NCBI GenBank assembly: GCA_040905425.1
Contig: JBBDRO010000100.1
Coordinates: 66,953-130,952 of the forward strand
Origin: Gemmatimonadota bacterium
GTDB lineage: Bacteria; Gemmatimonadota; Gemmatimonadetes; Longimicrobiales; RSA9
Direction of reading: 5' to 3'
Length of the DNA stretch: 64,000 bases
A program made the position numbers and the translations under genes. This document shows, piece by piece, positions 1-64,000 of the stretch (position 1 is its first letter; the number at the start of each line of letters is the position of its first letter). Below the pieces are notes generated by a model. That model did not search any database. It saw only the letters and a list, made by a program, of their open reading frames with translations, and had not been told where the DNA came from.

Positions 1-714
1 GGCCACGCCCGGCGCCGCCGCCCCGCCGTAGAGGAAGATGCCCGGACGAACCGCGTCAGCGCCGTATTCGGGCCAGCGCATCGAGGCCGCGCTGTTGCAT
101 GCGTGCACGCACAGATCTCCCAGCTTCACGGGAAGCTGCGCCAGCGCGTCCTGGAAGCGGCGCCACTGCGAAGCTACGCCCATGGCGTCGGCGGCGTCGG
201 CGCTGTGAAAGTGCGTGAACACCCCCGTCCAACGGAGCCGCGCTCCCGTGCGCGCCTGCACCGCCGCGGCCCACTCGCTGGTGTCGCGCCAGTCGAAGCC
301 GGCTCTGCCCATGCCGGTGTCGACCTCCACGTGGAACTCGAGGGGGCCGTGACGCTCCGCCGCGGCCGCCCACGCTTCCAGCCCGGCCACGCTGGATACC
401 GATGCCACCAGCCGTGCGCGGGCCGCCGTCTCGACGGCCCCGGGCGCCAGCGGGGTGAATACGTGAACGGGGCGCCGCACCCCGAGTTCCCGCAGGGCGG
501 CGCCCTCCATGGCCGTGGCTACCCCGTACCCCCACGGCTCCAGCGGCTCCAGCGCACGCACCACGCGCGCGGCACCGAGGCCGTAGGCGTCCGCCTTCAC
601 CATGGGCAGCACGCTCCGCTCGGCGCCCACGTGGCGGCGCACCGTCTCATAATTGGCGCGCACCGCGTCGAGGTTCACCTCGACCCAGGCGCGCTCTCGC
701 AAGTCGTTTGACAT
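1..714 (-). CDS. alr: Alanine racemase, first 238 codons. The 3' end runs off the left window edge, so it is absent from the supplied ORF track.
   Basis: Manual minus-strand translation from the ATG at 712-714 gives MSNDLRERAWVEVNLDAVRANYETVRRHVGAERSVLPMVKADAYGLGAARV... It has the PLP-lysine motif VKADAYGLG, then HFHSAD, CNSAAS and RPGIFLYG blocks. The frame is open to base 1. Confidence 0.9.
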   Translation of the reverse strand, partial: MSNDLRERAWVEVNLDAVRANYETVRRHVGAERSVLPMVKADAYGLGAARVVRALEPLEPWGYGVATAMEGAALRELGVRRPVHVFTPLAPGAVETAARARLVASVSSVAGLEAWAAAAERHGPLEFHVEVDTGMGRAGFDWRDTSEWAAAVQARTGARLRWTGVFTHFHSADAADAMGVASQWRRFQDALAQLPVKLGDLCVHACNSAASMRWPEYGADAVRPGIFLYGGAAAPGVA

Positions 715-818
715 GGCCGACAAAGAACGCCTAGTATAGAGTTACCGTGACCCCCGGGCAAGGCAGCGTGGCGCGCTTTTCCGCGTCCCTGAGCCACCTC
801 CGACCCACTCCCGACGAC

Positions 819-1847
819 ATGGCCGCAAACAGCTCGCTGGACGGTCCCGTGCTGGACCGCGCCCTGGACCTCGTGCGCTTCCTGCGCGCGCGCTGCCCGT
901 GGGACGCCAGGCAGACACCCGCCTCGCTCGTGCCCTATCTCCTGGAGGAGGCGCACGAGGCCGCGGACGCCATCGTGGAGGAGGATGACGGGGCCCTTCC
1001 GGGCGAACTCGGCGATCTGCTCCTGAACCTGGCCTTCCAGGTGGTGCTGGCCGAGGAGCGGGAGGCGTTCGACGCCGCAACTGTCGTGGAGCGTCTGGAG
1101 GCCAAGATGCGCCGGCGCCACCCGCAGCTGTACGGCGACGGACCCGCCCGGGACTGGGAGGCCATGAAGGCGGCGGAGCGAACCGCCGAGGACGCGGGAG
1201 CCTCCGTCCTGCATGGCCTGCCGCGGGGGCTCGAGCCGCTGTCTCGCGCACAGCGCATCCAGGACCGGGTGGCCGGTGTGGGCTTCGACTGGGCCGACGT
1301 GGAAGGTGCCCTGGCCAAGGTGGAGGAAGAACTGGCGGAGGTCCGTGGCGCGCTGGCCGCGGAACCCTCACCGGCGCTCGAGGAGGAGCTCGGGGATCTG
1401 CTCTTTGCCGTGGTCAATGTGGCGCGCCTGTCGGGTGCCCACGCCATGCGCGCCCTGCAGCGGGCCAATGCCAAGTTCACGGGCCGCTTCGAGGCGCTCG
1501 AGCGGCGGGCCGGTGAGCGCGGCCTGGTGCTGGGCCAGGCCACGCTCGAGGAACTGGACGCCGTGTGGGACGAAGTAAAGGCCGCGGAGGCCGCGCGGCG
1601 CACCGCGGAGGCTGAGCCCGCCCCGGAGGCTGAGCCCGCCCCGGAGGCTGAGCCCGCCCCGGATGGTGAGCGCGCCCCGGAGCGGCAGCCCGCCCCGGAG
1701 GGTGAGCGCGCCCCGGCGCGGCAGCCCGCCCCGGACGGTGAGCGCGCCCCGGCGCGGCAGCCCGCCCCGGAGGGTGAGCGCGCCCCGGAGCGGCAGCCCG
1801 CCGCCGAGCGTCCGCGCGCCGAGGGTGAAGGACGCCACGTGGACTGA
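819..1847 (+). CDS. mazG: MazG nucleoside triphosphate pyrophosphohydrolase with a C-terminal Pro/Glu/Ala/Arg repeat tail
   Basis: The track ORF 747..1847 starts at GTG 747. I prefer ATG 819 (MAANSSLDGPVLDRALDLVRFLRARCPWDARQT), which matches the usual MazG N-terminus. Two MazG EXXE-type halves are visible (LLEEAHEAADAI, EELGDLLFAVVNVARL). Confidence 0.9.
   Translation: MAANSSLDGPVLDRALDLVRFLRARCPWDARQTPASLVPYLLEEAHEAADAIVEEDDGALPGELGDLLLNLAFQVVLAEEREAFDAATVVERLEAKMRRRHPQLYGDGPARDWEAMKAAERTAEDAGASVLHGLPRGLEPLSRAQRIQDRVAGVGFDWADVEGALAKVEEELAEVRGALAAEPSPALEEELGDLLFAVVNVARLSGAHAMRALQRANAKFTGRFEALERRAGERGLVLGQATLEELDAVWDEVKAAEAARRTAEAEPAPEAEPAPEAEPAPDGERAPERQPAPEGERAPARQPAPDGERAPARQPAPEGERAPERQPAAERPRAEGEGRHVD
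1608..1805. repeat. In-frame tandem repeat array inside the mazG 3' end: three 18-bp units followed by four 36-bp units
   Basis: gaggctgagcccgccccg occurs at 1608, 1626 and 1644. Units of the form ga(t/g/c)ggtgagcgcgccccgg(a/c)gcggcagcccgccccg occur at 1662, 1698, 1734 and 1770. They encode (EAEPAP)x3 and (xGERAPxRQPAP)x4. Confidence 0.9.
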
Positions 1848-1899
1848 GCGCGCGGCGGGGCCGCGCTGGGACGTCGCTTACGACCGGGCGCCGCGGCCC

Positions 1900-3195
1900 T
1901 CAGGGGTAGATGCGGTTCAGCATGCGCGGGAAGGGAATCAACTCGCGGATGTGGTGCCGGCCGGCGATCCATCCCACGGTGCGCTCCACGCCCAGCCCGA
2001 AGCCGGCATGGGGAAAGGAACCGTAGCGGCGCAGTTCGAGATACCATTTGTAGGCCGCCTCGGGCAGCTTCTCCTCGTGGATGCGCTCCAGCAGCCGCGC
2101 ATGATCGTCCTCGCGCTGGCTGCCGCCGATGATCTCCCCGTAGCCTTCCGGCGCCAGCAGGTCGTTGCACAGCACCGTGCGGGGGTCGTCGGGGTTCTCC
2201 TTCATATAGAAGGCCTTGGCCTGCTTGGGGTAGTTGTAAACGAACACCGGTCGATCGTGCAGCTCCGCCAGCGCCGTCTCGTGGGGCGCGCCCAGGTCAT
2301 CCCCCCAGCTGATGTCGTGCCCCTTCTCCTGCAGAATCTTGACCGCGTCGGTATAGTCCACACGGGGGAACGGCGCGGCCACGCGCTCGAGGGTGGTGGT
2401 GTCCCGCTCCAGGACATCCAACTCGTCACGGCAGCGCTCCAGCGCGCGTTCCACGAGATAGGTGACGAAGGTCTCCTGGAGGCGCATGTTGTCCTCCGAG
2501 TCGGCCCAGGCCACCTCGGGCTCCACCATCCAGAACTCGGTGAGGTGGCGGCGCGTCTTGGACTTCTCGGCGCGAAAGGTGGGTCCGAAGCAGTACACCT
2601 TGCCGAACGCGGCGGCGGCGGCCTCCACATAGAGCTGGCCCGTCTGCGCCAGGTAGGCGGGCTCACCGAAGTAGTCGATCTCGAACAGTCCGGCGCCACC
2701 CTCCCCGATGGCGGAGGTGATAATGGGCGTGTCGATGCGGGTGAAGCCGTTCGTGTAGAAGAAATCGTGGATGGCCTGCTCCACCTCGTGGCGGATGCGG
2801 AGGCCCGCGCGCTGCTGGGCCGAGCGCAGCCAGAGGTGACGGTGATCCAGGAGGAAGTCCACCCCGTGTTCCTTCGGCTGGATGGGGTACTCCTCGCTGG
2901 CCGCGACCAGTTCCACGTCCCGCACCACGAGTTCGTAGCCACCGGGGGCGCGCGCGTCCGCCTTCACGCTTCCGGTGATGCACACGGTGCTCTCCTGGGT
3001 CAGCGCCGTGAACGATTCCCATGCAGGCTCGGAGAGCTCCTTGCGGGCAAAGACGCACTGGACGATGCCGGTACCGTCACGCACCACGGCAAAGCCGATC
3101 TTGCCGTGGGTCCGGGTGGTATGCACCCAGCCCCGGATGATGACATCGTTTCCTTCGTGGTCCCCCAGGGACCGGATCTCGGCTAGGACGGCCAT
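1900..3195 (-). CDS. asnS: Asparagine--tRNA ligase
   Basis: C-terminal 431 codons of the 832-aa track ORF, from MAVLAEIRSLGDHEGNDVIIRGWVHTTR. Class IIb aaRS motifs are present (FRAEKSKTRRHLTEFWMVEPE, GFGLGVERTV). The upstream 400 aa of the ORF is Arg/Gly-rich read-through and overlaps the opposite-strand gene. Confidence 0.95.
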   Translation of the reverse strand: MAVLAEIRSLGDHEGNDVIIRGWVHTTRTHGKIGFAVVRDGTGIVQCVFARKELSEPAWESFTALTQESTVCITGSVKADARAPGGYELVVRDVELVAASEEYPIQPKEHGVDFLLDHRHLWLRSAQQRAGLRIRHEVEQAIHDFFYTNGFTRIDTPIITSAIGEGGAGLFEIDYFGEPAYLAQTGQLYVEAAAAAFGKVYCFGPTFRAEKSKTRRHLTEFWMVEPEVAWADSEDNMRLQETFVTYLVERALERCRDELDVLERDTTTLERVAAPFPRVDYTDAVKILQEKGHDISWGDDLGAPHETALAELHDRPVFVYNYPKQAKAFYMKENPDDPRTVLCNDLLAPEGYGEIIGGSQREDDHARLLERIHEEKLPEAAYKWYLELRRYGSFPHAGFGLGVERTVGWIAGRHHIRELIPFPRMLNRIYP

Positions 3196-3210
3196 GGACC
3201 TGCTCGGCAG

Positions 3211-4389
3211 ATGATCGGTGCGGACGAATGCCCGTGCCCCGCAGCCGCGGGGTGCGAAAAGGTAGACGGGCCGTCGGAGAGGGTCAATCGGGGGCGCGCC
3301 GCCTGGCGGACCCCCGGCGTGGCGCTGGCCGTACTCCTGCTGGAGGGCTGCCTGGCGGCGCCGCGCCCGGTGCCCGTGGCCGACGTGGCGCCGCCCGCAG
3401 GGTCCGTGCCCGCCGCGGCCCCGGCCGCGCCGGTGGAGGCGTGGCGCACGGACGTGGGCAACGGACTCGAGTACGGCATCACGGTGCACGGCCCGGTGAT
3501 CCTGGCCACAACCACGGACCGCATGCTGGTGGCCCACGCGGCGGCGGACGGCCGGCGTTTCTGGGGCCGCCGCTACGGCTCGCCGCTGGTGGGCGCGCCC
3601 GTACCCGTGGCAGGGCACGTCCACTTCGGCACGGGCTACCGGGACCGGAAGATCCACGCCGTGGAGCTGGAACTGGGGCGCGCGGGCTGGGAGCGCCGCA
3701 CGGGGGAGGCGCGCACGCCCGTAACCGTGGGATCCGACGACCTCTACGTGGGCATGGAGGACGGACGCGTGCTGGCGCTCTCCCTGGAGGACGGGACCGT
3801 GCGCTGGGAGCGCCGTCTGCCGGACAGGGCCGCGTGGGCGCCCGTGCTCCAAGGAGATCAGGTCATCGTGGCCACCTACCACGACACCCTCTACTCCCTG
3901 GACGCGGCCACCGGCCAGGTACGCGGCCGCCTGCCGTTGCCGGGCACCCCGTCGGCACCGCCCCTCGTGGTGGAGGCCACCCTGTATCTGCCGCTCCATC
4001 CAGGCGTGCTGGCCGCGGTGGTCCTTTCGGGAACACAGCCCGCGCTGGCGTGGCGCGCCGAGCTGGCCGACCCCGTGCTCGCCGCGCCCGTCCGCATGCC
4101 CGGCGGCGGCCTGCTGCTGCTGGATCGAGCGGCACGCCTGTGGACCGTGGACGCGGCCGGGAGCGCGCGGCAGCTCGTGGAGCTGGGCGGCGCCGCCACG
4201 GGCTCCCTGGCGGCGGCGGCGCAGGGCGCCGTCGTGGGCCGTCTGGATGGCGCGCTCTTCCTGGTCGGCGCCGACGGCGTGGTACGCTGGCGGCTGGAGT
4301 TGGGCGACGCGATCGTGAGCCCGGTAACCGTGCGCGCCGACGGCCTGTACGTACCGCTCCTTCACGGTGAGATCGTGAAATTCAGATGA
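3211..4389 (+). CDS. PQQ-like beta-propeller repeat lipoprotein (BamB-like)
   Basis: Lipobox-like LLLEGC is followed by repeated blade motifs (DGRVLALSLEDGTVRWERRL, HDTLYSLDAATGQVRGRL, DGALFLVGADGVVRWRLEL). The start codon is uncertain. Confidence 0.6.
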   Translation: MIGADECPCPAAAGCEKVDGPSERVNRGRAAWRTPGVALAVLLLEGCLAAPRPVPVADVAPPAGSVPAAAPAAPVEAWRTDVGNGLEYGITVHGPVILATTTDRMLVAHAAADGRRFWGRRYGSPLVGAPVPVAGHVHFGTGYRDRKIHAVELELGRAGWERRTGEARTPVTVGSDDLYVGMEDGRVLALSLEDGTVRWERRLPDRAAWAPVLQGDQVIVATYHDTLYSLDAATGQVRGRLPLPGTPSAPPLVVEATLYLPLHPGVLAAVVLSGTQPALAWRAELADPVLAAPVRMPGGGLLLLDRAARLWTVDAAGSARQLVELGGAATGSLAAAAQGAVVGRLDGALFLVGADGVVRWRLELGDAIVSPVTVRADGLYVPLLHGEIVKFR

Positions 4390-5048
4390 GGCTGACAAGG
4401 CGCTCTACCGGATTGCTGCTGGGCACGCTGGTGGCGGCTCAGGGATCGGCCGCGGCTCAGGGATCGGCCGCGGCCCAGGGATCAGGATCAGCCGCGGCCC
4501 AGGGATCAGCCGCGGCCCAGGTCGCGGGGCTGGAGGGTCCAGCGCCTTTCCAGGCGCGCGCGACCGCGGCAGGCCTGGTGTGGGCGTCCGAACCCGAGCG
4601 CGAGTGGACCGCGGGGGCCGTTGTAGAGCGCGCCGCGGGCGGCCCGTTCCGCCCCGTGGCGGTGGCCAAATGGGGATTCCTCGGCGGCGCAGCCGGGGTC
4701 GCGGTGTGGGGTGTCCTCGAGAGCCGCCGCGCGGACGACGCGTACGAGGCGCTCGAGGCGCGCTGCGCCGCGGACGAAGCGGCGTGCGCGGCACGCCTGG
4801 CCTCGGGCGCCTACGCCGACGCCGGCCTGGAGGCGGCCTACGGGGACGTGCTGGCCGCGGATCGCCGCGCCGGCCGTGCGCTGCTGGCCGCCGAGGTGGC
4901 GTTTGCCGCCAGTGTGGTGCTCTTCGTACTGGACCTACGCAACGCTGGGGCGCCGGAAGATATTCCCTACGAACCCCGGCTGCGGACGGGCCGGATGGAA
5001 GACGGTGGTGTGCGTCTCTCGCTCCACCTTCGCCTCCCGCACCGCTGA
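4386..5048 (+). CDS. Hypothetical exported/membrane protein with a GSAAAQ repeat after the signal region
   Basis: Has an ATGA overlap with the upstream gene. The N-terminus MRLTRRSTGLLLGTLVAAQG is signal-like, and there is a C-terminal hydrophobic helix (ALLAAEVAFAASVVLFVL). No family was recognised. Confidence 0.5.
   Translation: MRLTRRSTGLLLGTLVAAQGSAAAQGSAAAQGSGSAAAQGSAAAQVAGLEGPAPFQARATAAGLVWASEPEREWTAGAVVERAAGGPFRPVAVAKWGFLGGAAGVAVWGVLESRRADDAYEALEARCAADEAACAARLASGAYADAGLEAAYGDVLAADRRAGRALLAAEVAFAASVVLFVLDLRNAGAPEDIPYEPRLRTGRMEDGGVRLSLHLRLPHR
4437..4520. repeat. 18-bp tandem repeat (gc[tc]cagggatc[ga]gccgcg), about 4.5 copies, one with a 6-bp insertion
   Basis: Read directly at 4437, 4455, 4473 (24-bp variant), 4497 and 4515 (partial). 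Encodes AQGSAA units. Confidence 0.85.
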
Positions 5049-6092
5049 TTCCGCGGCGGCCGGCACAAGCTCCTCCTGACCCGCGAGCTCGAGCAACACA
5101 TCCACGATCCGCGGGTCGAACTGCCGCCCGCGCTGGGCCGTTATCTCCGCCAGTGCCCGCTTCCGTGACCATGCCGCCTTGTAGGGGCGGACATGGGTGA
5201 GGGCGTCGAACACGTCCGCCACGGCCACGATGCGCCCCTCGAGCGGAATCTCCTCGCCGCGCAGCCCACGCGGGTAACCGGTTCCGTCCCAGCGCTCGTG
5301 GTGGGTGAGCGCAATGCTTTCGGCCATGCGCAGCACGGGAAAGCGGCTCCCCGCCAGGATGGCGGCACCCACCACCGTGTGCTGACGCACATTCTCCAGT
5401 TGGTCATCCGTCAGCGAGCCCTGCTTTTGGAGCACCGCGTCACTCACGGCGATCTTGCCCAGATCGTGAAGCGGCGCGGCGCGCGCGATCCGCCGCACCG
5501 CCGCCGCGCTCATGCCCAGGCGGCGGGCGATTCCGGCCGACAGCGCCGCCACGCGCTCCGTGTGCCCCCGGGTGGGCCCATCGTGCAAGCGGGTGGCCTC
5601 CTCCAGCCGCGCGATGATCTCGTCCTCCGCCAGGTCGGCCCGGCGCCGCTGCCGCACCGCGTCCGCGGAAGTGCGGCGCTGCCACCGGATGAACTCCAGC
5701 AGCCGCTCCACCCGCATGACGAGGTCAGCGCCCATGTAGGGCTTCACGACGAAGTCCGCGGCACCGAGTTCGTGGGCGCGACGCCGGGAGGGCGCGGTGC
5801 CGTCGGCGCTGACCACGATGACGGGTACCACTCCCTCCTCACCCAGCGCCTCACGCAGGGCGGTCAGGAAGTCGAAGCCGTCATGCCGGGGCATGTGCAG
5901 GTCCAGGAGCACCACGTCGTGTCGGTGCGCCTGGAAGAGCGCCAGCGCCGTCTCACCCTCCCCCGCAACATCCACGTGCGGACAGCCGGCACGCTCCAGG
6001 AGGCGTACCAGGAGGCGGGCGTTGGATGCCTCATCGTCCACCACGAGGAGGCGGGCGTCAGCCAGCACGTTGTCCAGCGCCTGATCCGGCAT
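4935..6092 (-). CDS. Response regulator with an HD-GYP c-di-GMP phosphodiesterase domain (RpfG-like)
   Basis: REC domain: LLVVDDEASNARLL...VVLLDLHMPRHDG...FVVKP. HD-GYP domain: HTERVA...LHDLGKI...THHERWDGTGYPRGL. I prefer the start at MPDQALDNVL (6092) over the track start at 6182. Confidence 0.9.
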   Translation of the reverse strand: MPDQALDNVLADARLLVVDDEASNARLLVRLLERAGCPHVDVAGEGETALALFQAHRHDVVLLDLHMPRHDGFDFLTALREALGEEGVVPVIVVSADGTAPSRRRAHELGAADFVVKPYMGADLVMRVERLLEFIRWQRRTSADAVRQRRRADLAEDEIIARLEEATRLHDGPTRGHTERVAALSAGIARRLGMSAAAVRRIARAAPLHDLGKIAVSDAVLQKQGSLTDDQLENVRQHTVVGAAILAGSRFPVLRMAESIALTHHERWDGTGYPRGLRGEEIPLEGRIVAVADVFDALTHVRPYKAAWSRKRALAEITAQRGRQFDPRIVDVLLELAGQEELVPAAAESAVREAKVERETHTTVFHPARPQPGFVGNIFRRPSVA

Positions 6093-6458
6093 GGTGATTC
6101 TCCCGCTCGCCCTGCGGGCGGAGCGCCGTGTGATGATAGGGGCTACGCCGTGGGCGCCGATGCGCTTCATGGTGCGTGTCACGCCACACCCATAAGGCGA
6201 GGCTCATGCCGTATTCGCGAAAGCGCTGCACATGTTGTGGGAGAAGAACATCCACCGGTTCGGCCTGCCACCGGGACTGTCCAGAATCAGGACATATGCC
6301 CGCGGCGTGGAGCCACCGGGCGAACGGCGAGTGCTGGCGCACGCGAGTCCCGGCCTGGCTGTATGGTATCCGGACAGTGTCGGGAATCTCCACAGCGGCG
6401 ACGGGAGGGTCGGCCAACGCAGACCGGGAAACCGGCTCATCGTACCGGGAGGGCCGGC

Positions 6459-8552
6459 TCAGCCCACGTCGTAGAGCCGCGCGCGCTCCGCCCAGCGCGC
6501 ACGCAGCGCGGCGGCCACCGCGGCGTGCTCCGGCGTGCGCAGCTCGGGATCCGCCGCCACGGCGGCCCGGGCGTCCCGCCGGGCCAGCAGCAGCAGATCC
6601 TCGTCTCGCTCAGGGTCGAAGTGGCGCAGCTCGGGCAGTCCGTGCTGGCGTGCGCCGAAGAAGTCTCCCATGCCGCGCAGACGTAGATCGGCGAGCGCGA
6701 TGGCAAAGCCGTCCTCCGTGCCCGCGAACAGTTGCAGACGTTCGGCCGCCTCCCCGCCGCCGGTGAGCAGGACGCAATAGCTCTCCTCCCCGCCCCGGCC
6801 CACCCGCCCCCGCAACTGGTGCAGCTGCGAGAGTCCGAAGCGTTCCGCGTGCTCCACCACCATCACGGTGGCGTTGGGCACGTCGATACCCACTTCGATG
6901 ACCGTGGTGGCCACGAGCACATCCAGCTCACCCGCCGCGAAGGAGCGCATGACCGCCTCCTTCTCCTGGCCCGCGAGCTGGCCGTGCAGGAGCCCCACCC
7001 GGAAGTCCGGAAAGACGTCCGTGGAGAGCCGCTCGTACTCCTCTGTAGCAGCCCGTCCGTCCACGTGCTCCGAGGCCTCCACCAGTGGGTAGACCAGGTA
7101 CGCCTGCCGGCCGCGGCCGAGCTGCTCACGCACGAAGGCGTGCACGGCGCCGCGCTTCTCCTCCCCGCGCAGCGCGGTGCGCACCGGTAGCCGGCCCGGC
7201 GGCCGCTCGTCCAGCACGGACAGCTCCAGGTCCCCGTAGAGGGTGAGGGCCAGGGATCTGGGGATGGGCGTGGCCGACATGACGAGCACGTCGGGATCCC
7301 CCCCGGGCTCGGCCGCGCCGGGCGGTTCCGCAAGCGCCAGGCGCTGACGTACCCCGAAGCGATGCTGCTCGTCCACGATGGCCAGCCCCAGCCGGTGCCA
7401 GCGCACACCCTCCTGGATGAGCGCGTGGGTGCCCACGACCAGTTGCGCCCGGCCGCTCTCCACGCCCTCCCGCGCGGCGCGCCGCTCCGCCTGCGTCAAG
7501 CGCCCGGTCAGGAGCTCCACGCTCACCGGCAGCTCTCCCAGCAGGGTGCGCAGCGTACGGGCGTGCTGCTCGGCCAGGATCTCGGTGGGGGCCATGAGCG
7601 CCGCCTGATAGCCATTCTCCACTGCCAGCAGCATGGCCAGCAGCGCCACCACCGTCTTGCCCGAGCCCACGTCCCCCTGCAGGAGGCGGTTCATGCGCAG
7701 CGGAGCGGCCATGTCGGTGAAGATCTCCCGCAGCGCACGCGTCTGCGCGGCGGTGAGCTGGAAGGGCAGCGCGCGGTAGAGCGCGCCCACGAGCCGATCC
7801 GAGCGCTGGAAGGATATGCCGCCGCGCCCCGCGGTGGCGCGATCGGCCGCCAGCGCATGCAGGAGCTGGAGGAAGAAGAGTTCCTCATACGCCAGGCGGC
7901 GCCGTCCGCGCTCGGCATCCGCCAGCTTTTCCGGCCGGTGCAGCAGCGCCATAGCCTGCATGAGCGTGGGCAGGCCGGCCGCCTCGAGCTGCGCGCGTGG
8001 AAAGATCTCGGCGGGCTGCAGCAGTGGCAGGTGGCGGTCCAGATTCTGCTCCACGATGGCCCGTACCACCTTCTGGGAGAGGCCCTCCGTGGTGGGGTAG
8101 ATGGGCAGGACCTTACCGCCCGCCTCCGCCTCCTCCGCACGCCCCAGGACCACGTACTCGCGCGGCTGCATCTGCTTGCCGTGGAAGAAGCGCACGGGCC
8201 CGGTCACGAGCAGCAGGTCCCCCCGCCGGATGGTGCGCTCCAGGAAGGGTTGCCCCGGCCAGGAACACTCCAGCACGCCCGAGCGATCGCGCAGCACCGC
8301 CTGGAAGATGCGCAGCCCCCTGCGGGTGGGCAGGACGCCCTTGTCCATTACCTCACCGATAACGGTGGCGTCCGTGCCCAGCTCCACCTTCCCGATGGGC
8401 GTCACCGTGCTGGCGTCCTCGTAGCGGCGGGGCAGGTGGAAGAGGAGGTCGCGCACCGTGTGGACGCCGATGCGCCCCAACGCTTCGGCCCTCCGGGGAC
8501 CCACCCCCTTGAGGAATTGTACCGATCCATCCAGAGGAGACGGGCCGCTCAT
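6459..8552 (-). CDS. recG: ATP-dependent DNA helicase RecG
   Basis: 697 aa. Wedge domain N-terminus, Walker A GDVGSGKT, DEQHRFGV, and helicase C motifs (QLHQLRGRVGRG). Confidence 0.95.
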   Translation of the reverse strand: MSGPSPLDGSVQFLKGVGPRRAEALGRIGVHTVRDLLFHLPRRYEDASTVTPIGKVELGTDATVIGEVMDKGVLPTRRGLRIFQAVLRDRSGVLECSWPGQPFLERTIRRGDLLLVTGPVRFFHGKQMQPREYVVLGRAEEAEAGGKVLPIYPTTEGLSQKVVRAIVEQNLDRHLPLLQPAEIFPRAQLEAAGLPTLMQAMALLHRPEKLADAERGRRRLAYEELFFLQLLHALAADRATAGRGGISFQRSDRLVGALYRALPFQLTAAQTRALREIFTDMAAPLRMNRLLQGDVGSGKTVVALLAMLLAVENGYQAALMAPTEILAEQHARTLRTLLGELPVSVELLTGRLTQAERRAAREGVESGRAQLVVGTHALIQEGVRWHRLGLAIVDEQHRFGVRQRLALAEPPGAAEPGGDPDVLVMSATPIPRSLALTLYGDLELSVLDERPPGRLPVRTALRGEEKRGAVHAFVREQLGRGRQAYLVYPLVEASEHVDGRAATEEYERLSTDVFPDFRVGLLHGQLAGQEKEAVMRSFAAGELDVLVATTVIEVGIDVPNATVMVVEHAERFGLSQLHQLRGRVGRGGEESYCVLLTGGGEAAERLQLFAGTEDGFAIALADLRLRGMGDFFGARQHGLPELRHFDPERDEDLLLLARRDARAAVAADPELRTPEHAAVAAALRARWAERARLYDVG

Positions 8553-8561
8553 GGCACGCGC

Positions 8562-9479
8562 CTACGGCGCCAACACGCCCCGCACGAAATCAGCGGGGCG
8601 GAAGGGTTCCAGATCCGCCGCGGCCTCGCCCGTACCGACCAGTTTGACGGGCACGTCCAGCTCCGTCTCCAGCGCTACCACGATGCCGCCCCGGGCCGTG
8701 CTGTCCAGCTTGGCCAGGGCAAAACCGGAGACCTCCAGTGCCCCGGCAAAGGTACGGGCCTGCGCCACGGCGTTCTGCCCCACGGTGGCGTCCAGCACGA
8801 GCAGCGTCTCGTGCGGCGCGCCCGGCAGGCGGCGCGCCAGCACCCGCTCGACCTTGGTCAGTTCGCTCATCAGGTCACGCTGCGTGTGCAGGCGCCCGGC
8901 CGTGTCCACCAGCACCACGTCGTGGCCCCGCGCCTCGGCCGCGTCCACCGCGTCGAAGGCCACCGCGGCCGGGTCGGCGCCCGGGCGGGCGCCCACGAAG
9001 CCCGCGTCCACCCGTTCGGCCCATACCCGCAGCTGGTCCACGGCGCCAGCCCGGAAGGTGTCGGCGGCCGCCAGCAGCGGCCGCTGCCCCGCCGCGTGCA
9101 GCCGGTGCGCGAGCTTGGCCAGCGTGGTGGTCTTGCCCACGCCGTTGACGCCCACGAACAGGTAGACCGTGGGTCCCGCCGCCGCCGTGGCGAGCGTACG
9201 GTCCCGTCCCTCGAGGAGGGCCAGGAGCTCGCCCTCCAGGGCATCCCGGAAGTCCTGCTCGGTGCGGACCTTTCCGCCCCGGGAAACGCTCTCCATCCGA
9301 TCCACGAGCCGCAGCGTGGCCGCCACGCCGAAATCCGCCTCCAGCAGGAGTTCCTCGATGGCCTCGAGCGAGCCCTCGTCCAGGCCGCGGACCAGCACCC
9401 CCACGTCCGTGAGGGCCACATCCCGGATGCGGCCCCAGAGCGAGCGCCCTTCTTCTGCGCGGCGCGCCAGTCGACTCAT
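8562..9479 (-). CDS. ftsY: Signal recognition particle receptor FtsY
   Basis: SRP GTPase motifs GVNGVGKTTT, DTAGRL and LAKLD, with an NG domain layout. Confidence 0.95.
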   Translation of the reverse strand: MSRLARRAEEGRSLWGRIRDVALTDVGVLVRGLDEGSLEAIEELLLEADFGVAATLRLVDRMESVSRGGKVRTEQDFRDALEGELLALLEGRDRTLATAAAGPTVYLFVGVNGVGKTTTLAKLAHRLHAAGQRPLLAAADTFRAGAVDQLRVWAERVDAGFVGARPGADPAAVAFDAVDAAEARGHDVVLVDTAGRLHTQRDLMSELTKVERVLARRLPGAPHETLLVLDATVGQNAVAQARTFAGALEVSGFALAKLDSTARGGIVVALETELDVPVKLVGTGEAAADLEPFRPADFVRGVLAP

Positions 9480-9503
9480 GGTTTCCTTGCTTCGTGAGGC
9501 ATG

Positions 9504-11471
9504 TCAGCGGAGCCCCCAACGGCGGCGCAGCGTCCACTCCGTGGCCAGGAGGAGGAGCAGCGCCAGCCAGGGCCAGGGCGAGGAGCGCAGCGGCGCGCCC
9601 CGTCCCGTGCGAGCGGCACCGTTGGCCAGCGCGGCACCCGCCGGCGCCAGCCCCTCGAGCGGTACCGCCGGACGTACCCACTCGGCGGCGAAGGGTTCGA
9701 CGGTGAGCGGGCCCGTGTACTGCTGATCCCCGAGCGCCGCCCGGTAGGCGTAATGCCCCGGCATCAGCGGAGGCGTGACGGCCGTGCCGTCGCGTGCCAG
9801 CACGAGCGTGGTGTCCATCACCGTCCCGCCTGCGCTGTCCGCCACCTGGACGCGCACCGTGTCTCCGGCAAAGCCCGGCGCACGCCATGCCATCTCCTCG
9901 CCGCGCGGCACGGCACGGCGCACCGGCTCCACCACGTCCCCGTCCACCACGGCCGGATCCCGGGCGAGCCAGCCGGCCAGCGCCGCCCACAGGCGAAGAT
10001 GGACGGTGCGCGCCTGACCACCCCGAAAGGCCCACCGCCAGTAATCCTCCCCCAGGGCCACGACCCAGCGCCGCCCAGCGCCCTCGCCGGCCAGCGCCAA
10101 CGGTGCGGAAGGGCCCCTGGTGCCCCGGCGGACCCGGAGCGGGGCCCAGGCACCCTCGGGCACCGCCGCGGGGCTCCTGAGGGCCGTCAGGGGCGGTACG
10201 CCGGCCGTTTCCAGGCCGGCCAGATGGGGGGCCACCGGTGAGGCGGGCACATCCGGGTCGAGGTACCAGTCCGCCTCCACGCGCGCGCCCACCACGACCG
10301 GCGTACCGGGGACGGCTCCCTCCGCGGCTGGAAATACCACCGCCCGGCGCGCCGCCGCGGCCGCGGCGCTCACCCAGGAGGGCGCATCCGACCCGGTGCC
10401 GTGGAAGACCGCCACGCGGGCTTCCGCGAGGGCGGCGCGCACCGCCGCTTCCGACACTGGCGCCCCGGCGTCCCCGCCCGCGCCACCGCGCACCCAACGC
10501 CCCTCGGCAACGCGCAGGTAGGCCGCCACCGGCACCCCGAGGGCGCCGGCCAGCGCGGGTTGCAGGAAGCGGGGCTCCTGGTCGGGCAGCAGGGACACGA
10601 TCACCACGCCCGCCGGCCGCGGTCCTACCCGTACGTACGCCGACCTGCTCCAGGGGGATGGGCCGGTGGCGTCCTGAAGCGCCGCGTCCAGCCGCACCAG
10701 ACCGCCGCCGCCCGGCGCCGGCGGGGTGACGCGCAGCGTGCCGGTGGCCACCCGCCCCGGCACGGGCGTCGCCACCGCGGCCCGACCCAGCTCCCGGCCC
10801 CCGGCGCGCAGCACCACGGTGAGCGAATCCGCCCGGGGCTCACCCGCCGGCGCACGCACCCCGAAGCGCACGTCCACCGGCTCACCCGCCTCCGCCCAGG
10901 CGGGCGCGTCCAGCTCGGCCAACATGGGCGGGCGCCCGCCGCCGGCCACGTCCCGGACCTCCAGCTCCAGCCCCAGGCGCGGCAGCCAGCGCGCCACCTC
11001 CGCGGCATCCTCCACGCCCCGGTCGGTGACCACCAGTACCCGCCGGGCGCCCAGTTCCGCGGCGGCCTTGAGCGCCGGCAACAGCCGGGTGACCGGAGCG
11101 GCCGGGGTGAGCGCCTCCAGCGAGTCGGCTGGCACCGGCCGCACCGCCGCGCCGAAGACCAGCACCGGCGCTCCATCGGCCCGGTCCCGCGCGGCCGCCA
11201 CGCCCCGCTCCCAGGCGGTGGCGCCATCCGTGGCCGCCGACATGCTGAGCGAGCCGTCGAGAAGAACCGCCTGCCGCGCATCCGCCCCGCCGCCGGCCGA
11301 TCGATGGGGATCCAGGAGGAGGAGCGCCACGAGCGTGAGCGCTAGCGCTCGCAGCGCCGCCAGCAAGGGACGGCCGCGGCCGGGCGCCTCACGGTTCCGG
11401 TACAGGTACAGCGCACCCGCGGCAAAGGAGGCCGCGGCCAGTACCAGGAGGATCCAGTCGGTTGCGCTCAT
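9504..11471 (-). CDS. Membrane protein with an N-terminal double-TM segment and a VWA/MIDAS-like DGSLS motif (BatA-like family)
   Basis: Contains MSATDWILLVLAAASFAAGALYLY...LLAALRALALTLVALLLLDP, then VLLDGSLSMS, and a C-terminal TM (PWPWLALLLLLATEW). The family call is by pattern only. Confidence 0.5.
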   Translation of the reverse strand: MSATDWILLVLAAASFAAGALYLYRNREAPGRGRPLLAALRALALTLVALLLLDPHRSAGGGADARQAVLLDGSLSMSAATDGATAWERGVAAARDRADGAPVLVFGAAVRPVPADSLEALTPAAPVTRLLPALKAAAELGARRVLVVTDRGVEDAAEVARWLPRLGLELEVRDVAGGGRPPMLAELDAPAWAEAGEPVDVRFGVRAPAGEPRADSLTVVLRAGGRELGRAAVATPVPGRVATGTLRVTPPAPGGGGLVRLDAALQDATGPSPWSRSAYVRVGPRPAGVVIVSLLPDQEPRFLQPALAGALGVPVAAYLRVAEGRWVRGGAGGDAGAPVSEAAVRAALAEARVAVFHGTGSDAPSWVSAAAAAARRAVVFPAAEGAVPGTPVVVGARVEADWYLDPDVPASPVAPHLAGLETAGVPPLTALRSPAAVPEGAWAPLRVRRGTRGPSAPLALAGEGAGRRWVVALGEDYWRWAFRGGQARTVHLRLWAALAGWLARDPAVVDGDVVEPVRRAVPRGEEMAWRAPGFAGDTVRVQVADSAGGTVMDTTLVLARDGTAVTPPLMPGHYAYRAALGDQQYTGPLTVEPFAAEWVRPAVPLEGLAPAGAALANGAARTGRGAPLRSSPWPWLALLLLLATEWTLRRRWGLR

Positions 11472-11614
11472 CTCTCAACGATCGGGGGCGCGCGCGGGCG
11501 GCGCCATGGCAAACGCGGCCGGCAAGCGCAAAAGCAGGAGCCCGCCGGCTGCCGCCCGCGGGCTCTCCTGCGCAGATCGCGCCACCGCGCCCTCGGCGCG
11601 CCGCCCGGCCCGCC

Positions 11615-12904
11615 TCAGGATCCGGCGGCGGCCGCGGGTGCGGGCGTGTCAGCCTTCCGCTCGGCCGACCAGCCGACCCCCAGCAGTTGCCATCGTGCCG
11701 CCGCCACGCTGTCGAACGCCGCGCGCGCGGCACCCGCGATGGCCGGCGCGTCCGGCAGCTTCACCTTGCGGGCGTCGATGGCCACGCCGTTTTCACGCAA
11801 TTCGTAATGCAGGTGCGCGCCGGTAACCAGGCCGGTGGCGCCCACCCGGCCCACCACGTCGCCGAGCTTGACCTTGTCCCCGCGCCTGACCTGGATGCGC
11901 GACAGGTGGGCGTAGCGGGTCTCGTAACCGCTGAAATGGCGAACCCGCACCAGGTTGCCGTAGCCGCCGTCGGCGCCAGCGAAGCTGACCGTGCCGTTGG
12001 CGGTTGCCTTTACGGGCGTCCCCGCCGGAGCGCCGTAATCCGTGCCCTGGTGGGCCCGGTAGATCCCCAGCACCGGATGGTAGCGGCGCGGATTGAAGCC
12101 GGACGTCACGCCGTAGTCCACCGGGTAGCGACTGAAGCCCTGCTGAATGGACCTGCCCTCGTGCGTGTAGTAGCCGGCCACGTTCGCATCCCGCGGCGAT
12201 TCGTACCAGATGGCCGGGTAGGACTGGCCGCCGCTCGTCATCTCGGCGGCCAGGATCATGGTGCCGCGCGCCGTGCCGTCGGGGCGCGCCTCGCGCTCGT
12301 AGACAAAGCGGAAGCCGTCTCCGGGCTGGATCTCGCGATTAAAGTCGAGCTGGAACTGGTAGACGTCCGCCAGGCCCCGGGCCAGCACGTAGCGGTCGGA
12401 GACGGGCGCGGTGGACTCCAGGACGAGGGCGTCCCAGAGCGACGTGGTGATGCTGCCCTCCACCACGACGGTATCCACCCTGGTGGGAGTGAGCAGGAGC
12501 TGGCTCTGCCAGCCGAAGTCGGAACGCGCCAGGCGCACGGTGCTGTCCGCGTTCACCCGCACGTCCACCAGGCGCGGCTCCGCCGTGTTCTGCCAGCGCC
12601 GCACCGTGACCTCCGCCCCCGGCTTCAGCCTGCGTGGACTGTGCTGCTGGCGGAGCGCCAGCAGCAGATCGGCCAGTTCGTTGCCCGTGATGGCCGCCCT
12701 GGAGAGCACGGCACCGAGCGTCTGGCCCGGCTCCAGGACGTGCGTCTCCACGTCCTCCACCGGCCGGGCGTAGACGGCGTCCAGGATGGGCGTGTCCACC
12801 GTGGGCGCCGGCATGTCGGCGGGGCGTTCCAGAATGGTGACGCCGCCGAGCCCTACCAGCGTGGCCACGGCCAGCACGGCCGCCTTGTATGGGTTCCCCT
12901 TCAA
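11615..12904 (-). CDS. M23 family murein endopeptidase (MepM/EnvC-like), directly downstream of ftsZ
   Basis: N-terminal TM segment and an M23 catalytic block HQGTDYGAPAGTPV...GYGNLVRVRH...GATGLVTGAHLHYEL. There is a 28-nt gap after ftsZ. Confidence 0.85.
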   Translation of the reverse strand: MKGNPYKAAVLAVATLVGLGGVTILERPADMPAPTVDTPILDAVYARPVEDVETHVLEPGQTLGAVLSRAAITGNELADLLLALRQQHSPRRLKPGAEVTVRRWQNTAEPRLVDVRVNADSTVRLARSDFGWQSQLLLTPTRVDTVVVEGSITTSLWDALVLESTAPVSDRYVLARGLADVYQFQLDFNREIQPGDGFRFVYEREARPDGTARGTMILAAEMTSGGQSYPAIWYESPRDANVAGYYTHEGRSIQQGFSRYPVDYGVTSGFNPRRYHPVLGIYRAHQGTDYGAPAGTPVKATANGTVSFAGADGGYGNLVRVRHFSGYETRYAHLSRIQVRRGDKVKLGDVVGRVGATGLVTGAHLHYELRENGVAIDARKVKLPDAPAIAGAARAAFDSVAAARWQLLGVGWSAERKADTPAPAAAAGS

Positions 12905-12932
12905 ACCTGTTGTCCCCGTCTTCGGGTGTCGA

Positions 12933-14144
12933 TCAATCCATCTGCCGGCGGATGAACGTCGGAATGTCCAGGTCCGTGAGCTGCTGCCGCCCCAGCGGCA
13001 CCGCCGAGGGCCGCGCGAAGGGCATGGCCTCCTCGTAGGCGCCCGCGCTCATGGCGGGGCCAGCGGAGCCTCCCCCCACCGCCGCGCGCCGCGGCTGCTC
13101 AGCCCCCGCCGCGGCCATGGCCGGCGCCCTGGTGCGCCGTCCGAAATCGGGGCGGACCAGGTTGTCCCTCGGCTGTTCCTCTTCCTTTTCCAGCCCGGTG
13201 GCAATGACGGTGCAGCGCACCTTCCCTTCGAGGGAAGGATCGTGGACGGCGCCGAAGATGATCTCACTCTCGTCACCGGCCGCCTCCTGGATAATGGAGG
13301 CTATAGTGGTGACTTCGTCAATGGTCAGGTCCATGCCACCGGTGATGTTGATGAGCACGCCGGCGGCGCCCTCGATGGTCACATTGTCCAGCAGCGGGCT
13401 CGAAATGGCCTCCTGGGCGGCCTCCACGGCGCGGTTCTCACCCGTGCCGAAGCCGCTGCCCATGAGCGCCGGTCCGCGGCTCTGCATGACCGTGCGTACG
13501 TCCGCGAAGTCCACGTTCACGTCACCGGTCACGTGGATCAGGTCACTGATCCCCTGGGTGGCGTGCAGCAGCACCTCGTCCGCCTTCTTCAGGGCGTCAC
13601 GGAAGGAGGTACCCTTCCCCACCACCGAGAGGAGCCGTTCGTTGGGCACCACGATGACCGTGTCCGCGCAGCGCTTCAGTTCCGCCAGGCCCATATCGGC
13701 CTGCCGCATGCGCTTCTTGCCCTCGAAGAGGAACGGGCGCGTCACGATACCGATGGTGAGCGCCCCCATCTCGCGGGCGATCTCCGCGATGACGGGCGCG
13801 GCGCCGGTACCGGTGCCGCCCCCCATACCCGCGGTGATGAAGACAAGGTCCGCGCCGGCCAGGTACTCGGCCATCTCCTCGCGGCTCTCCTCGATGGCCT
13901 GGCGGCCGATTTCCGGACGCGCCCCCGCGCCCAGGCCGCGCGTCAGCTTCTTGCCGATCTGCACCTTGATGGGCGCCTTGTTGAGCTTGAGCGACTGGGA
14001 ATCCGTGTTGACGCTCAGGAACTCCACGCCTTCGAGGTCCTCGTCGATCATGCGGTTGATGGCGTTGCCGCCGCCGCCGCCCACGCCGATGACCTTCATC
14101 TTGGCGTTCTGTACGGCACCCTCTTCGAATTCGAAGATCATCAT
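12933..14144 (-). CDS. ftsZ: Cell division GTPase FtsZ
   Basis: Tubulin signature [13 protein letters not shown], plus [15 protein letters not shown] and NTDSQSL. Confidence 0.98.
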
Positions 14145-14278
14145 GGTCAGGACCTCCTGCAGGTGATCGCCGGCCGCGCCCTCGCGGCGGCGGTCGTGAA
14201 AATGTCGGTTCGGATCTATGTGCAGCCGGCCGCGCCGCGCGCGCTCGTAGCGCGCCGGAGCGTGCCGGACGTCGTCGC

Positions 14279-15526
14279 TTAAAAGAACTCCTTCAACCAG
14301 TCCATCACGCGTCCCATGGCGCCCGTACCCAGGCGCGAACCGGCGGCGTAGCCCACCGCCTCCGCGCCCATCAGGGTGAGCCCCGTGGCGGTGGCGAACT
14401 GCGGGCGGCGCACCGAGTCCGCCAGCCCGCCCAACCCCTCCGCGGGAATGCCTACGCGCACCGGCATACCGAAGACGTGCTGGGCCACCTCCACGGCCCC
14501 CGCCAGGCCGGCACCGCCCCCCGTGAGCACGGCCCCGGCACCCAGCTTGCCCTCCTCGCCGGCGTTCTCCAGCTCCCGCGCCACCAGCCCCAGGATCTCG
14601 TCCAGACGCTGCTCGATGATGTGCGCGATGAGCTCGCGGGCCACGGTACGCGTGGTCCCGGGGCCGGGCCCAGGCAGCTCCACCGTCTCGCGCGGGTCCA
14701 CCAGCTGGGCGAACGCCACGCCGTGCTTCTCCTTGGCCTTCTCCGCCTCCGCGTAGGTGATCGACAGGCCCTTGGCCAGGTCATTGGTCACAGTGCCGCC
14801 GCCCCAGGGGATGGAGGCCAGGTGGCGCATCTTGCCGTCCCGGAAGACGGCCAGCTCCGTGGTGGCCCCGCCCAGGTCCACCAGCGCCACACCCACGTCC
14901 TTCTCGTCCGCACTCACCACCGCATGGGAGGTGGCCAGCGGCTCGTGGATGGTGGCCGCGATGCGGTAGCCCGCGCGGCTCACCGCCTTGCGCAGGTTCT
15001 GCGAGGCTGCAATGGAGGAGGTGATGATGTAGACCTCCGCCTCCAGGCGCGTGCCGGCCATCCCCACGGGGTCGTGGATGCCCTTCTGGTGGTCCACCAC
15101 GTACTCCTGCGGGAGCACGTGCAGCACCTCGCGGTCGGCGGGCACCACCACGGCGCGCGCCACCTCGTGCACGCGCTTGACGTCGGCGGCGGCAATCTCC
15201 TCCCCGCCGACCGCCACCACGCCGGTGGACGTGCGGGCGTGGATGTACTCCCCCGCCACACCGGTGAAGACGTCCTGCACCTGCACGCCGGCCATGAGCT
15301 CCGCCTCCTTCATGGCGGCGCGCACGGAGGCGGTAGTGCCCTCGATGTCGGTCACCACCTCGCGGCGCATGCCGCCGGTGCGGCTCTGCCCCACGCCCAG
15401 GATCTTGATGGCGGGGCCCGCACGGGTGCCCGCCAGCACCTCGGCGATCACGGCGCAGGTCTTGGTACTGCCGATGTCGAGTCCGGCTACCACGTTGGGT
15501 CGCATGTCAGCCTGCTGTTTCGTCAC
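14279..15526 (-). CDS. ftsA: Cell division protein FtsA
   Basis: Actin-fold motifs [18 protein letters not shown] and [11 protein letters not shown], with a C-terminal amphipathic MDWLKEFF. Confidence 0.97.
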
Positions 15527-16271
15527 GGACGGCGCCGCCGCCCTGGAGCTTCACGATCACCTGCTCGGGGCCACGCGCGTCCAGGCGCGTCAGCCGGCCC
15601 AGCTCGCCCCGCGCGGCCAGGTCCGCCAGCGTGAGCCGCACCTGCTGCAGCATGCGCGGCGAGGGGAGCGCGGGGAGCCACACCTCGGGCGCGCCGGCCG
15701 AGCGGAGCACCCAGCGCACGTCCATGCCCGCCGCCGGCGCCAGTTCGGAGATCCACCCCGCCAGCGCGGGATCCAGGCGCCGGACGAGCGCGGCGGCCTC
15801 CGCCAGGCGCCGCCCGGTCTCGTCCAGCCGGCCCGCGGCACCGGGCACGGCCACGGTGGACAGCACCGGCAGGTCCAGACCGGCCGCCGCGGGATCGATC
15901 GGCAGCAGCCGGCCCTGGGCGTCCACGGGCACCAGCTCAGGCGTGCGCGCCAGCGCCACCGGCTCGGTCTCGCGCAGCTCCAGGCGCACCGTCCCCGGCA
16001 GCCGGCGCTCGATACGCGCATCAGCCACCATGGGATGATCGAGCAGCGCCAGGCGCCACGGCTCGGCGCTGTCGAAGACGCTGGTCTCAGCGGTGATGCC
16101 GCTGGCGGCGATGGCGTCGGCAACGGGCAGCAGGCGCGTCCCGGTCACCTCCACGTGCGCCACGCGGAAGGCGTCGGCGCGCCGCAGCGCCAGCGGCGCG
16201 GCGGCCCCCGCGCCGGTCAGCAGGACGGCCGCGCCGCCCACCACCAGGATGCGCCCCAGGTGCGTGTTCAT
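15507..16271 (-). CDS. ftsQ: Cell division protein FtsQ (TM segment plus POTRA)
   Basis: Start taken at MNTHLGRILVVGGAAVLLTG, which makes an ATGA overlap with the murC stop. A POTRA-like FRVAHVEVTGTRLL block is present. Confidence 0.8.
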   Translation of the reverse strand: MNTHLGRILVVGGAAVLLTGAGAAAPLALRRADAFRVAHVEVTGTRLLPVADAIAASGITAETSVFDSAEPWRLALLDHPMVADARIERRLPGTVRLELRETEPVALARTPELVPVDAQGRLLPIDPAAAGLDLPVLSTVAVPGAAGRLDETGRRLAEAAALVRRLDPALAGWISELAPAAGMDVRWVLRSAGAPEVWLPALPSPRMLQQVRLTLADLAARGELGRLTRLDARGPEQVIVKLQGGGAVRDETAG

Positions 16272-17686
16272 ACGCCCGCTCCCGAACTGCTCAGGCGGGC
16301 CAGCAGGCGGCGCGACGCCTGATCGATGTTGCCGGCGCCCATGAGGATGCACACGTCCTCCGGCCGCAGTTCCGCGTAGAGCGCGTTCTCGAGCTGCGCC
16401 AGGGTGGGTGTGTAGCGTACGCGCTCGGCCCCGCCGGCCTCGGCCGCATGGGCCACCAGCGCACCGTCCACCCCCTCGATGGGGGCCTCGCGCGCCGGGA
16501 AGACGTCCGCCACGAAGACCGCGTCGGCGAGCGCCAGAGCGGCGCCGAAATCCTCGTGGTGATCACGGGTGCGGGTGTAGAGGTGGGGCTGGAACGCCGC
16601 CACCAGCCGCCGGTCCGGATAGGCCCCGCGGGCGGCGACGAGCGTGGCCCGCACTTCGGTGGGATGGTGCGCGTAGTCGTCCACCAGCGTCACGCCGGCC
16701 GCCGTACCGAGCTCCTGGAAGCGGCGTCCCACGCCCTGGAAGTGCGTCAGCGCCCGGCGCGCGGCGTCCAGGTCCGCACCGGCCCAGCGCGCCAGCGCCA
16801 GGGCGGCCACGGCGTTCAGGACGTTGTGGCGGCCGGGGCAGCCCAGCTCGAAGGCGCCCAGCTCCGCGCCGTCCTCGAGCAGCCGGAAGCGCGTGGTCCG
16901 GCCCGCCGGCTCGAGCTCCACCGCCCGCAGCGCCGCGTCCTCGCCCGTGCCATAAGCGACGACGGGTGCTTCCACGCCACCGGCCAGGAGGGCACGCACG
17001 CCGGCGTCATCCACGCACGCGGCCACCAGTCCGCTGCCGGGCACGTGGGACAGGAAGCTGCGGAAGCCGTCGTGCAGGACCTCCACGGAGCCGTAGATCT
17101 CCATGTGATCGGCCTCGAGTGACGTCACCGCCGCCGCGTTCGCTCGCAGCGTCAGGAAGGCGCGGTCGTATTCGTCGGCCTCCGCCACGTAGAGGCGGTC
17201 CCCGCCGGCGCGCAGGCCGCTCCCCCAGCCCGTCACCTTGCCCCCCACGAAGGCCGTGGGATCCAGGCCCGCCTCCACCAGGATGGCCGTGGTCATGGCC
17301 GTGGTGGTGGTCTTGCCGTGGGTGCCCGCCACCGCCAGCAGCGTGGCGCGATTCACCAGCGCCCCCAGCGCTTCCGCGCGGCGCAGCACCGGGATGCCCT
17401 GGGCGTGCGCGGCGGCGATCTCCGGGTGGTCCGCCGGCACGGCGGCGGTGCGCACCACGGCCGCCGCGCCCTGCACGTGCGCCGGATCGTGACCGCGCTG
17501 CATGGTGGCGCCCAGACTGGCCAGGTGCTCCGTGACCTCGCCCGGAGCGTTGTCACACCCGCTCACCGTGGCGCCGCCGCGCAGGAGCGCCTCCGCCAGC
17601 GCCGACATGCCGGCGCCGCCCACCCCCACGAAGTGGACGGGCCCGCGTGCCGCGAGCGCGAGCAGGTCCGGCAGTGACGCGCTCAC
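16268..17686 (-). CDS. murC: UDP-N-acetylmuramate--L-alanine ligase
   Basis: HFVGVGGAGMSALA and AVAGTHGKTTTTAM Mur ligase motifs; 472 aa. Confidence 0.95.
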   Translation of the reverse strand: MSASLPDLLALAARGPVHFVGVGGAGMSALAEALLRGGATVSGCDNAPGEVTEHLASLGATMQRGHDPAHVQGAAAVVRTAAVPADHPEIAAAHAQGIPVLRRAEALGALVNRATLLAVAGTHGKTTTTAMTTAILVEAGLDPTAFVGGKVTGWGSGLRAGGDRLYVAEADEYDRAFLTLRANAAAVTSLEADHMEIYGSVEVLHDGFRSFLSHVPGSGLVAACVDDAGVRALLAGGVEAPVVAYGTGEDAALRAVELEPAGRTTRFRLLEDGAELGAFELGCPGRHNVLNAVAALALARWAGADLDAARRALTHFQGVGRRFQELGTAAGVTLVDDYAHHPTEVRATLVAARGAYPDRRLVAAFQPHLYTRTRDHHEDFGAALALADAVFVADVFPAREAPIEGVDGALVAHAAEAGGAERVRYTPTLAQLENALYAELRPEDVCILMGAGNIDQASRRLLARLSSSGAGV

Positions 17687-18819
17687 GGGGCGTCCACCAG
17701 TTCGAGGAACCGACGGGCGATCTGGCGGGCGGCGTCGGGGCGGGCGCGCTGCCGTGCCGCCGCCGCCATCGAGGTGCGGCGCTCGGCGTCCCCGGCCAGG
17801 TCGGTGAGCGCCGACCAGAGTCGCTCGGCGGTGAGCTCCCGCTCGGTGAGCATCACCGCGGCGCCCGCCTCCTCCAGGGCACGGGCATTATGGGTCTGAT
17901 GGTCCGCCGCGGCCGTGGGCAACGGCACCAGGATCATGGGGATCCCCCACGCCTCCAACTCGGCCGTGCCCATGGCGCCCGCGCGGCTCACCGCCAGGTC
18001 GGCGGCCGCCAGCGCGCGCGGCATGTTTTCGATGTACCCGATGGGCCGGACCCATGGGGCATCGAGCGGCTCCAGCGCCTGCTGGACACCGTGGATGTGT
18101 GCGGGCCCCGTGGCCCACACCAGATAAAGCTCCCCGCGACGGAACGCGAGCCTCCCCCCGGAAACATCCCGAACCGCCTCGAGGAGCTTTTCGTTGATGG
18201 ACCTGGCACCCTGGCTGCCTCCTATCACGAGGACCACGGTGGCGTCCACCGGTATGTCGAAATCACGCCGGCATGCGGCCCGGTCCAGCGACCGGTCCGG
18301 GGGCGCGATGGGATTGCCGAGCGCCAGCACCTCCGTGCGCTCGCCCGGCGAGAGATGCTTCTCGGCCTCGGGGAAACCCAGGTGGACCTGACGCGCACGG
18401 CGCGACAGCATCCGGGTCGTGAACCCCGGCCATGAATTCTGTTCCTGCAACGCCAGCGGCACCCCGCGCAGTACGGCCCAGGCTCCGGCCGGACCGCTGG
18501 CGTAGCCGCCGGTCCCCACCACCAGTGAGGGGCAGAAATCCCGGAAGAGCGTGTTCAGACCCACGAGAGCACGACCCATGGCAAAGGGCAGTGTCACGTT
18601 GCGCCACACCCGGTCGCGATGGATGGGACGCAGGTCCAGGAGCGTGTGCGGCACCCCGCGCTGCGGCAGCACACGCGCCTCCACGCCCCGGCGCGCACCC
18701 ACGAAATGGCATGCCGTGCCAGGACGCTCGGCCGCCAGCGCGTCGGCCAGCGCCAGGGCGGGATAGAGATGGCCGCCCGTACCGCCACCGGCGAACAGGA
18801 CCCGCGGCGCCGCGCTCAC
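17683..18819 (-). CDS. murG: Undecaprenyldiphospho-muramoylpentapeptide beta-N-acetylglucosaminyltransferase
   Basis: GTG start at VSAAPRVLFAGGGTGGHLYPALALA, making a GTGA overlap with the ftsW stop. The upstream 97 aa of the track ORF lie inside ftsW. Confidence 0.93.
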   Translation of the reverse strand: MSAAPRVLFAGGGTGGHLYPALALADALAAERPGTACHFVGARRGVEARVLPQRGVPHTLLDLRPIHRDRVWRNVTLPFAMGRALVGLNTLFRDFCPSLVVGTGGYASGPAGAWAVLRGVPLALQEQNSWPGFTTRMLSRRARQVHLGFPEAEKHLSPGERTEVLALGNPIAPPDRSLDRAACRRDFDIPVDATVVLVIGGSQGARSINEKLLEAVRDVSGGRLAFRRGELYLVWATGPAHIHGVQQALEPLDAPWVRPIGYIENMPRALAAADLAVSRAGAMGTAELEAWGIPMILVPLPTAAADHQTHNARALEEAGAAVMLTERELTAERLWSALTDLAGDAERRTSMAAAARQRARPDAARQIARRFLELVDAP

Positions 18820-19979
18820 GTGGCCACCTGGGCCGAACGACGCGCCACGCTGAGCAGCACGCCCACCCCGAGCAGGCTCACCAGGATGCTGGTGCGGCCG
18901 TAGGACATGAGCGGCAGCGTCACCCCGGTGGTGGGGATGAGCGCCGTGTTCACGAGCATGTGCAGCAGCGCCTGGACCACGATGAGGTTGGTCATGCCGA
19001 TGGCCAGGAGCGTACCGAAGAGGTCGGGCGCGCCGCGCGCCACGCGATAGCCCACCAGGGCAAAGAGGACGTAGAGCGTGACCACCATGAGCACGCCCAG
19101 GAAGCCCCACTCCTCGCCGATGGTGGCAAAAAGGAAGTCATTGTGCGGTTCGGGGAGGAAGCCGAACTTCTGCTGCCCGCGCCCGATGCCCCGCCCCAGG
19201 ATGCCGCCGCTGCCCAGCGCGATGAGTGCCTGGTTGATCTGATAGCTGACGCCCGCCGGGTCCTGCGCGGGATCGAAGAAGGCGGCCATGCGGCGCACCC
19301 GGTACGCCGCACCGCCCACGGCGTTCAGGAAGAGCGGCAGCCCCACCAGACCAAGCAGCAGGAAGTGGCCGATGCGGGCGCCGGCCGCGTACACCACCAG
19401 CACGCTGAAGAGGATGGTCAGCATGGCCGCCGACAGCGACGGCTCGAGGAAGATGAGCCCCGCCACGACGGCCCAGACGATGAGGAACGGACCCAGCCCC
19501 CGCGACAGGCTGTGCAGCCGGTCCTGCTTCTTCACCGCGATGGCCGCGGTCCACACGATCAGCACACCCTTGGCCAGCTCGGAGGGCTGCAGCGAGACCG
19601 GACCCACGACCAGCCAGCGCCGGGCGCCGTTGTCCTCGGGGGCAATGCCTTCGAGGCCCGGTATCAGGAGCACCACCAGCATGGCCGTGACCACGGCCAG
19701 CAGCGGCCAGGCCAGCAGCCGCAGGTGGCGGTAATCCAGGCGCGCGACCAGGGCCAGCGCCACCAGGCCGAGCGCCGCGCCCACCGCCTGCTGGACGAAG
19801 AAATGGTAGTCCGGCAGGCCGGCCACCTGCGCCTTCACGGCGCTGGCGCTGTAGAGACTCACCAGGCCGAAGGAGAGCAGCAGCACGGTCAGCGTGAGCA
19901 GCGCCGGCGCCTCCCAGCCCACGCTCAGGCGGCCCGGCCGCACCGCGGCGCATTGCAGCGCCATGGCCGCGCTACCCAT
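18816..19979 (-). CDS. ftsW: SEDS-family peptidoglycan glycosyltransferase FtsW
   Basis: Multi-TM SEDS protein (PSELAKGVLIVW, LPEPHNDFLFATIGEEWGF). The start is ambiguous between 19979 and 19964. Confidence 0.93.
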   Translation of the reverse strand: MGSAAMALQCAAVRPGRLSVGWEAPALLTLTVLLLSFGLVSLYSASAVKAQVAGLPDYHFFVQQAVGAALGLVALALVARLDYRHLRLLAWPLLAVVTAMLVVLLIPGLEGIAPEDNGARRWLVVGPVSLQPSELAKGVLIVWTAAIAVKKQDRLHSLSRGLGPFLIVWAVVAGLIFLEPSLSAAMLTILFSVLVVYAAGARIGHFLLLGLVGLPLFLNAVGGAAYRVRRMAAFFDPAQDPAGVSYQINQALIALGSGGILGRGIGRGQQKFGFLPEPHNDFLFATIGEEWGFLGVLMVVTLYVLFALVGYRVARGAPDLFGTLLAIGMTNLIVVQALLHMLVNTALIPTTGVTLPLMSYGRTSILVSLLGVGVLLSVARRSAQVAT

Positions 19980-21333
19980 GGGCGTTCTCCGGCGCCCGGG
20001 CGGCCAGCGCCTTGAAGCGGCGGCCACGTTCCTCGTAATCCCGGAACATGTCGAAGGAAGCGCAGGCGGGCGCCAGCAGCAGGGCGTCACCGGAACGCGC
20101 CAGCGCGGCGGCAGCCTCCACCACGTCCTCGAAGGGGCCGTCCACGCGCTCCACGTCCACGTGGGCCGCCAACGATTCCTCGATCAGCGCGGCCGCCTCG
20201 CCGTAGGCCACGACCGCCCGGACGCGGTCCTTCATATCGGCCAGCAGATCGGTGTAGGGCTCCCCCTTGTGGCGGCCGCCCAGCAGCAGCACGATGGGGC
20301 GCTCGACGGCCCGGAGCGCCACGCGCGTGGCGCCCACATTCGTCGCTTTGGAATCATTGATCCAGAGCACGCCGGCGCGCTCGCCGAGCACCTCCAGCCG
20401 GTGCTCCAGGCCGCGGAAGGAGGTGAGCCCCCCGCTCACGGCATCGATGTCCGCGCCCATGGCCAGGGCGGCCAGCGCGGCGGCCAGGGCATTGGCGTGG
20501 TTGTGCGCGCCGAGCAGGCTCAGTTCCGCCACGTTGGCCAGCGGCAGCCCGGCGCCGTGCAGGCTCACCACCAGGTTCCCGCCGGCGTCCACGAAGCCGC
20601 CGTCCTCGTCCCCGGCCAGCGGCGAGGCCACGCGGAACCAGAGGCGCTCCCCCGGCGCGTCCCCCACGAGCTCCCGCACGGCGGTGTCCTCACCATTCAA
20701 TACCCACGTGCTGGTAGCGTCCGCATTGTCGAACAGGTGCGCCTTGTCCGCGTAGTAGGCGGCCAGCGAGGGATACCGGTCCTGGTGATCGGGAGCCAGG
20801 TTGGTGACCACACCCACGAGCGGCGCGAAGATGTCCACCGCGCCCAGCTGGTAGGAACTGGCTTCCACGACCACCGCGTCGGGGGCGGGCTCGCGGAGCG
20901 CCACCTCGGAGAGGGCCGTGCCGATGTTGCCGGCGGAGGGGGCGTCCATGCCCGCGGCCTGGAGGAGATGCGCCAGCAGCGCCGTGGTGGTGGTCTTGCC
21001 ATTCGTTCCTGTGACGGCCGCGAGCGGGGCCGCGATGTAGCGCGCCGCATACTCCAGTTCGGAGACCACCGGCACGCCTGCCTCCCGCACCGCCTGGACC
21101 ACGGGTACGTCGAGTGGGATGCCGGGACTCACGACCACCAGCGTGCAGGCCTCCAGCTTGCGGGCGTCGTGGCCGCCGGTGGCGGCGTCGGCGCCGGCGG
21201 CGCGCAGTTCGGCCGCAGCACGCTCGAGCTCCGGCGTGGCGCCGCTGTCCGAGGCGTAGACCTGCTCGCCCCGCGCGAGCGCCAGGCGGGCGGCGGCCGT
21301 CCCGCTCCGGGCCAATCCCAGGACGCCGATCAT
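19972..21333 (-). CDS. murD: UDP-N-acetylmuramoylalanine--D-glutamate ligase
   Basis: MIGVLGLARSG..., VTGTNGKTTTTALL; 453 aa. Confidence 0.95.
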   Translation of the reverse strand: MIGVLGLARSGTAAARLALARGEQVYASDSGATPELERAAAELRAAGADAATGGHDARKLEACTLVVVSPGIPLDVPVVQAVREAGVPVVSELEYAARYIAAPLAAVTGTNGKTTTTALLAHLLQAAGMDAPSAGNIGTALSEVALREPAPDAVVVEASSYQLGAVDIFAPLVGVVTNLAPDHQDRYPSLAAYYADKAHLFDNADATSTWVLNGEDTAVRELVGDAPGERLWFRVASPLAGDEDGGFVDAGGNLVVSLHGAGLPLANVAELSLLGAHNHANALAAALAALAMGADIDAVSGGLTSFRGLEHRLEVLGERAGVLWINDSKATNVGATRVALRAVERPIVLLLGGRHKGEPYTDLLADMKDRVRAVVAYGEAAALIEESLAAHVDVERVDGPFEDVVEAAAALARSGDALLLAPACASFDMFRDYEERGRRFKALAARAPENAHG

Positions 21334-22436
21334 CGGATCTTAAGGGTGCTGAAGGCGGCCAGCGCGAACAGGATCCCCAGGATCCAGAAGCGCATGATGA
21401 CCTTGCTCTCCGCCCAGCCGACCTTTTCGAAGTGGTGATGTAGGGGGGCCATCCGCAGGATCCGGCGGCCCCTTCCATAGCGCCGCGCCGTGAACTTGAA
21501 CCAGCCCACCTGCGCCATGACCGACGCCGCCTCCATCACGAACACGCCGCCTACGATCACCAGGAGGAATTCGGTTTTCAACAGGATCGACACCACGCCC
21601 AGCGCCCCACCCACCGCCAGCGAGCCCGTGTCCCCCATGAAGACGTCGGCCGGGTGGGCGTTGTACCACAGGAAGCCGAGCGTGGACCCCGCCAGAGCCA
21701 GGCAGAAGATGGACAGTTCACCGCTGCCCGGCAGATAGATGAGACCCAGGTAGGAGGACGTGTCCACGCGGCCGATCACGTAGGCGAACATGCCGAACGC
21801 ACCCGCCGCGATGGCGCCCAGGCCGCCGGCGAGACCGTCCAGCCCATCCGTGAGGTTCACCGCGTTGGAGCTGCCCGCCACCACCAGCATCACCCACGGG
21901 ATGAAGAGCGGCCACCACATCCACAGCCGCCAGTCGGCGAAGAAGGGGATGCTCGTCTCCGTCACCGGGAAATCGACCGGCGGGAACAGCAGGAGGAAGA
22001 CGGCCACCAGCAGACCCACCAGTCCCTGGCCCACCAGCTTGTAGCGGGCCACGAGTCCCTCGGTGCGGCGGCGGACCACCTTCAGGTAGTCGTCCAGGAA
22101 GCCGAGCACCCCCAGCCACACCAGCACCACCATGGCGATGGTCGTGTACGGGTTGACCAGCTCCGCCCAGAGAATCGTGGTGAGCACGGTGGGAACGATG
22201 ATGAGCACCCCGCCCATGGTGGGCGTGCCGGCCTTCACCAGGTGGCTCTGCGGCCCCTCCTCGCGCACCACCTGTCCCACCCGCAGCTGCCGCAGGTAGC
22301 GGATCATGGGCGGGCCCATGACGAAGGAGACCAGGATGGCCGTGGCCATCCCCCCCGCAGCACGGAAGGTGATGTAGGAGAACAGATTGAACGCAATGTG
22401 CCGTTCGGCCAGGGGCGGCAGGAAGTATTCGAACAC
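21330..22436 (-). CDS. mraY: Phospho-N-acetylmuramoyl-pentapeptide transferase
   Basis: GTPTMGG, NAVNLTDGLDGLA and HHHFE motifs; 368 aa. Confidence 0.97.
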   Translation of the reverse strand: MFEYFLPPLAERHIAFNLFSYITFRAAGGMATAILVSFVMGPPMIRYLRQLRVGQVVREEGPQSHLVKAGTPTMGGVLIIVPTVLTTILWAELVNPYTTIAMVVLVWLGVLGFLDDYLKVVRRRTEGLVARYKLVGQGLVGLLVAVFLLLFPPVDFPVTETSIPFFADWRLWMWWPLFIPWVMLVVAGSSNAVNLTDGLDGLAGGLGAIAAGAFGMFAYVIGRVDTSSYLGLIYLPGSGELSIFCLALAGSTLGFLWYNAHPADVFMGDTGSLAVGGALGVVSILLKTEFLLVIVGGVFVMEAASVMAQVGWFKFTARRYGRGRRILRMAPLHHHFEKVGWAESKVIMRFWILGILFALAAFSTLKIR

Positions 22437-22438
22437 GC

Positions 22439-23953
22439 TCAGCCCTCCGTGTCCGTGGCGCCGCCGGCGCCGGCAGAAGTTCCGGGATGGGGGCGCTCCG
22501 CCGGATGCGCTTCATCACGCTCTCCGGTGCGCGTCATGCTCGCCCGCGGCCCATGGGCCTCCCCGTGCGGGTGGAGCACCCCCATACCCAGTTGTTCCAG
22601 GCGCGGCAGCAGGCGCTCCAGCGCCACGCCGCGCGATCCCTTGAGCAGTACCGTTTCGGTGCCGCCGAGCCGCTCCGACAGCGGCTCCCAGACGGCCTCG
22701 GCGTCGGCGGCCGTGAGCAGCCGCTCGCCCAGCTCGTCCCGGAGCGGCTCGAAGGCCGCCACGAACGCTCCGGTGGCCACGATCAGGTCCACGTCGTGCG
22801 CGGCCGCCTGGCGCGCCGCTTCCGCGTGCACCGCGTCACTCTCGGCGCCCATCTCCAGCATGCTGCCCAGGACCGCCACACGGCCGCCGACGCGGGGCAG
22901 ACCCACGAGCAGCTCCAGCGCGGCCGCCGTGCTGCCCGGGTTGGCGTTGTAGCAGTCCGCCACCACGGTGAGGCTGCCGTAACGGTGCATCTCCCCGCGC
23001 ATAGCAGACGCCGGCAGCTCGCGGAGCGCGGCCACGGCGGCGTCCGGATCCACGCCCCACGCCTGGCCCAGTTCCAGGGCCAGCAGCGCATTGCCGGCAT
23101 TGTGCCGGCCGCGTAGCTGGAGCTGGACCTGCCGGCCGCGCCAGGTGAAGGACACGCGGCCTTCCCCGTCCAGGGCCACCTGGCTGCCGCGCGCCTCGGG
23201 CGGCGCGCCGCTGCCCGTACCGGCCACCGTGACGGCGTCGTGCAGCGCGCGCACGCGCTCGGCCAGTGCGGCCGGCTCGTCCGTCACCACCGCGGGCGCA
23301 CCGGCGGGCAGCCAACTCACGATGGACGTCTCTTCGCGCAGCACGCCGTCCAGGCTGCCGAGCCCCTCGAGGTGCTCCGCGGAGACGCTCGTGATGATGG
23401 CCGCGTCCGGCTCGCAGATGGCGGCGATCTCGGCCACCTCGCCGGGGATGTTGGTGCCCACCTCGGCCACCACCACCTCCGTATCCGACGGCGTGGCGAG
23501 CAGCGTGAGCGGCACCCCGATCTGGTTGTTCAGGTTGCCGGTGGTGGCGTGGACCCGATAACGGGCGCCCAGCACGGCGCGCAACAGGTCCTTGGTGGTG
23601 GTCTTGCCGTTCGAGCCGGCCACGACGCAGACGCGGGCGCCCACGACGCGCCGCCGGCAGCGGCCCAGCCGGCCCAACGCCGCCAGGGTGCTGTCCACCC
23701 GGTAGTAGCGCAGCGTCCCGGGGGCGCCGTCGGGCAGCCGCTCCACCACCGCGCCCGTGGCGCCCGCTGCGGCGGCGTCCGCCAGGTGATCGTGACCGTC
23801 GTGGCGCTCGCCGCGCAGCGCCACGAAGAGGTCCCCCTCCGCCAGCGTGCGGGTGTCCGTGCTCACCGCCCCGTGCGCCAGCCCATCCTCCTCGGGCGCG
23901 CCCAGACCCAGCGCGGCGCACACCGCGGCCTCCGTCCAGGGACGCGCGCTCAT
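22439..23953 (-). CDS. murF: UDP-N-acetylmuramoyl-tripeptide--D-alanyl-D-alanine ligase, with a low-complexity C-terminal tail of about 50 aa
   Basis: VAGSNGKTTTKDL and the Mur ligase C-domain ending LLKGSRGVALERLL, followed by the extra tail GMGVLHPHGEAHGPRASMTRTGERDEAHPAERPHPG... Confidence 0.93.
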   Translation of the reverse strand: MSARPWTEAAVCAALGLGAPEEDGLAHGAVSTDTRTLAEGDLFVALRGERHDGHDHLADAAAAGATGAVVERLPDGAPGTLRYYRVDSTLAALGRLGRCRRRVVGARVCVVAGSNGKTTTKDLLRAVLGARYRVHATTGNLNNQIGVPLTLLATPSDTEVVVAEVGTNIPGEVAEIAAICEPDAAIITSVSAEHLEGLGSLDGVLREETSIVSWLPAGAPAVVTDEPAALAERVRALHDAVTVAGTGSGAPPEARGSQVALDGEGRVSFTWRGRQVQLQLRGRHNAGNALLALELGQAWGVDPDAAVAALRELPASAMRGEMHRYGSLTVVADCYNANPGSTAAALELLVGLPRVGGRVAVLGSMLEMGAESDAVHAEAARQAAAHDVDLIVATGAFVAAFEPLRDELGERLLTAADAEAVWEPLSERLGGTETVLLKGSRGVALERLLPRLEQLGMGVLHPHGEAHGPRASMTRTGERDEAHPAERPHPGTSAGAGGATDTEG

Positions 23954-25419
23954 GCGCCCCTCGCGGCCGTGAGCTCCGCCACCACGTCCCGCTCGTCAAA
24001 GGGGCGCTTCTCGGTGCCCACGATCTGATAGGTCTCGTGCCCCTTGCCGGCCAGCAGGATGACGTCCTCGGGGCCGGCCAGCTCGAGTGCGCGGCGGATG
24101 GCGGCGCGCCGCTCCACCACGCGCTCGAAGCCCGCGGACATCCCCGCGGTGATGTCATCCACGATGGCGGCGGGATCCTCGGTGCGTGGATTGTCCGAGG
24201 TCACGATGGCCAGGTCGGCCAGCGCCGAGGCCACCCGCCCCATCTCGGCACGCTTGCCCCGGTCCCGGTCCCCACCGGCGCCGAACACCACCAGCAGGCG
24301 GCCCGGCGTGAGCGTCCGTAGAGCCTCCAGCACGCCCGCCAGCGCGGCCGGGGTATGGGCGTAGTCGCGATAAATGGGACATGGCGCCTCGGCAATGCGC
24401 TCCAGCCGCCCCGGTACCTGCGGGATGCCCGCCAGCCGGTCCGCCACCTCATGGCGGCTGAAGCCCAGCGCCAGGCAGGCGGCCGCCGCGCCCAGGGCGT
24501 TCTCCACGTTGAAGCGGCCCACCAGCGGCAGTTGCACCGGGCTCTCGCCGTCGGCGCATACCAGCGCGAAGGAACTGCCCGCCGGACCGAGGTCCAGCCG
24601 TGCCGCCGTCACGTCGGCGGCCGTATCGGTGCCGATGGCAAAGGTGAGCGCGCGCGGCGCCGCGGCCGGAATGCCGGCCCATGCGGGGTCCTGGGCATTC
24701 ACAACGGCCGTGCCCTCGGGCTTCAGGTGATCCACCAGCAGACGCTTGGCCGCGGTGTACTCCTCCACCGTGCCGTGATAGTCCAGATGATCGCGCGTGA
24801 GGTTGATGAAGACACCCACGTCGAAGCGCACCGCGTGCACCCGCCCCTGGTGAAGCGCGTGGGAGGAGACCTCCATGGCCACGGCCGCCACGCCCTGATC
24901 CACGAGCACCCGGAGCGTGCGCGCCAGCTCCACGGGTCCCGGCGTGGTGAGTGAGGCGCCCTCCATGGGGCCGCTGCGCCCGAAGGCGCCCAGCGTACCG
25001 ATGGTGGCCGTGGGCCACCGTCCTTCCAGCAGGTGGCGCAGCACCCAGACCGTGGAGGTCTTACCGTTCGTACCCGTGACGCCCACCACCCGCAGCCGCT
25101 CCGCGGGGTCCCCGTAGAAGGCGGCGGCCACGGTGGCGGCGGCCCTGCGCCCGTCCCGCACCACGAGCTGCGGCACCGGCGTGTCGGAGGCCCGCTCCAC
25201 CAGGACGGCCGCCGCACCCGCGGCCACGGCGGCGGGCACGTAGTCGTGCGCGTCGGCCAGGCTGCCGGCCCAGGCGCAGAAGAGATCACCGGGCGCCACG
25301 CGGCGGCTGTCATCGGCCACGCCGCCGATGCGCGCGGCCCCGCCGCGCCGCTCCAGCAGCAGCCCCTCGGCCTCCAGCCGCGTGGCCAGCGTGGCCAGCT
25401 CCCGCGCGTCCCCGCTCAC
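23950..25419 (-). CDS. murE: UDP-N-acetylmuramoyl-L-alanyl-D-glutamate--2,6-diaminopimelate ligase
   Basis: VTGTNGKTST, plus a DNPR motif (VTSDNPRTEDP) typical of DAP-adding MurE. Confidence 0.95.
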   Translation of the reverse strand: MSGDARELATLATRLEAEGLLLERRGGAARIGGVADDSRRVAPGDLFCAWAGSLADAHDYVPAAVAAGAAAVLVERASDTPVPQLVVRDGRRAAATVAAAFYGDPAERLRVVGVTGTNGKTSTVWVLRHLLEGRWPTATIGTLGAFGRSGPMEGASLTTPGPVELARTLRVLVDQGVAAVAMEVSSHALHQGRVHAVRFDVGVFINLTRDHLDYHGTVEEYTAAKRLLVDHLKPEGTAVVNAQDPAWAGIPAAAPRALTFAIGTDTAADVTAARLDLGPAGSSFALVCADGESPVQLPLVGRFNVENALGAAAACLALGFSRHEVADRLAGIPQVPGRLERIAEAPCPIYRDYAHTPAALAGVLEALRTLTPGRLLVVFGAGGDRDRGKRAEMGRVASALADLAIVTSDNPRTEDPAAIVDDITAGMSAGFERVVERRAAIRRALELAGPEDVILLAGKGHETYQIVGTEKRPFDERDVVAELTAARGA

Positions 25420-27416
25420 CGGGACCCTCCCGTGACGACGCGCACCACGCCCGCCCGGCCGATGCTCTCGCCGGCGGCGGGATCGGTGTGCCGCACCGTG
25501 CCGCTGCCCTCGGCCCGCACCCGCATGCCCAGCGCGTGCAGCCGCGCCGCGGCGTCGCGCAGCGGCAGCCCCGTCACATCGGGAACCACACCCTCGGCAG
25601 CCATCCGCGGCGCCTCGGCCTGCGCCGCGCTGAGGCTCACGACCAGCGCGTCGCGTGTCCGTGCCGGCCAGCGGGCTTCCTCACGCGGGCCGCCGCCCTC
25701 GGGAAGCGCCGACGCGGCCACGGCCATGACGCGCTTGTCGAGCGGCGTGCCGCGCGCCGCCAGCGCCGCTTCCAACGTGGTCCGTGTGACGGGCGCCGCC
25801 GTAGCGCCGCCATAGTAGACGCCCTCCGGTTCGTCCAGTTTCACCAGGAACACGATCTGGGGATCCTCCGCCGGGAAGAAGCCGGCAAAGGAGGAGACGT
25901 ACGCCCCGACCCGGTACCCGCCGGCCGATGCCACGCGCGCCGTGCCCGTCTTGCCCGCCACCGCAAAGCGACCCAGTCCGGCCGCGCGGCCCGAGCCGTC
26001 GCGGACGGCATCAGCCAGCACGTCGCGGATGGCCGCCGTGACCTCGGTCGTGAACACGCGGCGGACTGGACGCGGGGAGAAAGCACGCTCCACCCGGCCG
26101 TTCCTGGAACGCACCTCCCGCACCAGCCGCGGCTCCATGAGCATGCCGCCGTTGGCCAGGGCACCGTACGCCAGCGCCATCTGCAGCGGTGTGACCGCCA
26201 CCTCGTAGCCGAACGCCAGGCTCTGCTGGGAGATGGCCGTCCATGTAGCGGGCCGATGCAGCAGGCCTGCCGACTCGACCGGGAAGGTCACCGCCGTGGG
26301 CGTCCCGAAGCCCAGACCACGCAGATAGGTGAAGTGGCGCTCGGCGGGCAGCCGCGCGCTCAGCTTGGCCATGGCAATGTTGGAGGAATTGCGCAGCGCG
26401 TCCGCCACGCTCATCCAGCCGGCGCCGTGCACGTCCCGGATGGGCTTCGACCGGTGCGGCGCCATGAAGTGGCCATCCTCACCGTAGACGCTGTCGGTCA
26501 GCGCCACCCTGCGCTCCTGCAGGAGCATGGCCACGGTGAAGGGCTTGATGGTGGATCCGGGCTCGTAGGGGTCGGTGACGGCCCGCCAGCCGCGCGCGCC
26601 GGCCGCACTCCGGCTCACCGCCGCCAGCAGCTCGCCCGTGGTCGGGTCCAATAGCAGCAGCTCGCCGCCGCGCGCGCCGGTGGCCTCCACCGCGTCGCGC
26701 AGCGCGTCGTTGGCAATCTCCTGGAGCTCGTAGTCGATGGTCAGGTAGACGTCGCGCCCGGGCGTGGGCTCCCGCACCATCACCGTGGCCCCGGGGATCA
26801 CCCGCCCGCGGGAATCCCGCCCCACGGTGGCCTGGCCGTCCGTGCCAGCCAGAATGCTGTCCAGCTCCTCCTCGAGTCCGCCCAGCGGCACGCCGTCCCC
26901 CGCCACGCGGCCCAGCACTTCACGGGCCAGCTCGCCGTGCGGATAGAAGCGCTCCGAGACGCGGGTGATATGGATGCCAGGGACGCCCGCCAGCGCGTCG
27001 CGGGCGCGGCCGTCGTAGCGCCCCGGGATCGGCACCCAGCTGTCCCTCGTGAGCCGGCGCGCACGCGCCTCACTGAGCCTTGTGTGCCGGCGGAGGAGCA
27101 CCAGCACGGCCGCCGTGTCACGCATCTCCCGCGGCGCCACCGCCACCGTCCAGGCGCTCCGGCTGGCCGCCAGCGGCACGCCGTCGCGGTCGTAGATGCC
27201 GCCGCGCGCGGCCGGCAGCGGCACGCGGTCCGCCTGCTGGTCCAGCGCGCGGGAGTGGTAGTTGCCCCACTCCACCACCTGCAGCTGCGCCGCCCGCGCC
27301 ACCACGGTGAGCGCGGCCAGGAGGATGCCCGCCAGCAGCAGGCGGCGCCGCATGGGCGTGGCCCGCACGCCCTCACCGGAACGCTCCGCACCGGCGCGGC
27401 TCGCACGCCCGCTCAC
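25416..27416 (-). CDS. ftsI: Class B penicillin-binding protein FtsI/PBP3 with one C-terminal PASTA domain
   Basis: Transpeptidase motifs STIKPF, SSN and KTGT. The C-terminal VPDVTGLPLRDAAARLHALGMRVRAEGSGTVRHTDPAAGESIGRAGVVRVV fits the PASTA pattern. Confidence 0.93.
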   Translation of the reverse strand: MSGRASRAGAERSGEGVRATPMRRRLLLAGILLAALTVVARAAQLQVVEWGNYHSRALDQQADRVPLPAARGGIYDRDGVPLAASRSAWTVAVAPREMRDTAAVLVLLRRHTRLSEARARRLTRDSWVPIPGRYDGRARDALAGVPGIHITRVSERFYPHGELAREVLGRVAGDGVPLGGLEEELDSILAGTDGQATVGRDSRGRVIPGATVMVREPTPGRDVYLTIDYELQEIANDALRDAVEATGARGGELLLLDPTTGELLAAVSRSAAGARGWRAVTDPYEPGSTIKPFTVAMLLQERRVALTDSVYGEDGHFMAPHRSKPIRDVHGAGWMSVADALRNSSNIAMAKLSARLPAERHFTYLRGLGFGTPTAVTFPVESAGLLHRPATWTAISQQSLAFGYEVAVTPLQMALAYGALANGGMLMEPRLVREVRSRNGRVERAFSPRPVRRVFTTEVTAAIRDVLADAVRDGSGRAAGLGRFAVAGKTGTARVASAGGYRVGAYVSSFAGFFPAEDPQIVFLVKLDEPEGVYYGGATAAPVTRTTLEAALAARGTPLDKRVMAVAASALPEGGGPREEARWPARTRDALVVSLSAAQAEAPRMAAEGVVPDVTGLPLRDAAARLHALGMRVRAEGSGTVRHTDPAAGESIGRAGVVRVVTGGSR

Positions 27417-27769
27417 GGCCGGCCTCCGCTACCCATGACGACCGCACCGCGCTCCAGCGCCACACCGCCCGCGACCGGCTCGGGCGGCGACACTGAGACG
27501 GGCAGGAACACGATCTCCGCGGTGCTGGGCACGCGCATGCCCAGGCGCTCACCAGCGTCACGCACCACGCGCGTCCGGCTCTCCAGCCACTGGATGGAGG
27601 CGGCCAGCGCCGCGCGCTCGGCCTCCACCACCGCGCGCTCGCTGCGCAGGGCGTCCAGCTCGCGCAGCGTCACCAGCGCGGCGCTCTGGCGGTGCACCAC
27701 GAGCGCCAGCGCGCCCAGCAGCGCCGCGAAGGCCAGCGCCATCCGGAGCGTCCCCTGCGCGCTGCTCAT
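27413..27769 (-). CDS. ftsL: Cell division protein FtsL
   Basis: Start at MSSAQGTLRMALAFAALLGALALVV, a 4-nt overlap with the rsmH stop. TM segment plus coiled coil, in the canonical position between rsmH and ftsI. Confidence 0.65.
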   Translation of the reverse strand: MSSAQGTLRMALAFAALLGALALVVHRQSAALVTLRELDALRSERAVVEAERAALAASIQWLESRTRVVRDAGERLGMRVPSTAEIVFLPVSVSPPEPVAGGVALERGAVVMGSGGRP

Positions 27770-28695
27770 GCGGCCTTCCTCCAGCCCCGCAACCGCGCGC
27801 TCCGGGCCCTGGGGTTGGCCGCCACCTCGTCCTGGGCGGCCTCCACCGGCTTGCGCGTCAGCGTCTCCCCGAGCGCCTCCCCGCGGCACATGCACACGGG
27901 CAACTCCGGCGGACAGACGCACGCCCGGCTCCACGCGCGGAAGGCATGCTTCACGCGCCGATCCTCGAGCGAATGATAGGAGAGCACCGCCAGCACACCG
28001 CCGGGACGGAGCGCCTCGCGCAGCGCGGGCAGCGCACGGTCCAGAGCATCCAGCTCGGCGTTCACGGCTATGCGGAGCGCCTGGAAGATGCGGGCAAAGT
28101 CGGCGGGGCCGGAGCGCGGCCCCAGCACGGCGCGCACCGCGCCCACCAGATGGTCACTGGTGGTGAACGGAAGATTCCTGCGGCGACGCACCACCTCGGC
28201 CGCCAGGCGCCGGGCGCGGCGCTCCTGGCCGAAGTGATGGAAGATGTCGGCCAGCTCGGCCTCGGACGCCTCGTTCAGCAGGTCGGCGGCGGACACCGCG
28301 TCCTCGGCCGCCCCGGCCATACGCATGTCCAGCGGCGCGCCCTCGCGGAAGGTGAAGCCGCGCCGGTCGGCGTCGATCTGGTGGGAGGAGACCCCCAGGT
28401 CGAGCAGCGCTCCGGCCAGGCGCACGTCCAGCCGCTCCGCCGCGTCGGCGAAGCTGGCGCGCACCAGCTCCAGGCGCTCTCCGAACCGTGCCAGCCGGCG
28501 TTCAGCCACCTGCAGTGCCTCCGGGTCCCGGTCCACGCCTACGACCCGCGCATCCGCGCCGGTCTCGAGTATGGCCTCCGTGTGCCCCCCGCCCCCCAGC
28601 GTACCGTCGAAAAAGGTGCCTCCGCGCGCCGGGTCGAGCAGCTCCAGGACCTCCCGGACCATGACCGGCACGTGGTAGCTCGCGGGCGTCTCCAC
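27766..28695 (-). CDS. rsmH: 16S rRNA (cytosine1402-N4)-methyltransferase
   Basis: GTG start at VETPASYHVPVMVREVLELL. Contains DGTLGGGGH, and YHSLEDRRVK near the C-terminus. The upstream 74 aa of the track ORF overlap mraZ. Confidence 0.93.
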   Translation of the reverse strand: METPASYHVPVMVREVLELLDPARGGTFFDGTLGGGGHTEAILETGADARVVGVDRDPEALQVAERRLARFGERLELVRASFADAAERLDVRLAGALLDLGVSSHQIDADRRGFTFREGAPLDMRMAGAAEDAVSAADLLNEASEAELADIFHHFGQERRARRLAAEVVRRRRNLPFTTSDHLVGAVRAVLGPRSGPADFARIFQALRIAVNAELDALDRALPALREALRPGGVLAVLSYHSLEDRRVKHAFRAWSRACVCPPELPVCMCRGEALGETLTRKPVEAAQDEVAANPRARSARLRGWRKAA

Positions 28696-29153
28696 TAGCG
28701 GAAGATCTTTCCCGCGAACTTCTGGAAGGTGCCCGCTTCCTGACTGCGGGCCTGTTCGAAGGTGGCCGGATTCCACAGGTCCACCTTGTCGATCATCCCC
28801 ACGAGCTGCACCTGCCCATCCAGCTCGGCCGCCTCCTTCAGCCGGGCGGGCACCAGGATGCGGCCCTGCGCGTCGGGGCTCACCTCGACCGCGTTGGACA
28901 TCATGTCCGCCACCCACATGCGCGCGTCCGGATTGTGCTGGAGCAGGTCACGCATGCGCTCCTCCACCTCCAGCCACGAGGTCTCCGGGTAAAGCGAGAG
29001 CGCCGGCGGATAGGCCTGGATGAGCACGAAGCGCTGATCGGCCGCCTCGCGGCGGAAGGACGCAGGGAGGCTCACCCGGCCCTTGTCATCGAGCTGGTGC
29101 AGATAGCTTCCCAGGAACTTCACTCCCCGGTTCGGGGAGCGGGGTCCTTCCAT
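28695..29153 (-). CDS. mraZ: Transcriptional regulator MraZ
   Basis: Two SpoVT/AbrB-like halves carrying DDKGRVSLP and DAQGRILVP; 152 aa. Confidence 0.95.
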   Translation of the reverse strand: MEGPRSPNRGVKFLGSYLHQLDDKGRVSLPASFRREAADQRFVLIQAYPPALSLYPETSWLEVEERMRDLLQHNPDARMWVADMMSNAVEVSPDAQGRILVPARLKEAAELDGQVQLVGMIDKVDLWNPATFEQARSQEAGTFQKFAGKIFR

Positions 29154-29187
29154 GGGTTCTCTCGTGTGCGTGGAGTGTGCCCTGCTA

Positions 29188-29213
29188 TCCCATAACGTCC
29201 CACTTCATCCCAC
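29188..29213 (-). promoter_or_regulatory. Putative MraZ operator: three direct repeats with a 10-bp period in the mraZ leader
   Basis: The minus strand reads GTGGGA-TGAA-GTGGGA-CGTT-ATGGGA (plus-strand tcccat/tcccac at 29188, 29198 and 29208). More TGGGA copies lie at 29235-29245, 29262-29267, 29351-29355 and 29361-29365. Confidence 0.6.
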
Positions 29214-29224
29214 CCGACGCCACC

Positions 29225-29253
29225 ATGATACGGTTCCCATCCCACAGCGTCAA
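29225..29253 (-). promoter_or_regulatory. Putative sigma70-type dcw promoter (Pmra-like)
   Basis: The minus strand reads TTGACG-17 nt-TATCAT (-35 at 29248-29253, -10 at 29225-29230). The spacer itself is ctgTGGGATGGGAaccg, and a GTGGGA sits just upstream of the -35. Confidence 0.5.
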
Positions 29254-29469
29254 GAGTCTTATCCCACCACCGAACGGATACCGAAAGCGTTGCGGGATGG
29301 GGACTGTTGACCTTGCCCCCATGGCTGGAAGCGGCATTTTGCCCGCATGGTGGGATGAAATCCCATGGGGCAGTGGTGCTCTGCTCGGAGCGCGTGGGCG
29401 CGCGCCCCCTGTCCGTCCCACCGGGGCCGGGTCGCGTTCTTGCACGCGCGCCCCGCCATGGGACTCCGG

Positions 29470-30354
29470 ATGGCACTTGTGATCAAGCCACCCGCCGACG
29501 AGGCGCGCCTGGACGAGCTGCGCCACGAGGTGGCCTCCCTGCGGCGGCGCGGCCACCAAGTGCGTGCCCGGCTGACGTTCGAGCGCGGGGACGCCCGGCG
29601 CTTCGCGCGCGGCGCGGCGCGGGCCCGCTATGACGTGGTGGTGGCGGTGGGCGGGGACGGGACCATCAACGAGGTGGTGAACGGGCTGGTGGCCGCACCC
29701 TGGCGGCCGCGGCTGGGCATACTCCCTTTCGGCACGGCCAACGACTTCGCCACCGGGCTGGGCATACCGCCGAGCCCCGCCGCGGCCCTGGACGTCACGG
29801 TGCGGGGGCGGGTCGTGGCGGCCGATGTGGGCGTGGTGAACGAACGCTGCTTCATCAACGTCTCCACGGGCGGCTTCGGCGCCGCGGCGGCCGAACGGGT
29901 ACCGGCCGGCTGGAAGCGCCTGCTGGGCCGCTTTGCCTACCTCATCACCGGCGCCCACAGCCTCATGCACTGGGAGCCCGGCCACGCCCGCTTCCTGGCG
30001 GAGGGCCGCCTCATCCACGACGGGCCGTTCGCGTTCTTCGCGGTGGGCAATGCGTGGCGCACGGGGGGCGGTACGCGCGTCACCCCGCGGGCGGAGTTCG
30101 GTGACGGCCGGCTGGACGTCACCGTGGTGCGGGGCGTCTCACGACTGGATTTTCTGGCCCTGCTACCCGACCTGCGCGCCGGCACCCACCTGGAGAGTCC
30201 GCATGTGCTCTACCTGCGCACCGAGCGTTTCGAGGTCCTGGCGGCCACGCCGCTGGGCGTCAACGCGGACGGTGAGCCGCTCAGCGGCGCGCGCTACACC
30301 TACCGGCTGCTGCCGCGCGCGCTCAGGCTGATGGTGCCCCGGGAGGAAGGGTAA
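29470..30354 (+). CDS. Diacylglycerol/lipid kinase family protein (YegS-like)
   Basis: Start at MALVIKPPAD. Contains the DAGK catalytic motif VVAVGGDGTINEVVNGL and GILPFGTANDFA. Confidence 0.85.
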   Translation: MALVIKPPADEARLDELRHEVASLRRRGHQVRARLTFERGDARRFARGAARARYDVVVAVGGDGTINEVVNGLVAAPWRPRLGILPFGTANDFATGLGIPPSPAAALDVTVRGRVVAADVGVVNERCFINVSTGGFGAAAAERVPAGWKRLLGRFAYLITGAHSLMHWEPGHARFLAEGRLIHDGPFAFFAVGNAWRTGGGTRVTPRAEFGDGRLDVTVVRGVSRLDFLALLPDLRAGTHLESPHVLYLRTERFEVLAATPLGVNADGEPLSGARYTYRLLPRALRLMVPREEG

Positions 30355-30380
30355 GGAGCCCGGCGGCACTCCAGGGCAAG

Positions 30381-30412
30381 AAAAAAGGGCCGGGGGATCG
30401 CTCCCCCGGCCC
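30381..30412 (-). terminator. Rho-independent terminator for the minus-strand TPR gene. It also sits after the convergent plus-strand kinase gene.
   Basis: Perfect 11-bp stem gggccggggga/tcccccggccc (30387-30397 and 30402-30412) with a 4-nt loop. The plus-strand A6 at 30381-30386 is a U-tract on the minus strand. Confidence 0.75.
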
Positions 30413-30441
30413 TGCCGTCAAGATGGACTGCCGTCAGGTGT

Positions 30442-32157
30442 TCAACGGCACTTCGAGTCGATGAGCAGCCCCTCGATCTCCACGTACGTCTTGGCGTTCT
30501 CGATCAGGCCCGCTCTGTCCGGCTGGTCATAGGCGGTGCTGTTCTGGAGAAGCTCCAGCGCGCGCCGGAAGATCGGCAGCGTGGCGCGTGCCGACGCGCA
30601 CGTCTCGGGCGTATGCGCCGCCCTGCCGCGCTGCAGATGGGCGTAGCCCTCGAAGAAGTTCATCATGTGCCGCGTGCGCTGCTCGGTGGCCAGCGGGCGG
30701 GCGGCCTCGTACCAGCGCAGCGCCTCGTCGTTCCGACCATGCTGACCGAACTTCGACCATCCACCATTCACGCCGATGATCTGGGCGGCCCGGTCACTTT
30801 CAAAGCCCTGCTCGACCGCCTGCTCGGCCGCGGCCACAGCCTCGGCCCGGTTGCCGGCGGCCACGTGCAGGGTGAACAGCTTGGCGTGCGCCGACGGATA
30901 CTGGGGATCCAGCTCCACTACCCGCTTGAGCGCCTCGAGCGCCTCGTCCATGCGCTCCGCCATCTCGAGCGAGCGGGCGTGCACCCACCAGAGGCCCGCG
31001 TCGCTGCCGTGCGTGGCCAGCGCCTGCTCACCGAAGCTCAGCGCCTGGTCCAGCTCCCCCGTCTCGCGATACATGAGCATCACGTTTTTCAGCAGGTCCG
31101 CGCTGGCCTCCGCGCCCTGCACCTCGTACACCTGGCGGTAGTAGCCGAGCGCCTTGCGGTAGAGCTCCACGGCCTCCGCCGGCGCCTCCTCGGCCTCACC
31201 GCGCAGATCGTTGGCGGCGTTCTTGGCAAAGTGACCGGAGAACTCGATGAGGGGCAGGTGCACACTGTCGGCGGGTAGCTCCTGCATGCCCTGCTCCGCC
31301 ATCACGAGCGCGCTGGCGTTGTCCCCCGCCTGCGCAAGCTGATGCGCCAGGACGAGGCGCAGGTCGGCGTTCCCCGGGTTCAACTCCAGGTAGAGATTGT
31401 AGTACCCGCGCGACTTCTCCTGCTGACCGAGCACCGCGGCTATGTAGCCGGCGGCGTAGAGGGCGTCCTCGTGGAGATCGTTCTGGGCGAGCACCTGCTC
31501 GAAGGCCGCGAGGGCCTCCTCGTTGCGGTCGAGGTTGCGGAGCACGTCACCCTTCAGCAGCAGCGCCGGCATGTAGGTGGGGTTGATGGCCAACGCCACG
31601 TCGCACTGCCGGAGCGCTTCCTGCCACTGCTCGCTCTGCTGTGAGTCACTGCAGTAGGTAAGATACTCGATCTGGCGCGTGTACTCCGCGAAAGCCGCCA
31701 CGAGCTGCTGGGCCGCGTCGCGCTCGTTGCGCGCCTGGATGGCCGGCACGCTGAAGCAGGTGGTCATGTTGGCGCAGAACTCACCCTGCACCTCGTAGAG
31801 GTCCTTGCCCAACTCGATGTACGTGCCGCAGAAGGTGAGGTTGAGCTGCTCGGCGATCTGGAACTGCTTGGCGTCGATGCAGTTGAACTCGTCCTCCTTC
31901 ATCTCGTACTTCTTGAGGCTCTGCTCGAGCTCCTTCTTGTCGAGGGCGCGGTATTTCTCGTTCTCAATGGCGTCGCGCAGCTCCTCGGCGGTCTTCTCGC
32001 CGAACTTCTTGCTGAAGTCACCCCTGGGCTGCAGCCGCGGCACCACGACGGTGTGCCGGCTGTCCTGCGCCTGGGCCGGGGCCGCACCGAAGGCCACCGC
32101 GGCCACGGCCAGCGAGAGAATACCCGTCAACCACCTTCCGAAACTCGTACGATTCAT
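30442..32157 (-). CDS. Secreted TPR-repeat protein with a Cys-containing N-terminal domain
   Basis: Start at MNRTSFGRWLTGILSLAVAAVAFGAAPAQA (signal peptide). Multiple TPR units follow (ALAINPTYMPALLLKGDVL, YLELNPGNADLRL, VVELDPQYPSAHAKL). The upstream 55 aa of the track ORF were rejected. Confidence 0.75.
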   Translation of the reverse strand: MNRTSFGRWLTGILSLAVAAVAFGAAPAQAQDSRHTVVVPRLQPRGDFSKKFGEKTAEELRDAIENEKYRALDKKELEQSLKKYEMKEDEFNCIDAKQFQIAEQLNLTFCGTYIELGKDLYEVQGEFCANMTTCFSVPAIQARNERDAAQQLVAAFAEYTRQIEYLTYCSDSQQSEQWQEALRQCDVALAINPTYMPALLLKGDVLRNLDRNEEALAAFEQVLAQNDLHEDALYAAGYIAAVLGQQEKSRGYYNLYLELNPGNADLRLVLAHQLAQAGDNASALVMAEQGMQELPADSVHLPLIEFSGHFAKNAANDLRGEAEEAPAEAVELYRKALGYYRQVYEVQGAEASADLLKNVMLMYRETGELDQALSFGEQALATHGSDAGLWWVHARSLEMAERMDEALEALKRVVELDPQYPSAHAKLFTLHVAAGNRAEAVAAAEQAVEQGFESDRAAQIIGVNGGWSKFGQHGRNDEALRWYEAARPLATEQRTRHMMNFFEGYAHLQRGRAAHTPETCASARATLPIFRRALELLQNSTAYDQPDRAGLIENAKTYVEIEGLLIDSKCR

Positions 32158-32502
32158 CTGTCTAATCTCCACTCCCGATGGAACAGGTTGTCGGGACCGC
32201 GCGCACGGCCCGTGCTGGTATCTATGTACACCCGCGTGCCTGGAATATGCCCGAAGGGTCGGGTCCTGGTCGCACGGGCCTGTGGCTGCATTCATCGGGG
32301 CATACAGGCGTGCTGGTCGCACAGTGTATACGCCGACTGCTCTGGTTGCAAGGTTCGTGCTCTATACACGGTTGCGGGCGGCAAGGTCCGGCACGGGGAA
32401 CGCCGCTTGCACCGCTCTGGCACACACGCGGGCCCGATTCCCACCGTGGCCGCCGCACATGAGAACACCACAGGGGGTGCGCACGTTCCCCGGAGGAGGC
32501 AG

Positions 32503-32970
32503 ATGGACACGAGGGAGGGCCGTGAGGAAGCCGTCCTGGAGGCGCTGGCCCGGTGCAGGACGGCGTTTCCGGACGCACCCAGTATCGACGGCCAGCAGGG
32601 CCGCCGCCGGGAGGAACTGGTGGCGCGCGCCGAGATGGAACTGGGCTGGGCACGCCGCGATGCGGAACGCGTCTACGACACCGCCCGCGAGGAGGGACTC
32701 GACCCCGCGCTGGCGGTGGAGCTCGTGCGCAGCGGCGTGGCGGTCTGCGAGCCCGAACCGGATGACAACGCGGCCATGGAAGGTACGGTGGAGCCCGGCC
32801 CGCCCGACTGGCTCACCCCGCCCACCGCACTGCCGGCCGACCCGCTGCGGGAGCGCCGCATGCGGGAGAGCTTCCGCCGGGTGCGCTCGCTACTGGCCGA
32901 GTCGGCCGGCGCCTCCGAGGCGCTGTGCAGGTTCGCCGCGGCGGAAGACGTGGAGCGCTGCGGCTACTGA
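32503..32970 (+). CDS. Hypothetical protein (155 aa)
   Basis: ATG preceded by ggaggaggcag. High third-position GC. No family was recognised. The upstream part of the track ORF 32053..32970 lies in the divergent intergenic region. Confidence 0.45.
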   Translation: MDTREGREEAVLEALARCRTAFPDAPSIDGQQGRRREELVARAEMELGWARRDAERVYDTAREEGLDPALAVELVRSGVAVCEPEPDDNAAMEGTVEPGPPDWLTPPTALPADPLRERRMRESFRRVRSLLAESAGASEALCRFAAAEDVERCGY

Positions 32971-33235
32971 ATCACCCGAGGGCGGGGTGCCGGCCGGTGC
33001 GCTCCACCGCCGCCACGCCATCCCCGTCCGGCCGCTCGAGGCGGGCGCGGCGCACCGGCACGTACAGGCGCTCGGCGTACTCCATGCGCTCCACCAGCAG
33101 GTCCATGCGCGTGGCGATCCGGTCCAGCGCGGTGACGAGGCGGCTCGTCTCCGGAACCGCACCGCGCCCTTGCCGCCCTGGCAGGCCCACCCGAACTTGC
33201 CCGCTCCCATCGCACGCCCCCGAACCGGTGCCGCC

Positions 33236-34087
33236 ATGCTGCTGAGAGACGACGCCCTCCAGGACAAGGTGATCCTCGTGACGGGAGGCGGCTCCGGGCT
33301 GGGGCTCTCCATGAGCACCGGCTTCGCGCGGCTGGGTGCGCGTGTGGCCATCACGGGGCGCAGCGAGGCCCGCCTCGAGGAGGCGGCCCCGCGCATCCAC
33401 GCCTCCGGGGAACGGGTGCATGCGCATGCCGCGGACGTGCGGGACGCGGAGGCGGTTGCGGGCCTCGTCGCTTCCGTAGTGGGACGCTTCGGCCGCATCG
33501 ACGTGCTGGTGAACAACGCCGCGGGCAACTTCCTGGCGGCCACCGAGGACCTCTCCCCCAACGCCTTCGACGCCGTGGTGCGCACGGTGCTCTACGGCAC
33601 CTTCAACGCCACGCAGGCCGTGGGTCGGCACATGATCGAGCGCGGCGGCGGCGGGACCGTGCTGAGCATCACCACCACGTACGCGTGGACCGGTTCGGCC
33701 TTCGTGGTGCCGTCCGCGGTGAGCAAGGCCGGGGTGCTGGCGCTGACCCGCTCGCTGGCCGTGGAGTGGGCCACCTACGGCATCCGCCTGAACGCCCTGG
33801 CGCCGGGGCCCTTCCCCACCGAGGGCGCGTGGGAGCGTCTCATGCCCACGCCCGAGATCGAGGAGCGGGCGCGGCGCCGCATCCCCGCCGGCCGCTTCGG
33901 TGAGCATCACGAACTGGTAGAGCTGGCCGCCTTCCTGGTGTCCGACGCCGCGCCCTTCATCACGGGGGCGTGCGTGACCATTGACGGCGGCGAATGGATG
34001 GGCTCGGGCGGGCAGTTCAATGGCCTGCTGCAGGTGCCGCGCGAGGAGCTGAAGGGCGCGCTGCGCACGTTCCGCCGACGGGAGTGA
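33236..34087 (+). CDS. Short-chain dehydrogenase/reductase (SDR), 2,4-dienoyl-CoA reductase-like
   Basis: C-terminal 283 aa of the 760-aa track ORF: VILVTGGGSGLGLS (TGxxxGxG), NNAAG, and an S...YxxxK-type centre (AVSKAG). Confidence 0.9.
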   Translation: MLLRDDALQDKVILVTGGGSGLGLSMSTGFARLGARVAITGRSEARLEEAAPRIHASGERVHAHAADVRDAEAVAGLVASVVGRFGRIDVLVNNAAGNFLAATEDLSPNAFDAVVRTVLYGTFNATQAVGRHMIERGGGGTVLSITTTYAWTGSAFVVPSAVSKAGVLALTRSLAVEWATYGIRLNALAPGPFPTEGAWERLMPTPEIEERARRRIPAGRFGEHHELVELAAFLVSDAAPFITGACVTIDGGEWMGSGGQFNGLLQVPREELKGALRTFRRRE

Positions 34088-34099
34088 GGCGGCGGGCGC

Positions 34100-35263
34100 T
34101 CAGCCGCGTGCCGCGCGCAGCGCTTCCACCAGCGCCGCCGCGTCCCCGGCGTCATTGTAGACGTTGGGCGCCACCCTGAGCGCCGTGCCGCGCAGCGAGG
34201 CGCGCACGCGGCGGCGTTCCAGGGCGGCGTGCAGCGCGGCGAGCTCCAACCCCGCCGGCGCACGCAGGCCGAAGAGATGCGCCGCCCGCCAGCGGTCCTC
34301 CTCCACGCCGTAGCCCAGCTCCCGCGCCTCCGCGATGGCATCCGTCATGAGGGCGCCGCAGTAGTCCCGCACCGCCTCCGGCCCCCAACCCCCCACGAGC
34401 TCCAGCGCCGCCACCACCATGGGCAGCAGGATGAAATTGCTGCGCTCCCCCACGTCGAAGCGAATGGCGCCCGGCTCGTAGTCGTCACGGTAATCCACCA
34501 GGCCCTGGAAATCGCGGCTGCCGCCGCGCGTGATCCAGCCCTCCTCCAGCGGCTCGCCGTCATCGAAGGCGGGCCCGAACCAGCCGAGCGCCATGCCGTA
34601 CGGTCCGAGCAGCCACTTGTAGGCCGCCACGATGAGGGCGTCGGGCCGCGCCTCGGTGACGTCGAAAGGCATGGCACCCACCGCCTGGGTGCCGTCCAGC
34701 ACGAAGCGGGCGCCCACCTGACGGGCGCGCGCGCCGAGCGCGGCCACGTCGAAGATGGTGCCGTCCGTCCAGTGCAGCGGGGCCAGCGCCACGAGCGCCG
34801 TGGCGCCGTCCACGGCCTCCAGCAGCGCCTCGTTCCAGGCCTGACCGGGCGTGGCGGAGACGGGGCGCGCCACCACGCGCAACTCGGCGCCGGCCCGAGC
34901 GCATGCCTTCCGCCACGGATAGACGTTGCTCGGGAACTGCTCGGCGGCCGTCACCACGTTGGCGCCGGCCGCGAGCGTCACATTGCGCGCCACGACGGCC
35001 ATGCCGTAGGAGACCGAGGGCAGGATGGCCACGCGCTCGGGGCGCGGCGCGGCGATGAGGTCGGCGAAGAGGGCGCGCGCGCGATCGGCGTCGCGGAAGA
35101 AATCCTCCGGCCCGATGGCCAGCGGCGCGGCCTTGGCGCGGATGCCCGCCACGCCCGCTTCCTGCACCGTGCGCGGCAGCGGGCCCATGTAGGCGCAGTT
35201 CAGGAAGTGCTCTCCGGCCGGCAGGTCGAAGCGCTCCTTCTGGCAGGCGAGCGAGGGGGCCAC
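34100..35263 (-). CDS. Class V aminotransferase / PLP-dependent enzyme
   Basis: Fold-type I pattern with FLNCAYMGP, DGTQAVGAMP and AYKWLLGPYG (the PLP lysine). Confidence 0.85.
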   Translation of the reverse strand: MAPSLACQKERFDLPAGEHFLNCAYMGPLPRTVQEAGVAGIRAKAAPLAIGPEDFFRDADRARALFADLIAAPRPERVAILPSVSYGMAVVARNVTLAAGANVVTAAEQFPSNVYPWRKACARAGAELRVVARPVSATPGQAWNEALLEAVDGATALVALAPLHWTDGTIFDVAALGARARQVGARFVLDGTQAVGAMPFDVTEARPDALIVAAYKWLLGPYGMALGWFGPAFDDGEPLEEGWITRGGSRDFQGLVDYRDDYEPGAIRFDVGERSNFILLPMVVAALELVGGWGPEAVRDYCGALMTDAIAEARELGYGVEEDRWRAAHLFGLRAPAGLELAALHAALERRRVRASLRGTALRVAPNVYNDAGDAAALVEALRAARG

Positions 35264-35277
35264 GCTCGGCGCGCTGC

Positions 35278-37050
35278 TCAGAACGCCCTGCGGTTGTTAT
35301 CCGGCTGCACGTCGATGAGCACGCGCTCCGGATCAAGCACCGCCTCCGCCGGCCGCGCGTCCAGCGTGAAGCGGACCGCCTGCGTCCGCTCCCGGGACTC
35401 CAGGCGGATTGTCTCATCCCCCACCCGGAGGTCCACCGGCATCCAGATGTCCCCTTCGCGAATCACCTCCACGGTGGCCACCCACTGCCCCCCCTCCTGC
35501 CTGAGGGAGGCGGCCCCCACCCGGTAATCGAGCTGGTCCGTGGTGCGGATCCACTGCTCGAAGAACCAGTCCAGCGGTTCGGGATGCCACGCCTCCATGC
35601 TCGCGCGGAAGTCCGCCTCCCGGACGTGCTGGAGCTGGTGCAGGGCAAAGTAGGTGCGTAGCCCCCTGCGGAAATCCTCCTCACCCATGAGCCAGCGCAG
35701 CATGCGGTAGACCAGCTGCGGCTTGGTGTAGGTCATGGCGCTGTAGGTGCCCGGATCCACGAAGTCCGCTCCGGCCAGGCCGATCGGCTGCGTGGCGCCC
35801 GCCTGCTCGCGCTGCACCACGCTGCGCATGGCGCCGGCCCACGGATCGCCGCCCTCGTGCTCCTCCACCCACCAGGCGGAGAGGAAGGAGGAGAAGCCCT
35901 CGTCCAGCCAGCCCTCCAGCCACTCGTTGTTGCCGAAGATGCCGTGCACGTAGTTGTGTGCCACCTCGTGCAGGATGAGGCCCTGGGAGGCGGAGCCGTC
36001 CATGACCATCATGGGGAACTCGGTGCCGCCGCCCTCGATGCGGTGCAGGTTGGTGAGCTGCGGCCAGGGAAAGTCACCGAAGAGTTCGTGGAACCAGTCC
36101 AGCGCCACGCGCGTACGCTCGAGCGCCGTGTGGTCCTCCACCCAGTCGTCGTCGCCCGGCTGGAAGAGCACATGGATGGCAATGTCCTCCCAGCGGCCGC
36201 CGTCGTAGCCGTAATCCGGGTTGGCGCTCCAGGCAAAGTGGTGCACCTCCTCGGCGCGCCAGCGCACCTGCTTGTGTCCGGCCGCGGGAGCACCCTCCAG
36301 CAGGCCCAGCCGCTCGGCCGGCTCGCTGGCGTAGTAGTCGCGCCGGTACCATGGCTCCGCGCTCCGCGGGTGGCGGGCCGCCGCCCAGCCGGGATCCCCG
36401 TCGACCGGCACACCGGTGGCGCCCACCACCTGGTCCGCGGCCAGTTCCAGCGTCACGTCGAAGCTGCCGAATTCGCCGTAGAATTCCCCCTGCGGCATGA
36501 GCGGCTGCACGCGCCAGCCGCCGCGATCCACCACCGCCAGGCGCGGATACCACTGGGCAAAGTCATAGTGCCGGTCACGCCTGCCCTGGCGCCGAGGCAG
36601 CGTGGAGGGGCGCGCATCCCAGTCCACCTCCACCGTAAGCGTGTCACCGGTGCCCAGCGCACGCGGCAGCGGAAAGCCCACCACCGTGGAGTCGGGGGCC
36701 AGGGGATAGACGGGGGCAATGCTCCGCCCGCCGGCCTCCACCCGCGTCAGGCGCTCGAAGGCGTGCTCGTCGGGCCCCAGGTCCGTGAAGCGACGCTCCC
36801 CGTATTCCAGCTCCCGCTCCGCCCACCGGCTGTGCGGCCGGAAGGCGTTCAGGTGCAGATGCAGCCAGAGCGTGTCCAGCGTGAAGGGGGAACGGTTCTC
36901 ATAGCGCAGGCGTGCCCGGCCGTGCAGCACCTCCGCGGCTTCGTCGAGGCGCGCCTCGATGCGGTACGCCACGCCCTGCTGGAAGTAGGCGGTATCGGCG
37001 GGCGCCTGCTGGGCGGCCGCGGCCAGGAGGAGTGCGGCGAATGCGGTCAT
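35278..37050 (-). CDS. M1-family (gluzincin) metallopeptidase, exported
   Basis: Signal-like MTAFAALLLAAAAQQAPA. HEVAH followed 18 residues later by E (HEVAHNYVHGIFGNNEWLEGWLDE). Confidence 0.85.
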   Translation of the reverse strand: MTAFAALLLAAAAQQAPADTAYFQQGVAYRIEARLDEAAEVLHGRARLRYENRSPFTLDTLWLHLHLNAFRPHSRWAERELEYGERRFTDLGPDEHAFERLTRVEAGGRSIAPVYPLAPDSTVVGFPLPRALGTGDTLTVEVDWDARPSTLPRRQGRRDRHYDFAQWYPRLAVVDRGGWRVQPLMPQGEFYGEFGSFDVTLELAADQVVGATGVPVDGDPGWAAARHPRSAEPWYRRDYYASEPAERLGLLEGAPAAGHKQVRWRAEEVHHFAWSANPDYGYDGGRWEDIAIHVLFQPGDDDWVEDHTALERTRVALDWFHELFGDFPWPQLTNLHRIEGGGTEFPMMVMDGSASQGLILHEVAHNYVHGIFGNNEWLEGWLDEGFSSFLSAWWVEEHEGGDPWAGAMRSVVQREQAGATQPIGLAGADFVDPGTYSAMTYTKPQLVYRMLRWLMGEEDFRRGLRTYFALHQLQHVREADFRASMEAWHPEPLDWFFEQWIRTTDQLDYRVGAASLRQEGGQWVATVEVIREGDIWMPVDLRVGDETIRLESRERTQAVRFTLDARPAEAVLDPERVLIDVQPDNNRRAF

Positions 37051-37134
37051 GGTGTCCTGCTTCCCGGTTCACTGGCGCGGTCCGGGCGGGCGCGGTTGCC
37101 CGGCCGGGGCGAAAGGCATAGTGTCCCGCCCCGC

Positions 37135-38031
37135 ATGCCCGGTCAAGCTGAGCCCGCGCCGTCCGCCACCCCGCCGAGCGGCGTCCGTCACATGGTGGCG
37201 GCCGCCTTCTTCTTCAGCGTCATGAGCCTGCTCGTCAAGGTGGCCGGCCAGCGTCTGCCCAGCCAGGAGCTGGTGCTGGGGCGCTCGGTGATCATGCTCG
37301 GCCTGGCCGCCGCCATGGTGAAGTACCGGGGCCTCTCTTTCCTGGGTAAGCGACCCGGCCTCCTCCTCCTGCGCGGGCTGCTCGGCTTCGCCGCCCTGTC
37401 CTGCTACTACTACGCCGTGGTGCACCTGCCCCTGGCCGATGCCACCACCATCCAGTACACCAATCCGGCCTTCACCGCCGTGCTCGCGGCGCTCCTCCTG
37501 GGCGAGCACATCCGCGCCCGGGAGGCGTTGCTCGTGGGCACCAGCCTGGTGGGTGTCCTGCTGATGGCCCACCCCTCGTTCGTGTTCGGTGCCAACGGCA
37601 GCCGCCTGCCCCTCGGGGCGGTGGTCGTGGCGCTGGGCGGCGCCGTCTTCAGCGCCGGCGCGTACGTGGCCGTCCGTGAGCTGCGCCACTCCGACGATCC
37701 CTACGTCATCATCTTCTACTTCGCGCTGGTGAGCGCACTCGGCTCGCTGCTCCCCACGGCGCTCACGGCCGTGGCGCCCACGTCCCGGGAGTGGCTCCTG
37801 CTGCTGGGCATCGGCGGCAGCACGCATCTCGGCCAGCTCCTCCTCACGCGCGGCCTGGCACTCGAGCAGGCGGGCCGGGCCATGACCATCAGCTACGTAC
37901 AGATTGTCTTCGCCGCCCTCTGGGGCGCGCTGTGCTTCGGCTACGTGCCGGACGTCTGGGCGCTGGGCGGGGCCGCGCTGGTGGTGGGCGGCACGGTGGC
38001 GCTGGGGCGCGGCGCGCGGGGTGCCCCGTGA
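37135..38031 (+). CDS. DMT-superfamily (EamA) transporter
   Basis: C-terminal 298 aa of the 724-aa track ORF, from ATG 37135 (in frame). About 10 hydrophobic helices and two EamA-like halves. Confidence 0.85.
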   Translation: MPGQAEPAPSATPPSGVRHMVAAAFFFSVMSLLVKVAGQRLPSQELVLGRSVIMLGLAAAMVKYRGLSFLGKRPGLLLLRGLLGFAALSCYYYAVVHLPLADATTIQYTNPAFTAVLAALLLGEHIRAREALLVGTSLVGVLLMAHPSFVFGANGSRLPLGAVVVALGGAVFSAGAYVAVRELRHSDDPYVIIFYFALVSALGSLLPTALTAVAPTSREWLLLLGIGGSTHLGQLLLTRGLALEQAGRAMTISYVQIVFAALWGALCFGYVPDVWALGGAALVVGGTVALGRGARGAP

Positions 38032-38073
38032 CGCGAGCCCCCCGTCGCGCGCGACGGAGGGCTCGTTCGGGGA

Positions 38074-38148
38074 TGGGCGCGGAGGGATTTGAACCCCCGA
38101 CCTTCCGGGTGTAAACCGGACGCTCTGAACCAACTGAGCTACGCGCCC
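38074..38148 (-). tRNA. tRNA-Val (anticodon UAC)
   Basis: The minus strand folds as a cloverleaf by hand: acceptor GGGCGCG/CGCGCCC, D arm GCTC..GAGC, anticodon stem TCCGG/CCGGA with loop TTTACAC, T arm GGGGG-TTCAAAT-CCCTC, discriminator A. No CCA is encoded. Confidence 0.95.
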
Positions 38149-38191
38149 GCGAGGGCAAATCGTAGCGCCCGTCGGCCGCGGCGTCCAGCGC

Positions 38192-38752
38192 TCAACGCCC
38201 TCCCGGCGGGCCCGGCACCGGCTGGTGACAGGCCGCGCACACCGCGGCGCGGTAGCGCACCTGCCAGAGCGTGGGCTCGGGGGCCGGCGGCGGACCCGTA
38301 GCGGCCGCACGCTCCCAGGCGCGCGGCGGCACGCCCTCACCGCCCCCGGTGTGGCATACCAGGCAATCGTGACCGCCACCGGGGATGCGGGCATCGTGGG
38401 GATCATGGCAGCGCATGCAGTTGGCCAGCACGGTAGGCGGATGGCCGCCGTGGAAGGGAGTCAGCGTTCCGGGGAAGGCATGGCATCCGGCGGATGTGCA
38501 GGTGGCCACCGCATCGGCCAGGCTCGGCTGCACGAAGAGGTCGTGGCAGGTGGCACACACCGCGCCGTGCGGCTCGTCGCGGGGCACGGGGGTGGTCAGG
38601 CACTGCCCCGGCTGATCGCTCAGGCAGCGCAGGTCTTCGACGCCGCGCTGCGGCTGCTGCGCCTGCTGCGCCGCCAGCGGCCCGCCGGCGGACGACACCA
38701 CCGTCAGGAGCACCGCAACGTGCCCGGCGGCCCGCTTCATCCCGCCCCTCAT
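38192..38752 (-). CDS. Small multiheme c-type cytochrome (five heme-binding motifs), exported
   Basis: Motifs CATCH, CTSAGCH (CX4CH), CMRCH, CLVCH and CAACH. Signal-like MKRAAGHVAVLLTVVSSAGGPLAAQ. Start chosen at 38752 (MRGGMK), which lies behind GGGAGG. Confidence 0.75.
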   Translation of the reverse strand: MRGGMKRAAGHVAVLLTVVSSAGGPLAAQQAQQPQRGVEDLRCLSDQPGQCLTTPVPRDEPHGAVCATCHDLFVQPSLADAVATCTSAGCHAFPGTLTPFHGGHPPTVLANCMRCHDPHDARIPGGGHDCLVCHTGGGEGVPPRAWERAAATGPPPAPEPTLWQVRYRAAVCAACHQPVPGPPGGR

Positions 38753-38950
38753 GGTTCCGCCTCCCTTCTCCGTCCCCGACGCCCGCACCGGGTACACCCA
38801 AAACTACGACGCGGCGGCGGCCGATCACATGGGAGGTTTTCCGGAATCGGTGTGGGGAGCTTTCCGGCTCCTGTGGGCCGGCTCGATGCGCACGCGCGCG
38901 TGTGCCCGATGCAGTGTGACGGGCGCCCCCGGCGGTGCCGGAGAGCGTGG

Positions 38951-39166
38951 CTAGCGGATGATGCCCAGCGGCAGGAGAACCGCGTAGCCGAGCACCAGCA
39001 GCAGCGGCGCGCCGACCGTGGAGCCACCCGCCAGCAGCACGTAGCCGGCCACCACGGCGAGCAGCCCGGCCACGAGCAGTACGGCGTTCACGGTGGAGAA
39101 TTCCAGCGAGCCCCGTTGCTGATCGGGGCGGGTTGGCTTCGCGCGCGTGCCGGTGCGTATATTCAT
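38951..39166 (-). CDS. Small two-TM membrane protein (71 aa), last gene of the che/mgl operon
   Basis: MNIRTGTRAKPTRPDQQRGSLEFSTVNAVLLVAGLLAVVAGYVLLAGGSTVGAPLLLVLGYAVLLPLGIIR. It lies 32 nt after the upstream peptidase gene. The rest of the 348-aa track ORF is antisense artefact. Confidence 0.5.
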   Translation of the reverse strand: MNIRTGTRAKPTRPDQQRGSLEFSTVNAVLLVAGLLAVVAGYVLLAGGSTVGAPLLLVLGYAVLLPLGIIR

Positions 39167-39198
39167 GCGCCGGAAACTGGCGGCGCTACGGGCGGCGG

Positions 39199-40230
39199 TC
39201 AAGGTGGCGGCTGTCCCGAGGGTGGCGGCGGTGGCGGCGGTGGTGGCGCTGTCCCGGGGTCCTCTCCCAACCAGTAGGCGGGTCGATCGGGAAGCTCGCT
39301 GGCGCGCAGGCGCTCCAGCCGCTCGCGGTTGCGGCGCCGCCGCAGGTAGGTGAGCGCCACCACCAGCACGGCCAGGAAGGCCCACAGCACCACGCTCTGC
39401 GCCAGAAAGACCAGCCAGCCGTAGCGGCTCCGCACCCGCTCCAGCCAGAGCCGCTCGAACTGCGTGGAGGAGACAGCGTACGTGGCGCGCATGGCCTGCT
39501 CGAAGGAACCCGTGGCCCGCCAGCGCTCCAGGAACGGTCCGAAGCCGCTCCCCCCGCCCTGCTCCGCCAGGTAGCGGACGGCATCGGCGGCCAGGAGGTA
39601 GGCCACCCGGGCCTGGCTGGTCCCGCGCGGCCAGGCCAGCGTGAGCTCGTCCAGCGACGGGGCGCTGCCGGTCAGGAACGCCACCCTGAGCATCCATCCC
39701 GCCGCCGGATCCAGCTCGCCCGCGGCCCACGTGGCGTACCCCTCGGAGAACCAGCGCGGTACCGCCGCGCGGCCCACCCGACGCTGCAACCCCACGTGCG
39801 CCAGTTCGTGCTTGAGAATGCGGGCCAGCTCGTTCATGGCGGCCGTACGCGGCGCGTGCAGGGGCAGCACGATGCGGCCCTCGAAGGGCAGCGCCACCCC
39901 CGCGCCCCACTCGGGGACCTGGCCGCCGGTCAACGCGTCGAAGGCCGCCTCGTCGGCCACCAGATGGATGTCCACCGTGTCGCCGCCCGGCCACCACCCC
40001 GCGGGGAAGCCGGGCAGCGGCAGGGCGTCCACCGCGCTCGCCAGCAGACGTTCGGCCAGTTCCCGCGCGGCGGCCGGCGCATACATGCGCATGCCGGGCC
40101 CGCGCAGCACGATGGTGGCGTCCTCCTGCCGGGCACCCGGTGCCGCGCGCCCGCCGAGGGGGGCAGCGGCGAAGAGCAGGAGAACGGCCGCGGCAACGAC
40201 CCCCGTGCGGCGCGGACTACGCCTGCGCAC
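39199..40230 (-). CDS. Membrane-anchored HEXXH zinc peptidase (peptidase MA-like) with a poly-Pro C-terminus
   Basis: Signal-like N-terminus, HELAH...WFSEGYA, a TM segment (YGWLVFLAQSVVLWAFLAVLVVALTYL), and a PPPPPPPPPSGQPPP tail. The start overlaps the cheB stop by 14 nt. Confidence 0.65.
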   Translation of the reverse strand: MRRRSPRRTGVVAAAVLLLFAAAPLGGRAAPGARQEDATIVLRGPGMRMYAPAAARELAERLLASAVDALPLPGFPAGWWPGGDTVDIHLVADEAAFDALTGGQVPEWGAGVALPFEGRIVLPLHAPRTAAMNELARILKHELAHVGLQRRVGRAAVPRWFSEGYATWAAGELDPAAGWMLRVAFLTGSAPSLDELTLAWPRGTSQARVAYLLAADAVRYLAEQGGGSGFGPFLERWRATGSFEQAMRATYAVSSTQFERLWLERVRSRYGWLVFLAQSVVLWAFLAVLVVALTYLRRRRNRERLERLRASELPDRPAYWLGEDPGTAPPPPPPPPPSGQPPP

Positions 40231-40867
40231 GGCGGGCCAGGAGCCGCATCCTGGTGACCACGGCGGCGCCCAGTTCGCTCAGCGGCAGGACGAGCTGCGC
40301 GTGCTCCGCGGCGGCGCGCGGCATGCTGCCCATGGTGGCGCTGGCCTCGTCCTGCGCCACGGTCCAGCCCCCCGCCTCCCGGATGGCGCGCATGCCCTCC
40401 GCGCCATCCCTCCCCATGCCCGTCAGCACCACGCCCGCCCCCGCCGGACCGAAGTGGCTCGCCACGGCGTGGAACAACAGGTCGGCCGTGGGGCGTAGGC
40501 CGCCCACGGGGTCCCCGTCGAGCGCCGTGAAGACCACGCCGGCCGCCGTCCTGGCCAGACCCAGATGCGCACCGCCCGGCGCCAGGTAGACGGTGCCGGA
40601 GCGGACAAGTTCTCCCGGCACGGCCTGGCGTACCGGGAGCGGCGTCAGGCCGTTCAGCCGGGCCGTGAGGGAGCGTGTAAAGAAGGCCGGGATGTGCTGG
40701 ATGACGATCACGGCGGCGGGAAAATCACCGGGCAGCTCGGCGATCAGGCGGGCCAGTGCGGAGGGCCCACCGGTGGAGGCGGCCACGGCCACCGCCGCGA
40801 CCGCCGGGGCCGATGCCGCCGGATCGGCATGCGGCGGCGACCCCCGGGTGGACTCAGAGTTCGACAT
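40217..40867 (-). CDS. cheB: Chemotaxis methylesterase CheB, catalytic domain only (no receiver domain)
   Basis: AVAASTGGPSAL, IVIQHIP and LTGMGRDGAEG; 216 aa. The ORF has no room for an N-terminal REC domain. Confidence 0.9.
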   Translation of the reverse strand: MSNSESTRGSPPHADPAASAPAVAAVAVAASTGGPSALARLIAELPGDFPAAVIVIQHIPAFFTRSLTARLNGLTPLPVRQAVPGELVRSGTVYLAPGGAHLGLARTAAGVVFTALDGDPVGGLRPTADLLFHAVASHFGPAGAGVVLTGMGRDGAEGMRAIREAGGWTVAQDEASATMGSMPRAAAEHAQLVLPLSELGAAVVTRMRLLARRAQA

Positions 40868-41345
40868 CGGGCGCTCGCATGGAGCTTACCAGGAGGCGGC
40901 CGTCGGTCGTGTGCAGGAAGACCGAGCGGCCGTAGCCGCCGCCCACGTCCTTGGCCACGAGCGGGATGCGGACAGCATCGAGCGCGCGCGTGGCGGCTGC
41001 CACATTGCGCTGTCCCAGGTTGCGGCGGTGCTCCTCCGCCACCGATTCGAACATGCTGGCCCCGCCAACCAGGCGGGCGCGCAGGCGGCCCGGGGCCGCG
41101 CCAGCCGTACGCATCTGGTCGATCAGGACCTGCACCGCTGTGGCGGCAAAGCGTCCCAGGGGCGTGGGGCGCCGTCCATCGGCGGGATCGGGCAGCATGG
41201 CGTGGGCCATCCCGCCCACACGGGCCTCCGGGTCCCACAGGGTGATGGCCACGCAGGATCCCAGACCCAGCGCACAGAGCACCTCCCCGCTACGCCCCAC
41301 CTTCACCTCGCCGATGCGGACGGGGACGCGAATGGGCCGCGTCAT
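40854..41345 (-). CDS. cheD: Chemoreceptor glutamine deamidase CheD
   Basis: LCALGLGSCVAITLWDPEARVGGMAHAMLP, and a ...GGYGRSVF end; 163 aa. Confidence 0.9.
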   Translation of the reverse strand: MTRPIRVPVRIGEVKVGRSGEVLCALGLGSCVAITLWDPEARVGGMAHAMLPDPADGRRPTPLGRFAATAVQVLIDQMRTAGAAPGRLRARLVGGASMFESVAEEHRRNLGQRNVAAATRALDAVRIPLVAKDVGGGYGRSVFLHTTDGRLLVSSMRAPDVEL

Positions 41346-42259
41346 GTACGGCGGTACACGCGTTCACGCGGGGCCACCGGGCTGAACAGTCCCGTGGCGC
41401 TACCGAAGAGGGCCTCCACCTTCCCCAGCACCAGGAATCCCCCTGGCGCCAGAGCCGCGTGAAGGCGGCGGAAGAGATCCTCCTGCACCCGCCGTTCGAA
41501 GTAGATGATCACGTTCCGGCAGAGGATGAGGTGCTGCTCGCGTGGGAAGGGATCGCGTAGCAGATCCAGCGGCCGGAAACGAACCCTGGCGTGCAGTTGC
41601 TCGTCGACCGTGCGTTGATCAGGGCCGCCGAACCAGCGCCGGCGCCGTCCCGCATCCAGATCACCCATGGCATACTCGGCGTAGGTTCCGGAGGCGGCCG
41701 CGGCCAGCGCACCGCGGTCCACGTCGGTGGCCAGAATGCGGCAACGCTGCGGCTCCAGGCTGCCAGCACTCTCCTCCACGAGCATGGCCAGCGAATAGGC
41801 TTCCTCGCCCGCCGCGGTGCCCGCGCTCCACAGCCGTACCTCGCCCCGGACCACGGCCAGCTCCGGGACCACCGCATCACGCAGGACCTTCCAGACCTCC
41901 GGATTGCGGAGAAACTTGCTCACGTTGATGGTCACGGCGTTCAGGAGCCGCTCGAGTTCCTCCGGCTGGCCCTCGAGCAACCGCTGGTAGGCGGCGTAAT
42001 CGTGCACACCACAGGCACGCATGCGCACGGCCACGCGGCGCCGCATGCAGCGCTCCTTGTAGCTGGCGCACGCCAGGCCGGTGCGGTTCTCCACGTAGCC
42101 CAGGAGGGCACCCAGCTCCGCCACTTCACGCTCGGTCAGCGGACCGTGCGCCAGCGGGAGGATGGCGTTCGGAGCGGCCCGGCGGTCCGCGGGCGGACGG
42201 ACCACGCGGCCCGCCCGCGGGGGCGGCGTGGCGCCGTTGGCGCGCTCCTCAGCCGGCAT
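41342..42259 (-). CDS. cheR: Chemotaxis protein methyltransferase CheR
   Basis: Start at MPAEERANG. The CheR N-domain is followed by a SAM domain (RLWSAGTAAGEEAYSLAMLV, ILCRNVIIYF). Confidence 0.9.
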   Translation of the reverse strand: MPAEERANGATPPPRAGRVVRPPADRRAAPNAILPLAHGPLTEREVAELGALLGYVENRTGLACASYKERCMRRRVAVRMRACGVHDYAAYQRLLEGQPEELERLLNAVTINVSKFLRNPEVWKVLRDAVVPELAVVRGEVRLWSAGTAAGEEAYSLAMLVEESAGSLEPQRCRILATDVDRGALAAAASGTYAEYAMGDLDAGRRRRWFGGPDQRTVDEQLHARVRFRPLDLLRDPFPREQHLILCRNVIIYFERRVQEDLFRRLHAALAPGGFLVLGKVEALFGSATGLFSPVAPRERVYRRT

Positions 42260-43868
42260 GCTCCACGATCTCCAGATTGTTGCGCACCACGCGATTGTGC
42301 GGGTTGAGCTCCAGGGCGCGGGTCCAGTGGCGCACCGCCTCCTCCCGCTGCCGTCCCTTGTAGAGCACATTGCCCATCTTGGCGTGCAGGTCATCCCCCA
42401 GGTCGGGATCCAGCTCGGCGGCGCGCTGATAGTGCTCCAGGGCGTCCTCGTGGAGGCCGCGCCGATAGATCACGTCCCCCAGGTTCTTGTGTGCCTGCGC
42501 CAGGCCGGGCTCTTCCTCTGAAGCGCGCCGATAACAGGCCTCCGCATGATCCAGGTTGCCACGCCGCTCGTGCACCAGCCCAGCCAGGAGGTGGACAGAG
42601 GCGGCATTGGGATGCGCCTCGACCGCCTCACCGGCCAGCGCGGCGGCACGGTCCAGGTCCCCGCCAAGCGCCGCAGCGAGCCCCGCGAAATGGTAGTACT
42701 GGGGAGAGGGCACCGCCGTGCCCAGCCGCCTGCGATACTCGGCATAGGCCTCGGCCGCTTCCGCGGGCCGCAGGGCATGGGTGAGCGTGAGGCCGCGTGC
42801 CAGCGCCACGGTCGGCGTGCCCGCCCGCAGCGTCTCCGCCTCATCCAGCACCAGGAGAGCGTCATCGAAGCGCTCCAGCGCGCGTAGGGAAACGGCCAGA
42901 TTCACGAAGGCGGCGAACTGCGGGCCGTGATCCTCCAGCAGGGACTTGAGCTGCCGCACCGCGGCGCGGTGGCGGCCGTCGCGCATGGCGGACAGCGCCA
43001 GATGGAAGCGGGCGGAGAGATCGTGCGGTTCCAGTTCCAGCACCCGCCCGAACTCACGCTGCGCATCCTCCAGCATGCCTGCGCGGAAGAACGCGGTCCC
43101 CAGGTTGCGGCGCTCCGCCAACTCCGCCGCCTTGCCGCGGCCACCCTCCTTTTCCTTGCGGCGCCCCACCCGATGGCAGAATCCCGCCTGGATGAGGCCG
43201 AAGAGCGCCTGCCCCACGGTGAACTCCACCAGCCCGCTCTCGTCCACCAGATCCTGAACGCTGCGCTCCCCGTCCAGCAGCAGGACAATGCGCTGCTGCT
43301 CCGCGGTGAGTTCCACATCGGAGGTGAGCAAACGCTCACTCTCCACTTCGAAGACCAGATCCAGGGAGGGGATCTTCTTCTCGATCAGGCTCCACTCGTC
43401 CACCCGGCGGGCGGCCTCCAGCAGGAGACTCTCCGGATTGATGGACACCAGGATGTCCGCCGAGTCGGGCTGCTCCCCCACCTCGAAGTAGAAGCTGCCG
43501 CGCGACCAGGTGAAGAGATGGTAGATGGCCTCTTCGATCTGCAGCCGGACGTAGCGCTCCAGATCCGCGCTGGTGATGTGGCCCTGCTCCACGAGCAGCT
43601 CTCCCACGCGGCGGTCAGGCTGCTGTGTCTGCAGCGCCAGTACCGCCTCGAGCTGCTCCTGCGTGAGGACGTCGTCGCGCACCAGGAGATCACCCAGGCG
43701 GTCCCGTCGGTTCACGACCTGTGCATACGTGATGCGGCCGGCTTCGAAGTAGATCTGACCGAAGCGCGAGCGATCCGTAACGGAAAGGCAACCGGTCTTC
43801 TGACCGAGCGCCAGGAGCTGGCACACGTCGGCCAGACTGGCCTCCTTCAGACTCCCCTTGATGGCCAT
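42249..43868 (-). CDS. PATAN (DUF4388) domain protein with a helical insertion and C-terminal TPR repeats (paralogue 2)
   Basis: Start at MAIKGSLKEASLADVCQLLALGQKTGCLSV. It has an inserted LGDLLVRDDVLTQEQLEAVLALQ / VGELLVEQGHITSADLERY repeat, then TPRs (VLELEPHDLSARFHLA, AAELDPDLGDDLHAKMG, ALELNPHN). Confidence 0.75.
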   Translation of the reverse strand: MAIKGSLKEASLADVCQLLALGQKTGCLSVTDRSRFGQIYFEAGRITYAQVVNRRDRLGDLLVRDDVLTQEQLEAVLALQTQQPDRRVGELLVEQGHITSADLERYVRLQIEEAIYHLFTWSRGSFYFEVGEQPDSADILVSINPESLLLEAARRVDEWSLIEKKIPSLDLVFEVESERLLTSDVELTAEQQRIVLLLDGERSVQDLVDESGLVEFTVGQALFGLIQAGFCHRVGRRKEKEGGRGKAAELAERRNLGTAFFRAGMLEDAQREFGRVLELEPHDLSARFHLALSAMRDGRHRAAVRQLKSLLEDHGPQFAAFVNLAVSLRALERFDDALLVLDEAETLRAGTPTVALARGLTLTHALRPAEAAEAYAEYRRRLGTAVPSPQYYHFAGLAAALGGDLDRAAALAGEAVEAHPNAASVHLLAGLVHERRGNLDHAEACYRRASEEEPGLAQAHKNLGDVIYRRGLHEDALEHYQRAAELDPDLGDDLHAKMGNVLYKGRQREEAVRHWTRALELNPHNRVVRNNLEIVEHAG

Positions 43869-43890
43869 CAGCCGCCTTCCTTCCGGCGCC

Positions 43891-45675
43891 TCATTCGCCC
43901 TCCTCCAGCGGTACGTCCTGATGGCCGGGCCAGTCCCAGAGCGCCTTTTCACGGCTCGTGAACCAGTGGTCCAGCGCCCCCCCCCGCCCCACCAGGGCGC
44001 CAGCTTCCCGCGGCGCGGGATCGGCGATGGGACGCAGACCCGCTGGCGCGGCCACCGGCTCCGTCCCGGAGGCCTCCTCATCCACGCTGCCGGAGGCGGT
44101 GAGTTCCACCACCAGCCCGGTCTCGAGGCGCCCACGGAGCCGATCCTCCAGGCCGTCGATCAAAGCCGGCGGGCCGGCGGCGCTGAAGAGCAGACGGGCC
44201 CCCGCACGACGTAGATGGTCGAAGAGGTGGAAGAGCTCCTCCTGGGCGCCCTCGGTGTCCGCCAACTCGTCCACGTCGGGCATGACCAGTACCCCCACCC
44301 GGCGCAGCCGGGCGCGCCAGGCCTCTACACCGTCGTGACCGAGCGCGTCCACCAGTTCGGAAGCAAATTCACGGCCTGGCAGCCAGGCCACGGTGAGCCC
44401 CTTCTGCAATTCCGCGATCTCGCGTGCCACGGCGGCCAGCACACGCTCGGCCAGTTCCCGGTCCCCGTGCAGGAAGTAGGGCACGTACCGGTCTCCGGTC
44501 CCCTGGGCCACCGCCGCACCGGCGCGCACGGCAAGATGGTTGGCGGGCAACGGCAACTCGGCCAACGTGGGCCCGGGTGGCGGCCGGGGCACGGGACGGG
44601 TGCGCGCCTGCACGGCCACCAGCAGTCCTTCCGCCTCCGTCACCCGCGCCGGGTCGCGCAGCACGTCGGTGCGCTCCAGCTCCGGGGCGTCACCCTCCGC
44701 TTCACGAATGAGGCGGGCCACGGTGCGCAGCCGCTCCACGCGTGACGCGAACCCCGTCAGGAACGCCTCCACCGCGGCCTCGGCCGGCGGGCTCGCCAAC
44801 GCCTCCTCAAGCAGGCGGGTGCGGAAGCCCTCCCCCTCCCAGCGGAGGATGGCCTCGGCCAGTTTGGCCTCGCTGCCGCCCGGCGAGACCACCTGACCGA
44901 TCGTGCCGGTGATCTCCGTCAGGAAGGCGCCGAACTCGTCGGGACCGCGCCGGTCCAGGGCCAGGCCGAGGAGACGACCCGCCTCCTCCATGCTCACCTG
45001 GCGGCCCTCCAGTTCCTGGATGGCCAGGATCCGGTTGAGTGCGCCCTGCAGCTCCCGCACGTTCGCGAAGGCGCCGCGCGCCAGGGCCTCCGTCACCCCA
45101 TCGCCGAGGGCCTGCCCGCGCTCCTCCGCCTTGCGGCGCACGATGGCCGCGCGGGTCTCCATGTCAGGCGGTGCCAGATCCGCTATAAGCCCCCCGGAGA
45201 AGCGGCTGAGGAGCCGATCGTCCAGTTCGTCGATCTCCGTGGGCGGACGGTCGCTGGCCAGCACCACCTGCCCGCCGCGCGACGCCATGCCGTCCCACGC
45301 CCGCAGCAACTCCTCCTGAACGGCTCGCCGTCCCGCCAGGAACTGGATATCGTCGAGCAGGAGGAGATCCGCGGCGTGGATCCGCTCCCGGAAGGCATCG
45401 CGCTGCCCGGACCGGATGGCACTCATCACGCCCTCCACCAGATGCTCCATGGTGTCGTAGGTGATGCGCAGGTCCGGATGGATGGTGCGCGTATGCTGCC
45501 CGATGGCCATGACCAGGTGCGTCTTGCCCAGCCCCGAGGCACTGTAGAGGAAGAGCGGGTTGTAGGCGGAGCCGGGCGTGTCGGCAACGCGCCGCGCTGC
45601 CGCAGCCGCGAGACGATTGGACGTCCCGACAATGAAGCTCTCGAAGGTGAGACGAGGGTCCAGCTCCAGCGACAT
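43891..45675 (-). CDS. DnaA-domain-III (Hda-like) AAA+ ATPase, internally duplicated, lacking DnaA domains I, II and IV
   Basis: The N-half aligns by eye to DnaA domain III: LDPRLTFESFIVGTSNRLAAAAARRVAD, Walker A SASGLGKTH, Walker B LLLLDDIQF, box VII DRLLSRF, sensor 2 NVRELQGALNRI. Residues around 395-560 repeat the same order with the P-loop lost. No DnaA signature or HTH is present. Confidence 0.85.
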   Translation of the reverse strand: MSLELDPRLTFESFIVGTSNRLAAAAARRVADTPGSAYNPLFLYSASGLGKTHLVMAIGQHTRTIHPDLRITYDTMEHLVEGVMSAIRSGQRDAFRERIHAADLLLLDDIQFLAGRRAVQEELLRAWDGMASRGGQVVLASDRPPTEIDELDDRLLSRFSGGLIADLAPPDMETRAAIVRRKAEERGQALGDGVTEALARGAFANVRELQGALNRILAIQELEGRQVSMEEAGRLLGLALDRRGPDEFGAFLTEITGTIGQVVSPGGSEAKLAEAILRWEGEGFRTRLLEEALASPPAEAAVEAFLTGFASRVERLRTVARLIREAEGDAPELERTDVLRDPARVTEAEGLLVAVQARTRPVPRPPPGPTLAELPLPANHLAVRAGAAVAQGTGDRYVPYFLHGDRELAERVLAAVAREIAELQKGLTVAWLPGREFASELVDALGHDGVEAWRARLRRVGVLVMPDVDELADTEGAQEELFHLFDHLRRAGARLLFSAAGPPALIDGLEDRLRGRLETGLVVELTASGSVDEEASGTEPVAAPAGLRPIADPAPREAGALVGRGGALDHWFTSREKALWDWPGHQDVPLEEGE

Positions 45676-45682
45676 TGCTCTC

Positions 45683-46312
45683 CTAGGTAGTGGCTGCGCC
45701 CGTCGGCGGCGCTTCGATCTTCTGACGGAAGCGGCGCGACAGGCTCTGCAACGTGAGCTGGCTGACCGCCTTCAGGGTGTCGAAGACGCCGTCCCCGGTG
45801 AGCGCCGCGGCCGGGAACGCCGGTACGTCACGAAAGTTCAACGTGTCATCCAGGTCGGCCACGCTCATGATCCCCGGCAGGTCCCGCTTGTTGTACTGCA
45901 GGACCATGGGGAAGTCTTCCAGCTCCACGTTTTCCTCCAGGAGATTCTCGTGGAGATTGCGCAGACTGTCCACGTTCTCCTCCATCTTCTCCCGCTGCGA
46001 ATCGGCCACGAAGACCACGCCGTCGGCCCCGCGCAGTACCAGCTTGCGGGTGGCGTTGTAGTACACCTGACCGGGCACCGTGTACAGTTGTACGCGCGTC
46101 CGGAACCCTGAGATCGTGCCCAGGTCGAGCGGCAGGAAATCGAAGAAGAGCGTGCGGTCTGTCTCCGTGGCCAGGGAGACCATGGGTCCCTTCCGCTCGT
46201 CCGGCACGTACGCGTGCACGTACTGGAGGTTGCTCGTCTTGCCGGACCGCCCCGGCCCGTAATAGACAATCTTGCAGGTGATCTCACGGGTGGAATAATT
46301 GACCAGGGACAT
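45683..46312 (-). CDS. mglA: Ras-like small GTPase MglA
   Basis: MSLVNYSTREITCKIVYYGPGRSGKTSNLQY...TETDRTLFFDFLP...LYTVPGQVYY...QYNKRDLP. It is near-collinear with Myxococcus MglA as I recall it, including the intrinsic Arg and Gln positions. Confidence 0.93.
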   Translation of the reverse strand: MSLVNYSTREITCKIVYYGPGRSGKTSNLQYVHAYVPDERKGPMVSLATETDRTLFFDFLPLDLGTISGFRTRVQLYTVPGQVYYNATRKLVLRGADGVVFVADSQREKMEENVDSLRNLHENLLEENVELEDFPMVLQYNKRDLPGIMSVADLDDTLNFRDVPAFPAAALTGDGVFDTLKAVSQLTLQSLSRRFRQKIEAPPTGAATT

Positions 46313-46342
46313 GGTTCGATTCCTGGGAGGGGGAGGCGTTCG

Positions 46343-46828
46343 TCAATCCGGGTCCGACTCGAAGACCCGCTGGATCCCCGCTTCGAGATCTCGCTCGAAA
46401 CTGGCCTGATCCGTGGATCCCAGGTCGGCGCCGAATATGGGCAATGCGGCCAGGTCGGCCGCCAGACGGTCGAAGAAGAACTGTACCAGACCGAGCGTGG
46501 AGCCGCCGTCGAAGATCGTCACCACGATCAATTCCTCTACCGGAGTCTTCACGGGTGCCAGGAAGAGCTGCCGCTCCCTGCCCGCATGGTAGAGATGGGT
46601 CCACCGCCCCGCGCCCGAAATCTCGGCGAGCATACGGGAGGAGGCGTGTGCCGCCGCGGCCAGCGATGCCACGTTCACCACTTCGTAGCTGCTGGCAAAC
46701 CCGTGCTGCGCCAGCACCTGCCCCGAGTGGTTCACCAGCAGCGCCAGGCGGACCCGCGCCTCGCGTACGAAGCCATGCATGGGCTCGCGCACCGCACCCA
46801 TGATGGCGGGCAGTTCGTCACTTCTCAT
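46343..46828 (-). CDS. mglB: Roadblock/LC7 protein MglB (MglA GAP family) with an acidic tail
   Basis: ALLVNHSGQVLAQHG...VVTIFDGGSTLGLVQFFFDRLAADL parallels MglB VVIFDNRTSLGLVRLRIKKASDEL. The gene order mglB-mglA matches Myxococcus. Confidence 0.85.
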   Translation of the reverse strand: MRSDELPAIMGAVREPMHGFVREARVRLALLVNHSGQVLAQHGFASSYEVVNVASLAAAAHASSRMLAEISGAGRWTHLYHAGRERQLFLAPVKTPVEELIVVTIFDGGSTLGLVQFFFDRLAADLAALPIFGADLGSTDQASFERDLEAGIQRVFESDPD

Positions 46829-47175
46829 TGCAGCCCCGCCGCCGCGCGCTCGGCCTCAACGCGGATCATACCCAGCTGAGCGTCGGATTCGGCGATGGCC
46901 ACCACCACGAGCGGACCCGCGCCCGCCATCACCACATGGCCGCCCGCGGCCTCGAGCTGTACGGCCGTGAGCGCACCCATGGAACCGGCGGCCGTGGCAT
47001 GGCCGGCCCGTTGGAAGAGGGAAGCGGCCAGGGCCGCCAGCGGGCCACCGTCCACGCCGGCGGCCAGTTCGGCGGTCACCGGGACACCCGTCTCGGCCTC
47101 CACCACCATGGCGCCCCGTACACCCTGTACACGGGTGAGGGCGGCAACAGCCGCATCGAACGCGTCGGGATTCAT
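46825..47175 (-). CDS. Stand-alone Roadblock/LC7 domain protein (second paralogue)
   Basis: Start at MNPDAFDAAVAALTRVQGVRGAMVVEAETGVPV. 116 aa, with 4-nt overlaps at both ends. Confidence 0.75.
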   Translation of the reverse strand: MNPDAFDAAVAALTRVQGVRGAMVVEAETGVPVTAELAAGVDGGPLAALAASLFQRAGHATAAGSMGALTAVQLEAAGGHVVMAGAGPLVVVAIAESDAQLGMIRVEAERAAAGLQ

Positions 47176-48155
47176 GCGTAGCTCTCCAGGAAGCGGCTGG
47201 CCAGTTCGCGCGCCCGCGCGGCCCCGCGCATCACCCATCCCACGGGCGCATCGCGCCGGGCCGCCAGGACCACCACGGTATCACCCGGAGCCGGCGCCAG
47301 GTGCAGCAGGGCCACCTCCGTGTGCAGCAGGATGCCCTCCCATGCGCCCAGGCTCAGGTGCTCGGCCGTGCGAGCCGCTTCCTCCACGGCGTCGCCCAGA
47401 CCGGCGCCCAGCCCTTCCGCCGAGGCATCGGCCGGCTCCCGCAGCGTGCCCGCCAGGATGAGGCCCTGCGCATCCAGCAGCAGCGCGCCGAGCACCGGCC
47501 CGCGCATCACGGCGTCGAAGAGGCGCGTGGGGTCCTCGGCCAGGACCGCCGCGTGCGCCGCGTGCGCCGCGTGCGCCGCCTCCGCCGCCTCCACCGCCGC
47601 CGCGTCGACGGGCGGAGACGGCCGCGGGGCGGGAGCCACCTCGGCCGCCGCGGCCCCGGAGGGATGGCCGTCGGCGCCATGGCCCGCGGTCGTGGTGCCA
47701 CCGAACGGATCCGGCGCGGCCTTGACCTTGCGCGCCTCCTGACGCTGCCGCAGCAACTGCAGCGCCTCCCGCACCGCGGGATCGGCCGGCCGGGTCAGCG
47801 CGGCCGCTTCCAGATGCTGCCGCGAACGCTCCAACTCGCCCGTCTCAAGGTAACAGAAACCAAGACCGCGCAGCGCATCGAAGTTGCCGGGGTCCAGGCG
47901 CAGCACCATGGACCACTCGTCCGCGGCGCGCTCCCGATCCCCCGCTTCCAGGTAGAGCAGCGCCAGCAGCCCGTGACCCTCCACGTTCATGGGGTGCGCT
48001 TCCAACCCGCGCAGGCAGAGATTGAGTGCGGCGTCGCGCTGCCCCTGGCGCCGGTAGGCGCGGGCCAGCGGCAGGAACGCCAGCGAGCCGGGGTCACTGG
48101 CCACCTCCTGGCTCCAGCGTTGCAGATCCGCCGTCACGGGTCGCGTCATTGCCAC
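47172..48155 (-). CDS. TPR (N-terminal) plus Roadblock/LC7 (C-terminal) fusion protein
   Basis: N-terminal TPRs (LARAYRRQGQRDAALNLCLRGLEAHPMN, VLRLDPGNFDALRGLGFCY) and an Ala/His-rich linker. The C-terminal VLGALLLDAQGLILAGTL...VVVLAARRDAPVGWV is Roadblock-like. Confidence 0.7.
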   Translation of the reverse strand: MAMTRPVTADLQRWSQEVASDPGSLAFLPLARAYRRQGQRDAALNLCLRGLEAHPMNVEGHGLLALLYLEAGDRERAADEWSMVLRLDPGNFDALRGLGFCYLETGELERSRQHLEAAALTRPADPAVREALQLLRQRQEARKVKAAPDPFGGTTTAGHGADGHPSGAAAAEVAPAPRPSPPVDAAAVEAAEAAHAAHAAHAAVLAEDPTRLFDAVMRGPVLGALLLDAQGLILAGTLREPADASAEGLGAGLGDAVEEAARTAEHLSLGAWEGILLHTEVALLHLAPAPGDTVVVLAARRDAPVGWVMRGAARARELASRFLESYA

Positions 48156-48180
48156 TCCTCGTTGCCGCCATGCAGGAAGC

Positions 48181-49305
48181 TCATCGGGCCCCGCTCTCGA
48201 CCACCCGCGTCAGCACGCGCAGGGCGGCCAACCCCTCATCCACGACCTTCCGCTCATCACCATCGGGCATCAGGCGCAGGTAGGTGTCCCATGCGCGCGC
48301 GCCGCGCTCCAGGTCCCCGGTGCGCACGGCCGAGAAGCCCAGGCGGAAGTGCCCTTCGGTGGAGAGCGGATCCAGCCCCACGGCCCGTGCGTAAGCCTCC
48401 GTTGCCGCGCGCATGCGCCGCTGCGCCTCCAGGGCCCGACCCGCCAGCAGGGCAATCTCCGCGTGCTCGGGGTATGCGGTCTCGAGTTCCGCGGCCAGTT
48501 TCTGCGCCTCCTCCACACGGCCGTCGGCCAGGTGTTGCTCGGCCCGCGCCATGGCCTCCCGGAGCTCACCTTCCGGTACGTGGCTGCGCTGCTCCTGCAC
48601 CTGCAGCACACCCGTGCTCACCAGTCCGTAGATCGTCTTGGCCACGTCGAACGCGCTGCGTCCCAGGTCCGCCGCGATCTGCCGGATATCCCGGTGCGCG
48701 TCGATTTCCGCGAGCACCTCCCACTCCTCCGTGCGCAGGTCGAGCGGCGCCGCCTCGCGCTCGGCGGCCGGGGCCAGCACCGGCACCGCCTCGGGACCGG
48801 GCACCTTGGATTCCAGCCGCGTCCATTCATCGATCCGCCGGGCACCCTCCATGAGCAGCGACTCCACCCGCACCTGGGCCAGCAGGCGGCCCTGACCGAT
48901 GCCGGCACGCTCCTCGAAGCGGAAGTACCCCTCGTCCCAGCCCATCAGTTCGTAGACGGTCTCCTCCATCTGGAAGCGGAGTTGCCGCTCCAGTTCTTCC
49001 TCCGTGATGCTCCCCATCTCCAGGAGGATCTCGGCCAGTCGGCGCGTGGGGTCGGTGCGCTGCAGTTCGAGCGCGCGATCCAACTCCCGCTGCGTGAGTC
49101 GACCGGCCCGGATGAGCAGCTGCCCCAGCCGCCGCGGCGAGCGCCGCCGTACCGCGAACACGATGGCGCCCCGACTGAAGTGGACGATGGCCTCGTCGTT
49201 CAAACGATCCGAGCGAACCGTCAGCACGCCGGTCTTGTGCGCCAGTTCGAGGAGCTGGAGCACGTCCTGGATGCTGAGTTCCTCGAGGGGCCCCTCGATG
49301 GCCAC
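48181..49305 (-). CDS. PATAN (DUF4388) domain protein with a helical insertion and C-terminal TPR repeats (paralogue 1)
   Basis: GTG start at VAIEGPLEELSIQDVLQLLELAHKTGVLTV. The insertion is LGQLLIRAGRLTQRELDRALELQ / LAEILLEMGSITEEELERQ, followed by TPRs. The upstream 96 aa of the track ORF overlap the TPR gene. Confidence 0.75.
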   Translation of the reverse strand: MAIEGPLEELSIQDVLQLLELAHKTGVLTVRSDRLNDEAIVHFSRGAIVFAVRRRSPRRLGQLLIRAGRLTQRELDRALELQRTDPTRRLAEILLEMGSITEEELERQLRFQMEETVYELMGWDEGYFRFEERAGIGQGRLLAQVRVESLLMEGARRIDEWTRLESKVPGPEAVPVLAPAAEREAAPLDLRTEEWEVLAEIDAHRDIRQIAADLGRSAFDVAKTIYGLVSTGVLQVQEQRSHVPEGELREAMARAEQHLADGRVEEAQKLAAELETAYPEHAEIALLAGRALEAQRRMRAATEAYARAVGLDPLSTEGHFRLGFSAVRTGDLERGARAWDTYLRLMPDGDERKVVDEGLAALRVLTRVVESGAR

Positions 49306-49318
49306 GCGCCCTCCCCGC

Positions 49319-52012
49319 CTACGTGGCCGCGACCGGCGCCGCGCCCGGCGCCGCGCTCTGGAGCCGCTCCAGCGCAGCGCTGGCGTCCGCGTTGCCGGGG
49401 TCGAAGCCGAGGGCGCGCCGATAGGCCACGCGCGCCTTGCCGTGCATGCCGGCATCCTCCAGCACCGCCCCCAGGCGAACCAGACCCTGGAGGTGGTAGG
49501 GATCCACCGTGAGGAGATCCACCAAGGCGGCGATGGCCTCGCGGTGGTGCCCGCGCCCGCGCTCGACCTCCGCCAGCCCGAGCGCGGCCTCACCGTAGCT
49601 GGGCAGGACCGCCAGCGCCACGCGGTACTCCGCCGCCGCCGCCGCCGCGTCCCCCCGCCGCGTCAGCACCCGTGCCAGAGCCGTGCGCGCCGCCGGCGCG
49701 TCCCCGCCACGCTCCAGAGCGTCACGCAACGCCCGCTCGGCGCGGGCCGTTTCGCCGGCCTCCAGGGCGGCGCGACCGAGCTGCGTGAGCAGGCCGGGAT
49801 TGGCCGGTCCGGTGTCCACGGCCTCCTCCAGGACCAGCATGGCCCGGCCGTGGTCGCCCACCTGGGTCAGTCCCTCCGCCAGCGTGCGCAGCGCCACCAC
49901 GTCACCCGGGAACAGCTCGGTGAGTCGCTCGGCCGCCTCCACCGCTTCCCGCGGCCTGTCGAGCTGGAGCAGCGAGCGGGCGGCGCCGAGCAACGCCCTG
50001 CCGAGGGCGGCCTCGCCCTCGTCGTCCTCGTCGCTCGCCGTACCACCTCGCGCCACCTCGGCCAGGGCGGCCTCGAAACGCTCCACCGCCTCACCCGCCG
50101 CGCCGCGGCGCAGGAAAGCCTCACCCTGCAGAAGGAGGCCCTGCACCCGGGGGCCGCCCTCCTGGATCATGTGCAGGGCCTCACGCTGCACCGCCTCCAG
50201 GTCTCCCCGGTCGAGCGCGGCCTGCGCCGCGGCCAGCCGGCTCCGGCCGCCCGCGGGGGAAGCGGCCTGGCCCGAACCCTCCCGGGCAAAGACCGAATCC
50301 AGCTCGCCCGCATCAGGCACGAAGGCCTCGATGGGCTGCCCGGGGCGGACCTCCTCCGCCGCGTCCAGCTCGGGCGCCAGCACGCTCGTCTCCTCGTACT
50401 GCAGGTCGATGAGCAGCCGGTGGCGCGCGGGGGGGATGAAGGGGCTCTTCTCCAGGGCGTGCCGGGTCTCCCGCAGCGCACCCTCGTAGTCCCCCAGTGC
50501 GGACAGGGCGAACGCCAGGTTGTAGCGTGCCTCGGCCAGGTCGGGGTCGAGCTCTACCGCGCGTACGAGAGCATCGCGCGCTCCGGAGGCATCGCCACCC
50601 TCCATGAGCGCGGCGCCCAGCCCGGCCCAGGCGGGGGCGGCGCCGTCATCGGCCTGCAGGGCCACGCGAAAGGTCTCGACCGCCTCGCCATGGCGGCCGG
50701 CGCGTTGCAGCAGGAGCGCCAGGTTGCGGGCCACGTCGGCCGTGGCCCGTCCGCCCTCGAGTGCTCGCCGCAGCAGTTGCTCGGCCGGCTGCGGCCGCCC
50801 CTGGTGCAGCTCCGCGACGGCCAGGTTGTTCAGGACCAGGACGTAACTACCGTCCAGTTCGAGCCCGCGCCGGTAGGCGGCCGCGGCACCGTCCAGATCC
50901 CCCTGCTGGTGCCGCGCCACGCCAAGCTCGTTCCACAGCTTGGGAGAATCAGCCTGCTGCCGCGTGAGCGCCTCGTAGAGACTGACGGCTTCCGCGTCCC
51001 CCCGCAGCAGCAGCATCTCCGCCTGGGCCTGCTGCACCAGTTGAGCGTCCTCCCCCCTTTCCGTGGCCAGGCGGAACTCCCGCAGCGCCTCGTCGAAAAG
51101 CGCCTTCTGCCGGAAGGCAATGCCCAGATTGTAGTGGGCCAGCGCCGCGTTCTCGGCCACGGCGGGTCCCTCGCCACGCTCGCCCACCAGCTCCTGATAC
51201 CGGGCGTTGCTGTGGCTGTCCAGGGACAGATTGGTCTCGGCGCGGGACAGTGACGGGTTGAGCTCGGACGCACGGGCCGCAGCGCTGCCCGCCTGTTCCT
51301 CCATGCCCAGGTCACCGTAAACGAAGGCCAGGAGGTGATGCGCCTCCGCCAGCGACGGCTGGAGCTGGACCGCCATCTCCAGCGGTCCCCGCGCCTCGGC
51401 GCTTCGTCCCTGCTGGTACTTCACCTCCCCCATGAGGAGGTGTGCGCGGGCGTTCGAAGCGTCCAGCGCCGCCGCGTTGCCCAGCGCCACCAGCGCCTCG
51501 TCCGGACTGCCCCGCCGCAGCTCGGCGCGCGCCAGCATGAGGTAGACGGCGGCGTCGCGCGGACGACCCGTCTGGACGGCACGCCACTCACGCACCGCCG
51601 CCTCGGCGTCCCCCGAATGGTAGTAGGCGCGCGCGAGCCGCTCCCGGGCCACGAGGTCATCGGCGTCGCGAGCCAGCGCGGCGCGGGCATCGGCCACCAG
51701 CCGCTCGAAGTAGCCGGTGCCGAAGAAGACGATGCGCAGATTGCGCTCCGCCACCTGCATGCGGGGATCCAGTTCGAGGGCGCGCTCGAACTGTTCCGCG
51801 GCATCCCCGAAGAGTCCCTTGTGATAGTAGACCACGCCCAGGTTGTTGTGGGCGTTCGGGTCATCCTGCTTGATACGGCGGGCCAGGCCGCGGAGCAACT
51901 CGGCGTCCCGCTCCGAACGCGGCTGTGCGCCCTGGGGCCGGCTGCGCGGACCGTCGCCTCGATCCCGCCAGGGAAGCGTGGGCTGCTGCGGCTCGGGCCG
52001 GGGCGTACTCAC
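49319..52012 (-). CDS. Large TPR-repeat protein (897 aa)
   Basis: About 20 TPR-like units throughout (NNLGVVYYHKGLFGDAAEQFERALELDP, YNLGIAFRQKALFDEALREF, WNELGVARHQQGDLDGAAAAYRRGLELD). The GTG start overlaps the cheC stop (GTGA). Confidence 0.8.
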   Translation of the reverse strand: MSTPRPEPQQPTLPWRDRGDGPRSRPQGAQPRSERDAELLRGLARRIKQDDPNAHNNLGVVYYHKGLFGDAAEQFERALELDPRMQVAERNLRIVFFGTGYFERLVADARAALARDADDLVARERLARAYYHSGDAEAAVREWRAVQTGRPRDAAVYLMLARAELRRGSPDEALVALGNAAALDASNARAHLLMGEVKYQQGRSAEARGPLEMAVQLQPSLAEAHHLLAFVYGDLGMEEQAGSAAARASELNPSLSRAETNLSLDSHSNARYQELVGERGEGPAVAENAALAHYNLGIAFRQKALFDEALREFRLATERGEDAQLVQQAQAEMLLLRGDAEAVSLYEALTRQQADSPKLWNELGVARHQQGDLDGAAAAYRRGLELDGSYVLVLNNLAVAELHQGRPQPAEQLLRRALEGGRATADVARNLALLLQRAGRHGEAVETFRVALQADDGAAPAWAGLGAALMEGGDASGARDALVRAVELDPDLAEARYNLAFALSALGDYEGALRETRHALEKSPFIPPARHRLLIDLQYEETSVLAPELDAAEEVRPGQPIEAFVPDAGELDSVFAREGSGQAASPAGGRSRLAAAQAALDRGDLEAVQREALHMIQEGGPRVQGLLLQGEAFLRRGAAGEAVERFEAALAEVARGGTASDEDDEGEAALGRALLGAARSLLQLDRPREAVEAAERLTELFPGDVVALRTLAEGLTQVGDHGRAMLVLEEAVDTGPANPGLLTQLGRAALEAGETARAERALRDALERGGDAPAARTALARVLTRRGDAAAAAAEYRVALAVLPSYGEAALGLAEVERGRGHHREAIAALVDLLTVDPYHLQGLVRLGAVLEDAGMHGKARVAYRRALGFDPGNADASAALERLQSAAPGAAPVAAT

Positions 52013-52626
52013 ACGAGCCTCAGCGCCCGGAGCATGGCCTCCAGCGACGCGTCATCCGGAATGAGCAGGAAGTGGGCGCCCATCTCCGTTTTACCGTCCA
52101 GCATGAGGTCCGTATTCATGACGAAGACAAAGTCCTGGTCCGCACCGAAATTCACATAGCTGGTGGACAGCACCGCGCCCACCATGTCCATGGCAAAGGA
52201 GGGCACGGACATGATGAGCAGCATGCCCATGAACTCGGAGAGCGCGTTCAGGTAGGCGCCCACGATGATGTTGCCCACCTCTTCCAGGATGGACTGCTCG
52301 GCCGGTCCGAGATCACGTGGGAACTCCAGGCCCTTGCGGCCTCCCATGATCTCCACCAGTACGGCGGCGGTGCCAGCGGGGAAAAGCTGGAGGGTTCGTC
52401 CGGTGACGTCCCCCAGGACCTTCATCACCACGGCGGAGACGGGCTCCTGGGGGTCGCCCATGGCCGAGGAAACATCCTCGAGTGCCACTACCTTCACCTC
52501 GGGCACTGACACGGTGATGGCCCGCGTGGTCATGTCCGACAACGCCGTGGCCGCGTGCCCCGCGCCGATATTGGCGATCTCGCGGAGCGCGGAGTACTGG
52601 ATCTCGGTGAGGCCGCGCACGTCCAT
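52009..52626 (-). CDS. cheC: CheC-family CheY-P phosphatase
   Basis: Two CheC repeats: SALREIANIGAGHAATALS and ILEEVGNIIVGAYLNALS (the D/S-X3-E-X2-N-X22-P type context); 205 aa. Confidence 0.85.
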   Translation of the reverse strand: MDVRGLTEIQYSALREIANIGAGHAATALSDMTTRAITVSVPEVKVVALEDVSSAMGDPQEPVSAVVMKVLGDVTGRTLQLFPAGTAAVLVEIMGGRKGLEFPRDLGPAEQSILEEVGNIIVGAYLNALSEFMGMLLIMSVPSFAMDMVGAVLSTSYVNFGADQDFVFVMNTDLMLDGKTEMGAHFLLIPDDASLEAMLRALRLV

Positions 52627-52630
52627 TCGA

Positions 52631-54442
52631 TCAGCTCACACTCAGGGGGTCCAGCACCAGGGCGGGCCTGCCATCCGCCAGCAGCGTGGCGCCGGAGAAG
52701 AGCGGCAGCGCCCCCACGCCCGGATGGAAGGCCTTCACGAGGATCTGCTCGCGGCGTACGATCTCGTCCACGCCCAACGCAAAGCGACGTTCGCCCGACT
52801 CGGCCACCACCGCCGCCCGCTCGCCCCCCTCCGGATCCACCCCCAGGACGGCGCGCATGCGGATGAGCCGGACCGGCTCGTCACGCAGTACGAGCCATTC
52901 CCCCGTGCCGTCCACGCGCACCGAAGTGAGGGCAAAATCCACCGCCTCCGATACGTGCGTGAGCGGCACGGCGTAGATCTCCTGGCCCACCCGCACCTGC
53001 AGGGCGGGCGCCACGGCCAGCGTGAGCGGCAGCCGCATCACGAAGTCGGTGCCCTGCCCCGTCCGGGTCCGCATGTCGATAGCGCCGCCGAGCGCGCGCA
53101 CACGGTTCACCACCGCGTCCAGCCCCACCCCACGGCCTGAGACCTCCGTCACCGCGGCGGCCGTGGAGAAGCCGGGGTGGCTGAGGATCCGAAAGAGCTC
53201 GTCGTCTTCCAGCACGCCGTCGAAATCGGCGGGCAGGATGCCACGCTCCTGTGCGCGTTCCACCACCGTCTCCTGATGCACGCCGCCGCCATCGTCCTGC
53301 AGGGTGATCCGCACGCTCGTGCGCTCGCGCTCGGCGGCCAGGCGGATCTGCCCGCGGGGAACCTTGCCAGCGGCACGGCGCGCCTCGTTGCCCTCCAGGC
53401 CGTGGTCTACGGCGTTGCGCAGGAGATGGACGATGGGATCCACGATCTCGTCGAGGATGGCACGGTCGAGTTCGATGTCCTGCCCCTCCATGACCAGTTC
53501 CACGTCCTTGCCGAGCGAGCGGGCCGCGTCCCGCACCACGCGGGGGAAGCGCTGGAAAACGTCGGCCACCGGGACCATGCGCATCGAGAGCACTGCGTGC
53601 TGCAGCTCGGACGCCACGGTACTGATGCGGGAAGCGACGTCCCCCATCCCGTTCACGGCGGCTACGTCCAGCTCTCCGGCATACTCCGCCAGCCGGCCCT
53701 GCAGCACGGCCAGTTCCGCCACGCGCTCGGCCACCTCGTCGAGGCGCCGCTGATCCACGCGCACCTGGGTAGCGGTGGCCCGAGCCGGACCGGACCGCCC
53801 GGCCGCCTGCGAGTCCCCCCGCTCGACCGTGGCGCTGGCCACCTCCCCCGCCGCGCGCAGCGCCACCGTGACGGCCTCCGCGTCGGCATCCTCCTCGAGC
53901 AGAACCAGAAAACGTCCGTCGAAGGCCTCGTCGAACTCCGCGGGTAGCGTACCTACGACTCCTCCCACCGCGCGCGCCGCGACCACCGCGAGCAGCGCGC
54001 GCGCGGCTTTGATGGGCGCGTCCTCTTCCAGGCGCACGCGCACGGCGGGCACGCCGGCCGGGCGGGCCGGTCCGGCACGGTCCCGCCCCGCGGTCCCCGC
54101 GGGTGCGGCCGCGGCGGCCACGTCGGGTGACGGATCCAGCGCGGCGGCCTGGAGCCGGTCGGCCGCGGCCAGCAAGGCGTCCACGAGTTCCGGGTCCACC
54201 TCCAGCGTGCCAGCACGCACCGCGTCCAAGCGGTCCTCGAGCGCGTGTGCCTGCTCGGTCACCAGGGTGTAGCCCATGCTCGCGGCCATCCCCTTCAGGG
54301 TGTGGGCGGCACGGAACGCCGCGGCCACCGCCTGGCGCGCCTCCTCCCCGCCCGCTTCCAGGGCCAGGATGCTCTGGGTCAGCCGCTGCAGATGCTCTTC
54401 GGCCTCGGCTGCGTAGAGGGCGCGGAAGCGGTCGACATCCAT
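52631..54442 (-). CDS. cheA: Chemotaxis histidine kinase CheA
   Basis: Start at MDVDRFRALYAAEAEEHL. Hpt domain AAHTLKGMAASMG, then a dimerisation/HATPase region (HLLRNAVDHGLE, DDGGG, GRGVGLDAV) and a C-terminal CheW-like domain. Confidence 0.93.
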   Translation of the reverse strand: MDVDRFRALYAAEAEEHLQRLTQSILALEAGGEEARQAVAAAFRAAHTLKGMAASMGYTLVTEQAHALEDRLDAVRAGTLEVDPELVDALLAAADRLQAAALDPSPDVAAAAAPAGTAGRDRAGPARPAGVPAVRVRLEEDAPIKAARALLAVVAARAVGGVVGTLPAEFDEAFDGRFLVLLEEDADAEAVTVALRAAGEVASATVERGDSQAAGRSGPARATATQVRVDQRRLDEVAERVAELAVLQGRLAEYAGELDVAAVNGMGDVASRISTVASELQHAVLSMRMVPVADVFQRFPRVVRDAARSLGKDVELVMEGQDIELDRAILDEIVDPIVHLLRNAVDHGLEGNEARRAAGKVPRGQIRLAAERERTSVRITLQDDGGGVHQETVVERAQERGILPADFDGVLEDDELFRILSHPGFSTAAAVTEVSGRGVGLDAVVNRVRALGGAIDMRTRTGQGTDFVMRLPLTLAVAPALQVRVGQEIYAVPLTHVSEAVDFALTSVRVDGTGEWLVLRDEPVRLIRMRAVLGVDPEGGERAAVVAESGERRFALGVDEIVRREQILVKAFHPGVGALPLFSGATLLADGRPALVLDPLSVS

Positions 54443-54452
54443 GGAGGTCGGT

Positions 54453-54815
54453 TCAGCCCAGCACGCGCTGTACGGCTTCGAGCACGCGGGAAGGCTGGAA
54501 CGGTTTGACCACGAAGTCGCGCGCCCCCGCCTGGATAGCTTCGATGACCAGCGCCTGCTGTCCCATGGCGCTGCACATGAGGATACGGGCTTTGGGGAAC
54601 TCCTTGACGATCGCGCGCACGGCATCGATACCGCCCATGTCCGGCATCACGATGTCCATGGTGACCAGATCCGGTTTCAACTCGCGGTATTGTTCCACCG
54701 CCTCGGAGCCGGTCTGCGCTTCACCGACCACCTCGAAGCCCGCCTGCTTCAGGATCTCTCCCAGCATGGTGCGCATGAAGAGTGCGTCATCGCAGATCAG
54801 AACGGTTCGTGCCAT
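54453..54815 (-). CDS. cheY: Chemotaxis response regulator CheY (stand-alone receiver)
   Basis: MARTVLICDDALFMR...DLVTMDIVMPDMGG...FVVKPF; 120 aa. Confidence 0.93.
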   Translation of the reverse strand: MARTVLICDDALFMRTMLGEILKQAGFEVVGEAQTGSEAVEQYRELKPDLVTMDIVMPDMGGIDAVRAIVKEFPKARILMCSAMGQQALVIEAIQAGARDFVVKPFQPSRVLEAVQRVLG

Positions 54816-54849
54816 GGTTCCTCGATGGGATGGTTCGTGCGGCGGCGCC

Positions 54850-55342
54850 TCATGCGGCCAGCAGCCGTTCGATGAGCGCATCGGGGTTCAGCAGCAGCGC
54901 GCGGTGCCCGGCCAGTTCCGCCACGCCCAGGACGTCCCCGGGTTCGAGCCCCATGCCGCGGAGTTCGTCCTCGTCGAGCGCCGCCCAGTCGGCGGCGCCC
55001 GGCGCCCCCCGGAGCCATCCGGAGCACTTCCTCCACGGCCAGAGCCAGCGGGCGCTCGCCGTCGTCCACGAAGACGAGCCGGTGCCCCGGCCGCGCGGCG
55101 GCCGGCCGTAGGCGCAGCACCACGCCCAGGTCACAGACGGTGACTACGAGGCCGCGCAGCCCTACCAGCCCGCACACTTCCGGACCGCAGCCGGGCAGCC
55201 GCGTGACCGGCCGCGGCGTGGTGATCTCGCGCACCCGGTCGAGCGGCAAGCCAAGCCGGTGGCCGTCACACGTGAGCAGCACCCAGCGCGGTAGCGGGGC
55301 CGTGGTCGATCCCCCGTCGGACGTGACCGCCGTGCTCTCCAT
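54850..55342 (-). CDS. cheW: CheW coupling protein, apparently frameshifted at a G6 run (C6 on the plus strand, 55005-55010)
   Basis: The N-part is in the frame of track ORF 54797..55342 (WVLLTCDGHRLGLPLDRVREI...PLALAVEEVLRMAPGG). The C-part is in the frame of ORF 54850..55134 (APGAADWAALDEDELRGMGLEPGDVLGVAELAGHRALLLNPDALIERLLAA). Removing one G restores a CheW of about 164 aa. Confidence 0.75.
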
Positions 55343-55374
55343 CGATCGTCCGGCTCAGGGTTCAGTGAGGGCGC

Positions 55375-55404
55375 AAGATAGCGCGCCGCGAGCGAGCGGG
55401 TCAA
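55375..55404 (-). promoter_or_regulatory. Putative sigma70-type promoter of the che/mgl operon
   Basis: The minus strand reads TTGACC-18 nt-TATCTT (-35 at 55399-55404, -10 at 55375-55380). The -10 lies 33-38 nt upstream of the cheW ATG. Confidence 0.4.
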
Positions 55405-55479
55405 CCGCGCGCCCACGCGTGTGGGGGCCGGCCTCCGAACCATGGGACCATGCGTGCGCGCGCGCCGGCCTGCGGACGC

Positions 55480-55545
55480 GGGCCGGGCGCCGGTGGCTAG
55501 CGGGCCGGGCGCCGGTGGCTAGCGGGCCGGGACGCCGGTAACTAT
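55480..55545. repeat. 22-bp tandem direct repeat, two perfect copies plus one degenerate copy, between rluD and cheW
   Basis: gggccgggcgccggtggctagc occurs at 55480-55501 and 55502-55523, then gggccgggacgccggtaactat at 55524-55545. The third copy overlaps the rluD stop codon. Confidence 0.85.
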
Positions 55546-56525
55546 TGGGCCGGCGTGGAGCTCTCGCGTGCCCACTGGGCCGCATCCTCGAGGGCCGCCG
55601 GCAGGGGAGCGCTGAAGCGGAGCGGCAGACCCGTGACGGGATGCAGGAATGCCAGCTCCGCGGCATGCAGGAACTGGCGCGGCACGCGCCGCGCCAGCTC
55701 CTCGGCCCACATGCGGTCCCGCCCGCTCACGCGCCGCGCGCCGCCGCCGCCGTAGGCCTCGTCCCCCACCACGGGATGGCCGATGTGCGCCAGGTGGACC
55801 CGGATCTGGTGCGTGCGGCCGGTTTCCAGGCGCGCGCGGATGAGGTCGGCCGCCCGCCACCGCTCCAGGACCCGGAAGCGCGTGCGCGCCTGACGCCCCC
55901 CCTCCACCACCGCCATGCGCTTGCGCTCCCGGGGGGAGCGCCCGATGGGGGCGTCCACCAGCAGCTCTTCCTCGGCCAGATGCCCCCACGCTACGACCAG
56001 GTAGCTGCGCTCGATTTCGCGCCGCTTCAGCGCGCCGGCCAGCCCCCGGTGGGCCGCGTCCGTCTTGGCCACCACCAGCAGACCGGAGGTGTCCCGGTCC
56101 AGGCGGTGTACGATGCCCGGGCGGAGCACCCCGCCGATGCCGGACAGGTCGTCCAGATGATGGAGAAGTGCGTTGACCATGGTCCCGGTGCGGTTGCCGG
56201 GGGCGGGGTGGACCACCAGGCCGGCGGGCTTGTCCACCACGGCCAGGTGCTCGTCCTGGTGGATGATGCGCAGCGGGATGGGCTCGGCCGCCACGCCGGC
56301 GGCCGTGGGTTCGGGGAGCAGCAGCTCCACGCGGTCCCCCGCCTCGACTGGATAGCTCTTGCGGGCCGGTTCGCGATTGACGCGCACGGCGCCGTCCTCG
56401 ATCAGGCGGGCGGCGCGGGAGCGGGACAGGTCCGGCAGGCGGGTAGCCAGGAAGGCGTCCAGGCGGGTGCCGGCGTCGGGCGCGGCCACGGTTACGGTGG
56501 TCCGCCTAACCTCCCTCGGACGCAC
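55542..56525 (-). CDS. rluD: RluA/RluD-family 23S rRNA pseudouridine synthase
   Basis: S4-like N-terminus (RLDAFLATRLPDLSRSRAARLIEDGAVRVN) and catalytic HRLDRDTSGLLVVAKT. Confidence 0.92.
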   Translation of the reverse strand: MRPREVRRTTVTVAAPDAGTRLDAFLATRLPDLSRSRAARLIEDGAVRVNREPARKSYPVEAGDRVELLLPEPTAAGVAAEPIPLRIIHQDEHLAVVDKPAGLVVHPAPGNRTGTMVNALLHHLDDLSGIGGVLRPGIVHRLDRDTSGLLVVAKTDAAHRGLAGALKRREIERSYLVVAWGHLAEEELLVDAPIGRSPRERKRMAVVEGGRQARTRFRVLERWRAADLIRARLETGRTHQIRVHLAHIGHPVVGDEAYGGGGARRVSGRDRMWAEELARRVPRQFLHAAELAFLHPVTGLPLRFSAPLPAALEDAAQWARESSTPAQ

Positions 56526-57051
56526 GCCGCTCTTCGTTCCACAGGGAGAGGGCCAGGATGATGGCCCCGGTCGTGACCGCCACGTCCGCTACGTTGAAGA
56601 CCGGCCAGCGTAGGGTGCCCACGCCCACATCCAGAAAGTCGACCACGCCGCGCTCCAGCCGCACGCGATCGATCAGGTTGCCGAACGCACCCGCACAGAT
56701 GAGCGCGATGGCGCTGAGCCGCGACCGATCGGCCGTCGGGGTGAACCAGTACATCACCAGGAGCGCCACCAACGCCACCAGTGAAAGTACCAGGAAGATC
56801 TCCCGTGAGTACGGCCCGAGCTGGATCCCGAACGCGGCGCCCGGATTGTGGATGTACGTCAGACGCACGTACTCCCCCACCACGGGCACCTGGTCGTACT
56901 CACGCAGCATGCGCTGGACGGCCGCCTTCGTGACCACGTCCAGGAACAGCACGCCGCCCATGATGCCCGCGAAGAGGGCAGCCTTCCCGCCCGACCAGCT
57001 CTCGGCCGAAGTCTGCGCCACCGCGGTCTCCAGCTCTCCGTTCACGCTCAA
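56506..57051 (-). CDS. lspA: Lipoprotein signal peptidase II
   Basis: FLDVVTKAAV, NPGAAFG, GAFGNLIDR and FNVADVAV motifs; 181 aa. Confidence 0.9.
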   Translation of the reverse strand: MSVNGELETAVAQTSAESWSGGKAALFAGIMGGVLFLDVVTKAAVQRMLREYDQVPVVGEYVRLTYIHNPGAAFGIQLGPYSREIFLVLSLVALVALLVMYWFTPTADRSRLSAIALICAGAFGNLIDRVRLERGVVDFLDVGVGTLRWPVFNVADVAVTTGAIILALSLWNEERRASEGG

Positions 57052-57054
57052 CCT

Positions 57055-60000
57055 CTAATCCGCGCGCGTCAGTCCGACGCGGCCGCTCATGCCGTCCAGT
57101 TCCAGCTCCACCGCGTGGTCCAGGCCGGCCACCGCGTCGGCGCCCGTCCCCACCTCCACGGCCAGCGTCTCATGCATGATATAGTCCGCGTATGTTGCCG
57201 CCGCCTCGAGCACCGGTTCGGATCCCGCAACGGCCAGGCGGACGCGGTCACTCACCTCCAGGCCGGCGTCACGGCGCAGGCGCTGGATGCGGCTCACCAG
57301 TTCACGCGCCAGTCCCTCGCGGCGTAGCGCATCATCGAGTGCCGGATCGAGCGCCGCCACATAGCCCGCCTCGGACTGCACGGCCAGCTCCCCGCGGGCT
57401 TCCTCACGCACCTCCACCTCCTCGGCCGACAGCACGTGCCGCTCGCCGTCCACCTCCACCGCCAGCTCGCCACCTGAGCGGACGGCCAGGAGCGCGTCCG
57501 AGGGAAGCGCGCGGATGGCCTCCGCCACACGCGGCGTGTCAGGACCGAAACGTTTGCCCAGCACCCGGAAGTTCGGCACACCCTGGAAGCTCACCAGCTC
57601 CTCGGCCCCGGCCAGGAAGTGCACCTCCTTCACGTTCAGCTCGTCGCGTAGCACTGCCAGCAGCTCATCGGTCAGCTCCGCACGGCCGGGGATGACCGCG
57701 TGGAGGGCGCGCAGCGGCTGGCGTACCCGGATGCCGATGGCCTCGCGCGCCGCCCGTCCCAGGCTGGCCAGCATGCGGGTTGCCTCCATGCCCTCCTCGA
57801 GCTCCACGTCTCGGGGGGCCACGGCTTCCGGAAAGGAGGCCAGATGCACGCTCTCCCCCACCACGGCGCGGTGCAGCCAGTCCGCGGTGAAGGGCACGAA
57901 CGGCGCCAGCAGGCGCGCCACCGTCACGAGCGCCTCGTGGAGCGTGCGGAACGCCGCCCGGGTGTCCGCGGCGTCGGCGCTGCCCCAGAAGCGGGCGCGC
58001 GAACGGCGCACGTACCAGTTGGAGAGGTCGTCCACGACGAAGTCACTGACGGCACGCGCGGCGCGGGTGGCCTCGTAGGCCTCCATCTCCGCCCCCACCC
58101 GCTCCGCCAGTCCGGCGACGCGCGAGAGCACCCACCGGTCCAGCACGGGGCGCGCCTCCACCGGCGGGTCGTCGTCTGAAGGCGCCCAGCCTTCCAGATT
58201 GGCGTAGAGCGCCAGGAACCGATAGGTGTTCGCCAACGTGTCGAAGGTACGCCGCGCCGCTTCCGCGAGCGCTTCCGGATCGTAGCGCTTGGGGACCCAC
58301 GGCTGGCTCACGGTCACGAAGTGCCAGCGCAGCGCATCGGCGCCATGCACCGCGATGGCGTCCCAGGGATCCACCACGTTGCCGCGGGACTTGGACATCT
58401 TCCGGCCCTCGGCGTCCAGGATCAGATCGTTGACCACCACGTGCCGGTAGGGGGCCTGGTTGCCCAGCATGGTGGAGATGGCCAGCAGGGAGTAAAACCA
58501 GCCGCGCGTCTGGTCCACGCCTTCACAGATGTAGTCCGCCGGGAAGTGCCGCTCGAAGGCGTCCTGGTTCTCGAACGGCCAGTGCCACTGGGCGTAGGGC
58601 ATGCTCCCCGAATCGAACCACACGTCCACCACCTCCGGCGTGCGGCGCATGGTGCCCGCGCACCGGGAACAGGGCCAGGCCGGCTCGTCGATGTAGGGCT
58701 TGTGCGGATCGAAGTCCTCTCCGAGCGGGCCGGCCCGCTCGGCCAACTCCGCGTACGAGCCCATCACCTCGATATGCTCCGGTTCCTCGGAGCAGACCCA
58801 TACCGGCAGGGGCGTGCCCCAGTAGCGCTCGCGTGAGATGGCCCAGTCCACGTTGCCCTCGAGCCACTCGCCCATGCGCCCGCTGCCCACCTCCGGCGGA
58901 TGCCAATGGATGCCCCGGTTGGCCGCCACCATCTCGTCCCGCACCGCGGTGGTGCGCAGGAACCAGGAATCCCGGGCCATGTAGATGAGCGGACTCGAGC
59001 AACGCCAGCAGTGGGGGTAGCTGTGCTCCTCGAGGGTGTGCCGGAAGAGCAGCCCCGACTCCGCCAGCGCCTCCACCAGGACGGGGTCGGCCTCCTTCAC
59101 GGGCATACCGCCCACCAGGTCGACGGCCTCCCCGAAGCGGCCGTCGTCGCCCACCGGCCGCAGCATGGGCAGGCCATGGCGCTCCCCCGCCGCGTAGTCG
59201 TCGGCGCCGAAGGCCGGCGCCAGGTGGACGATGCCCGTGCCGTCCTCGGCCGTGACGAACGGCTCCAGGTAGATCTGCCACGCCGTATCCTCCGCCCCGT
59301 CCGGTGCGGGCACGAGGTCAAAGGGCCGCCGGTAGCGGACGCCGGCCAGCTGCGCGCCCGCGTGCCGGGCCACCACGCGGGCCTCCGCGCCGAACACCGC
59401 CTCCACCCGGGCCTCGGCCAGGATGAGCCGGCGGCCCTCGTGCTCCACCTCCGCGTAGGCCAGTTCGGGATGCACCGCCAGCGCCACGTTCGAGGGCACG
59501 GTCCACGGCGTGGTGGTCCACACCAGGAAGGCGCGGGAGGGATCATCCGCCAGTTCACACAGGAAGTAGAGCGAGGGATCGAAGACGTCCTCGTACCCCT
59601 GCGCCACCTCGTGCGAGGAGAGCGCCGTACCACAACGCGGACAGTAGGGCACGCTCTTGTAGCCGCGGTAGAGGAAGTCACGCTCCGCCAGGCGCTTCAG
59701 TATGGCCCATACGCTCTCCACGTATTCGTCCGAGAAGGTCACGTAGGGCCGCGAGTAGTCCAGCCAGTAGCCGATCCGCTCGGAGAGGCGCTCCCAGTCC
59801 TCCTTGTAGGTGAACACGCTGTCGCGGCAGGCCTTGTTGAAGCGGGCCACGCCCAGCTCCTCGATCTCCTGCTTGCCGCTGATGCCCAGCTGCTTCTCCG
59901 CCGCGATCTCCACCGGCAGCCCGTGCGTGTCCCACCCGGCAATGCGCGTCACGTGCCGTCCCTGCATGGTGCGGAAACGCACGAAGAGGTCCTTCAGCGT

Positions 60001-60183
60001 GCGGCTGATGACGTGGTGGATGCCCGGGCGACCGTTGGCCGTGGGCGGTCCCTCGTAGAAGACGAATTCCTCCCCGCCCTCGGTGGCCTCGAGCGTACGG
60101 CGGAAGAGGTCCTCCTCACGCCAGCGGAGGAGGACCTCTTCCTCGAGTCGGGTAGGGCTGTCTGGATATTCCGGGAAACTCAT
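57055..60183 (-). CDS. ileS: Isoleucine--tRNA ligase
   Basis: Start at MSFPEYPDSPTRLEEEVLLRW. HIGH-type PPTANGRPGIHH, KMSKS (GRKMSKSRGN), and the editing CP1 region. The upstream 95 aa of the track ORF overlap divIVA. Confidence 0.97.
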   Translation of the reverse strand: MSFPEYPDSPTRLEEEVLLRWREEDLFRRTLEATEGGEEFVFYEGPPTANGRPGIHHVISRTLKDLFVRFRTMQGRHVTRIAGWDTHGLPVEIAAEKQLGISGKQEIEELGVARFNKACRDSVFTYKEDWERLSERIGYWLDYSRPYVTFSDEYVESVWAILKRLAERDFLYRGYKSVPYCPRCGTALSSHEVAQGYEDVFDPSLYFLCELADDPSRAFLVWTTTPWTVPSNVALAVHPELAYAEVEHEGRRLILAEARVEAVFGAEARVVARHAGAQLAGVRYRRPFDLVPAPDGAEDTAWQIYLEPFVTAEDGTGIVHLAPAFGADDYAAGERHGLPMLRPVGDDGRFGEAVDLVGGMPVKEADPVLVEALAESGLLFRHTLEEHSYPHCWRCSSPLIYMARDSWFLRTTAVRDEMVAANRGIHWHPPEVGSGRMGEWLEGNVDWAISRERYWGTPLPVWVCSEEPEHIEVMGSYAELAERAGPLGEDFDPHKPYIDEPAWPCSRCAGTMRRTPEVVDVWFDSGSMPYAQWHWPFENQDAFERHFPADYICEGVDQTRGWFYSLLAISTMLGNQAPYRHVVVNDLILDAEGRKMSKSRGNVVDPWDAIAVHGADALRWHFVTVSQPWVPKRYDPEALAEAARRTFDTLANTYRFLALYANLEGWAPSDDDPPVEARPVLDRWVLSRVAGLAERVGAEMEAYEATRAARAVSDFVVDDLSNWYVRRSRARFWGSADAADTRAAFRTLHEALVTVARLLAPFVPFTADWLHRAVVGESVHLASFPEAVAPRDVELEEGMEATRMLASLGRAAREAIGIRVRQPLRALHAVIPGRAELTDELLAVLRDELNVKEVHFLAGAEELVSFQGVPNFRVLGKRFGPDTPRVAEAIRALPSDALLAVRSGGELAVEVDGERHVLSAEEVEVREEARGELAVQSEAGYVAALDPALDDALRREGLARELVSRIQRLRRDAGLEVSDRVRLAVAGSEPVLEAAATYADYIMHETLAVEVGTGADAVAGLDHAVELELDGMSGRVGLTRAD

Positions 60184-60196
60184 GCGCTCGTAGCGG

Positions 60197-60979
60197 TCAT
60201 CGGGTCTGCGGTGGTGGTTCCGGCTCGCCCTCGTCCAGCGGCAGCTCGGGCGCGTCCACGTAGCGGACGTCGCCGCGGGATCCGGTGGCGCCCTTCCGGT
60301 CGGTTTCAAGCGACGATGACCCGTCTGCCTCTTCGTCGTGATCATCCACGTCCGCCGCATCCTCCACGTCCGCGGGGTCGGCCGCGGCACGCCCCTCAGC
60401 ATGCTCGGCATGCTCCTCGGCGTGGTCCCGGCCGGGCTCCCCCGCCCCGGCCTCCTGATCCTCGGCATCCTCTTCGCTCTCCGGCGGCCCCAGGATTCCG
60501 GCGTGGCGCCCCTGCAGCTCCAGCGTCTCGTGAATGACGTCCAGCTCCCCGATCTCCCGCTCCAGAAAGGACCGGTAGCTGCTCACGAGCTGGCGCTGCC
60601 GCGCCCGCAGCCGCCGCAGGGTATCCTCTTCACGCTCCCGGTCCCGGTGGGCGTCCTGGCGAATGCGCTCCGCCTCCGCCTCCGCCTCCCGCCGGATGAG
60701 CTCCACCTCGCGCGCCATCTGCTGGCGTGTCTCCTCGCGCATCTCCTGGGCGCTGACCAGCGCGTCGGTGAGTCCCTTCTCACGGTCGGTGAACTCCGCC
60801 AGGCGCTGCTCCAGCTCCCGCACGCGTTCCTCGAGCGCCAGCTTATTGCGGACGACCTGCTCCAGGCGGTCGGCAACCAGATCCAGGAAGTCATCGACCA
60901 GGGCGCCGTCGTACCCGCGCAGGGCACGTTTGAAGTCACCCTTCTTCTTGCGTACCTCGAGAGGCGTCAGATCGATCAT
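60197..60979 (-). CDS. divIVA: DivIVA-domain protein with a long acidic C-terminal tail
   Basis: MIDLTPLEVRKKKGDFKRALRGYDGALVDDFLDLVADRLE (DivIVA N-terminal lipid-binding domain), then a coiled coil, then an Asp/Glu/His-rich tail. Confidence 0.85.
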   Translation of the reverse strand: MIDLTPLEVRKKKGDFKRALRGYDGALVDDFLDLVADRLEQVVRNKLALEERVRELEQRLAEFTDREKGLTDALVSAQEMREETRQQMAREVELIRREAEAEAERIRQDAHRDREREEDTLRRLRARQRQLVSSYRSFLEREIGELDVIHETLELQGRHAGILGPPESEEDAEDQEAGAGEPGRDHAEEHAEHAEGRAAADPADVEDAADVDDHDEEADGSSSLETDRKGATGSRGDVRYVDAPELPLDEGEPEPPPQTR

Positions 60980-61683
60980 CGTGAGCGTTCTCCGAACAGG
61001 ATCGTGCCGATGCGTACCATGGTGCTGCCCTCCTCCACCGCCAGCTCGAAATCATTGCTCATGCCCATGGACAGGTGCAGCGCGGTGAACCCGTCCACCG
61101 CGCGGTCACAACGCTCCCAGAAGGCCCGCGTGCGCGCGAAGGTGGAGCGCAGCACCGCCTCCTCGGCCACGAAGGGCGCCATGGTCATGAGCCCCTCCAC
61201 ACGAAGTCCAGGCAGCACCGCCACCTCGTTCACCTGCGCCAGCGTCCGCTCCTGGTCGGCGTGCAGGTCGAAGCCGCCCTTGGCCTCCTCGCCGGACGCG
61301 TTGACCTGGATCAGCACCCGGGTCTCGACCTCGGCCCGCACCGCCTCCTTGGAGACTTCCCTGGCAAGCCTGAGGGAGTCCAGCGAATGCAGCAGCGTCC
61401 AGTGGGGTAGCGCCTGCCGCACCTTGTTGCGCTGCAGGTGGCCGATGAGGTGCCACGCCACGGGCAACTCGTGCAGCAGTTCCCGCTTCTCCACCAGCTC
61501 CTGAACCCGGTTCTCGCCCACCGCGGACAGGCCCGCCGCCGCCGCCGCACGAACGGCCGCTGGGGGATGTCCCTTGGTCACCGCCACCAGGGCCACGGGC
61601 GCATTGCCTCCGCGCCGCGCGCGTGCCCGCTCCAGCCTGGTGTTCACCTCGGCGAGCCCCGCCGCCAGCCGTTCCTCATACAT
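60976..61683 (-). CDS. yggS: YggS-family pyridoxal phosphate homeostasis protein
   Basis: LVAVTKGHP (the PLP lysine), GENRVQE, HLIGHLQRNK and LSMGMSNDFELAVEEGSTMVRIGT. Confidence 0.9.
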   Translation of the reverse strand: MYEERLAAGLAEVNTRLERARARRGGNAPVALVAVTKGHPPAAVRAAAAAGLSAVGENRVQELVEKRELLHELPVAWHLIGHLQRNKVRQALPHWTLLHSLDSLRLAREVSKEAVRAEVETRVLIQVNASGEEAKGGFDLHADQERTLAQVNEVAVLPGLRVEGLMTMAPFVAEEAVLRSTFARTRAFWERCDRAVDGFTALHLSMGMSNDFELAVEEGSTMVRIGTILFGERSR

Positions 61684-61691
61684 GGGGGGCC

Positions 61692-61720
61692 ATTCTAGCG
61701 GCGCACGGGGCGGTTGTCGA
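61692..61720 (-). promoter_or_regulatory. Putative promoter of the yggS-divIVA-ileS-lspA-rluD unit; geometry suggests a leaderless or near-leaderless mRNA
   Basis: The minus strand reads TCGACA-17 nt-TAGAAT (-35 at 61715-61720, -10 at 61692-61697). Only 8 nt separate the -10 from the yggS ATG at 61681-61683. Confidence 0.4.
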
Positions 61721-61740
61721 TGCCGCGGCCAGGCTGACGG

Positions 61741-61781
61741 AAAATCAAAAAAGAGGGACCGGCCGCCTGGCCGGTCCCTCT
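61741..61781 (-). terminator. Rho-independent terminator after tonB
   Basis: Perfect 13-bp stem agagggaccggcc/ggccggtccctct (61752-61764 and 61769-61781) with loop gcct. On the minus strand it is followed by TTTTTGATTTT. Confidence 0.75.
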
Positions 61782-61803
61782 GCTGTCGCGTATCCGGCGC
61801 GCG

Positions 61804-62484
61804 TCACTTCGATGTGAACTCGATCTCCAGGGACACCCAGACCGGCACGGGCTTGTCACGGTTCTTGGCCGCGGAGAAACGCATCTGTTTGGCCACCTTC
61901 ATGGCCGCATCATCCAGCGCCGGATAGCCGCTGCTCTTCTTGAGCTGGATCTCCTGCACCGCACCCGTCTCGTTGATGAAGAACCAGACGTCGGCCGAGC
62001 CGCCGATCCCGGCGTCCCGCAGCATGGCCGGATACTCGGAGCGGAGCAGGCGCTCGACCTCGCCCCGGTTCTGCAGGGTGGGCGCCGTTTCGAACGGGGT
62101 AAACTGCGGCGCCGCCGAGATGTCCCCGCTGGTGGACTGCGTCGTGGGCGGAGCCGGCATGATCTCGATCGGATTGTCCTCGAACGTGGTGGACGCGATC
62201 GTGATGTCCTCGTCGATCGTGGCGTCACCCACCACGGGGGTGGCCGGCCGCGCGATCTGCTCGGGCGGCGGCGGGATGTCCACCTCGGGCGGGATGTCGA
62301 TGGCCGAGAGCTCGGCGGCGGCGTCGAACGTGTTCTCGGCCCGCATGTCCGGCCCCAGAAAGAAGATCATGAAGTGGACCATGGCGGCCACGGCCAGCGA
62401 GCCCCAGAACCAGCTGCCCGACGTCTCCTTGAAGCGGTCGTTGGCGGTCGAAGCCACCAGGGATGCCTGCTTATTCTCGGCCAT
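61804..62484 (-). CDS. tonB: TonB-family energy transducer
   Basis: N-terminal TM segment (WFWGSLAVAAMVHFMIFFL), a Pro-rich spacer (IPPEVDIPPPPEQ), and a TonB C-terminal domain (YPAMLRDAGIGG...SSGYPALDDAAMKV). Confidence 0.85.
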   Translation of the reverse strand: MAENKQASLVASTANDRFKETSGSWFWGSLAVAAMVHFMIFFLGPDMRAENTFDAAAELSAIDIPPEVDIPPPPEQIARPATPVVGDATIDEDITIASTTFEDNPIEIMPAPPTTQSTSGDISAAPQFTPFETAPTLQNRGEVERLLRSEYPAMLRDAGIGGSADVWFFINETGAVQEIQLKKSSGYPALDDAAMKVAKQMRFSAAKNRDKPVPVWVSLEIEFTSK

Positions 62485-62486
62485 GT

Positions 62487-62927
62487 CTACCTCCGCTCCC
62501 GTTGGACACGTTGTTCCAGACTGGTATAGAACGTCAAACGCACGGTTCGTGCCTCCTGCAACTCCGTCATCACACCGGCAATGTGCTGGTAGGTCACGTC
62601 ACGATCGGCGCGCAGCACGATGACGAGCTGGGGGTTCTCCGTGCGGATCGGCTGTATGACGGCATTCACCTGCGCCGGCGGCACCGGCATGTCATTGATG
62701 TAGATGGCGCCGTCCTCCTCGACGAAGACGTGCAGGATGTCCTTGCGCGCCTCATCCAGCTTCTTGGTGGCGTCCGCCTCGGGCCAGTCCAGCCGCCGTG
62801 GCTTCTCCTTGGGAAATACCGTGCTCACCATGAAGAAGATCAGCAGGAGGAACGCCATGTCCGCCAGCGAGGACGAGGGGATCTCACTGGCCGCCTTGTT
62901 CTTACGCTTGAATCCGCCTTCCATCAT
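62487..62927 (-). CDS. exbD: ExbD/TolR-family biopolymer transport protein
   Basis: SSLADMAFLLLIFFMV, plus a periplasmic domain; 146 aa. Confidence 0.88.
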   Translation of the reverse strand: MMEGGFKRKNKAASEIPSSSLADMAFLLLIFFMVSTVFPKEKPRRLDWPEADATKKLDEARKDILHVFVEEDGAIYINDMPVPPAQVNAVIQPIRTENPQLVIVLRADRDVTYQHIAGVMTELQEARTVRLTFYTSLEQRVQRERR

Positions 62928-62931
62928 GGCG

Positions 62932-63354
62932 TCAATTCTCCAGAATCTGGAGGGAAATCTTTTCCGCGCCCGCGCCCTGGAGTTGATCCAGCACGTCGAT
63001 CATGAACCTGTAGGGCGCCTGCGGATGGGTCTTCACCGCGGCAATGAGATTCTCGTTGGTCTCGAACCCCTGCGCCCACAGCGCGCCCACCTGCTGGGCG
63101 CTCACCTGCGTCTCGTTCTGCGCTTCGCCCATGCGGACGAGCACCATCCCGTCCGGCTGGATGAGGAAGTGGTAGACGTTCTTCTGCGAGACCTCCTGCT
63201 CCACGCTCTCCTCCGGCAGCACGATGCGCAGCCCCTTCTCCTCGTCGAACACGGTCGTGACCAGGAAGAAGACGAGCAGCAGGAAGGCAATGTCCGCCAT
63301 GGACGAGGTGGGAATGTCCCCACCGGCGCGCTGCTTCTTGCGGAATACAGCCAT
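62932..63354 (-). CDS. exbD: ExbD/TolR-family biopolymer transport protein (second copy)
   Basis: SSMADIAFLLLVFFLVTTVF; 140 aa. Confidence 0.88.
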   Translation of the reverse strand: MAVFRKKQRAGGDIPTSSMADIAFLLLVFFLVTTVFDEEKGLRIVLPEESVEQEVSQKNVYHFLIQPDGMVLVRMGEAQNETQVSAQQVGALWAQGFETNENLIAAVKTHPQAPYRFMIDVLDQLQGAGAEKISLQILEN

Positions 63355-63399
63355 GTCAGCTTCCCTGGCTACGGTTCATGGAGCGGCGGCCGGCCGGAC

Positions 63400-64000
63400 T
63401 CACGGCTGGTTGTCCTTGCGGAGCGTGCTGGTGTTCGGCTCGTCCACCTGCCGCGGCGGCGAACCCGGCAGGCTGGTGGGTCCGCCGGCCAGGGCGGGCG
63501 TCGGCCCACCCATGTCCCACAGCAGGTTCAGCACCTCGGCCGAGCCCTTCTCCATCTCCACGATCAGCTTGTCGATCCTGGCCACGAAGAAATTGTAGGC
63601 AATGTTGACCGGGATGGCGATCGTCAGCCCGGTGGCCGTAGTGATGAGGGCCACCTTGATACCGCCGGCCACCAGACTGGCCTCCACCTGCCCCGCTACC
63701 TCGATGGCACCGAAGGCGGCGATCATGCCCGCCACCGTGCCCAGGAACCCCAGGAGCGGCGCCACGTTGGAAACGGTGGCCAGGACCACCAGGCCGCGCT
63801 CCAGAAAGCCCAACTCGATCACGCCGGTGGTCTTGATGGCGTGCTCGGCATCCCTGGTGTCCCCCTTGTTGCGGGCTACCCGGCGCAGTCCGGTCAGGAG
63901 GATGGCAGCCACGGGGCCGGGCGTCTCCTCATTCAGGCGCAGGGCGGCGTCGAGCTTGCCGGCCTTCACCAGGCGCTCCGTCTCCTCGAGCAGGTTGCGC
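63400..64000 (-). CDS. exbB: MotA/TolQ/ExbB proton channel protein. The 5' end is outside the window.
   Basis: VAPLLGFLGTVAGMIAAF and LITTATGLTIAIPVNIAYNFF. The reading frame stays open upstream of the track start (63969) to the window edge. Confidence 0.88.
   Translation of the reverse strand, partial: RNLLEETERLVKAGKLDAALRLNEETPGPVAAILLTGLRRVARNKGDTRDAEHAIKTTGVIELGFLERGLVVLATVSNVAPLLGFLGTVAGMIAAFGAIEVAGQVEASLVAGGIKVALITTATGLTIAIPVNIAYNFFVARIDKLIVEMEKGSAEVLNLLWDMGGPTPALAGGPTSLPGSPPRQVDEPNTSTLRKDNQP

Follow-up and report, generated by a model that had tools for sequence, protein, structure and literature searches.

In Myxococcus xanthus, the Frz chemosensory pathway regulates reversals via a Group 1 MglA (R53 finger, TVPGQ) and the GAP MglB, alongside the additional Roadblock paralogs MglC and RomY and the TPR protein SgmX, which serves as an effector of MglA and brings in PilB. 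The same organism has another Group 1 MglA, SofG, that acts in T4P positioning (sorting PilB/PilT with bactofilins), and in Bdellovibrio MglA works with a TPR protein partner. Cyanobacterial Tax/Pil systems are Tfp-type chemosensory operons whose outputs are PATAN (PatA N-terminal domain) regulators, such as PixE, PixG, LsiR and PilG of Synechocystis; PatA-type regulators of cyanobacteria bind PilB/PilC, and during phototaxis the polarity of the pili is set by PATAN, which binds PilB1/PilC (bioRxiv 10.1101/2021.06.11.447907). PATAN genes have been reported in the neighbourhood of MglA/MglB genes (Wuichet & Søgaard-Andersen 2014, PMC4316618). In the actinobacterial conservon (CvnABCD), a sensory kinase is encoded in a single operon together with a GAP resembling MglB and a GTPase resembling MglA.

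Each of these systems is resembled in part by a locus that we analysed in a window of 64,000 nucleotides (the whole stretch of DNA under study) from a Longimicrobiales/Gemmatimonadota MAG; Gemmatimonadota are a bacterial group of soil and sediment. Gene models annotated by Pfam profile search, with NCBIfam profiles as a second library, reveal 16 closely packed minus-strand genes at 39199–55342, most of them translationally coupled as predicted from their junctions (Table 1). The first eight are cheW, cheY, cheA, cheC/X, an 897-aa TPR gene, PATAN–TPR, TPR–Roadblock and Roadblock, followed by mglB, mglA, a DnaA-domain-III tandem AAA+ gene, a second PATAN–TPR, cheR, cheD, cheB and a membrane HExxH peptidase, and so the GTPase block is flanked on both sides by che genes. 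Gene identities, order, strand and this split of the che genes agree with the original prediction, as does every value of its seven start/stop overlaps (cheC/TPR, TPR–Roadblock/Roadblock, Roadblock/mglB and cheR/cheD, 4 nt each; PATAN2/cheR, 11 nt; cheD/cheB and cheB/peptidase, 14 nt each). The widest gap at any junction is 32 nt. A seventeenth gene had been counted in the operon, a 71-aa terminal ORF; it has no tblastn match in relatives and, judged on conservation, probably lies outside the module.

Table 1. Features of the operon and its upstream flank in 5' to 3' order of the operon genes (window coordinates), with the flank and promoter candidate last
Feature	Coordinates	Strand	Evidence or comment
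cheW	54797..55342	-	Pfam CheW
cheY	54453..54815	-	Pfam Response_reg
cheA	52631..54442	-	Pfam; Hpt-P2-P3 (dimerisation)-HATPase-CheW
cheC/cheX phosphatase	52009..52626	-	Pfam CheC/CheX
TPR scaffold, 897 aa	49319..52012	-	Pfam TPR
PATAN(DUF4388)-TPR protein 1	48181..49305	-	Pfam DUF4388
TPR-Roadblock fusion	47172..48155	-	Pfam; TPR N-terminal, Robl_LC7 C-terminal
Roadblock/LC7 protein, 116 aa	46825..47175	-	Pfam Robl_LC7
mglB (Roadblock GAP)	46343..46828	-	Pfam Robl_LC7
mglA, Group 1	45683..46312	-	Pfam Arf; alignment; tree
DnaA-domain-III-derived tandem AAA+ ATPase	43891..45675	-	Pfam Bac_DnaA; AF2 + Foldseek
PATAN(DUF4388)-TPR protein 2	42249..43868	-	Pfam DUF4388; AF2 model
cheR methyltransferase	41342..42259	-	Pfam CheR/CheR_N
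cheD deamidase	40854..41345	-	Pfam CheD
cheB methylesterase without REC	40217..40867	-	Pfam
membrane-anchored HExxH zinc peptidase	39199..40230	-	Pfam Peptidase_MA_2
71-aa two-TM ORF	38951..39166	-	translation
upstream flank rluD	55542..56525	-	Pfam
upstream flank lspA	56506..57051	-	Pfam
upstream flank ileS	57055..60468	-	Pfam
sigma70-like promoter consensus, 5' of cheW	55375..55404	-	scan; weak, overall not above shuffles

A neighbourhood survey reveals that the arrangement is not restricted to one genome. The same gene order, with near-identical spacing, recurs in about 30 independent genomes and metagenome contigs, and because of this recurrence the arrangement is beyond chance. Carriers belong to one class, in which they cover no fewer than two orders and at least one more family; approximately 20 family and order relatives keep the 16-gene order at 37–85% amino acid identity, module junctions on independent metagenome contigs measure ≤8 nt, and the ileS–lspA–rluD flank stands in the same order among relatives carrying the module. 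The operon is conserved class-wide in Gemmatimonadota (Longimicrobiales and relatives). The literature searched and curated families yielded no description of the same whole arrangement; the M. xanthus parts sit at separate loci and are joined by FrzZ and RomR, whereas here all lie in one operon.

A genome search found no flagellin in the host; PilB/PilT/PilC-type genes are encoded there, and T4P platform genes occur in every module-carrying genome checked. Read from the absent flagella and the present T4P genes only, the output would be T4P motility. We favour, at roughly even chances, a reading in which the sole Che pathway of the genome is hard-wired to a second, dedicated Group 1 MglA/MglB pair and sets or reverses the polarity of T4P motility. 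The group probably steers cell polarity by a hard-wired route unlike known systems, most likely for pilus-driven movement.

The Che components are distinct from those of the nearest pathways. CheA (true start at residue 61 of the long ORF) has one Hpt, a CheW-like P5 end and no C-terminal REC by Pfam, whereas FrzE is a CheA–REC fusion and the ChpA-like CheA of the Tfp class (Chp/Pil) carries several Hpt domains plus REC; its best NCBIfam match, below cutoff, is the generic CheA model. The operon encodes one single-REC CheY, unlike the dual-REC FrzZ of Frz or the PilG/PilH pair of Chp/Pil, and the cytoplasmic MCP FrzCD has no equivalent in the operon; compared with M. xanthus, the single CheY, CheC/X, CheD and PATAN–TPR scaffolds are particular to this locus. 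CheY is the operon's most conserved protein (76–92% identity across the class by alignment, with the D57 equivalent and K104 conserved). CheB here is without REC; relatives encode a REC–CheB of 355–500 residues. In cheW the reading frame shifts by 1 nt at a run of G residues (G6, approximately 55020–55030), and the C-terminal part continues in the +1 frame and ends at 54850. The gene is intact in relatives, contigs break at cheW, and the frameshift is probably an assembly or homopolymer artefact. A genome search found no CheA or CheW in the host other than the operon's copies, and the genome's single MCP, a HAMP/TM receptor, is encoded outside the operon.

One relative (G030) has lost all CheW and CheA and keeps CheY beside the TPR/PATAN/mgl module, a pattern of gene retention that fits a CheY–module link. 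With CheA gone from G030, the mgl module seems workable without the Che core, and Che input may therefore be modulatory, not essential. Loss of the Che core without loss of the module is also what one would expect if the Che pathway and the Mgl module were independent systems, merely co-located or co-transcribed with no direct signal transfer. We consider this very unlikely: synteny is strict across the class, the genes are translationally coupled, the che genes are split around the mgl block, CheY persists even where CheA is gone, and this is the only chemosensory system of a genome with no flagella to drive. Of the Che-to-GTPase device originally proposed, the co-encoding is borne out (conserved, tightly spaced and the sole chemosensory system); the flow of signal from Che to MglA and the output would follow by inference.

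The GTPase itself is a Group 1 MglA by its sequence. Group 1 is marked by an arginine finger beside the switch-I threonine (R53/T54) and by TVPGQ in place of DxxGQ (Wuichet & Søgaard-Andersen 2014, PMC4316618); the operon MglA has GPGRSGKT, and R53, T54 and the G3 residues T78-V79-P80-G81-Q82 are invariant in an alignment of 19 MglAs. The MglA of the conservon, in contrast, belongs to Group 2 and is encoded with the membrane histidine kinase CvnA and with CvnC, and the conservon has no Che, TPR, PATAN or AAA+ component; Pfam found neither a membrane histidine kinase nor CvnC in our operon. The tree places the operon MglA in a clade of its own, apart from canonical MglA, and the genome carries another, canonical mglBA pair. 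Pfam Robl_LC7 is found in three proteins (MglB, the separate Roadblock and the C terminus of the TPR–Roadblock fusion), and these are similar to Myxococcus GAP partners of the MglB/MglC/RomY type. MglB matches the NCBIfam MglB model below cutoff, and by sequence the 116-aa Roadblock is a candidate MglC-like paralog. The TPR–Roadblock fusion has 448 homologues in Gemmatimonadota, and the 897-aa TPR protein shows weak, sub-threshold NCBIfam similarity to SgmX. SofG and the Bdellovibrio MglA–TPR pair differ in having no co-encoded Che pathway, DnaA-III ATPase or PATAN scaffolds.

Both PATAN domains are DUF4388 by Pfam and are joined to TPR repeats, with REC residing on the separate CheY. The cyanobacterial PATAN regulators are instead PATAN–REC fusions with no MglA, whereas here MglA/MglB are built in. 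Each PATAN domain contains an MshEN-like c-di-GMP motif (residues 59–112 of protein 1, approximately 48970–49131; residues 55–114 of protein 2, approximately 43527–43706), and protein 2 adds a winged-helix-like region at 161–237. MshEN-type domains carry tandem ~24-residue RLGxxL...Q helical motifs. Residues 55–114 match the tandem helical c-di-GMP motif of the MshE/PilF MshEN/GSPII domains; there it is N-terminal on a secretion or pilus ATPase, and here it lies inside the PATAN domain of a TPR scaffold, where binding is predicted. The NCBIfam c-di-GMP_motif model scored above cutoff in both proteins, R57, L58, G59, Q80 and Q110 are invariant in 27 aligned PATAN domains, and in a VIA structure comparison the AF2 model of PATAN–TPR 2 matches MshE (5htl, Z 9.3) and PilF-GSPIIB (Z 8.9) at 26–34% identity, both c-di-GMP-bound domains. 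These data, the 11 GGDEF proteins of the genome and the module kept in G030 without any CheW would suit a c-di-GMP-first arrangement, in which the second messenger is the main MglA input and Che a secondary modulator. We judge this unlikely; che genes kept in strict order with the module in most genomes point to functional coupling, CheY outranks every other operon protein in conservation, and c-di-GMP binding by the PATAN domains is a prediction from motif and model.

The DnaA-like protein (594 aa) has two AAA+ modules, the first (45181–45663) with intact Walker A/B and the second (44104–44547) degenerate, its Walker A lost here and retained in relatives by alignment. It is recognized by Pfam Bac_DnaA, by TIGR00362 above the NCBIfam cutoff and by DnaA/Hda models; Foldseek with the AF2 model finds domain III of Bacillus subtilis DnaA (8bv3, TMt 0.93) and also p97/Rix7 tandem AAA+ proteins. 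Neither Pfam nor the AF2 model shows DnaA_N or Bac_DnaA_C (domains I/IV), and a canonical DnaA is encoded separately, which together argue against a chromosomal initiator. Hda, which has an N-terminal beta-clamp-binding motif and a single AAA+ module, is likewise rejected as its identity: the protein is a tandem AAA+, its N terminus aligns with the start of DnaA domain III, and no clamp motif was seen. The original prediction could map none of its extra components; the PATAN and Roadblock proteins are now partly mapped, and the clade-restricted DnaA-III tandem AAA+ remains without a match to a described system. We know of no counterpart in the Myxococcus polarity module (MglA/MglB/RomR–RomX/RomY/MglC).

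A DnaA domain III homologue integral to the module invites a non-motility end for the polarity, such as cell-cycle or replication timing through this ATPase, or division-site choice tied to the environment. Hda-like DnaA-III proteins regulate replication initiation, and Gemmatimonadota motility is poorly documented. The protein has no DNA-binding domain IV or recognizable clamp motif, however, and the canonical DnaA is kept; PATAN domains suggest the T4P motor, as PATAN–PilB binding does in cyanobacteria, and the complete Che adaptation system implies gradient-type sensing. We rate a non-motility end as rather improbable.

For the favoured T4P reading, we infer a signal direction from Che to MglA, CheY–PATAN coupling and an MglA–DnaA-like interaction. 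The orphan MCP elsewhere in the genome would feed the Che pathway, its array controlling CheA autophosphorylation, with adaptation by CheR, CheB and CheD and with CheC/X as phosphatase. CheY~P, possibly with c-di-GMP through the PATAN motif, would act on the PATAN–TPR scaffolds and on MglA/MglB, where MglB would be the GAP, tuned by the additional Roadblock protein and by the TPR–Roadblock fusion in the manner of MglC and RomY in Myxococcus. MglA-GTP would draw the TPR and PATAN–TPR effectors, possibly with the DnaA-III tandem AAA+, to one pole, and there the PATAN domains may engage the PilB/PilC motor, as the PatA-type regulators of cyanobacteria suggest. Front–rear polarity of T4P surface motility would in this way be set or reversed on chemoreceptor input. 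A bolder version, which we put forward as doubtful, is a three-input integrator at one pole (CheY~P, c-di-GMP and the MglA GTPase cycle) with the DnaA-III tandem AAA+ as a nucleotide-driven polar scaffold or MglA-GTP effector, a role that to our knowledge is undescribed for a DnaA-family AAA+ in any polarity system.

The Peptidase_MA_2 protein, with a signal peptide, a C-terminal TM and a Pro-rich cytoplasmic tail, is the last gene kept in relatives. CheB REC loss, the possible cheW frameshift and the lost second Walker A could mean some drift in this genome; relatives are intact.

The chemosensory and polarity genes form a compact operon of 16 minus-strand genes, from cheW to a membrane HExxH peptidase, in a Longimicrobiales (Gemmatimonadota) genome of 4.12 Mb (115 contigs, 96.7% complete, GC 71.6%); a sequencing-run search found the window's DNA in 2024 sediment metagenomes. 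The original prediction of a 17-gene run holds for these 16, which Pfam and NCBIfam scans with start-codon checks confirm and which are conserved; the seventeenth, a 71-aa ORF, has no homologue in relatives, and was rejected as a member of the module, outside which it probably lies. The predicted junctions proved exact: neighbouring genes overlap by 4–14 nt or lie no more than about 30 nt apart. Because the genes are closely packed and translationally coupled and keep their order in relatives, we propose that the operon is read as a single transcript. A consensus scan found five internal terminator candidates, not above the shuffle expectation (3.8 ± 2.5), which speaks neither for nor against breaks in transcription; the only promoter match, a weak one, was a sigma-70-like site ahead of cheW. 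The locus had also been described as adjoining divIVA and dcw genes: dcw genes are present but lie 12–27 kb away, outside the conserved unit, and no divIVA was identified. Elsewhere in the window are a CXXCH-motif, multiheme cytochrome-like protein (38192–38797) and a TonB-ExbD-ExbB cluster (61804–63969).

Genes of the operon and the dcw-type cluster, in window positions
Feature	Position	Strand	Remark
cheW	54797–55342	-	1-nt frameshift at G6 run, ~55020–55030
cheY	54453–54815	-	
cheA	52631–54442	-	Hpt-P2-dimerisation-HATPase-CheW, without REC
cheC/X	52009–52626	-	
TPR protein, 897 aa	49319–52012	-	
PATAN(DUF4388)-TPR 1	48181–49305	-	
TPR-Roadblock	47172–48155	-	
Roadblock, 116 aa	46825–47175	-	
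mglB	46343–46828	-	
mglA	45683–46312	-	
DnaA-like AAA+	43891–45675	-	
PATAN-TPR 2	42249–43868	-	
cheR	41342–42259	-	
cheD	40854–41345	-	
cheB, 216 aa	40217–40867	-	
Membrane HExxH peptidase	39199–40230	-	
71-aa two-TM ORF	38951–39166		No homologue in relatives
dcw-type cluster	12933–27416		FtsZ, Mur ligase, MurD, MraY, MurF, MurE, PASTA-PBP transpeptidase

The arrangement is not unique to this genome. Its gene order, together with the upstream flank ileS-lspA-rluD, is found again in ~20 genomes of the same family and order (45–85% amino-acid identity), and recurs in other families of the class at 37–82% identity. Three independent Logan metagenome contigs carry the complete operon with every junction ≤8 nt. 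One TPR-Roadblock protein among them (P0128) is labelled 'Candidatus Cloacimonetes bacterium' in NCBI, although it sits inside a complete Gemmatimonadota-type operon; the label probably reflects a misbinned MAG. Wherever mglA and the DnaA-like gene share one contig in a relative, they are adjacent. The DnaA-like protein has 3066 homologues, the best 120 of which all belong to Gemmatimonadota/Longimicrobiales, and the TPR-Roadblock fusion has 448; judged from these sequences, both appear lineage-specific. Searching genome contigs for related loci with the DnaA-like query, own genome excluded, returned a single locus, from a distant Spirochaetes genome (37% identity), that lacks che and mgl genes; with that exclusion the result tells little about distribution. 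A rival reading holds that the Che and Mgl parts are merely co-located, and one member of the order, G030 (97% complete), bears on it. CheW is absent from this whole genome, and its cheY lies directly upstream of a block comprising the TPR, PATAN, TPR-Roadblock, mglB, mglA, DnaA-like, PATAN and peptidase genes. The encoded CheY keeps its phospho-site residues in alignment. Where the Che core has been lost, CheY has thus stayed with the mgl module.

Genome searches identified no CheW or CheA other than those of the operon and no flagellin, together with PilB/PilT-type ATPases and PilC platform proteins; this non-flagellated, piliated bacterium thus has no chemosensory pathway besides the operon. 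The single MCP (575 aa; HAMP and MCPsignal domains, periplasmic N-terminal region) is an orphan on another contig (C52, locus L022, 7839–9566), far from the che operon. A rival reading gives the module a non-motility polarity or cell-cycle role. The operon MglA belongs to Group 1 (G1 motif GPGRSGKT), with R53/T54 and TVPGQ invariant across 19 homologues. A second, canonical mglB-mglA pair lies beside cinA (C65, locus L023, 7579–8670), and in every relative its MglA falls outside the clade of the operon MglA: a tree of 37 sequences splits the two kinds into separate clades (SH-aLRT 100 each), which places the MglA duplication, on this phylogeny, before the origin of the order. The genome also encodes 11 GGDEF proteins. 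A REC and HD-GYP (HD_5) protein at window 4935–6182 is likely a response-regulator-controlled c-di-GMP phosphodiesterase.

Both PATAN-TPR proteins carry a DUF4388 (PATAN) domain. In cyanobacteria this domain is the output part of PatA-type regulators, proteins that bind PilB1 and PilC, and its alpha-helical insertion was noted to resemble the N1 region of pilus ATPases (bioRxiv 10.1101/2021.06.11.447907). The insertion in the operon proteins passes the NCBIfam cutoff for the 'c-di-GMP-binding MshE-related' motif, with tandem RLGxLL...Q repeats, and R57, L58, G59, Q80 and Q110 are invariant across an alignment of 27 domains. In an AF2 model of residues 1–270 of the second protein (PATAN2; pLDDT 87), the predicted fold of residues 55–114 matches c-di-GMP-bound MshE (5htl; Z 9.3, rmsd 2.0 Å over 59 residues, 34% identity) and PilF-GSPIIB (Z 8.8–8.9, rmsd 1.4–1.5 Å over 57 residues). 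These motifs and the GGDEF complement speak for a rival reading in which c-di-GMP is the main input. Residues 161–237 (window ~43157–43388) are modelled as a winged helix, resembling GATOR1/SEA subunits (Z 9.7) and MarR-type wHTH domains (Z ~5). The operon encodes three Roadblock proteins (MglB, the 116-aa Roadblock and the TPR-Roadblock fusion), matching the situation in Myxococcus, where MglB forms heteromeric Roadblock GAP complexes with RomY or MglC (PMC9481161). Similarity of the 897-aa TPR protein to SgmX falls below the NCBIfam threshold, and an effector role like that of SgmX is therefore a lead rather than a finding.

The DnaA-like protein consists of a first module, a helical linker and a second AAA+ module. 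Module 1 is DnaA domain III AAA+ (Walker A GLGKT, Walker B DDIQ), and the AF2 model (pLDDT 87) matches B. subtilis DnaA domain III (8bv3, TMt 0.93); Foldseek aligns the tandem with p97/Rix7 D1-D2 ATPases. Neither Pfam scan nor AF2 model contains DnaA domain I or the DNA-binding domain IV, and the orthologue in one family (f3) is shorter and single-module. The protein nevertheless passes the cutoff of the DnaA equivalog model (NCBIfam TIGR00362), and homologues are named 'DnaA/Hda family protein' or 'chromosomal replication initiator protein' (JGI). Because the genome holds a separate canonical DnaA (C19), naming the operon protein a replication initiator is a systematic misannotation risk. Complex prediction (AlphaFold/ESMFold) of MglA, GTP and Mg with DnaA-like residues 1–530, each chain supplied with its own alignment, scored 0.31 against a mark of 0.32, a value that speaks neither for nor against binding.

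The most likely scheme, as we infer it, is Che control of MglA polarity and pili. The orphan MCP would signal to CheA, and CheY~P, extremely conserved and kept with the module where CheA is gone, would act on the PATAN-TPR scaffolds and/or the Mgl module; CheY and PATAN-TPR would in effect be a 'split PatA', with REC and PATAN on separate proteins. c-di-GMP may enter through the MshEN-like motifs. MglB, with help from the Roadblock and TPR-Roadblock proteins, would set the GDP/GTP state of MglA, and MglA-GTP, with TPR, PATAN and DnaA-like partners, would mark one pole, where PATAN could engage PilB/PilC and give direction to type IV pilus-dependent movement.

To our knowledge, MglA polarity under chemosensory control is known from Myxococcus only, where the parts are scattered and joined through extra regulators. 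The Frz-MglA/MglB route there is alike in that a chemosensory system governs a polarity switch built on a Group 1 MglA, with Roadblock paralogues and TPR effectors; Frz membership was rejected, the operon having no CheA-REC, FrzZ or in-operon MCP. Cyanobacterial Tfp-type Che/PatA systems would be alike in using PATAN as the output that acts on the pilus motor, except that PATAN is fused to REC there and to TPR here; Tfp-class (Chp) membership was rejected after its defining features were sought and not found. The actinobacterial conservon resembles the operon in one respect, a sensory kinase wired directly to MglB/MglA; it differs in MglA group and components, on which membership was rejected. 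With the whole route in one operon conserved across the class, a single locus can test coupling of chemotaxis to small-GTPase polarity. Two unexplained components also become testable, namely a DnaA-derived tandem AAA+ beside MglA and PATAN scaffolds combining c-di-GMP-receptor motifs with a PilB-binding domain family. The Gemmatimonadota abound in soil and sediment but have hardly been studied, and the operon predicts for them a regulated, probably pilus-based surface behaviour nobody has looked for. That MglB/MglA can lie near PATAN genes is on record as a general remark (Makarova 2006; Wuichet 2014). Our literature searches turned up neither a comparable che-mgl operon, in Gemmatimonadota or otherwise, nor any polarity module that includes a DnaA-III AAA+.

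Three features are peculiar to this genome or nearly so. In the DnaA-like protein, module 2 no longer has the Walker A motif GxxGxGK[ST] (window 44420–44480) that ~40 homologues keep, and no compensating frameshift explains the loss. The cheW frameshift falls at a G6 homopolymer, and cheW is intact in all relatives; since Logan contigs from three runs all break exactly there, none spanning the homopolymer, the likely cause is an artefact of sequencing or assembly, or else microheterogeneity. Most relatives, and the metagenome contig L026, encode a REC-CheB (355–500 aa in the relatives), whereas CheB here and in one relative (G036) has no N-terminal REC, so that in this genome adaptation would escape feedback via CheA phosphorylation.

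Follow-up and report, generated by a model that had tools for sequence, protein, structure and literature searches.

Seventeen co-directional genes on the minus strand of the window (the whole 64,000-nt stretch of Gemmatimonadota DNA analysed in this study) most likely form one conserved, lineage-specific signalling apparatus of the class Gemmatimonadetes. The same gene order is found in 30+ independent loci of Longimicrobiales-like and Gemmatimonadales genomes at 35-60% protein identity, and because of this recurrence the arrangement is beyond chance. The combination of che, mgl and DnaA-like genes described in an earlier note on this DNA is thus a repeated one, present in dozens of Gemmatimonadota genomes at about 40-60% protein identity, and not unique to the source genome, and no paper describing such an operon architecture was found in the literature, in agreement with the note's view that it matches no described system. 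The loci take three collinear forms (full, Gemmatimonas and minimal); the Gemmatimonas form lacks the Roadblock genes and cheR, and the minimal form contains only the DnaA-like ATPase (DnaA2x), a PATAN-TPR protein, the HEXXH peptidase and the small membrane protein. DnaA2x, PATAN2 and the peptidase occur without che or the operon mglA at loci L033, L036, L048-L050 and L060, CheA is absent from the genomes carrying the minimal form, and the Che and Mgl blocks have each been lost independently of the other. Because DnaA2x, PATAN2, the peptidase and the small membrane protein persist without che and mglA, they represent the invariant core of the system, to which the Che and Mgl blocks would be add-on inputs. 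The earlier note had proposed a hard-wired Che-to-small-GTPase device; the conserved unit stands and a functional Che-GTPase link is plausible, but that link is not the centre of the system.

The cluster covers about 16 kb (positions 55342-38951; all coordinates given below are on the minus strand), and all 17 open reading frames lie where they had been placed, with a largest gap of 32 nt, within the 34 nt claimed. When the best-supported start codons are used, the junctions read, in order, cheW/cheY (19-nt overlap), cheY/cheA (10-nt gap), cheA/cheC (4-nt gap), cheC/TPR (4-nt overlap), TPR/PATAN1 (13-nt gap), PATAN1/TPR-Rbl (25-nt gap), TPR-Rbl/Rbl (4-nt overlap), Rbl/mglB (4-nt overlap), mglB/mglA (30-nt gap), mglA/DnaA2x (7-nt gap), DnaA2x/PATAN2 (22-nt gap), PATAN2/cheR (11-nt overlap), cheR/cheD (4-nt overlap), cheD/cheB (14-nt overlap), cheB/peptidase (14-nt overlap) and peptidase/small ORF (32-nt gap). 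The seven start/stop overlaps listed previously are all present, and cheW/cheY brings the number to eight. The Pfam profile search reproduced each of the earlier domain assignments, returning CheW, REC, CheA (Hpt-P2-dimerisation-HATPase-CheW), CheC, TPR, two DUF4388 (PATAN) plus TPR proteins, three Robl_LC7 proteins, an Arf/Ras-like GTPase, two Bac_DnaA stretches, CheR, CheD, the CheB methylesterase and Peptidase_MA_2. As the note had also observed, the che genes stand in two blocks around the middle genes, and they are split in this way in every full-form locus. The only sizeable intergenic gap is the 199-nt rluD-cheW gap at the head of the cluster, which also holds the only promoter-like site, a sigma-70-like candidate (TTGACC-18-TATCTT, 55375..55404) recognized by consensus match only. 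Internal terminators that might split che from mgl were sought, and the five terminator-like sites in the cluster are no excess over chance (3.5 +/- 2.0 in shuffles). Most likely, the whole cluster is a single operon transcribed from a promoter upstream of cheW.

DnaA2x (43891..45675) is a tandem of AAA+ domains of the DnaA domain III type, in which the first domain is complete and the second, in this lineage, no longer has a Walker A motif. It shares the domain III fold and motifs with the DnaA/Hda family, and among solved structures it comes nearest to DnaA domain III of B. subtilis and T. maritima (N-domain against the B. subtilis domain: TM 0.95, rmsd 1.4 A, 42% identity). Unlike members of that family, it is a tandem duplication with no domain II or Hda signature and, by Pfam, no domain I or IV (the DNA-binding C-domain is absent), and it carries a helical insert between the AAA+ domains and a conserved C-terminal tail (D.WF..REK..W.WP) predicted to dock on a TPR. 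Residues E576, W582 and P583 of the tail are kept, minimal forms included. The family was seen only in Gemmatimonadota-type genomes and in one low-GC lineage labelled Cloacimonetes. The DnaA2x and PATAN2 genes are always adjacent, at about 0-7 nt in the relatives, with a short overlap at L036. In complex models, the tail (residues 547-554 and 566-591) is predicted to dock in the TPR groove of PATAN2 (residues 284-535), with an ipSAE of 0.80 in three runs against 0.00 for the best of three controls, contacts agreeing by at least 74% between runs and a partner pLDDT of at least 74. Of 80 solved complexes, 58 attain the ipSAE mark, as do 2 of 110 mismatched pairs; these counts apply only approximately here, because our own alignments were used.

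In PATAN2 (42249..43868), a PATAN domain with tandem MshEN-type motifs (residues 57-80 and 87-110) is combined with a small alpha/beta domain and with a long TPR superhelix (244-538). PATAN1 (48181..49305) has a PATAN (DUF4388) domain, with tandem motifs of the same type at 59-82 and 89-112, and after it a short TPR. These motifs were overlooked in the earlier note. Both proteins score above the cut-off of the c-di-GMP motif model NCBIfam NF053729 (43.8 bits for PATAN1, cut-off 38), and R57, G59, L62 and L73 are invariant among 22 PATAN2 orthologues. As in the N-terminus of MshE/PilB (motif definition in PMC5013675), two tandem 24-residue RLGxx(L/I/V)(L/I/V)xxG...Q motifs lie about 6 residues apart; the putative operon motifs, unlike those of MshEN, which lie N-terminally in a secretion ATPase, are located in an alpha-helical insertion of the PATAN domain. 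From these sequence motifs, it is probable that PATAN1 and PATAN2 bind c-di-GMP.

The GTPase gene (45683..46312) encodes a true MglA of the Group 1 type (E 3e-76 against M. xanthus MglA) that retains the catalytic residues, with the P-loop, the DRT arginine finger and TVPGQ. A canonical mglB-mglA pair lies on another contig and is nearer to the M. xanthus protein than the operon copy, and the two MglA types form separate groups in the tree (support 100/100). The operon MglA is therefore a second, dedicated paralogue with its own MglB, not the polarity switch of the cell. Its MglB-like Roadblock protein (46343..46828), whose canonical MglB paralogue is encoded on contig C65, matches NCBIfam MglB weakly and under the cut-off (32.7 bits). 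The stand-alone Roadblock/LC7 protein (46825..47175, 116 aa) scores 25.1 bits in Pfam against a cut-off of 23. The TPR-Roadblock fusion (47172..48155) was assigned by its orthologue profile, which matches solved Roadblock/MglB chains; the window protein itself is slightly below the Pfam cut-off, and 15 of 15 orthologues match Robl_LC7, so that the three Roadblock proteins noted earlier are confirmed. The 897-aa all-TPR protein (49319..52012) keeps its position in relatives. With a score of 22.6 bits where the cut-off is 1800, it is not an orthologue of SgmX.

The first che block contains cheW (54797..55342), cheY (54453..54815; a single receiver domain of 120 aa), cheA (52631..54442; 603 aa with Hpt, P2, dimerisation, HATPase and CheW-like domains) and cheC (52009..52626), which encodes a CheY-P phosphatase of the cheC type. 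The cheW ORF, given here as in the assembly, is interrupted within its CheW domain at a poly-G run (55004-55010); the Pfam match covers only positions 2-90 of 138, and tblastn with CheW of relatives yields two frames, with the C-terminus resuming at 54969-54859. Logan contigs from two runs end at 54986-55008, around this poly-G run, and the frameshift has probably produced the 19-nt cheW/cheY overlap artificially. The second block contains the methyltransferase gene cheR (41342..42259), cheD (40854..41345) and cheB (40217..40867), whose 216-aa product is a methylesterase domain without a receiver, whereas relatives, same-family genomes included, encode REC-CheB. With this frameshift and a CheB without a receiver, the Che branch may be impaired in the source genome, or the assembly may be wrong.

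With about even confidence, we regard the apparatus as a chemosensory device for polarity that is non-flagellar, is probably directed at type IV pili and is built on the DnaA2x/PATAN2 core. The core would be a membrane-associated module of DnaA2x, PATAN2, the bitopic HEXXH peptidase and the two-helix membrane protein, with DnaA2x tethered through its tail in the TPR groove of PATAN2. Three inputs could converge on it: a complete Che pathway from an orphan MCP through CheA/CheW to CheY, with adaptation by CheR/CheB/CheD and termination by CheC; the dedicated MglA with its Roadblock regulators (MglB-like, Rbl and TPR-Rbl); and c-di-GMP, sensed through the tandem motifs in both PATAN domains. The large TPR proteins would serve as scaffolds or effectors, and the sites at which CheY-P and MglA-GTP would act on this module are conjectural. 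In Myxococcus, MglA-GTP and TPR effectors act on pili. The PATAN domain is an output domain binding PilB1 and PilC in Synechocystis (bioRxiv 10.1101/2021.06.11.447907). By analogy with these two precedents, it is most likely the type IV pilus machine whose polarity or activity the apparatus would control. The flagellar motor would not be its output. The earlier remark that the window contains no pilus or flagellar genes is true for pili within it, but a type IV pilus set (PilB/PilT/PilC) is encoded elsewhere in the genome, which lacks flagellar genes. PilT is near-universal in the class, in genomes without the cluster as well (145/151 in the class sample; 38/38 in family f4), so co-occurrence has no discriminating power, and it is by analogy that the cluster is linked to pili.

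It is possible, if rather unlikely, that the device acts on the envelope instead, with DnaA2x/PATAN2 controlling or positioning the peptidase and its membrane partner under Che, MglA and c-di-GMP inputs; the output would then be proteolysis of a periplasmic or surface substrate (an adhesin, a pilin-associated protein or matrix), and pili would not be the direct target. The peptidase (Peptidase_MA_2, 39199..40230) has an N-terminal signal/anchor, an extracytoplasmic HELAH at residue 141, a C-terminal TM helix (270-295) and a Pro-rich cytoplasmic tail to which a TPR or PATAN domain could bind. The 71-aa two-helix membrane protein (38951..39166; conserved motif GY.LL..GS...AP.LLVLGY) is encoded 3' of it in relatives too, the minimal form included, consistent with the place of both in the invariant core. 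By way of analogy only, a Geobacter paper (PMC2577667) refers to unpublished work that ties the expression of extracellular matrix to a che cluster without an mcp. However, locus L037 has che, TPR, PATAN and DnaA2x with no adjacent peptidase, and Peptidase_MA_2 is a broad family without a defined substrate.

We consider it distinctly unlikely that this is a flagellar chemotaxis operon in which the Mgl, PATAN and DnaA2x proteins set the position or number of polar flagella or of the receptor array, as FlhF/FlhG or ParC/ParP do. CheY is the best conserved protein of the cluster (78-90% identity class-wide), as expected with a conserved motor target, and CheC and CheD are encoded. CheC, CheD and a P2-bearing CheA are commoner in flagellar classes than in the Tfp class. 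Two genomes of the same family, G266 and G027, have FliG and a single CheA, that of the operon; in these two, flagella may be steered by the Che part as well or instead. However, the source genome, with one CheA (the operon's) and one MCP, lacks FliG as well as any homologues of the flagellar cluster of a relative, and CheA is far more frequent than FliG (68 and 17 of 151 genomes in the class sample; 35/38 and 4/38 in f4). Flagellated genomes often have a second, more distant CheA, near fliG in G067, and G249 has FliG and no CheA.

A role of DnaA2x in replication, in which it co-oligomerises with or inactivates DnaA like Hda and couples sensing and polarity to initiation, appears very improbable. 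Over domain III, DnaA2x shares 43% identity with the DnaA of the source genome, its N-domain retains Walker A and B, the box VII arginine and sensor II, and it scores above the TIGR00362 DnaA cut-off; this score is, however, the sum over two domain III stretches, the Hda model gives 114 bits against a cut-off of 194.8, and DnaA domains I and IV are missing. Its constant partner is the PATAN-TPR protein on which its tail is predicted to dock. The adjacent divIVA, to which the earlier note had drawn attention, belongs to a yggS-divIVA-ileS-lspA-rluD housekeeping block that precedes the cluster in relatives too, so the adjacency holds as generic synteny and is no specific sign of a division role. 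That the genes are mere neighbours in several independent units without a shared function is disfavoured as hardly credible: the Che and Mgl blocks are lost independently, but identical order is kept across families at about 40% protein identity, with eight start/stop overlaps, che genes that flank the middle block on both sides in all full-form loci and no excess of terminators.

The operon resembles the Frz and MglA/MglB/RomR systems of Myxococcus xanthus in its Che-type pathway, Group 1 MglA and Roadblock-type regulators, with TPR proteins as likely GTPase partners and a probable pilus/polarity output. In Myxococcus, Frz and Mgl are encoded at separate loci and joined by the FrzX/FrzZ/RomR response regulators (PMC4316618); the operon, in contrast, combines both systems, has an MglA that is an extra paralogue, encodes no RomR-, FrzZ- or SgmX-like protein, and is centred on a DnaA-derived ATPase with no Myxococcus counterpart. 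As in the cyanobacterial Tax/Pix/Pil systems with PatA-type (PATAN-REC) regulators, a Che-like pathway and PATAN proteins are encoded together, but the PATAN domain is fused to TPR and not to a receiver domain, so it would not be under direct phosphorylation control, and the operon further includes an MglA, Roadblock proteins and an AAA+ ATPase. The actinobacterial conservon CvnA-D likewise unites a phosphorelay sensor, a Roadblock protein and an MglA-family GTPase in one operon (PMC4316618). It differs in that its sensor is a membrane histidine kinase, its GTPase is a Group 2 MglA lacking the arginine finger, and a DUF742 protein is present, while Che proteins, PATAN, TPR and AAA+ are all missing. 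PATAN proteins associated with mglB/mglA were reported by Makarova et al. (2006) and Wuichet and Sogaard-Andersen (2014), the latter, in the portion of that survey consulted (PMC4316618), as occasional neighbourhoods only and with no mention of che near mglA, a DnaA-like ATPase or a peptidase. The operon joins chemotaxis-type sensing, an extra polarity GTPase, two probable c-di-GMP-sensing scaffolds and a DnaA-derived ATPase class-wide.

The cluster consists of 17 consecutive minus-strand ORFs that run from 55342 to 38951, in a window with a G+C content of ~72% on contig C100 of a 4.12-Mb source genome (96.7% complete, 115 contigs). Starts were chosen from domain boundaries and from purine-rich sites upstream; with them, no intergenic gap exceeds 32 nt, and start/stop overlaps are present at eight junctions, including the seven that an earlier note on this DNA had listed, all of them correctly. 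Pfam also reproduces every domain call of that note. All on the minus strand, the order is cheW, a single-domain cheY, cheA (Hpt, P2, dimerisation, HATPase and CheW-like domains), cheC, a gene for an 897-aa TPR protein, PATAN1 (48181-49305, a PATAN (DUF4388) domain followed by TPR), a TPR protein with a C-terminal Roadblock domain that is recognized as Robl_LC7 in its orthologues, a 116-aa Roadblock protein, an MglB-like Roadblock protein, the small GTPase gene mglA, DnaA2x (594 aa, two Bac_DnaA domain III stretches), the second PATAN-TPR protein PATAN2 (42249-43868), cheR, cheD, the cheB methylesterase gene (40217-40867), a Peptidase_MA_2 protein, and a 71-aa hydrophobic protein. A candidate sigma-70-like site lies inside the 199-nt gap upstream of cheW, and terminator-like hairpins show no excess over shuffled sequence. 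Two more minus-strand ORFs of 141 and 445 aa (37069-38828) lie downstream, 122 nt from the small membrane gene; they have no Pfam match and are not kept beside the cluster in relatives. The sequencing runs that contain the window are from sediment and soil DNA only.

The arrangement is not unique to this genome, a possibility that the earlier note had raised: when the 17 proteins of the window were compared by tblastn with 32 related loci, collinearity was strict, and the loci fall into three forms. The full form, with a gene content identical to that of the window, is found in two genomes of the same family (G266 and G027), on a metagenome contig of 5.4 Mb, and in numerous MAGs of Gemmatimonadaceae and Gemmatimonadales. 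The Gemmatimonas form, seen in a Gemmatimonas sp. MAG and in genome G067, retains mglA, is devoid of cheR and of all three Roadblock genes, and has an extra cheW and an extra TPR gene. In loci of this form (L032, which is that of G067, L052, L054, and L056), the branch leading to MglA is long and PATAN2 has a degenerate second c-di-GMP motif, and by their sequences these clusters look like a coordinated simplification. The minimal form comprises rluD, sometimes one Roadblock gene, DnaA2x, PATAN2, the peptidase, and the small membrane protein; it has no che genes and no operon mglA, and no CheA was found anywhere in the complete genomes that carry it. The DnaA2x and PATAN2 genes are adjacent at every locus with a spacing of about 0-7 nt, or a short overlap in locus L036. 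Genes for che, TPR, PATAN, and DnaA2x components occur without mglA in a low-GC lineage, of which the nearest relative with a name bears the label Candidatus Cloacimonetes. One locus of this lineage (L037) encodes a 272-aa AAA_22/STAND-like ATPase and a 344-aa CheW-domain protein between cheA and cheC, and has an Omp28/FlgD_ig protein after DnaA2x in place of PATAN2.

Relatives of DnaA2x number in the thousands, and the named ones at 50% identity or more are all from Gemmatimonadota, many of them Longimicrobiales. The same picture comes from a protein atlas and from scanning 185,579 species genomes with a profile built from a 9-sequence alignment, the other matches listed being ordinary DnaA genes. 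Of the 80 loci listed from that scan, two thirds are ordinary DnaA genes of other phyla. Within a 400-genome sample of the phylum, a tally that takes in one unpublished genome (G157) on which none of our claims depends, two large families of the window's class have DnaA2x almost throughout, and its presence is mixed within the window's order; two further families and the remaining classes of the sample gave no DnaA2x.

The first AAA+ domain of DnaA2x is complete: Walker A, Walker B, sensor II, and the box VII arginine are all there. The second shares 27% identity with it and, in the lineage of the window, no longer has Walker A, while GPSGxGKT and LLLDD are retained in most orthologues. Pfam finds only PF00308, twice, and neither DnaA domain I (PF11638) nor domain IV (PF08299), both of which are present in the true DnaAs compared. 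The source genome encodes its real DnaA on another contig (C19), and this protein is 43% identical to DnaA2x over domain III. An AlphaFold model of DnaA2x (pLDDT 84.6) contains two AAA+ modules, a helical insert, and a disordered tail; the N-module superimposes on domain III of B. subtilis DnaA (8bv3) with a TM score of 0.95 at 1.4 A, and the tail terminates in a conserved motif, D.WF..REK..W.WP. DnaA2x was rejected as a chromosomal replication initiator, having the domain III motifs without domains I and IV, and also as Hda, with 114.1 bits for TIGR03420 against a cut-off of 194.8 and with 594 aa and two AAA+ domains versus a single domain of ~230 aa. Three giant proteins of 1348-1990 aa (P0157, P0160, and P0261) carry a DnaA2x-like domain, and a minimal-form locus encodes an 896-aa DnaA2x (L060:10001-12688); these are putative fused forms of the DnaA2x family.

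Because the conserved tail of DnaA2x was expected to dock on TPR, we modelled full-length PATAN2 in complex with residues 291-594 of DnaA2x, using an alignment of 22 rows for each protein. The ipSAE is 0.80 in three runs, the best of three controls giving 0.00, with a contact agreement of at least 74% between runs and a partner pLDDT of at least 74. In the calibration of the method, 58 of 80 solved complexes but just 2 of 110 mismatched pairs attained the score mark used; these figures apply approximately here since our own alignments were used. Residues 547-554 and 566-591 of the tail lie in the concave face of the PATAN2 TPR superhelix (284-535) in the model, supporting a predicted binding of the DnaA2x tail to the PATAN2 TPR.

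Both PATAN proteins match DUF4388 (E-values of 1e-31 and 2e-39). As PATAN is followed by TPR and there is no Response_reg domain, they were rejected as PatA-type response regulators. Both also pass the cut-off of 38 bits for NCBIfam NF053729, the MshE-related c-di-GMP motif domain, with 43.8 and 49.3 bits, and each contains two tandem 24-residue RLGxxLLxxG...Q motifs in the alpha-helical insertion of the PATAN domain. The key residues of the motifs are invariant across 22 PATAN2 orthologues, and the MshEN-type motifs are conserved in orthologues with the exception of PATAN2 of the Gemmatimonas type. PATAN1 and PATAN2 thus have the tandem motifs of the MshEN type and are putative c-di-GMP-binding proteins, which would explain how PATAN proteins without a receiver domain sense a signal; a literature search found no paper linking MshEN-type c-di-GMP motifs to PATAN proteins. 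An EAL protein with a degenerate GGDEF domain, which could matter for the c-di-GMP motifs of the operon, is encoded on contig C52, ~3 kb from the only MCP gene of the genome.

The operon GTPase matches M. xanthus MglA with an E-value of 3e-76. An intrinsic arginine finger lies beside the G2 threonine (TETDRTLFFDF) in the operon MglA and all orthologues examined, the G3 motif is YTVPGQ (TVPGQ, not DxxGQ), and the catalytic residues are retained in all operon copies. By the criteria of Wuichet and Sogaard-Andersen (2014), these sequence features identify it as a genuine Group 1 MglA. The earlier note had placed it in a polarity module; it is a private paralogue and not the polarity switch of the cell, and a canonical mglB-mglA pair is located on contig C65 (L017:7579-8670), adjoining recR and a CDP-alcohol phosphatidyltransferase gene. 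The canonical MglA is nearer to M. xanthus MglA (300.9 bits versus 258.7 for the operon copy), and in a tree the canonical and operon proteins are split with 100/100 support. All five relatives compared have the canonical copy, and those with a cluster mglA have the second copy too. Among the canonical mglA genes of G067, G039, and G069 (L121-L123), that of G067 encodes an insertion of ~33 residues before the last strand-helix unit; split matches suggest the same insertion in the other two, and it is absent from the copies of the source genome and G259.

A Robl_LC7 gene adjoins the operon mglA as a coupled gene for a putative MglB-type Roadblock GAP. Because it scores only 32.7 bits against the NCBIfam MglB model, whose cut-off is 200, this MglB-like protein is regarded as a divergent paralogue. 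The TPR-Roadblock fusion falls slightly under the Pfam threshold in the window copy; the C-terminal regions of its orthologues match Robl_LC7 in 15 of 15 cases, and a profile of these C-termini matches solved chains of Roadblock proteins and Thermus MglB. The 897-aa TPR protein was rejected as SgmX (22.6 bits against a cut-off of 1800). The cluster was rejected as an actinobacterial conservon, which is characterised by the kinase CvnA, by CvnC (DUF742), and by an MglA of Group 2 that lacks the arginine finger: no such domains were found in any cluster ORF, and the cluster MglA is of the Group 1 type.

The Che branch has a CheA with Hpt, dimerisation, kinase, and CheW-like domains, together with CheW and CheY, and this is the only CheA of the source genome. 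The adaptation proteins CheR, CheB, and CheD are encoded in the operon, and the receptor is elsewhere: the single MCP (HAMP and MCPsignal domains) is an orphan on contig C52 (L018:7839-14755). With its one Hpt, its P2 domain, and its CheC and CheD, and without a C-terminal receiver, the Che branch is unlike ChpA-type Tfp systems. CheB of the window is a bare methylesterase of 216 aa without a receiver domain, and the start of its gene overlaps cheD; by contrast, every relative examined has a REC-CheB, including same-family G266 and G027, of 358-371 aa where the gene was called. By analogy with E. coli, the receiver-less CheB would be constitutively active. In addition, cheW is frameshifted in the assembly, with residues 1-111 in one frame and the CheW C-terminus in another (54859-55013). 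The frameshift is located at a poly-G run (55004-55010), and Logan contigs from two independent runs both break at this site (54986-55008); either a genuine slip or a fault of the assembly could account for it.

The target of the cluster is most likely the polarity or activity of type IV pili, by analogy with Synechocystis, in which Che-like systems have as their output a PATAN domain that binds PilB1 and PilC (bioRxiv 10.1101/2021.06.11.447907). PilB, PilT, and PilC are present in the source genome. FliG was not found there, nor were homologues of the FliG/FliF cluster of a same-family genome. We searched 151 genomes of the class, each at least 95% complete, for CheA, FliG, and PilT. Because CheA is present in 68 of the 151 genomes and FliG in 17 (35 and 4, respectively, of the 38 genomes of family f4), the cluster is mostly one of non-flagellated cells. 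Pilus co-occurrence is uninformative as a discriminator, with PilT in 145 of the 151 genomes and in all 38 of family f4. Genomes number 3-5 PilT-family genes each in families with the cluster, compared with mostly one where the cluster is absent (families f7 and f9, genera g9 and g10); since related genomes are not independent, this is only a hint as to the output.

The main alternative is an output through an envelope protease instead of pili. The peptidase of the operon carries a signal/anchor at its N-terminus and a membrane helix at its C-terminal end; its HELAH site is extracytoplasmic, its cytoplasmic tail is rich in proline, and the small protein next to it is a conserved two-helix membrane protein. 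A flagellar role of the Che branch may apply in flagellated G266 and G027, where the CheA of this cluster is the only one; G067 has additional CheAs, one of them near fliG. The complete genome G249 has FliG and DnaA2x with CheA undetected, and would be that of a flagellated cell without chemotaxis. A division role read from the proximity of divIVA was rejected: the upstream genes are exbD, exbD, tonB, yggS, divIVA, ileS, lspA, and rluD, and because relatives also have portions of this block ahead of their clusters (ileS and rluD with divIVA or lspA), this proximity is unspecific evidence for a division function. The yggS-divIVA-ileS-lspA-rluD block is generic and resembles a housekeeping gene order of Firmicutes.

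No description of an operon combining che, mglA, DnaA-like, and PATAN genes was found in the full-text literature, in which subscription journals are thinly covered. The accessible sections of a 2014 survey of prokaryotic small GTPases list Group 1 MglA in Gemmatimonadetes, occasional PATAN neighbours, and a few MglA proteins coupled to two MglBs, with no mention in these sections of che genes near mglA or of a DnaA-like ATPase (PMC4316618). A survey of Geobacter che genes was rejected as a prior description, since its accessible sections mention mcp-less alpha and beta clusters and name no GTPase, TPR, or DnaA-like gene (PMC2577667). The earlier interpretation therefore stands as to a conserved, undescribed signalling unit, and its emphasis on Che wired to a polarity switch does not. 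Our revised emphasis places the DnaA-derived ATPase/PATAN-TPR core at the centre, and Che, the cycle of a private MglA, and c-di-GMP would feed into it. Every component belongs to a known family, and the DnaA2x core may deserve a higher degree of novelty.

Tentatively, we consider it possible that a protein derived from the DnaA initiator has been recruited as the hub of a signalling machine. Through its tail, the tandem AAA+ protein DnaA2x would be tethered to a membrane-located PATAN-TPR adaptor that senses c-di-GMP, and it would form a nucleotide-dependent assembly, on which the Che pathway, the private MglA GTPase cycle, and c-di-GMP would converge. It would be a rare case of an initiator-clade AAA+ protein apparently acting outside replication. 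In Myxococcus, genetics links Che, MglA/MglB-type regulators, and TPR effectors across loci, whereas here they form one operon, which offers a natural wiring diagram for signalling from a phosphorelay to a small GTPase. The cultured carrier Gemmatimonas appears to hold a simplified cluster, making these hypotheses testable at the bench.

Gemmatimonadota are among the most abundant phyla of soil and sediment, and we know of no study of sensing, movement, or polarisation in them. The cluster is the sole Che system in most Gemmatimonadota genomes, mostly without flagella, and therefore its target is probably the main behavioural circuit of these cells. If DnaA2x does serve as a signalling hub, the cluster would add a new class to the known chemosensory outputs (flagellar, PilG/PilH-type, and transcriptional or c-di-GMP (ACF) ones), and it would be the ancestral system by which an entire phylum that has been little studied controls its behaviour.
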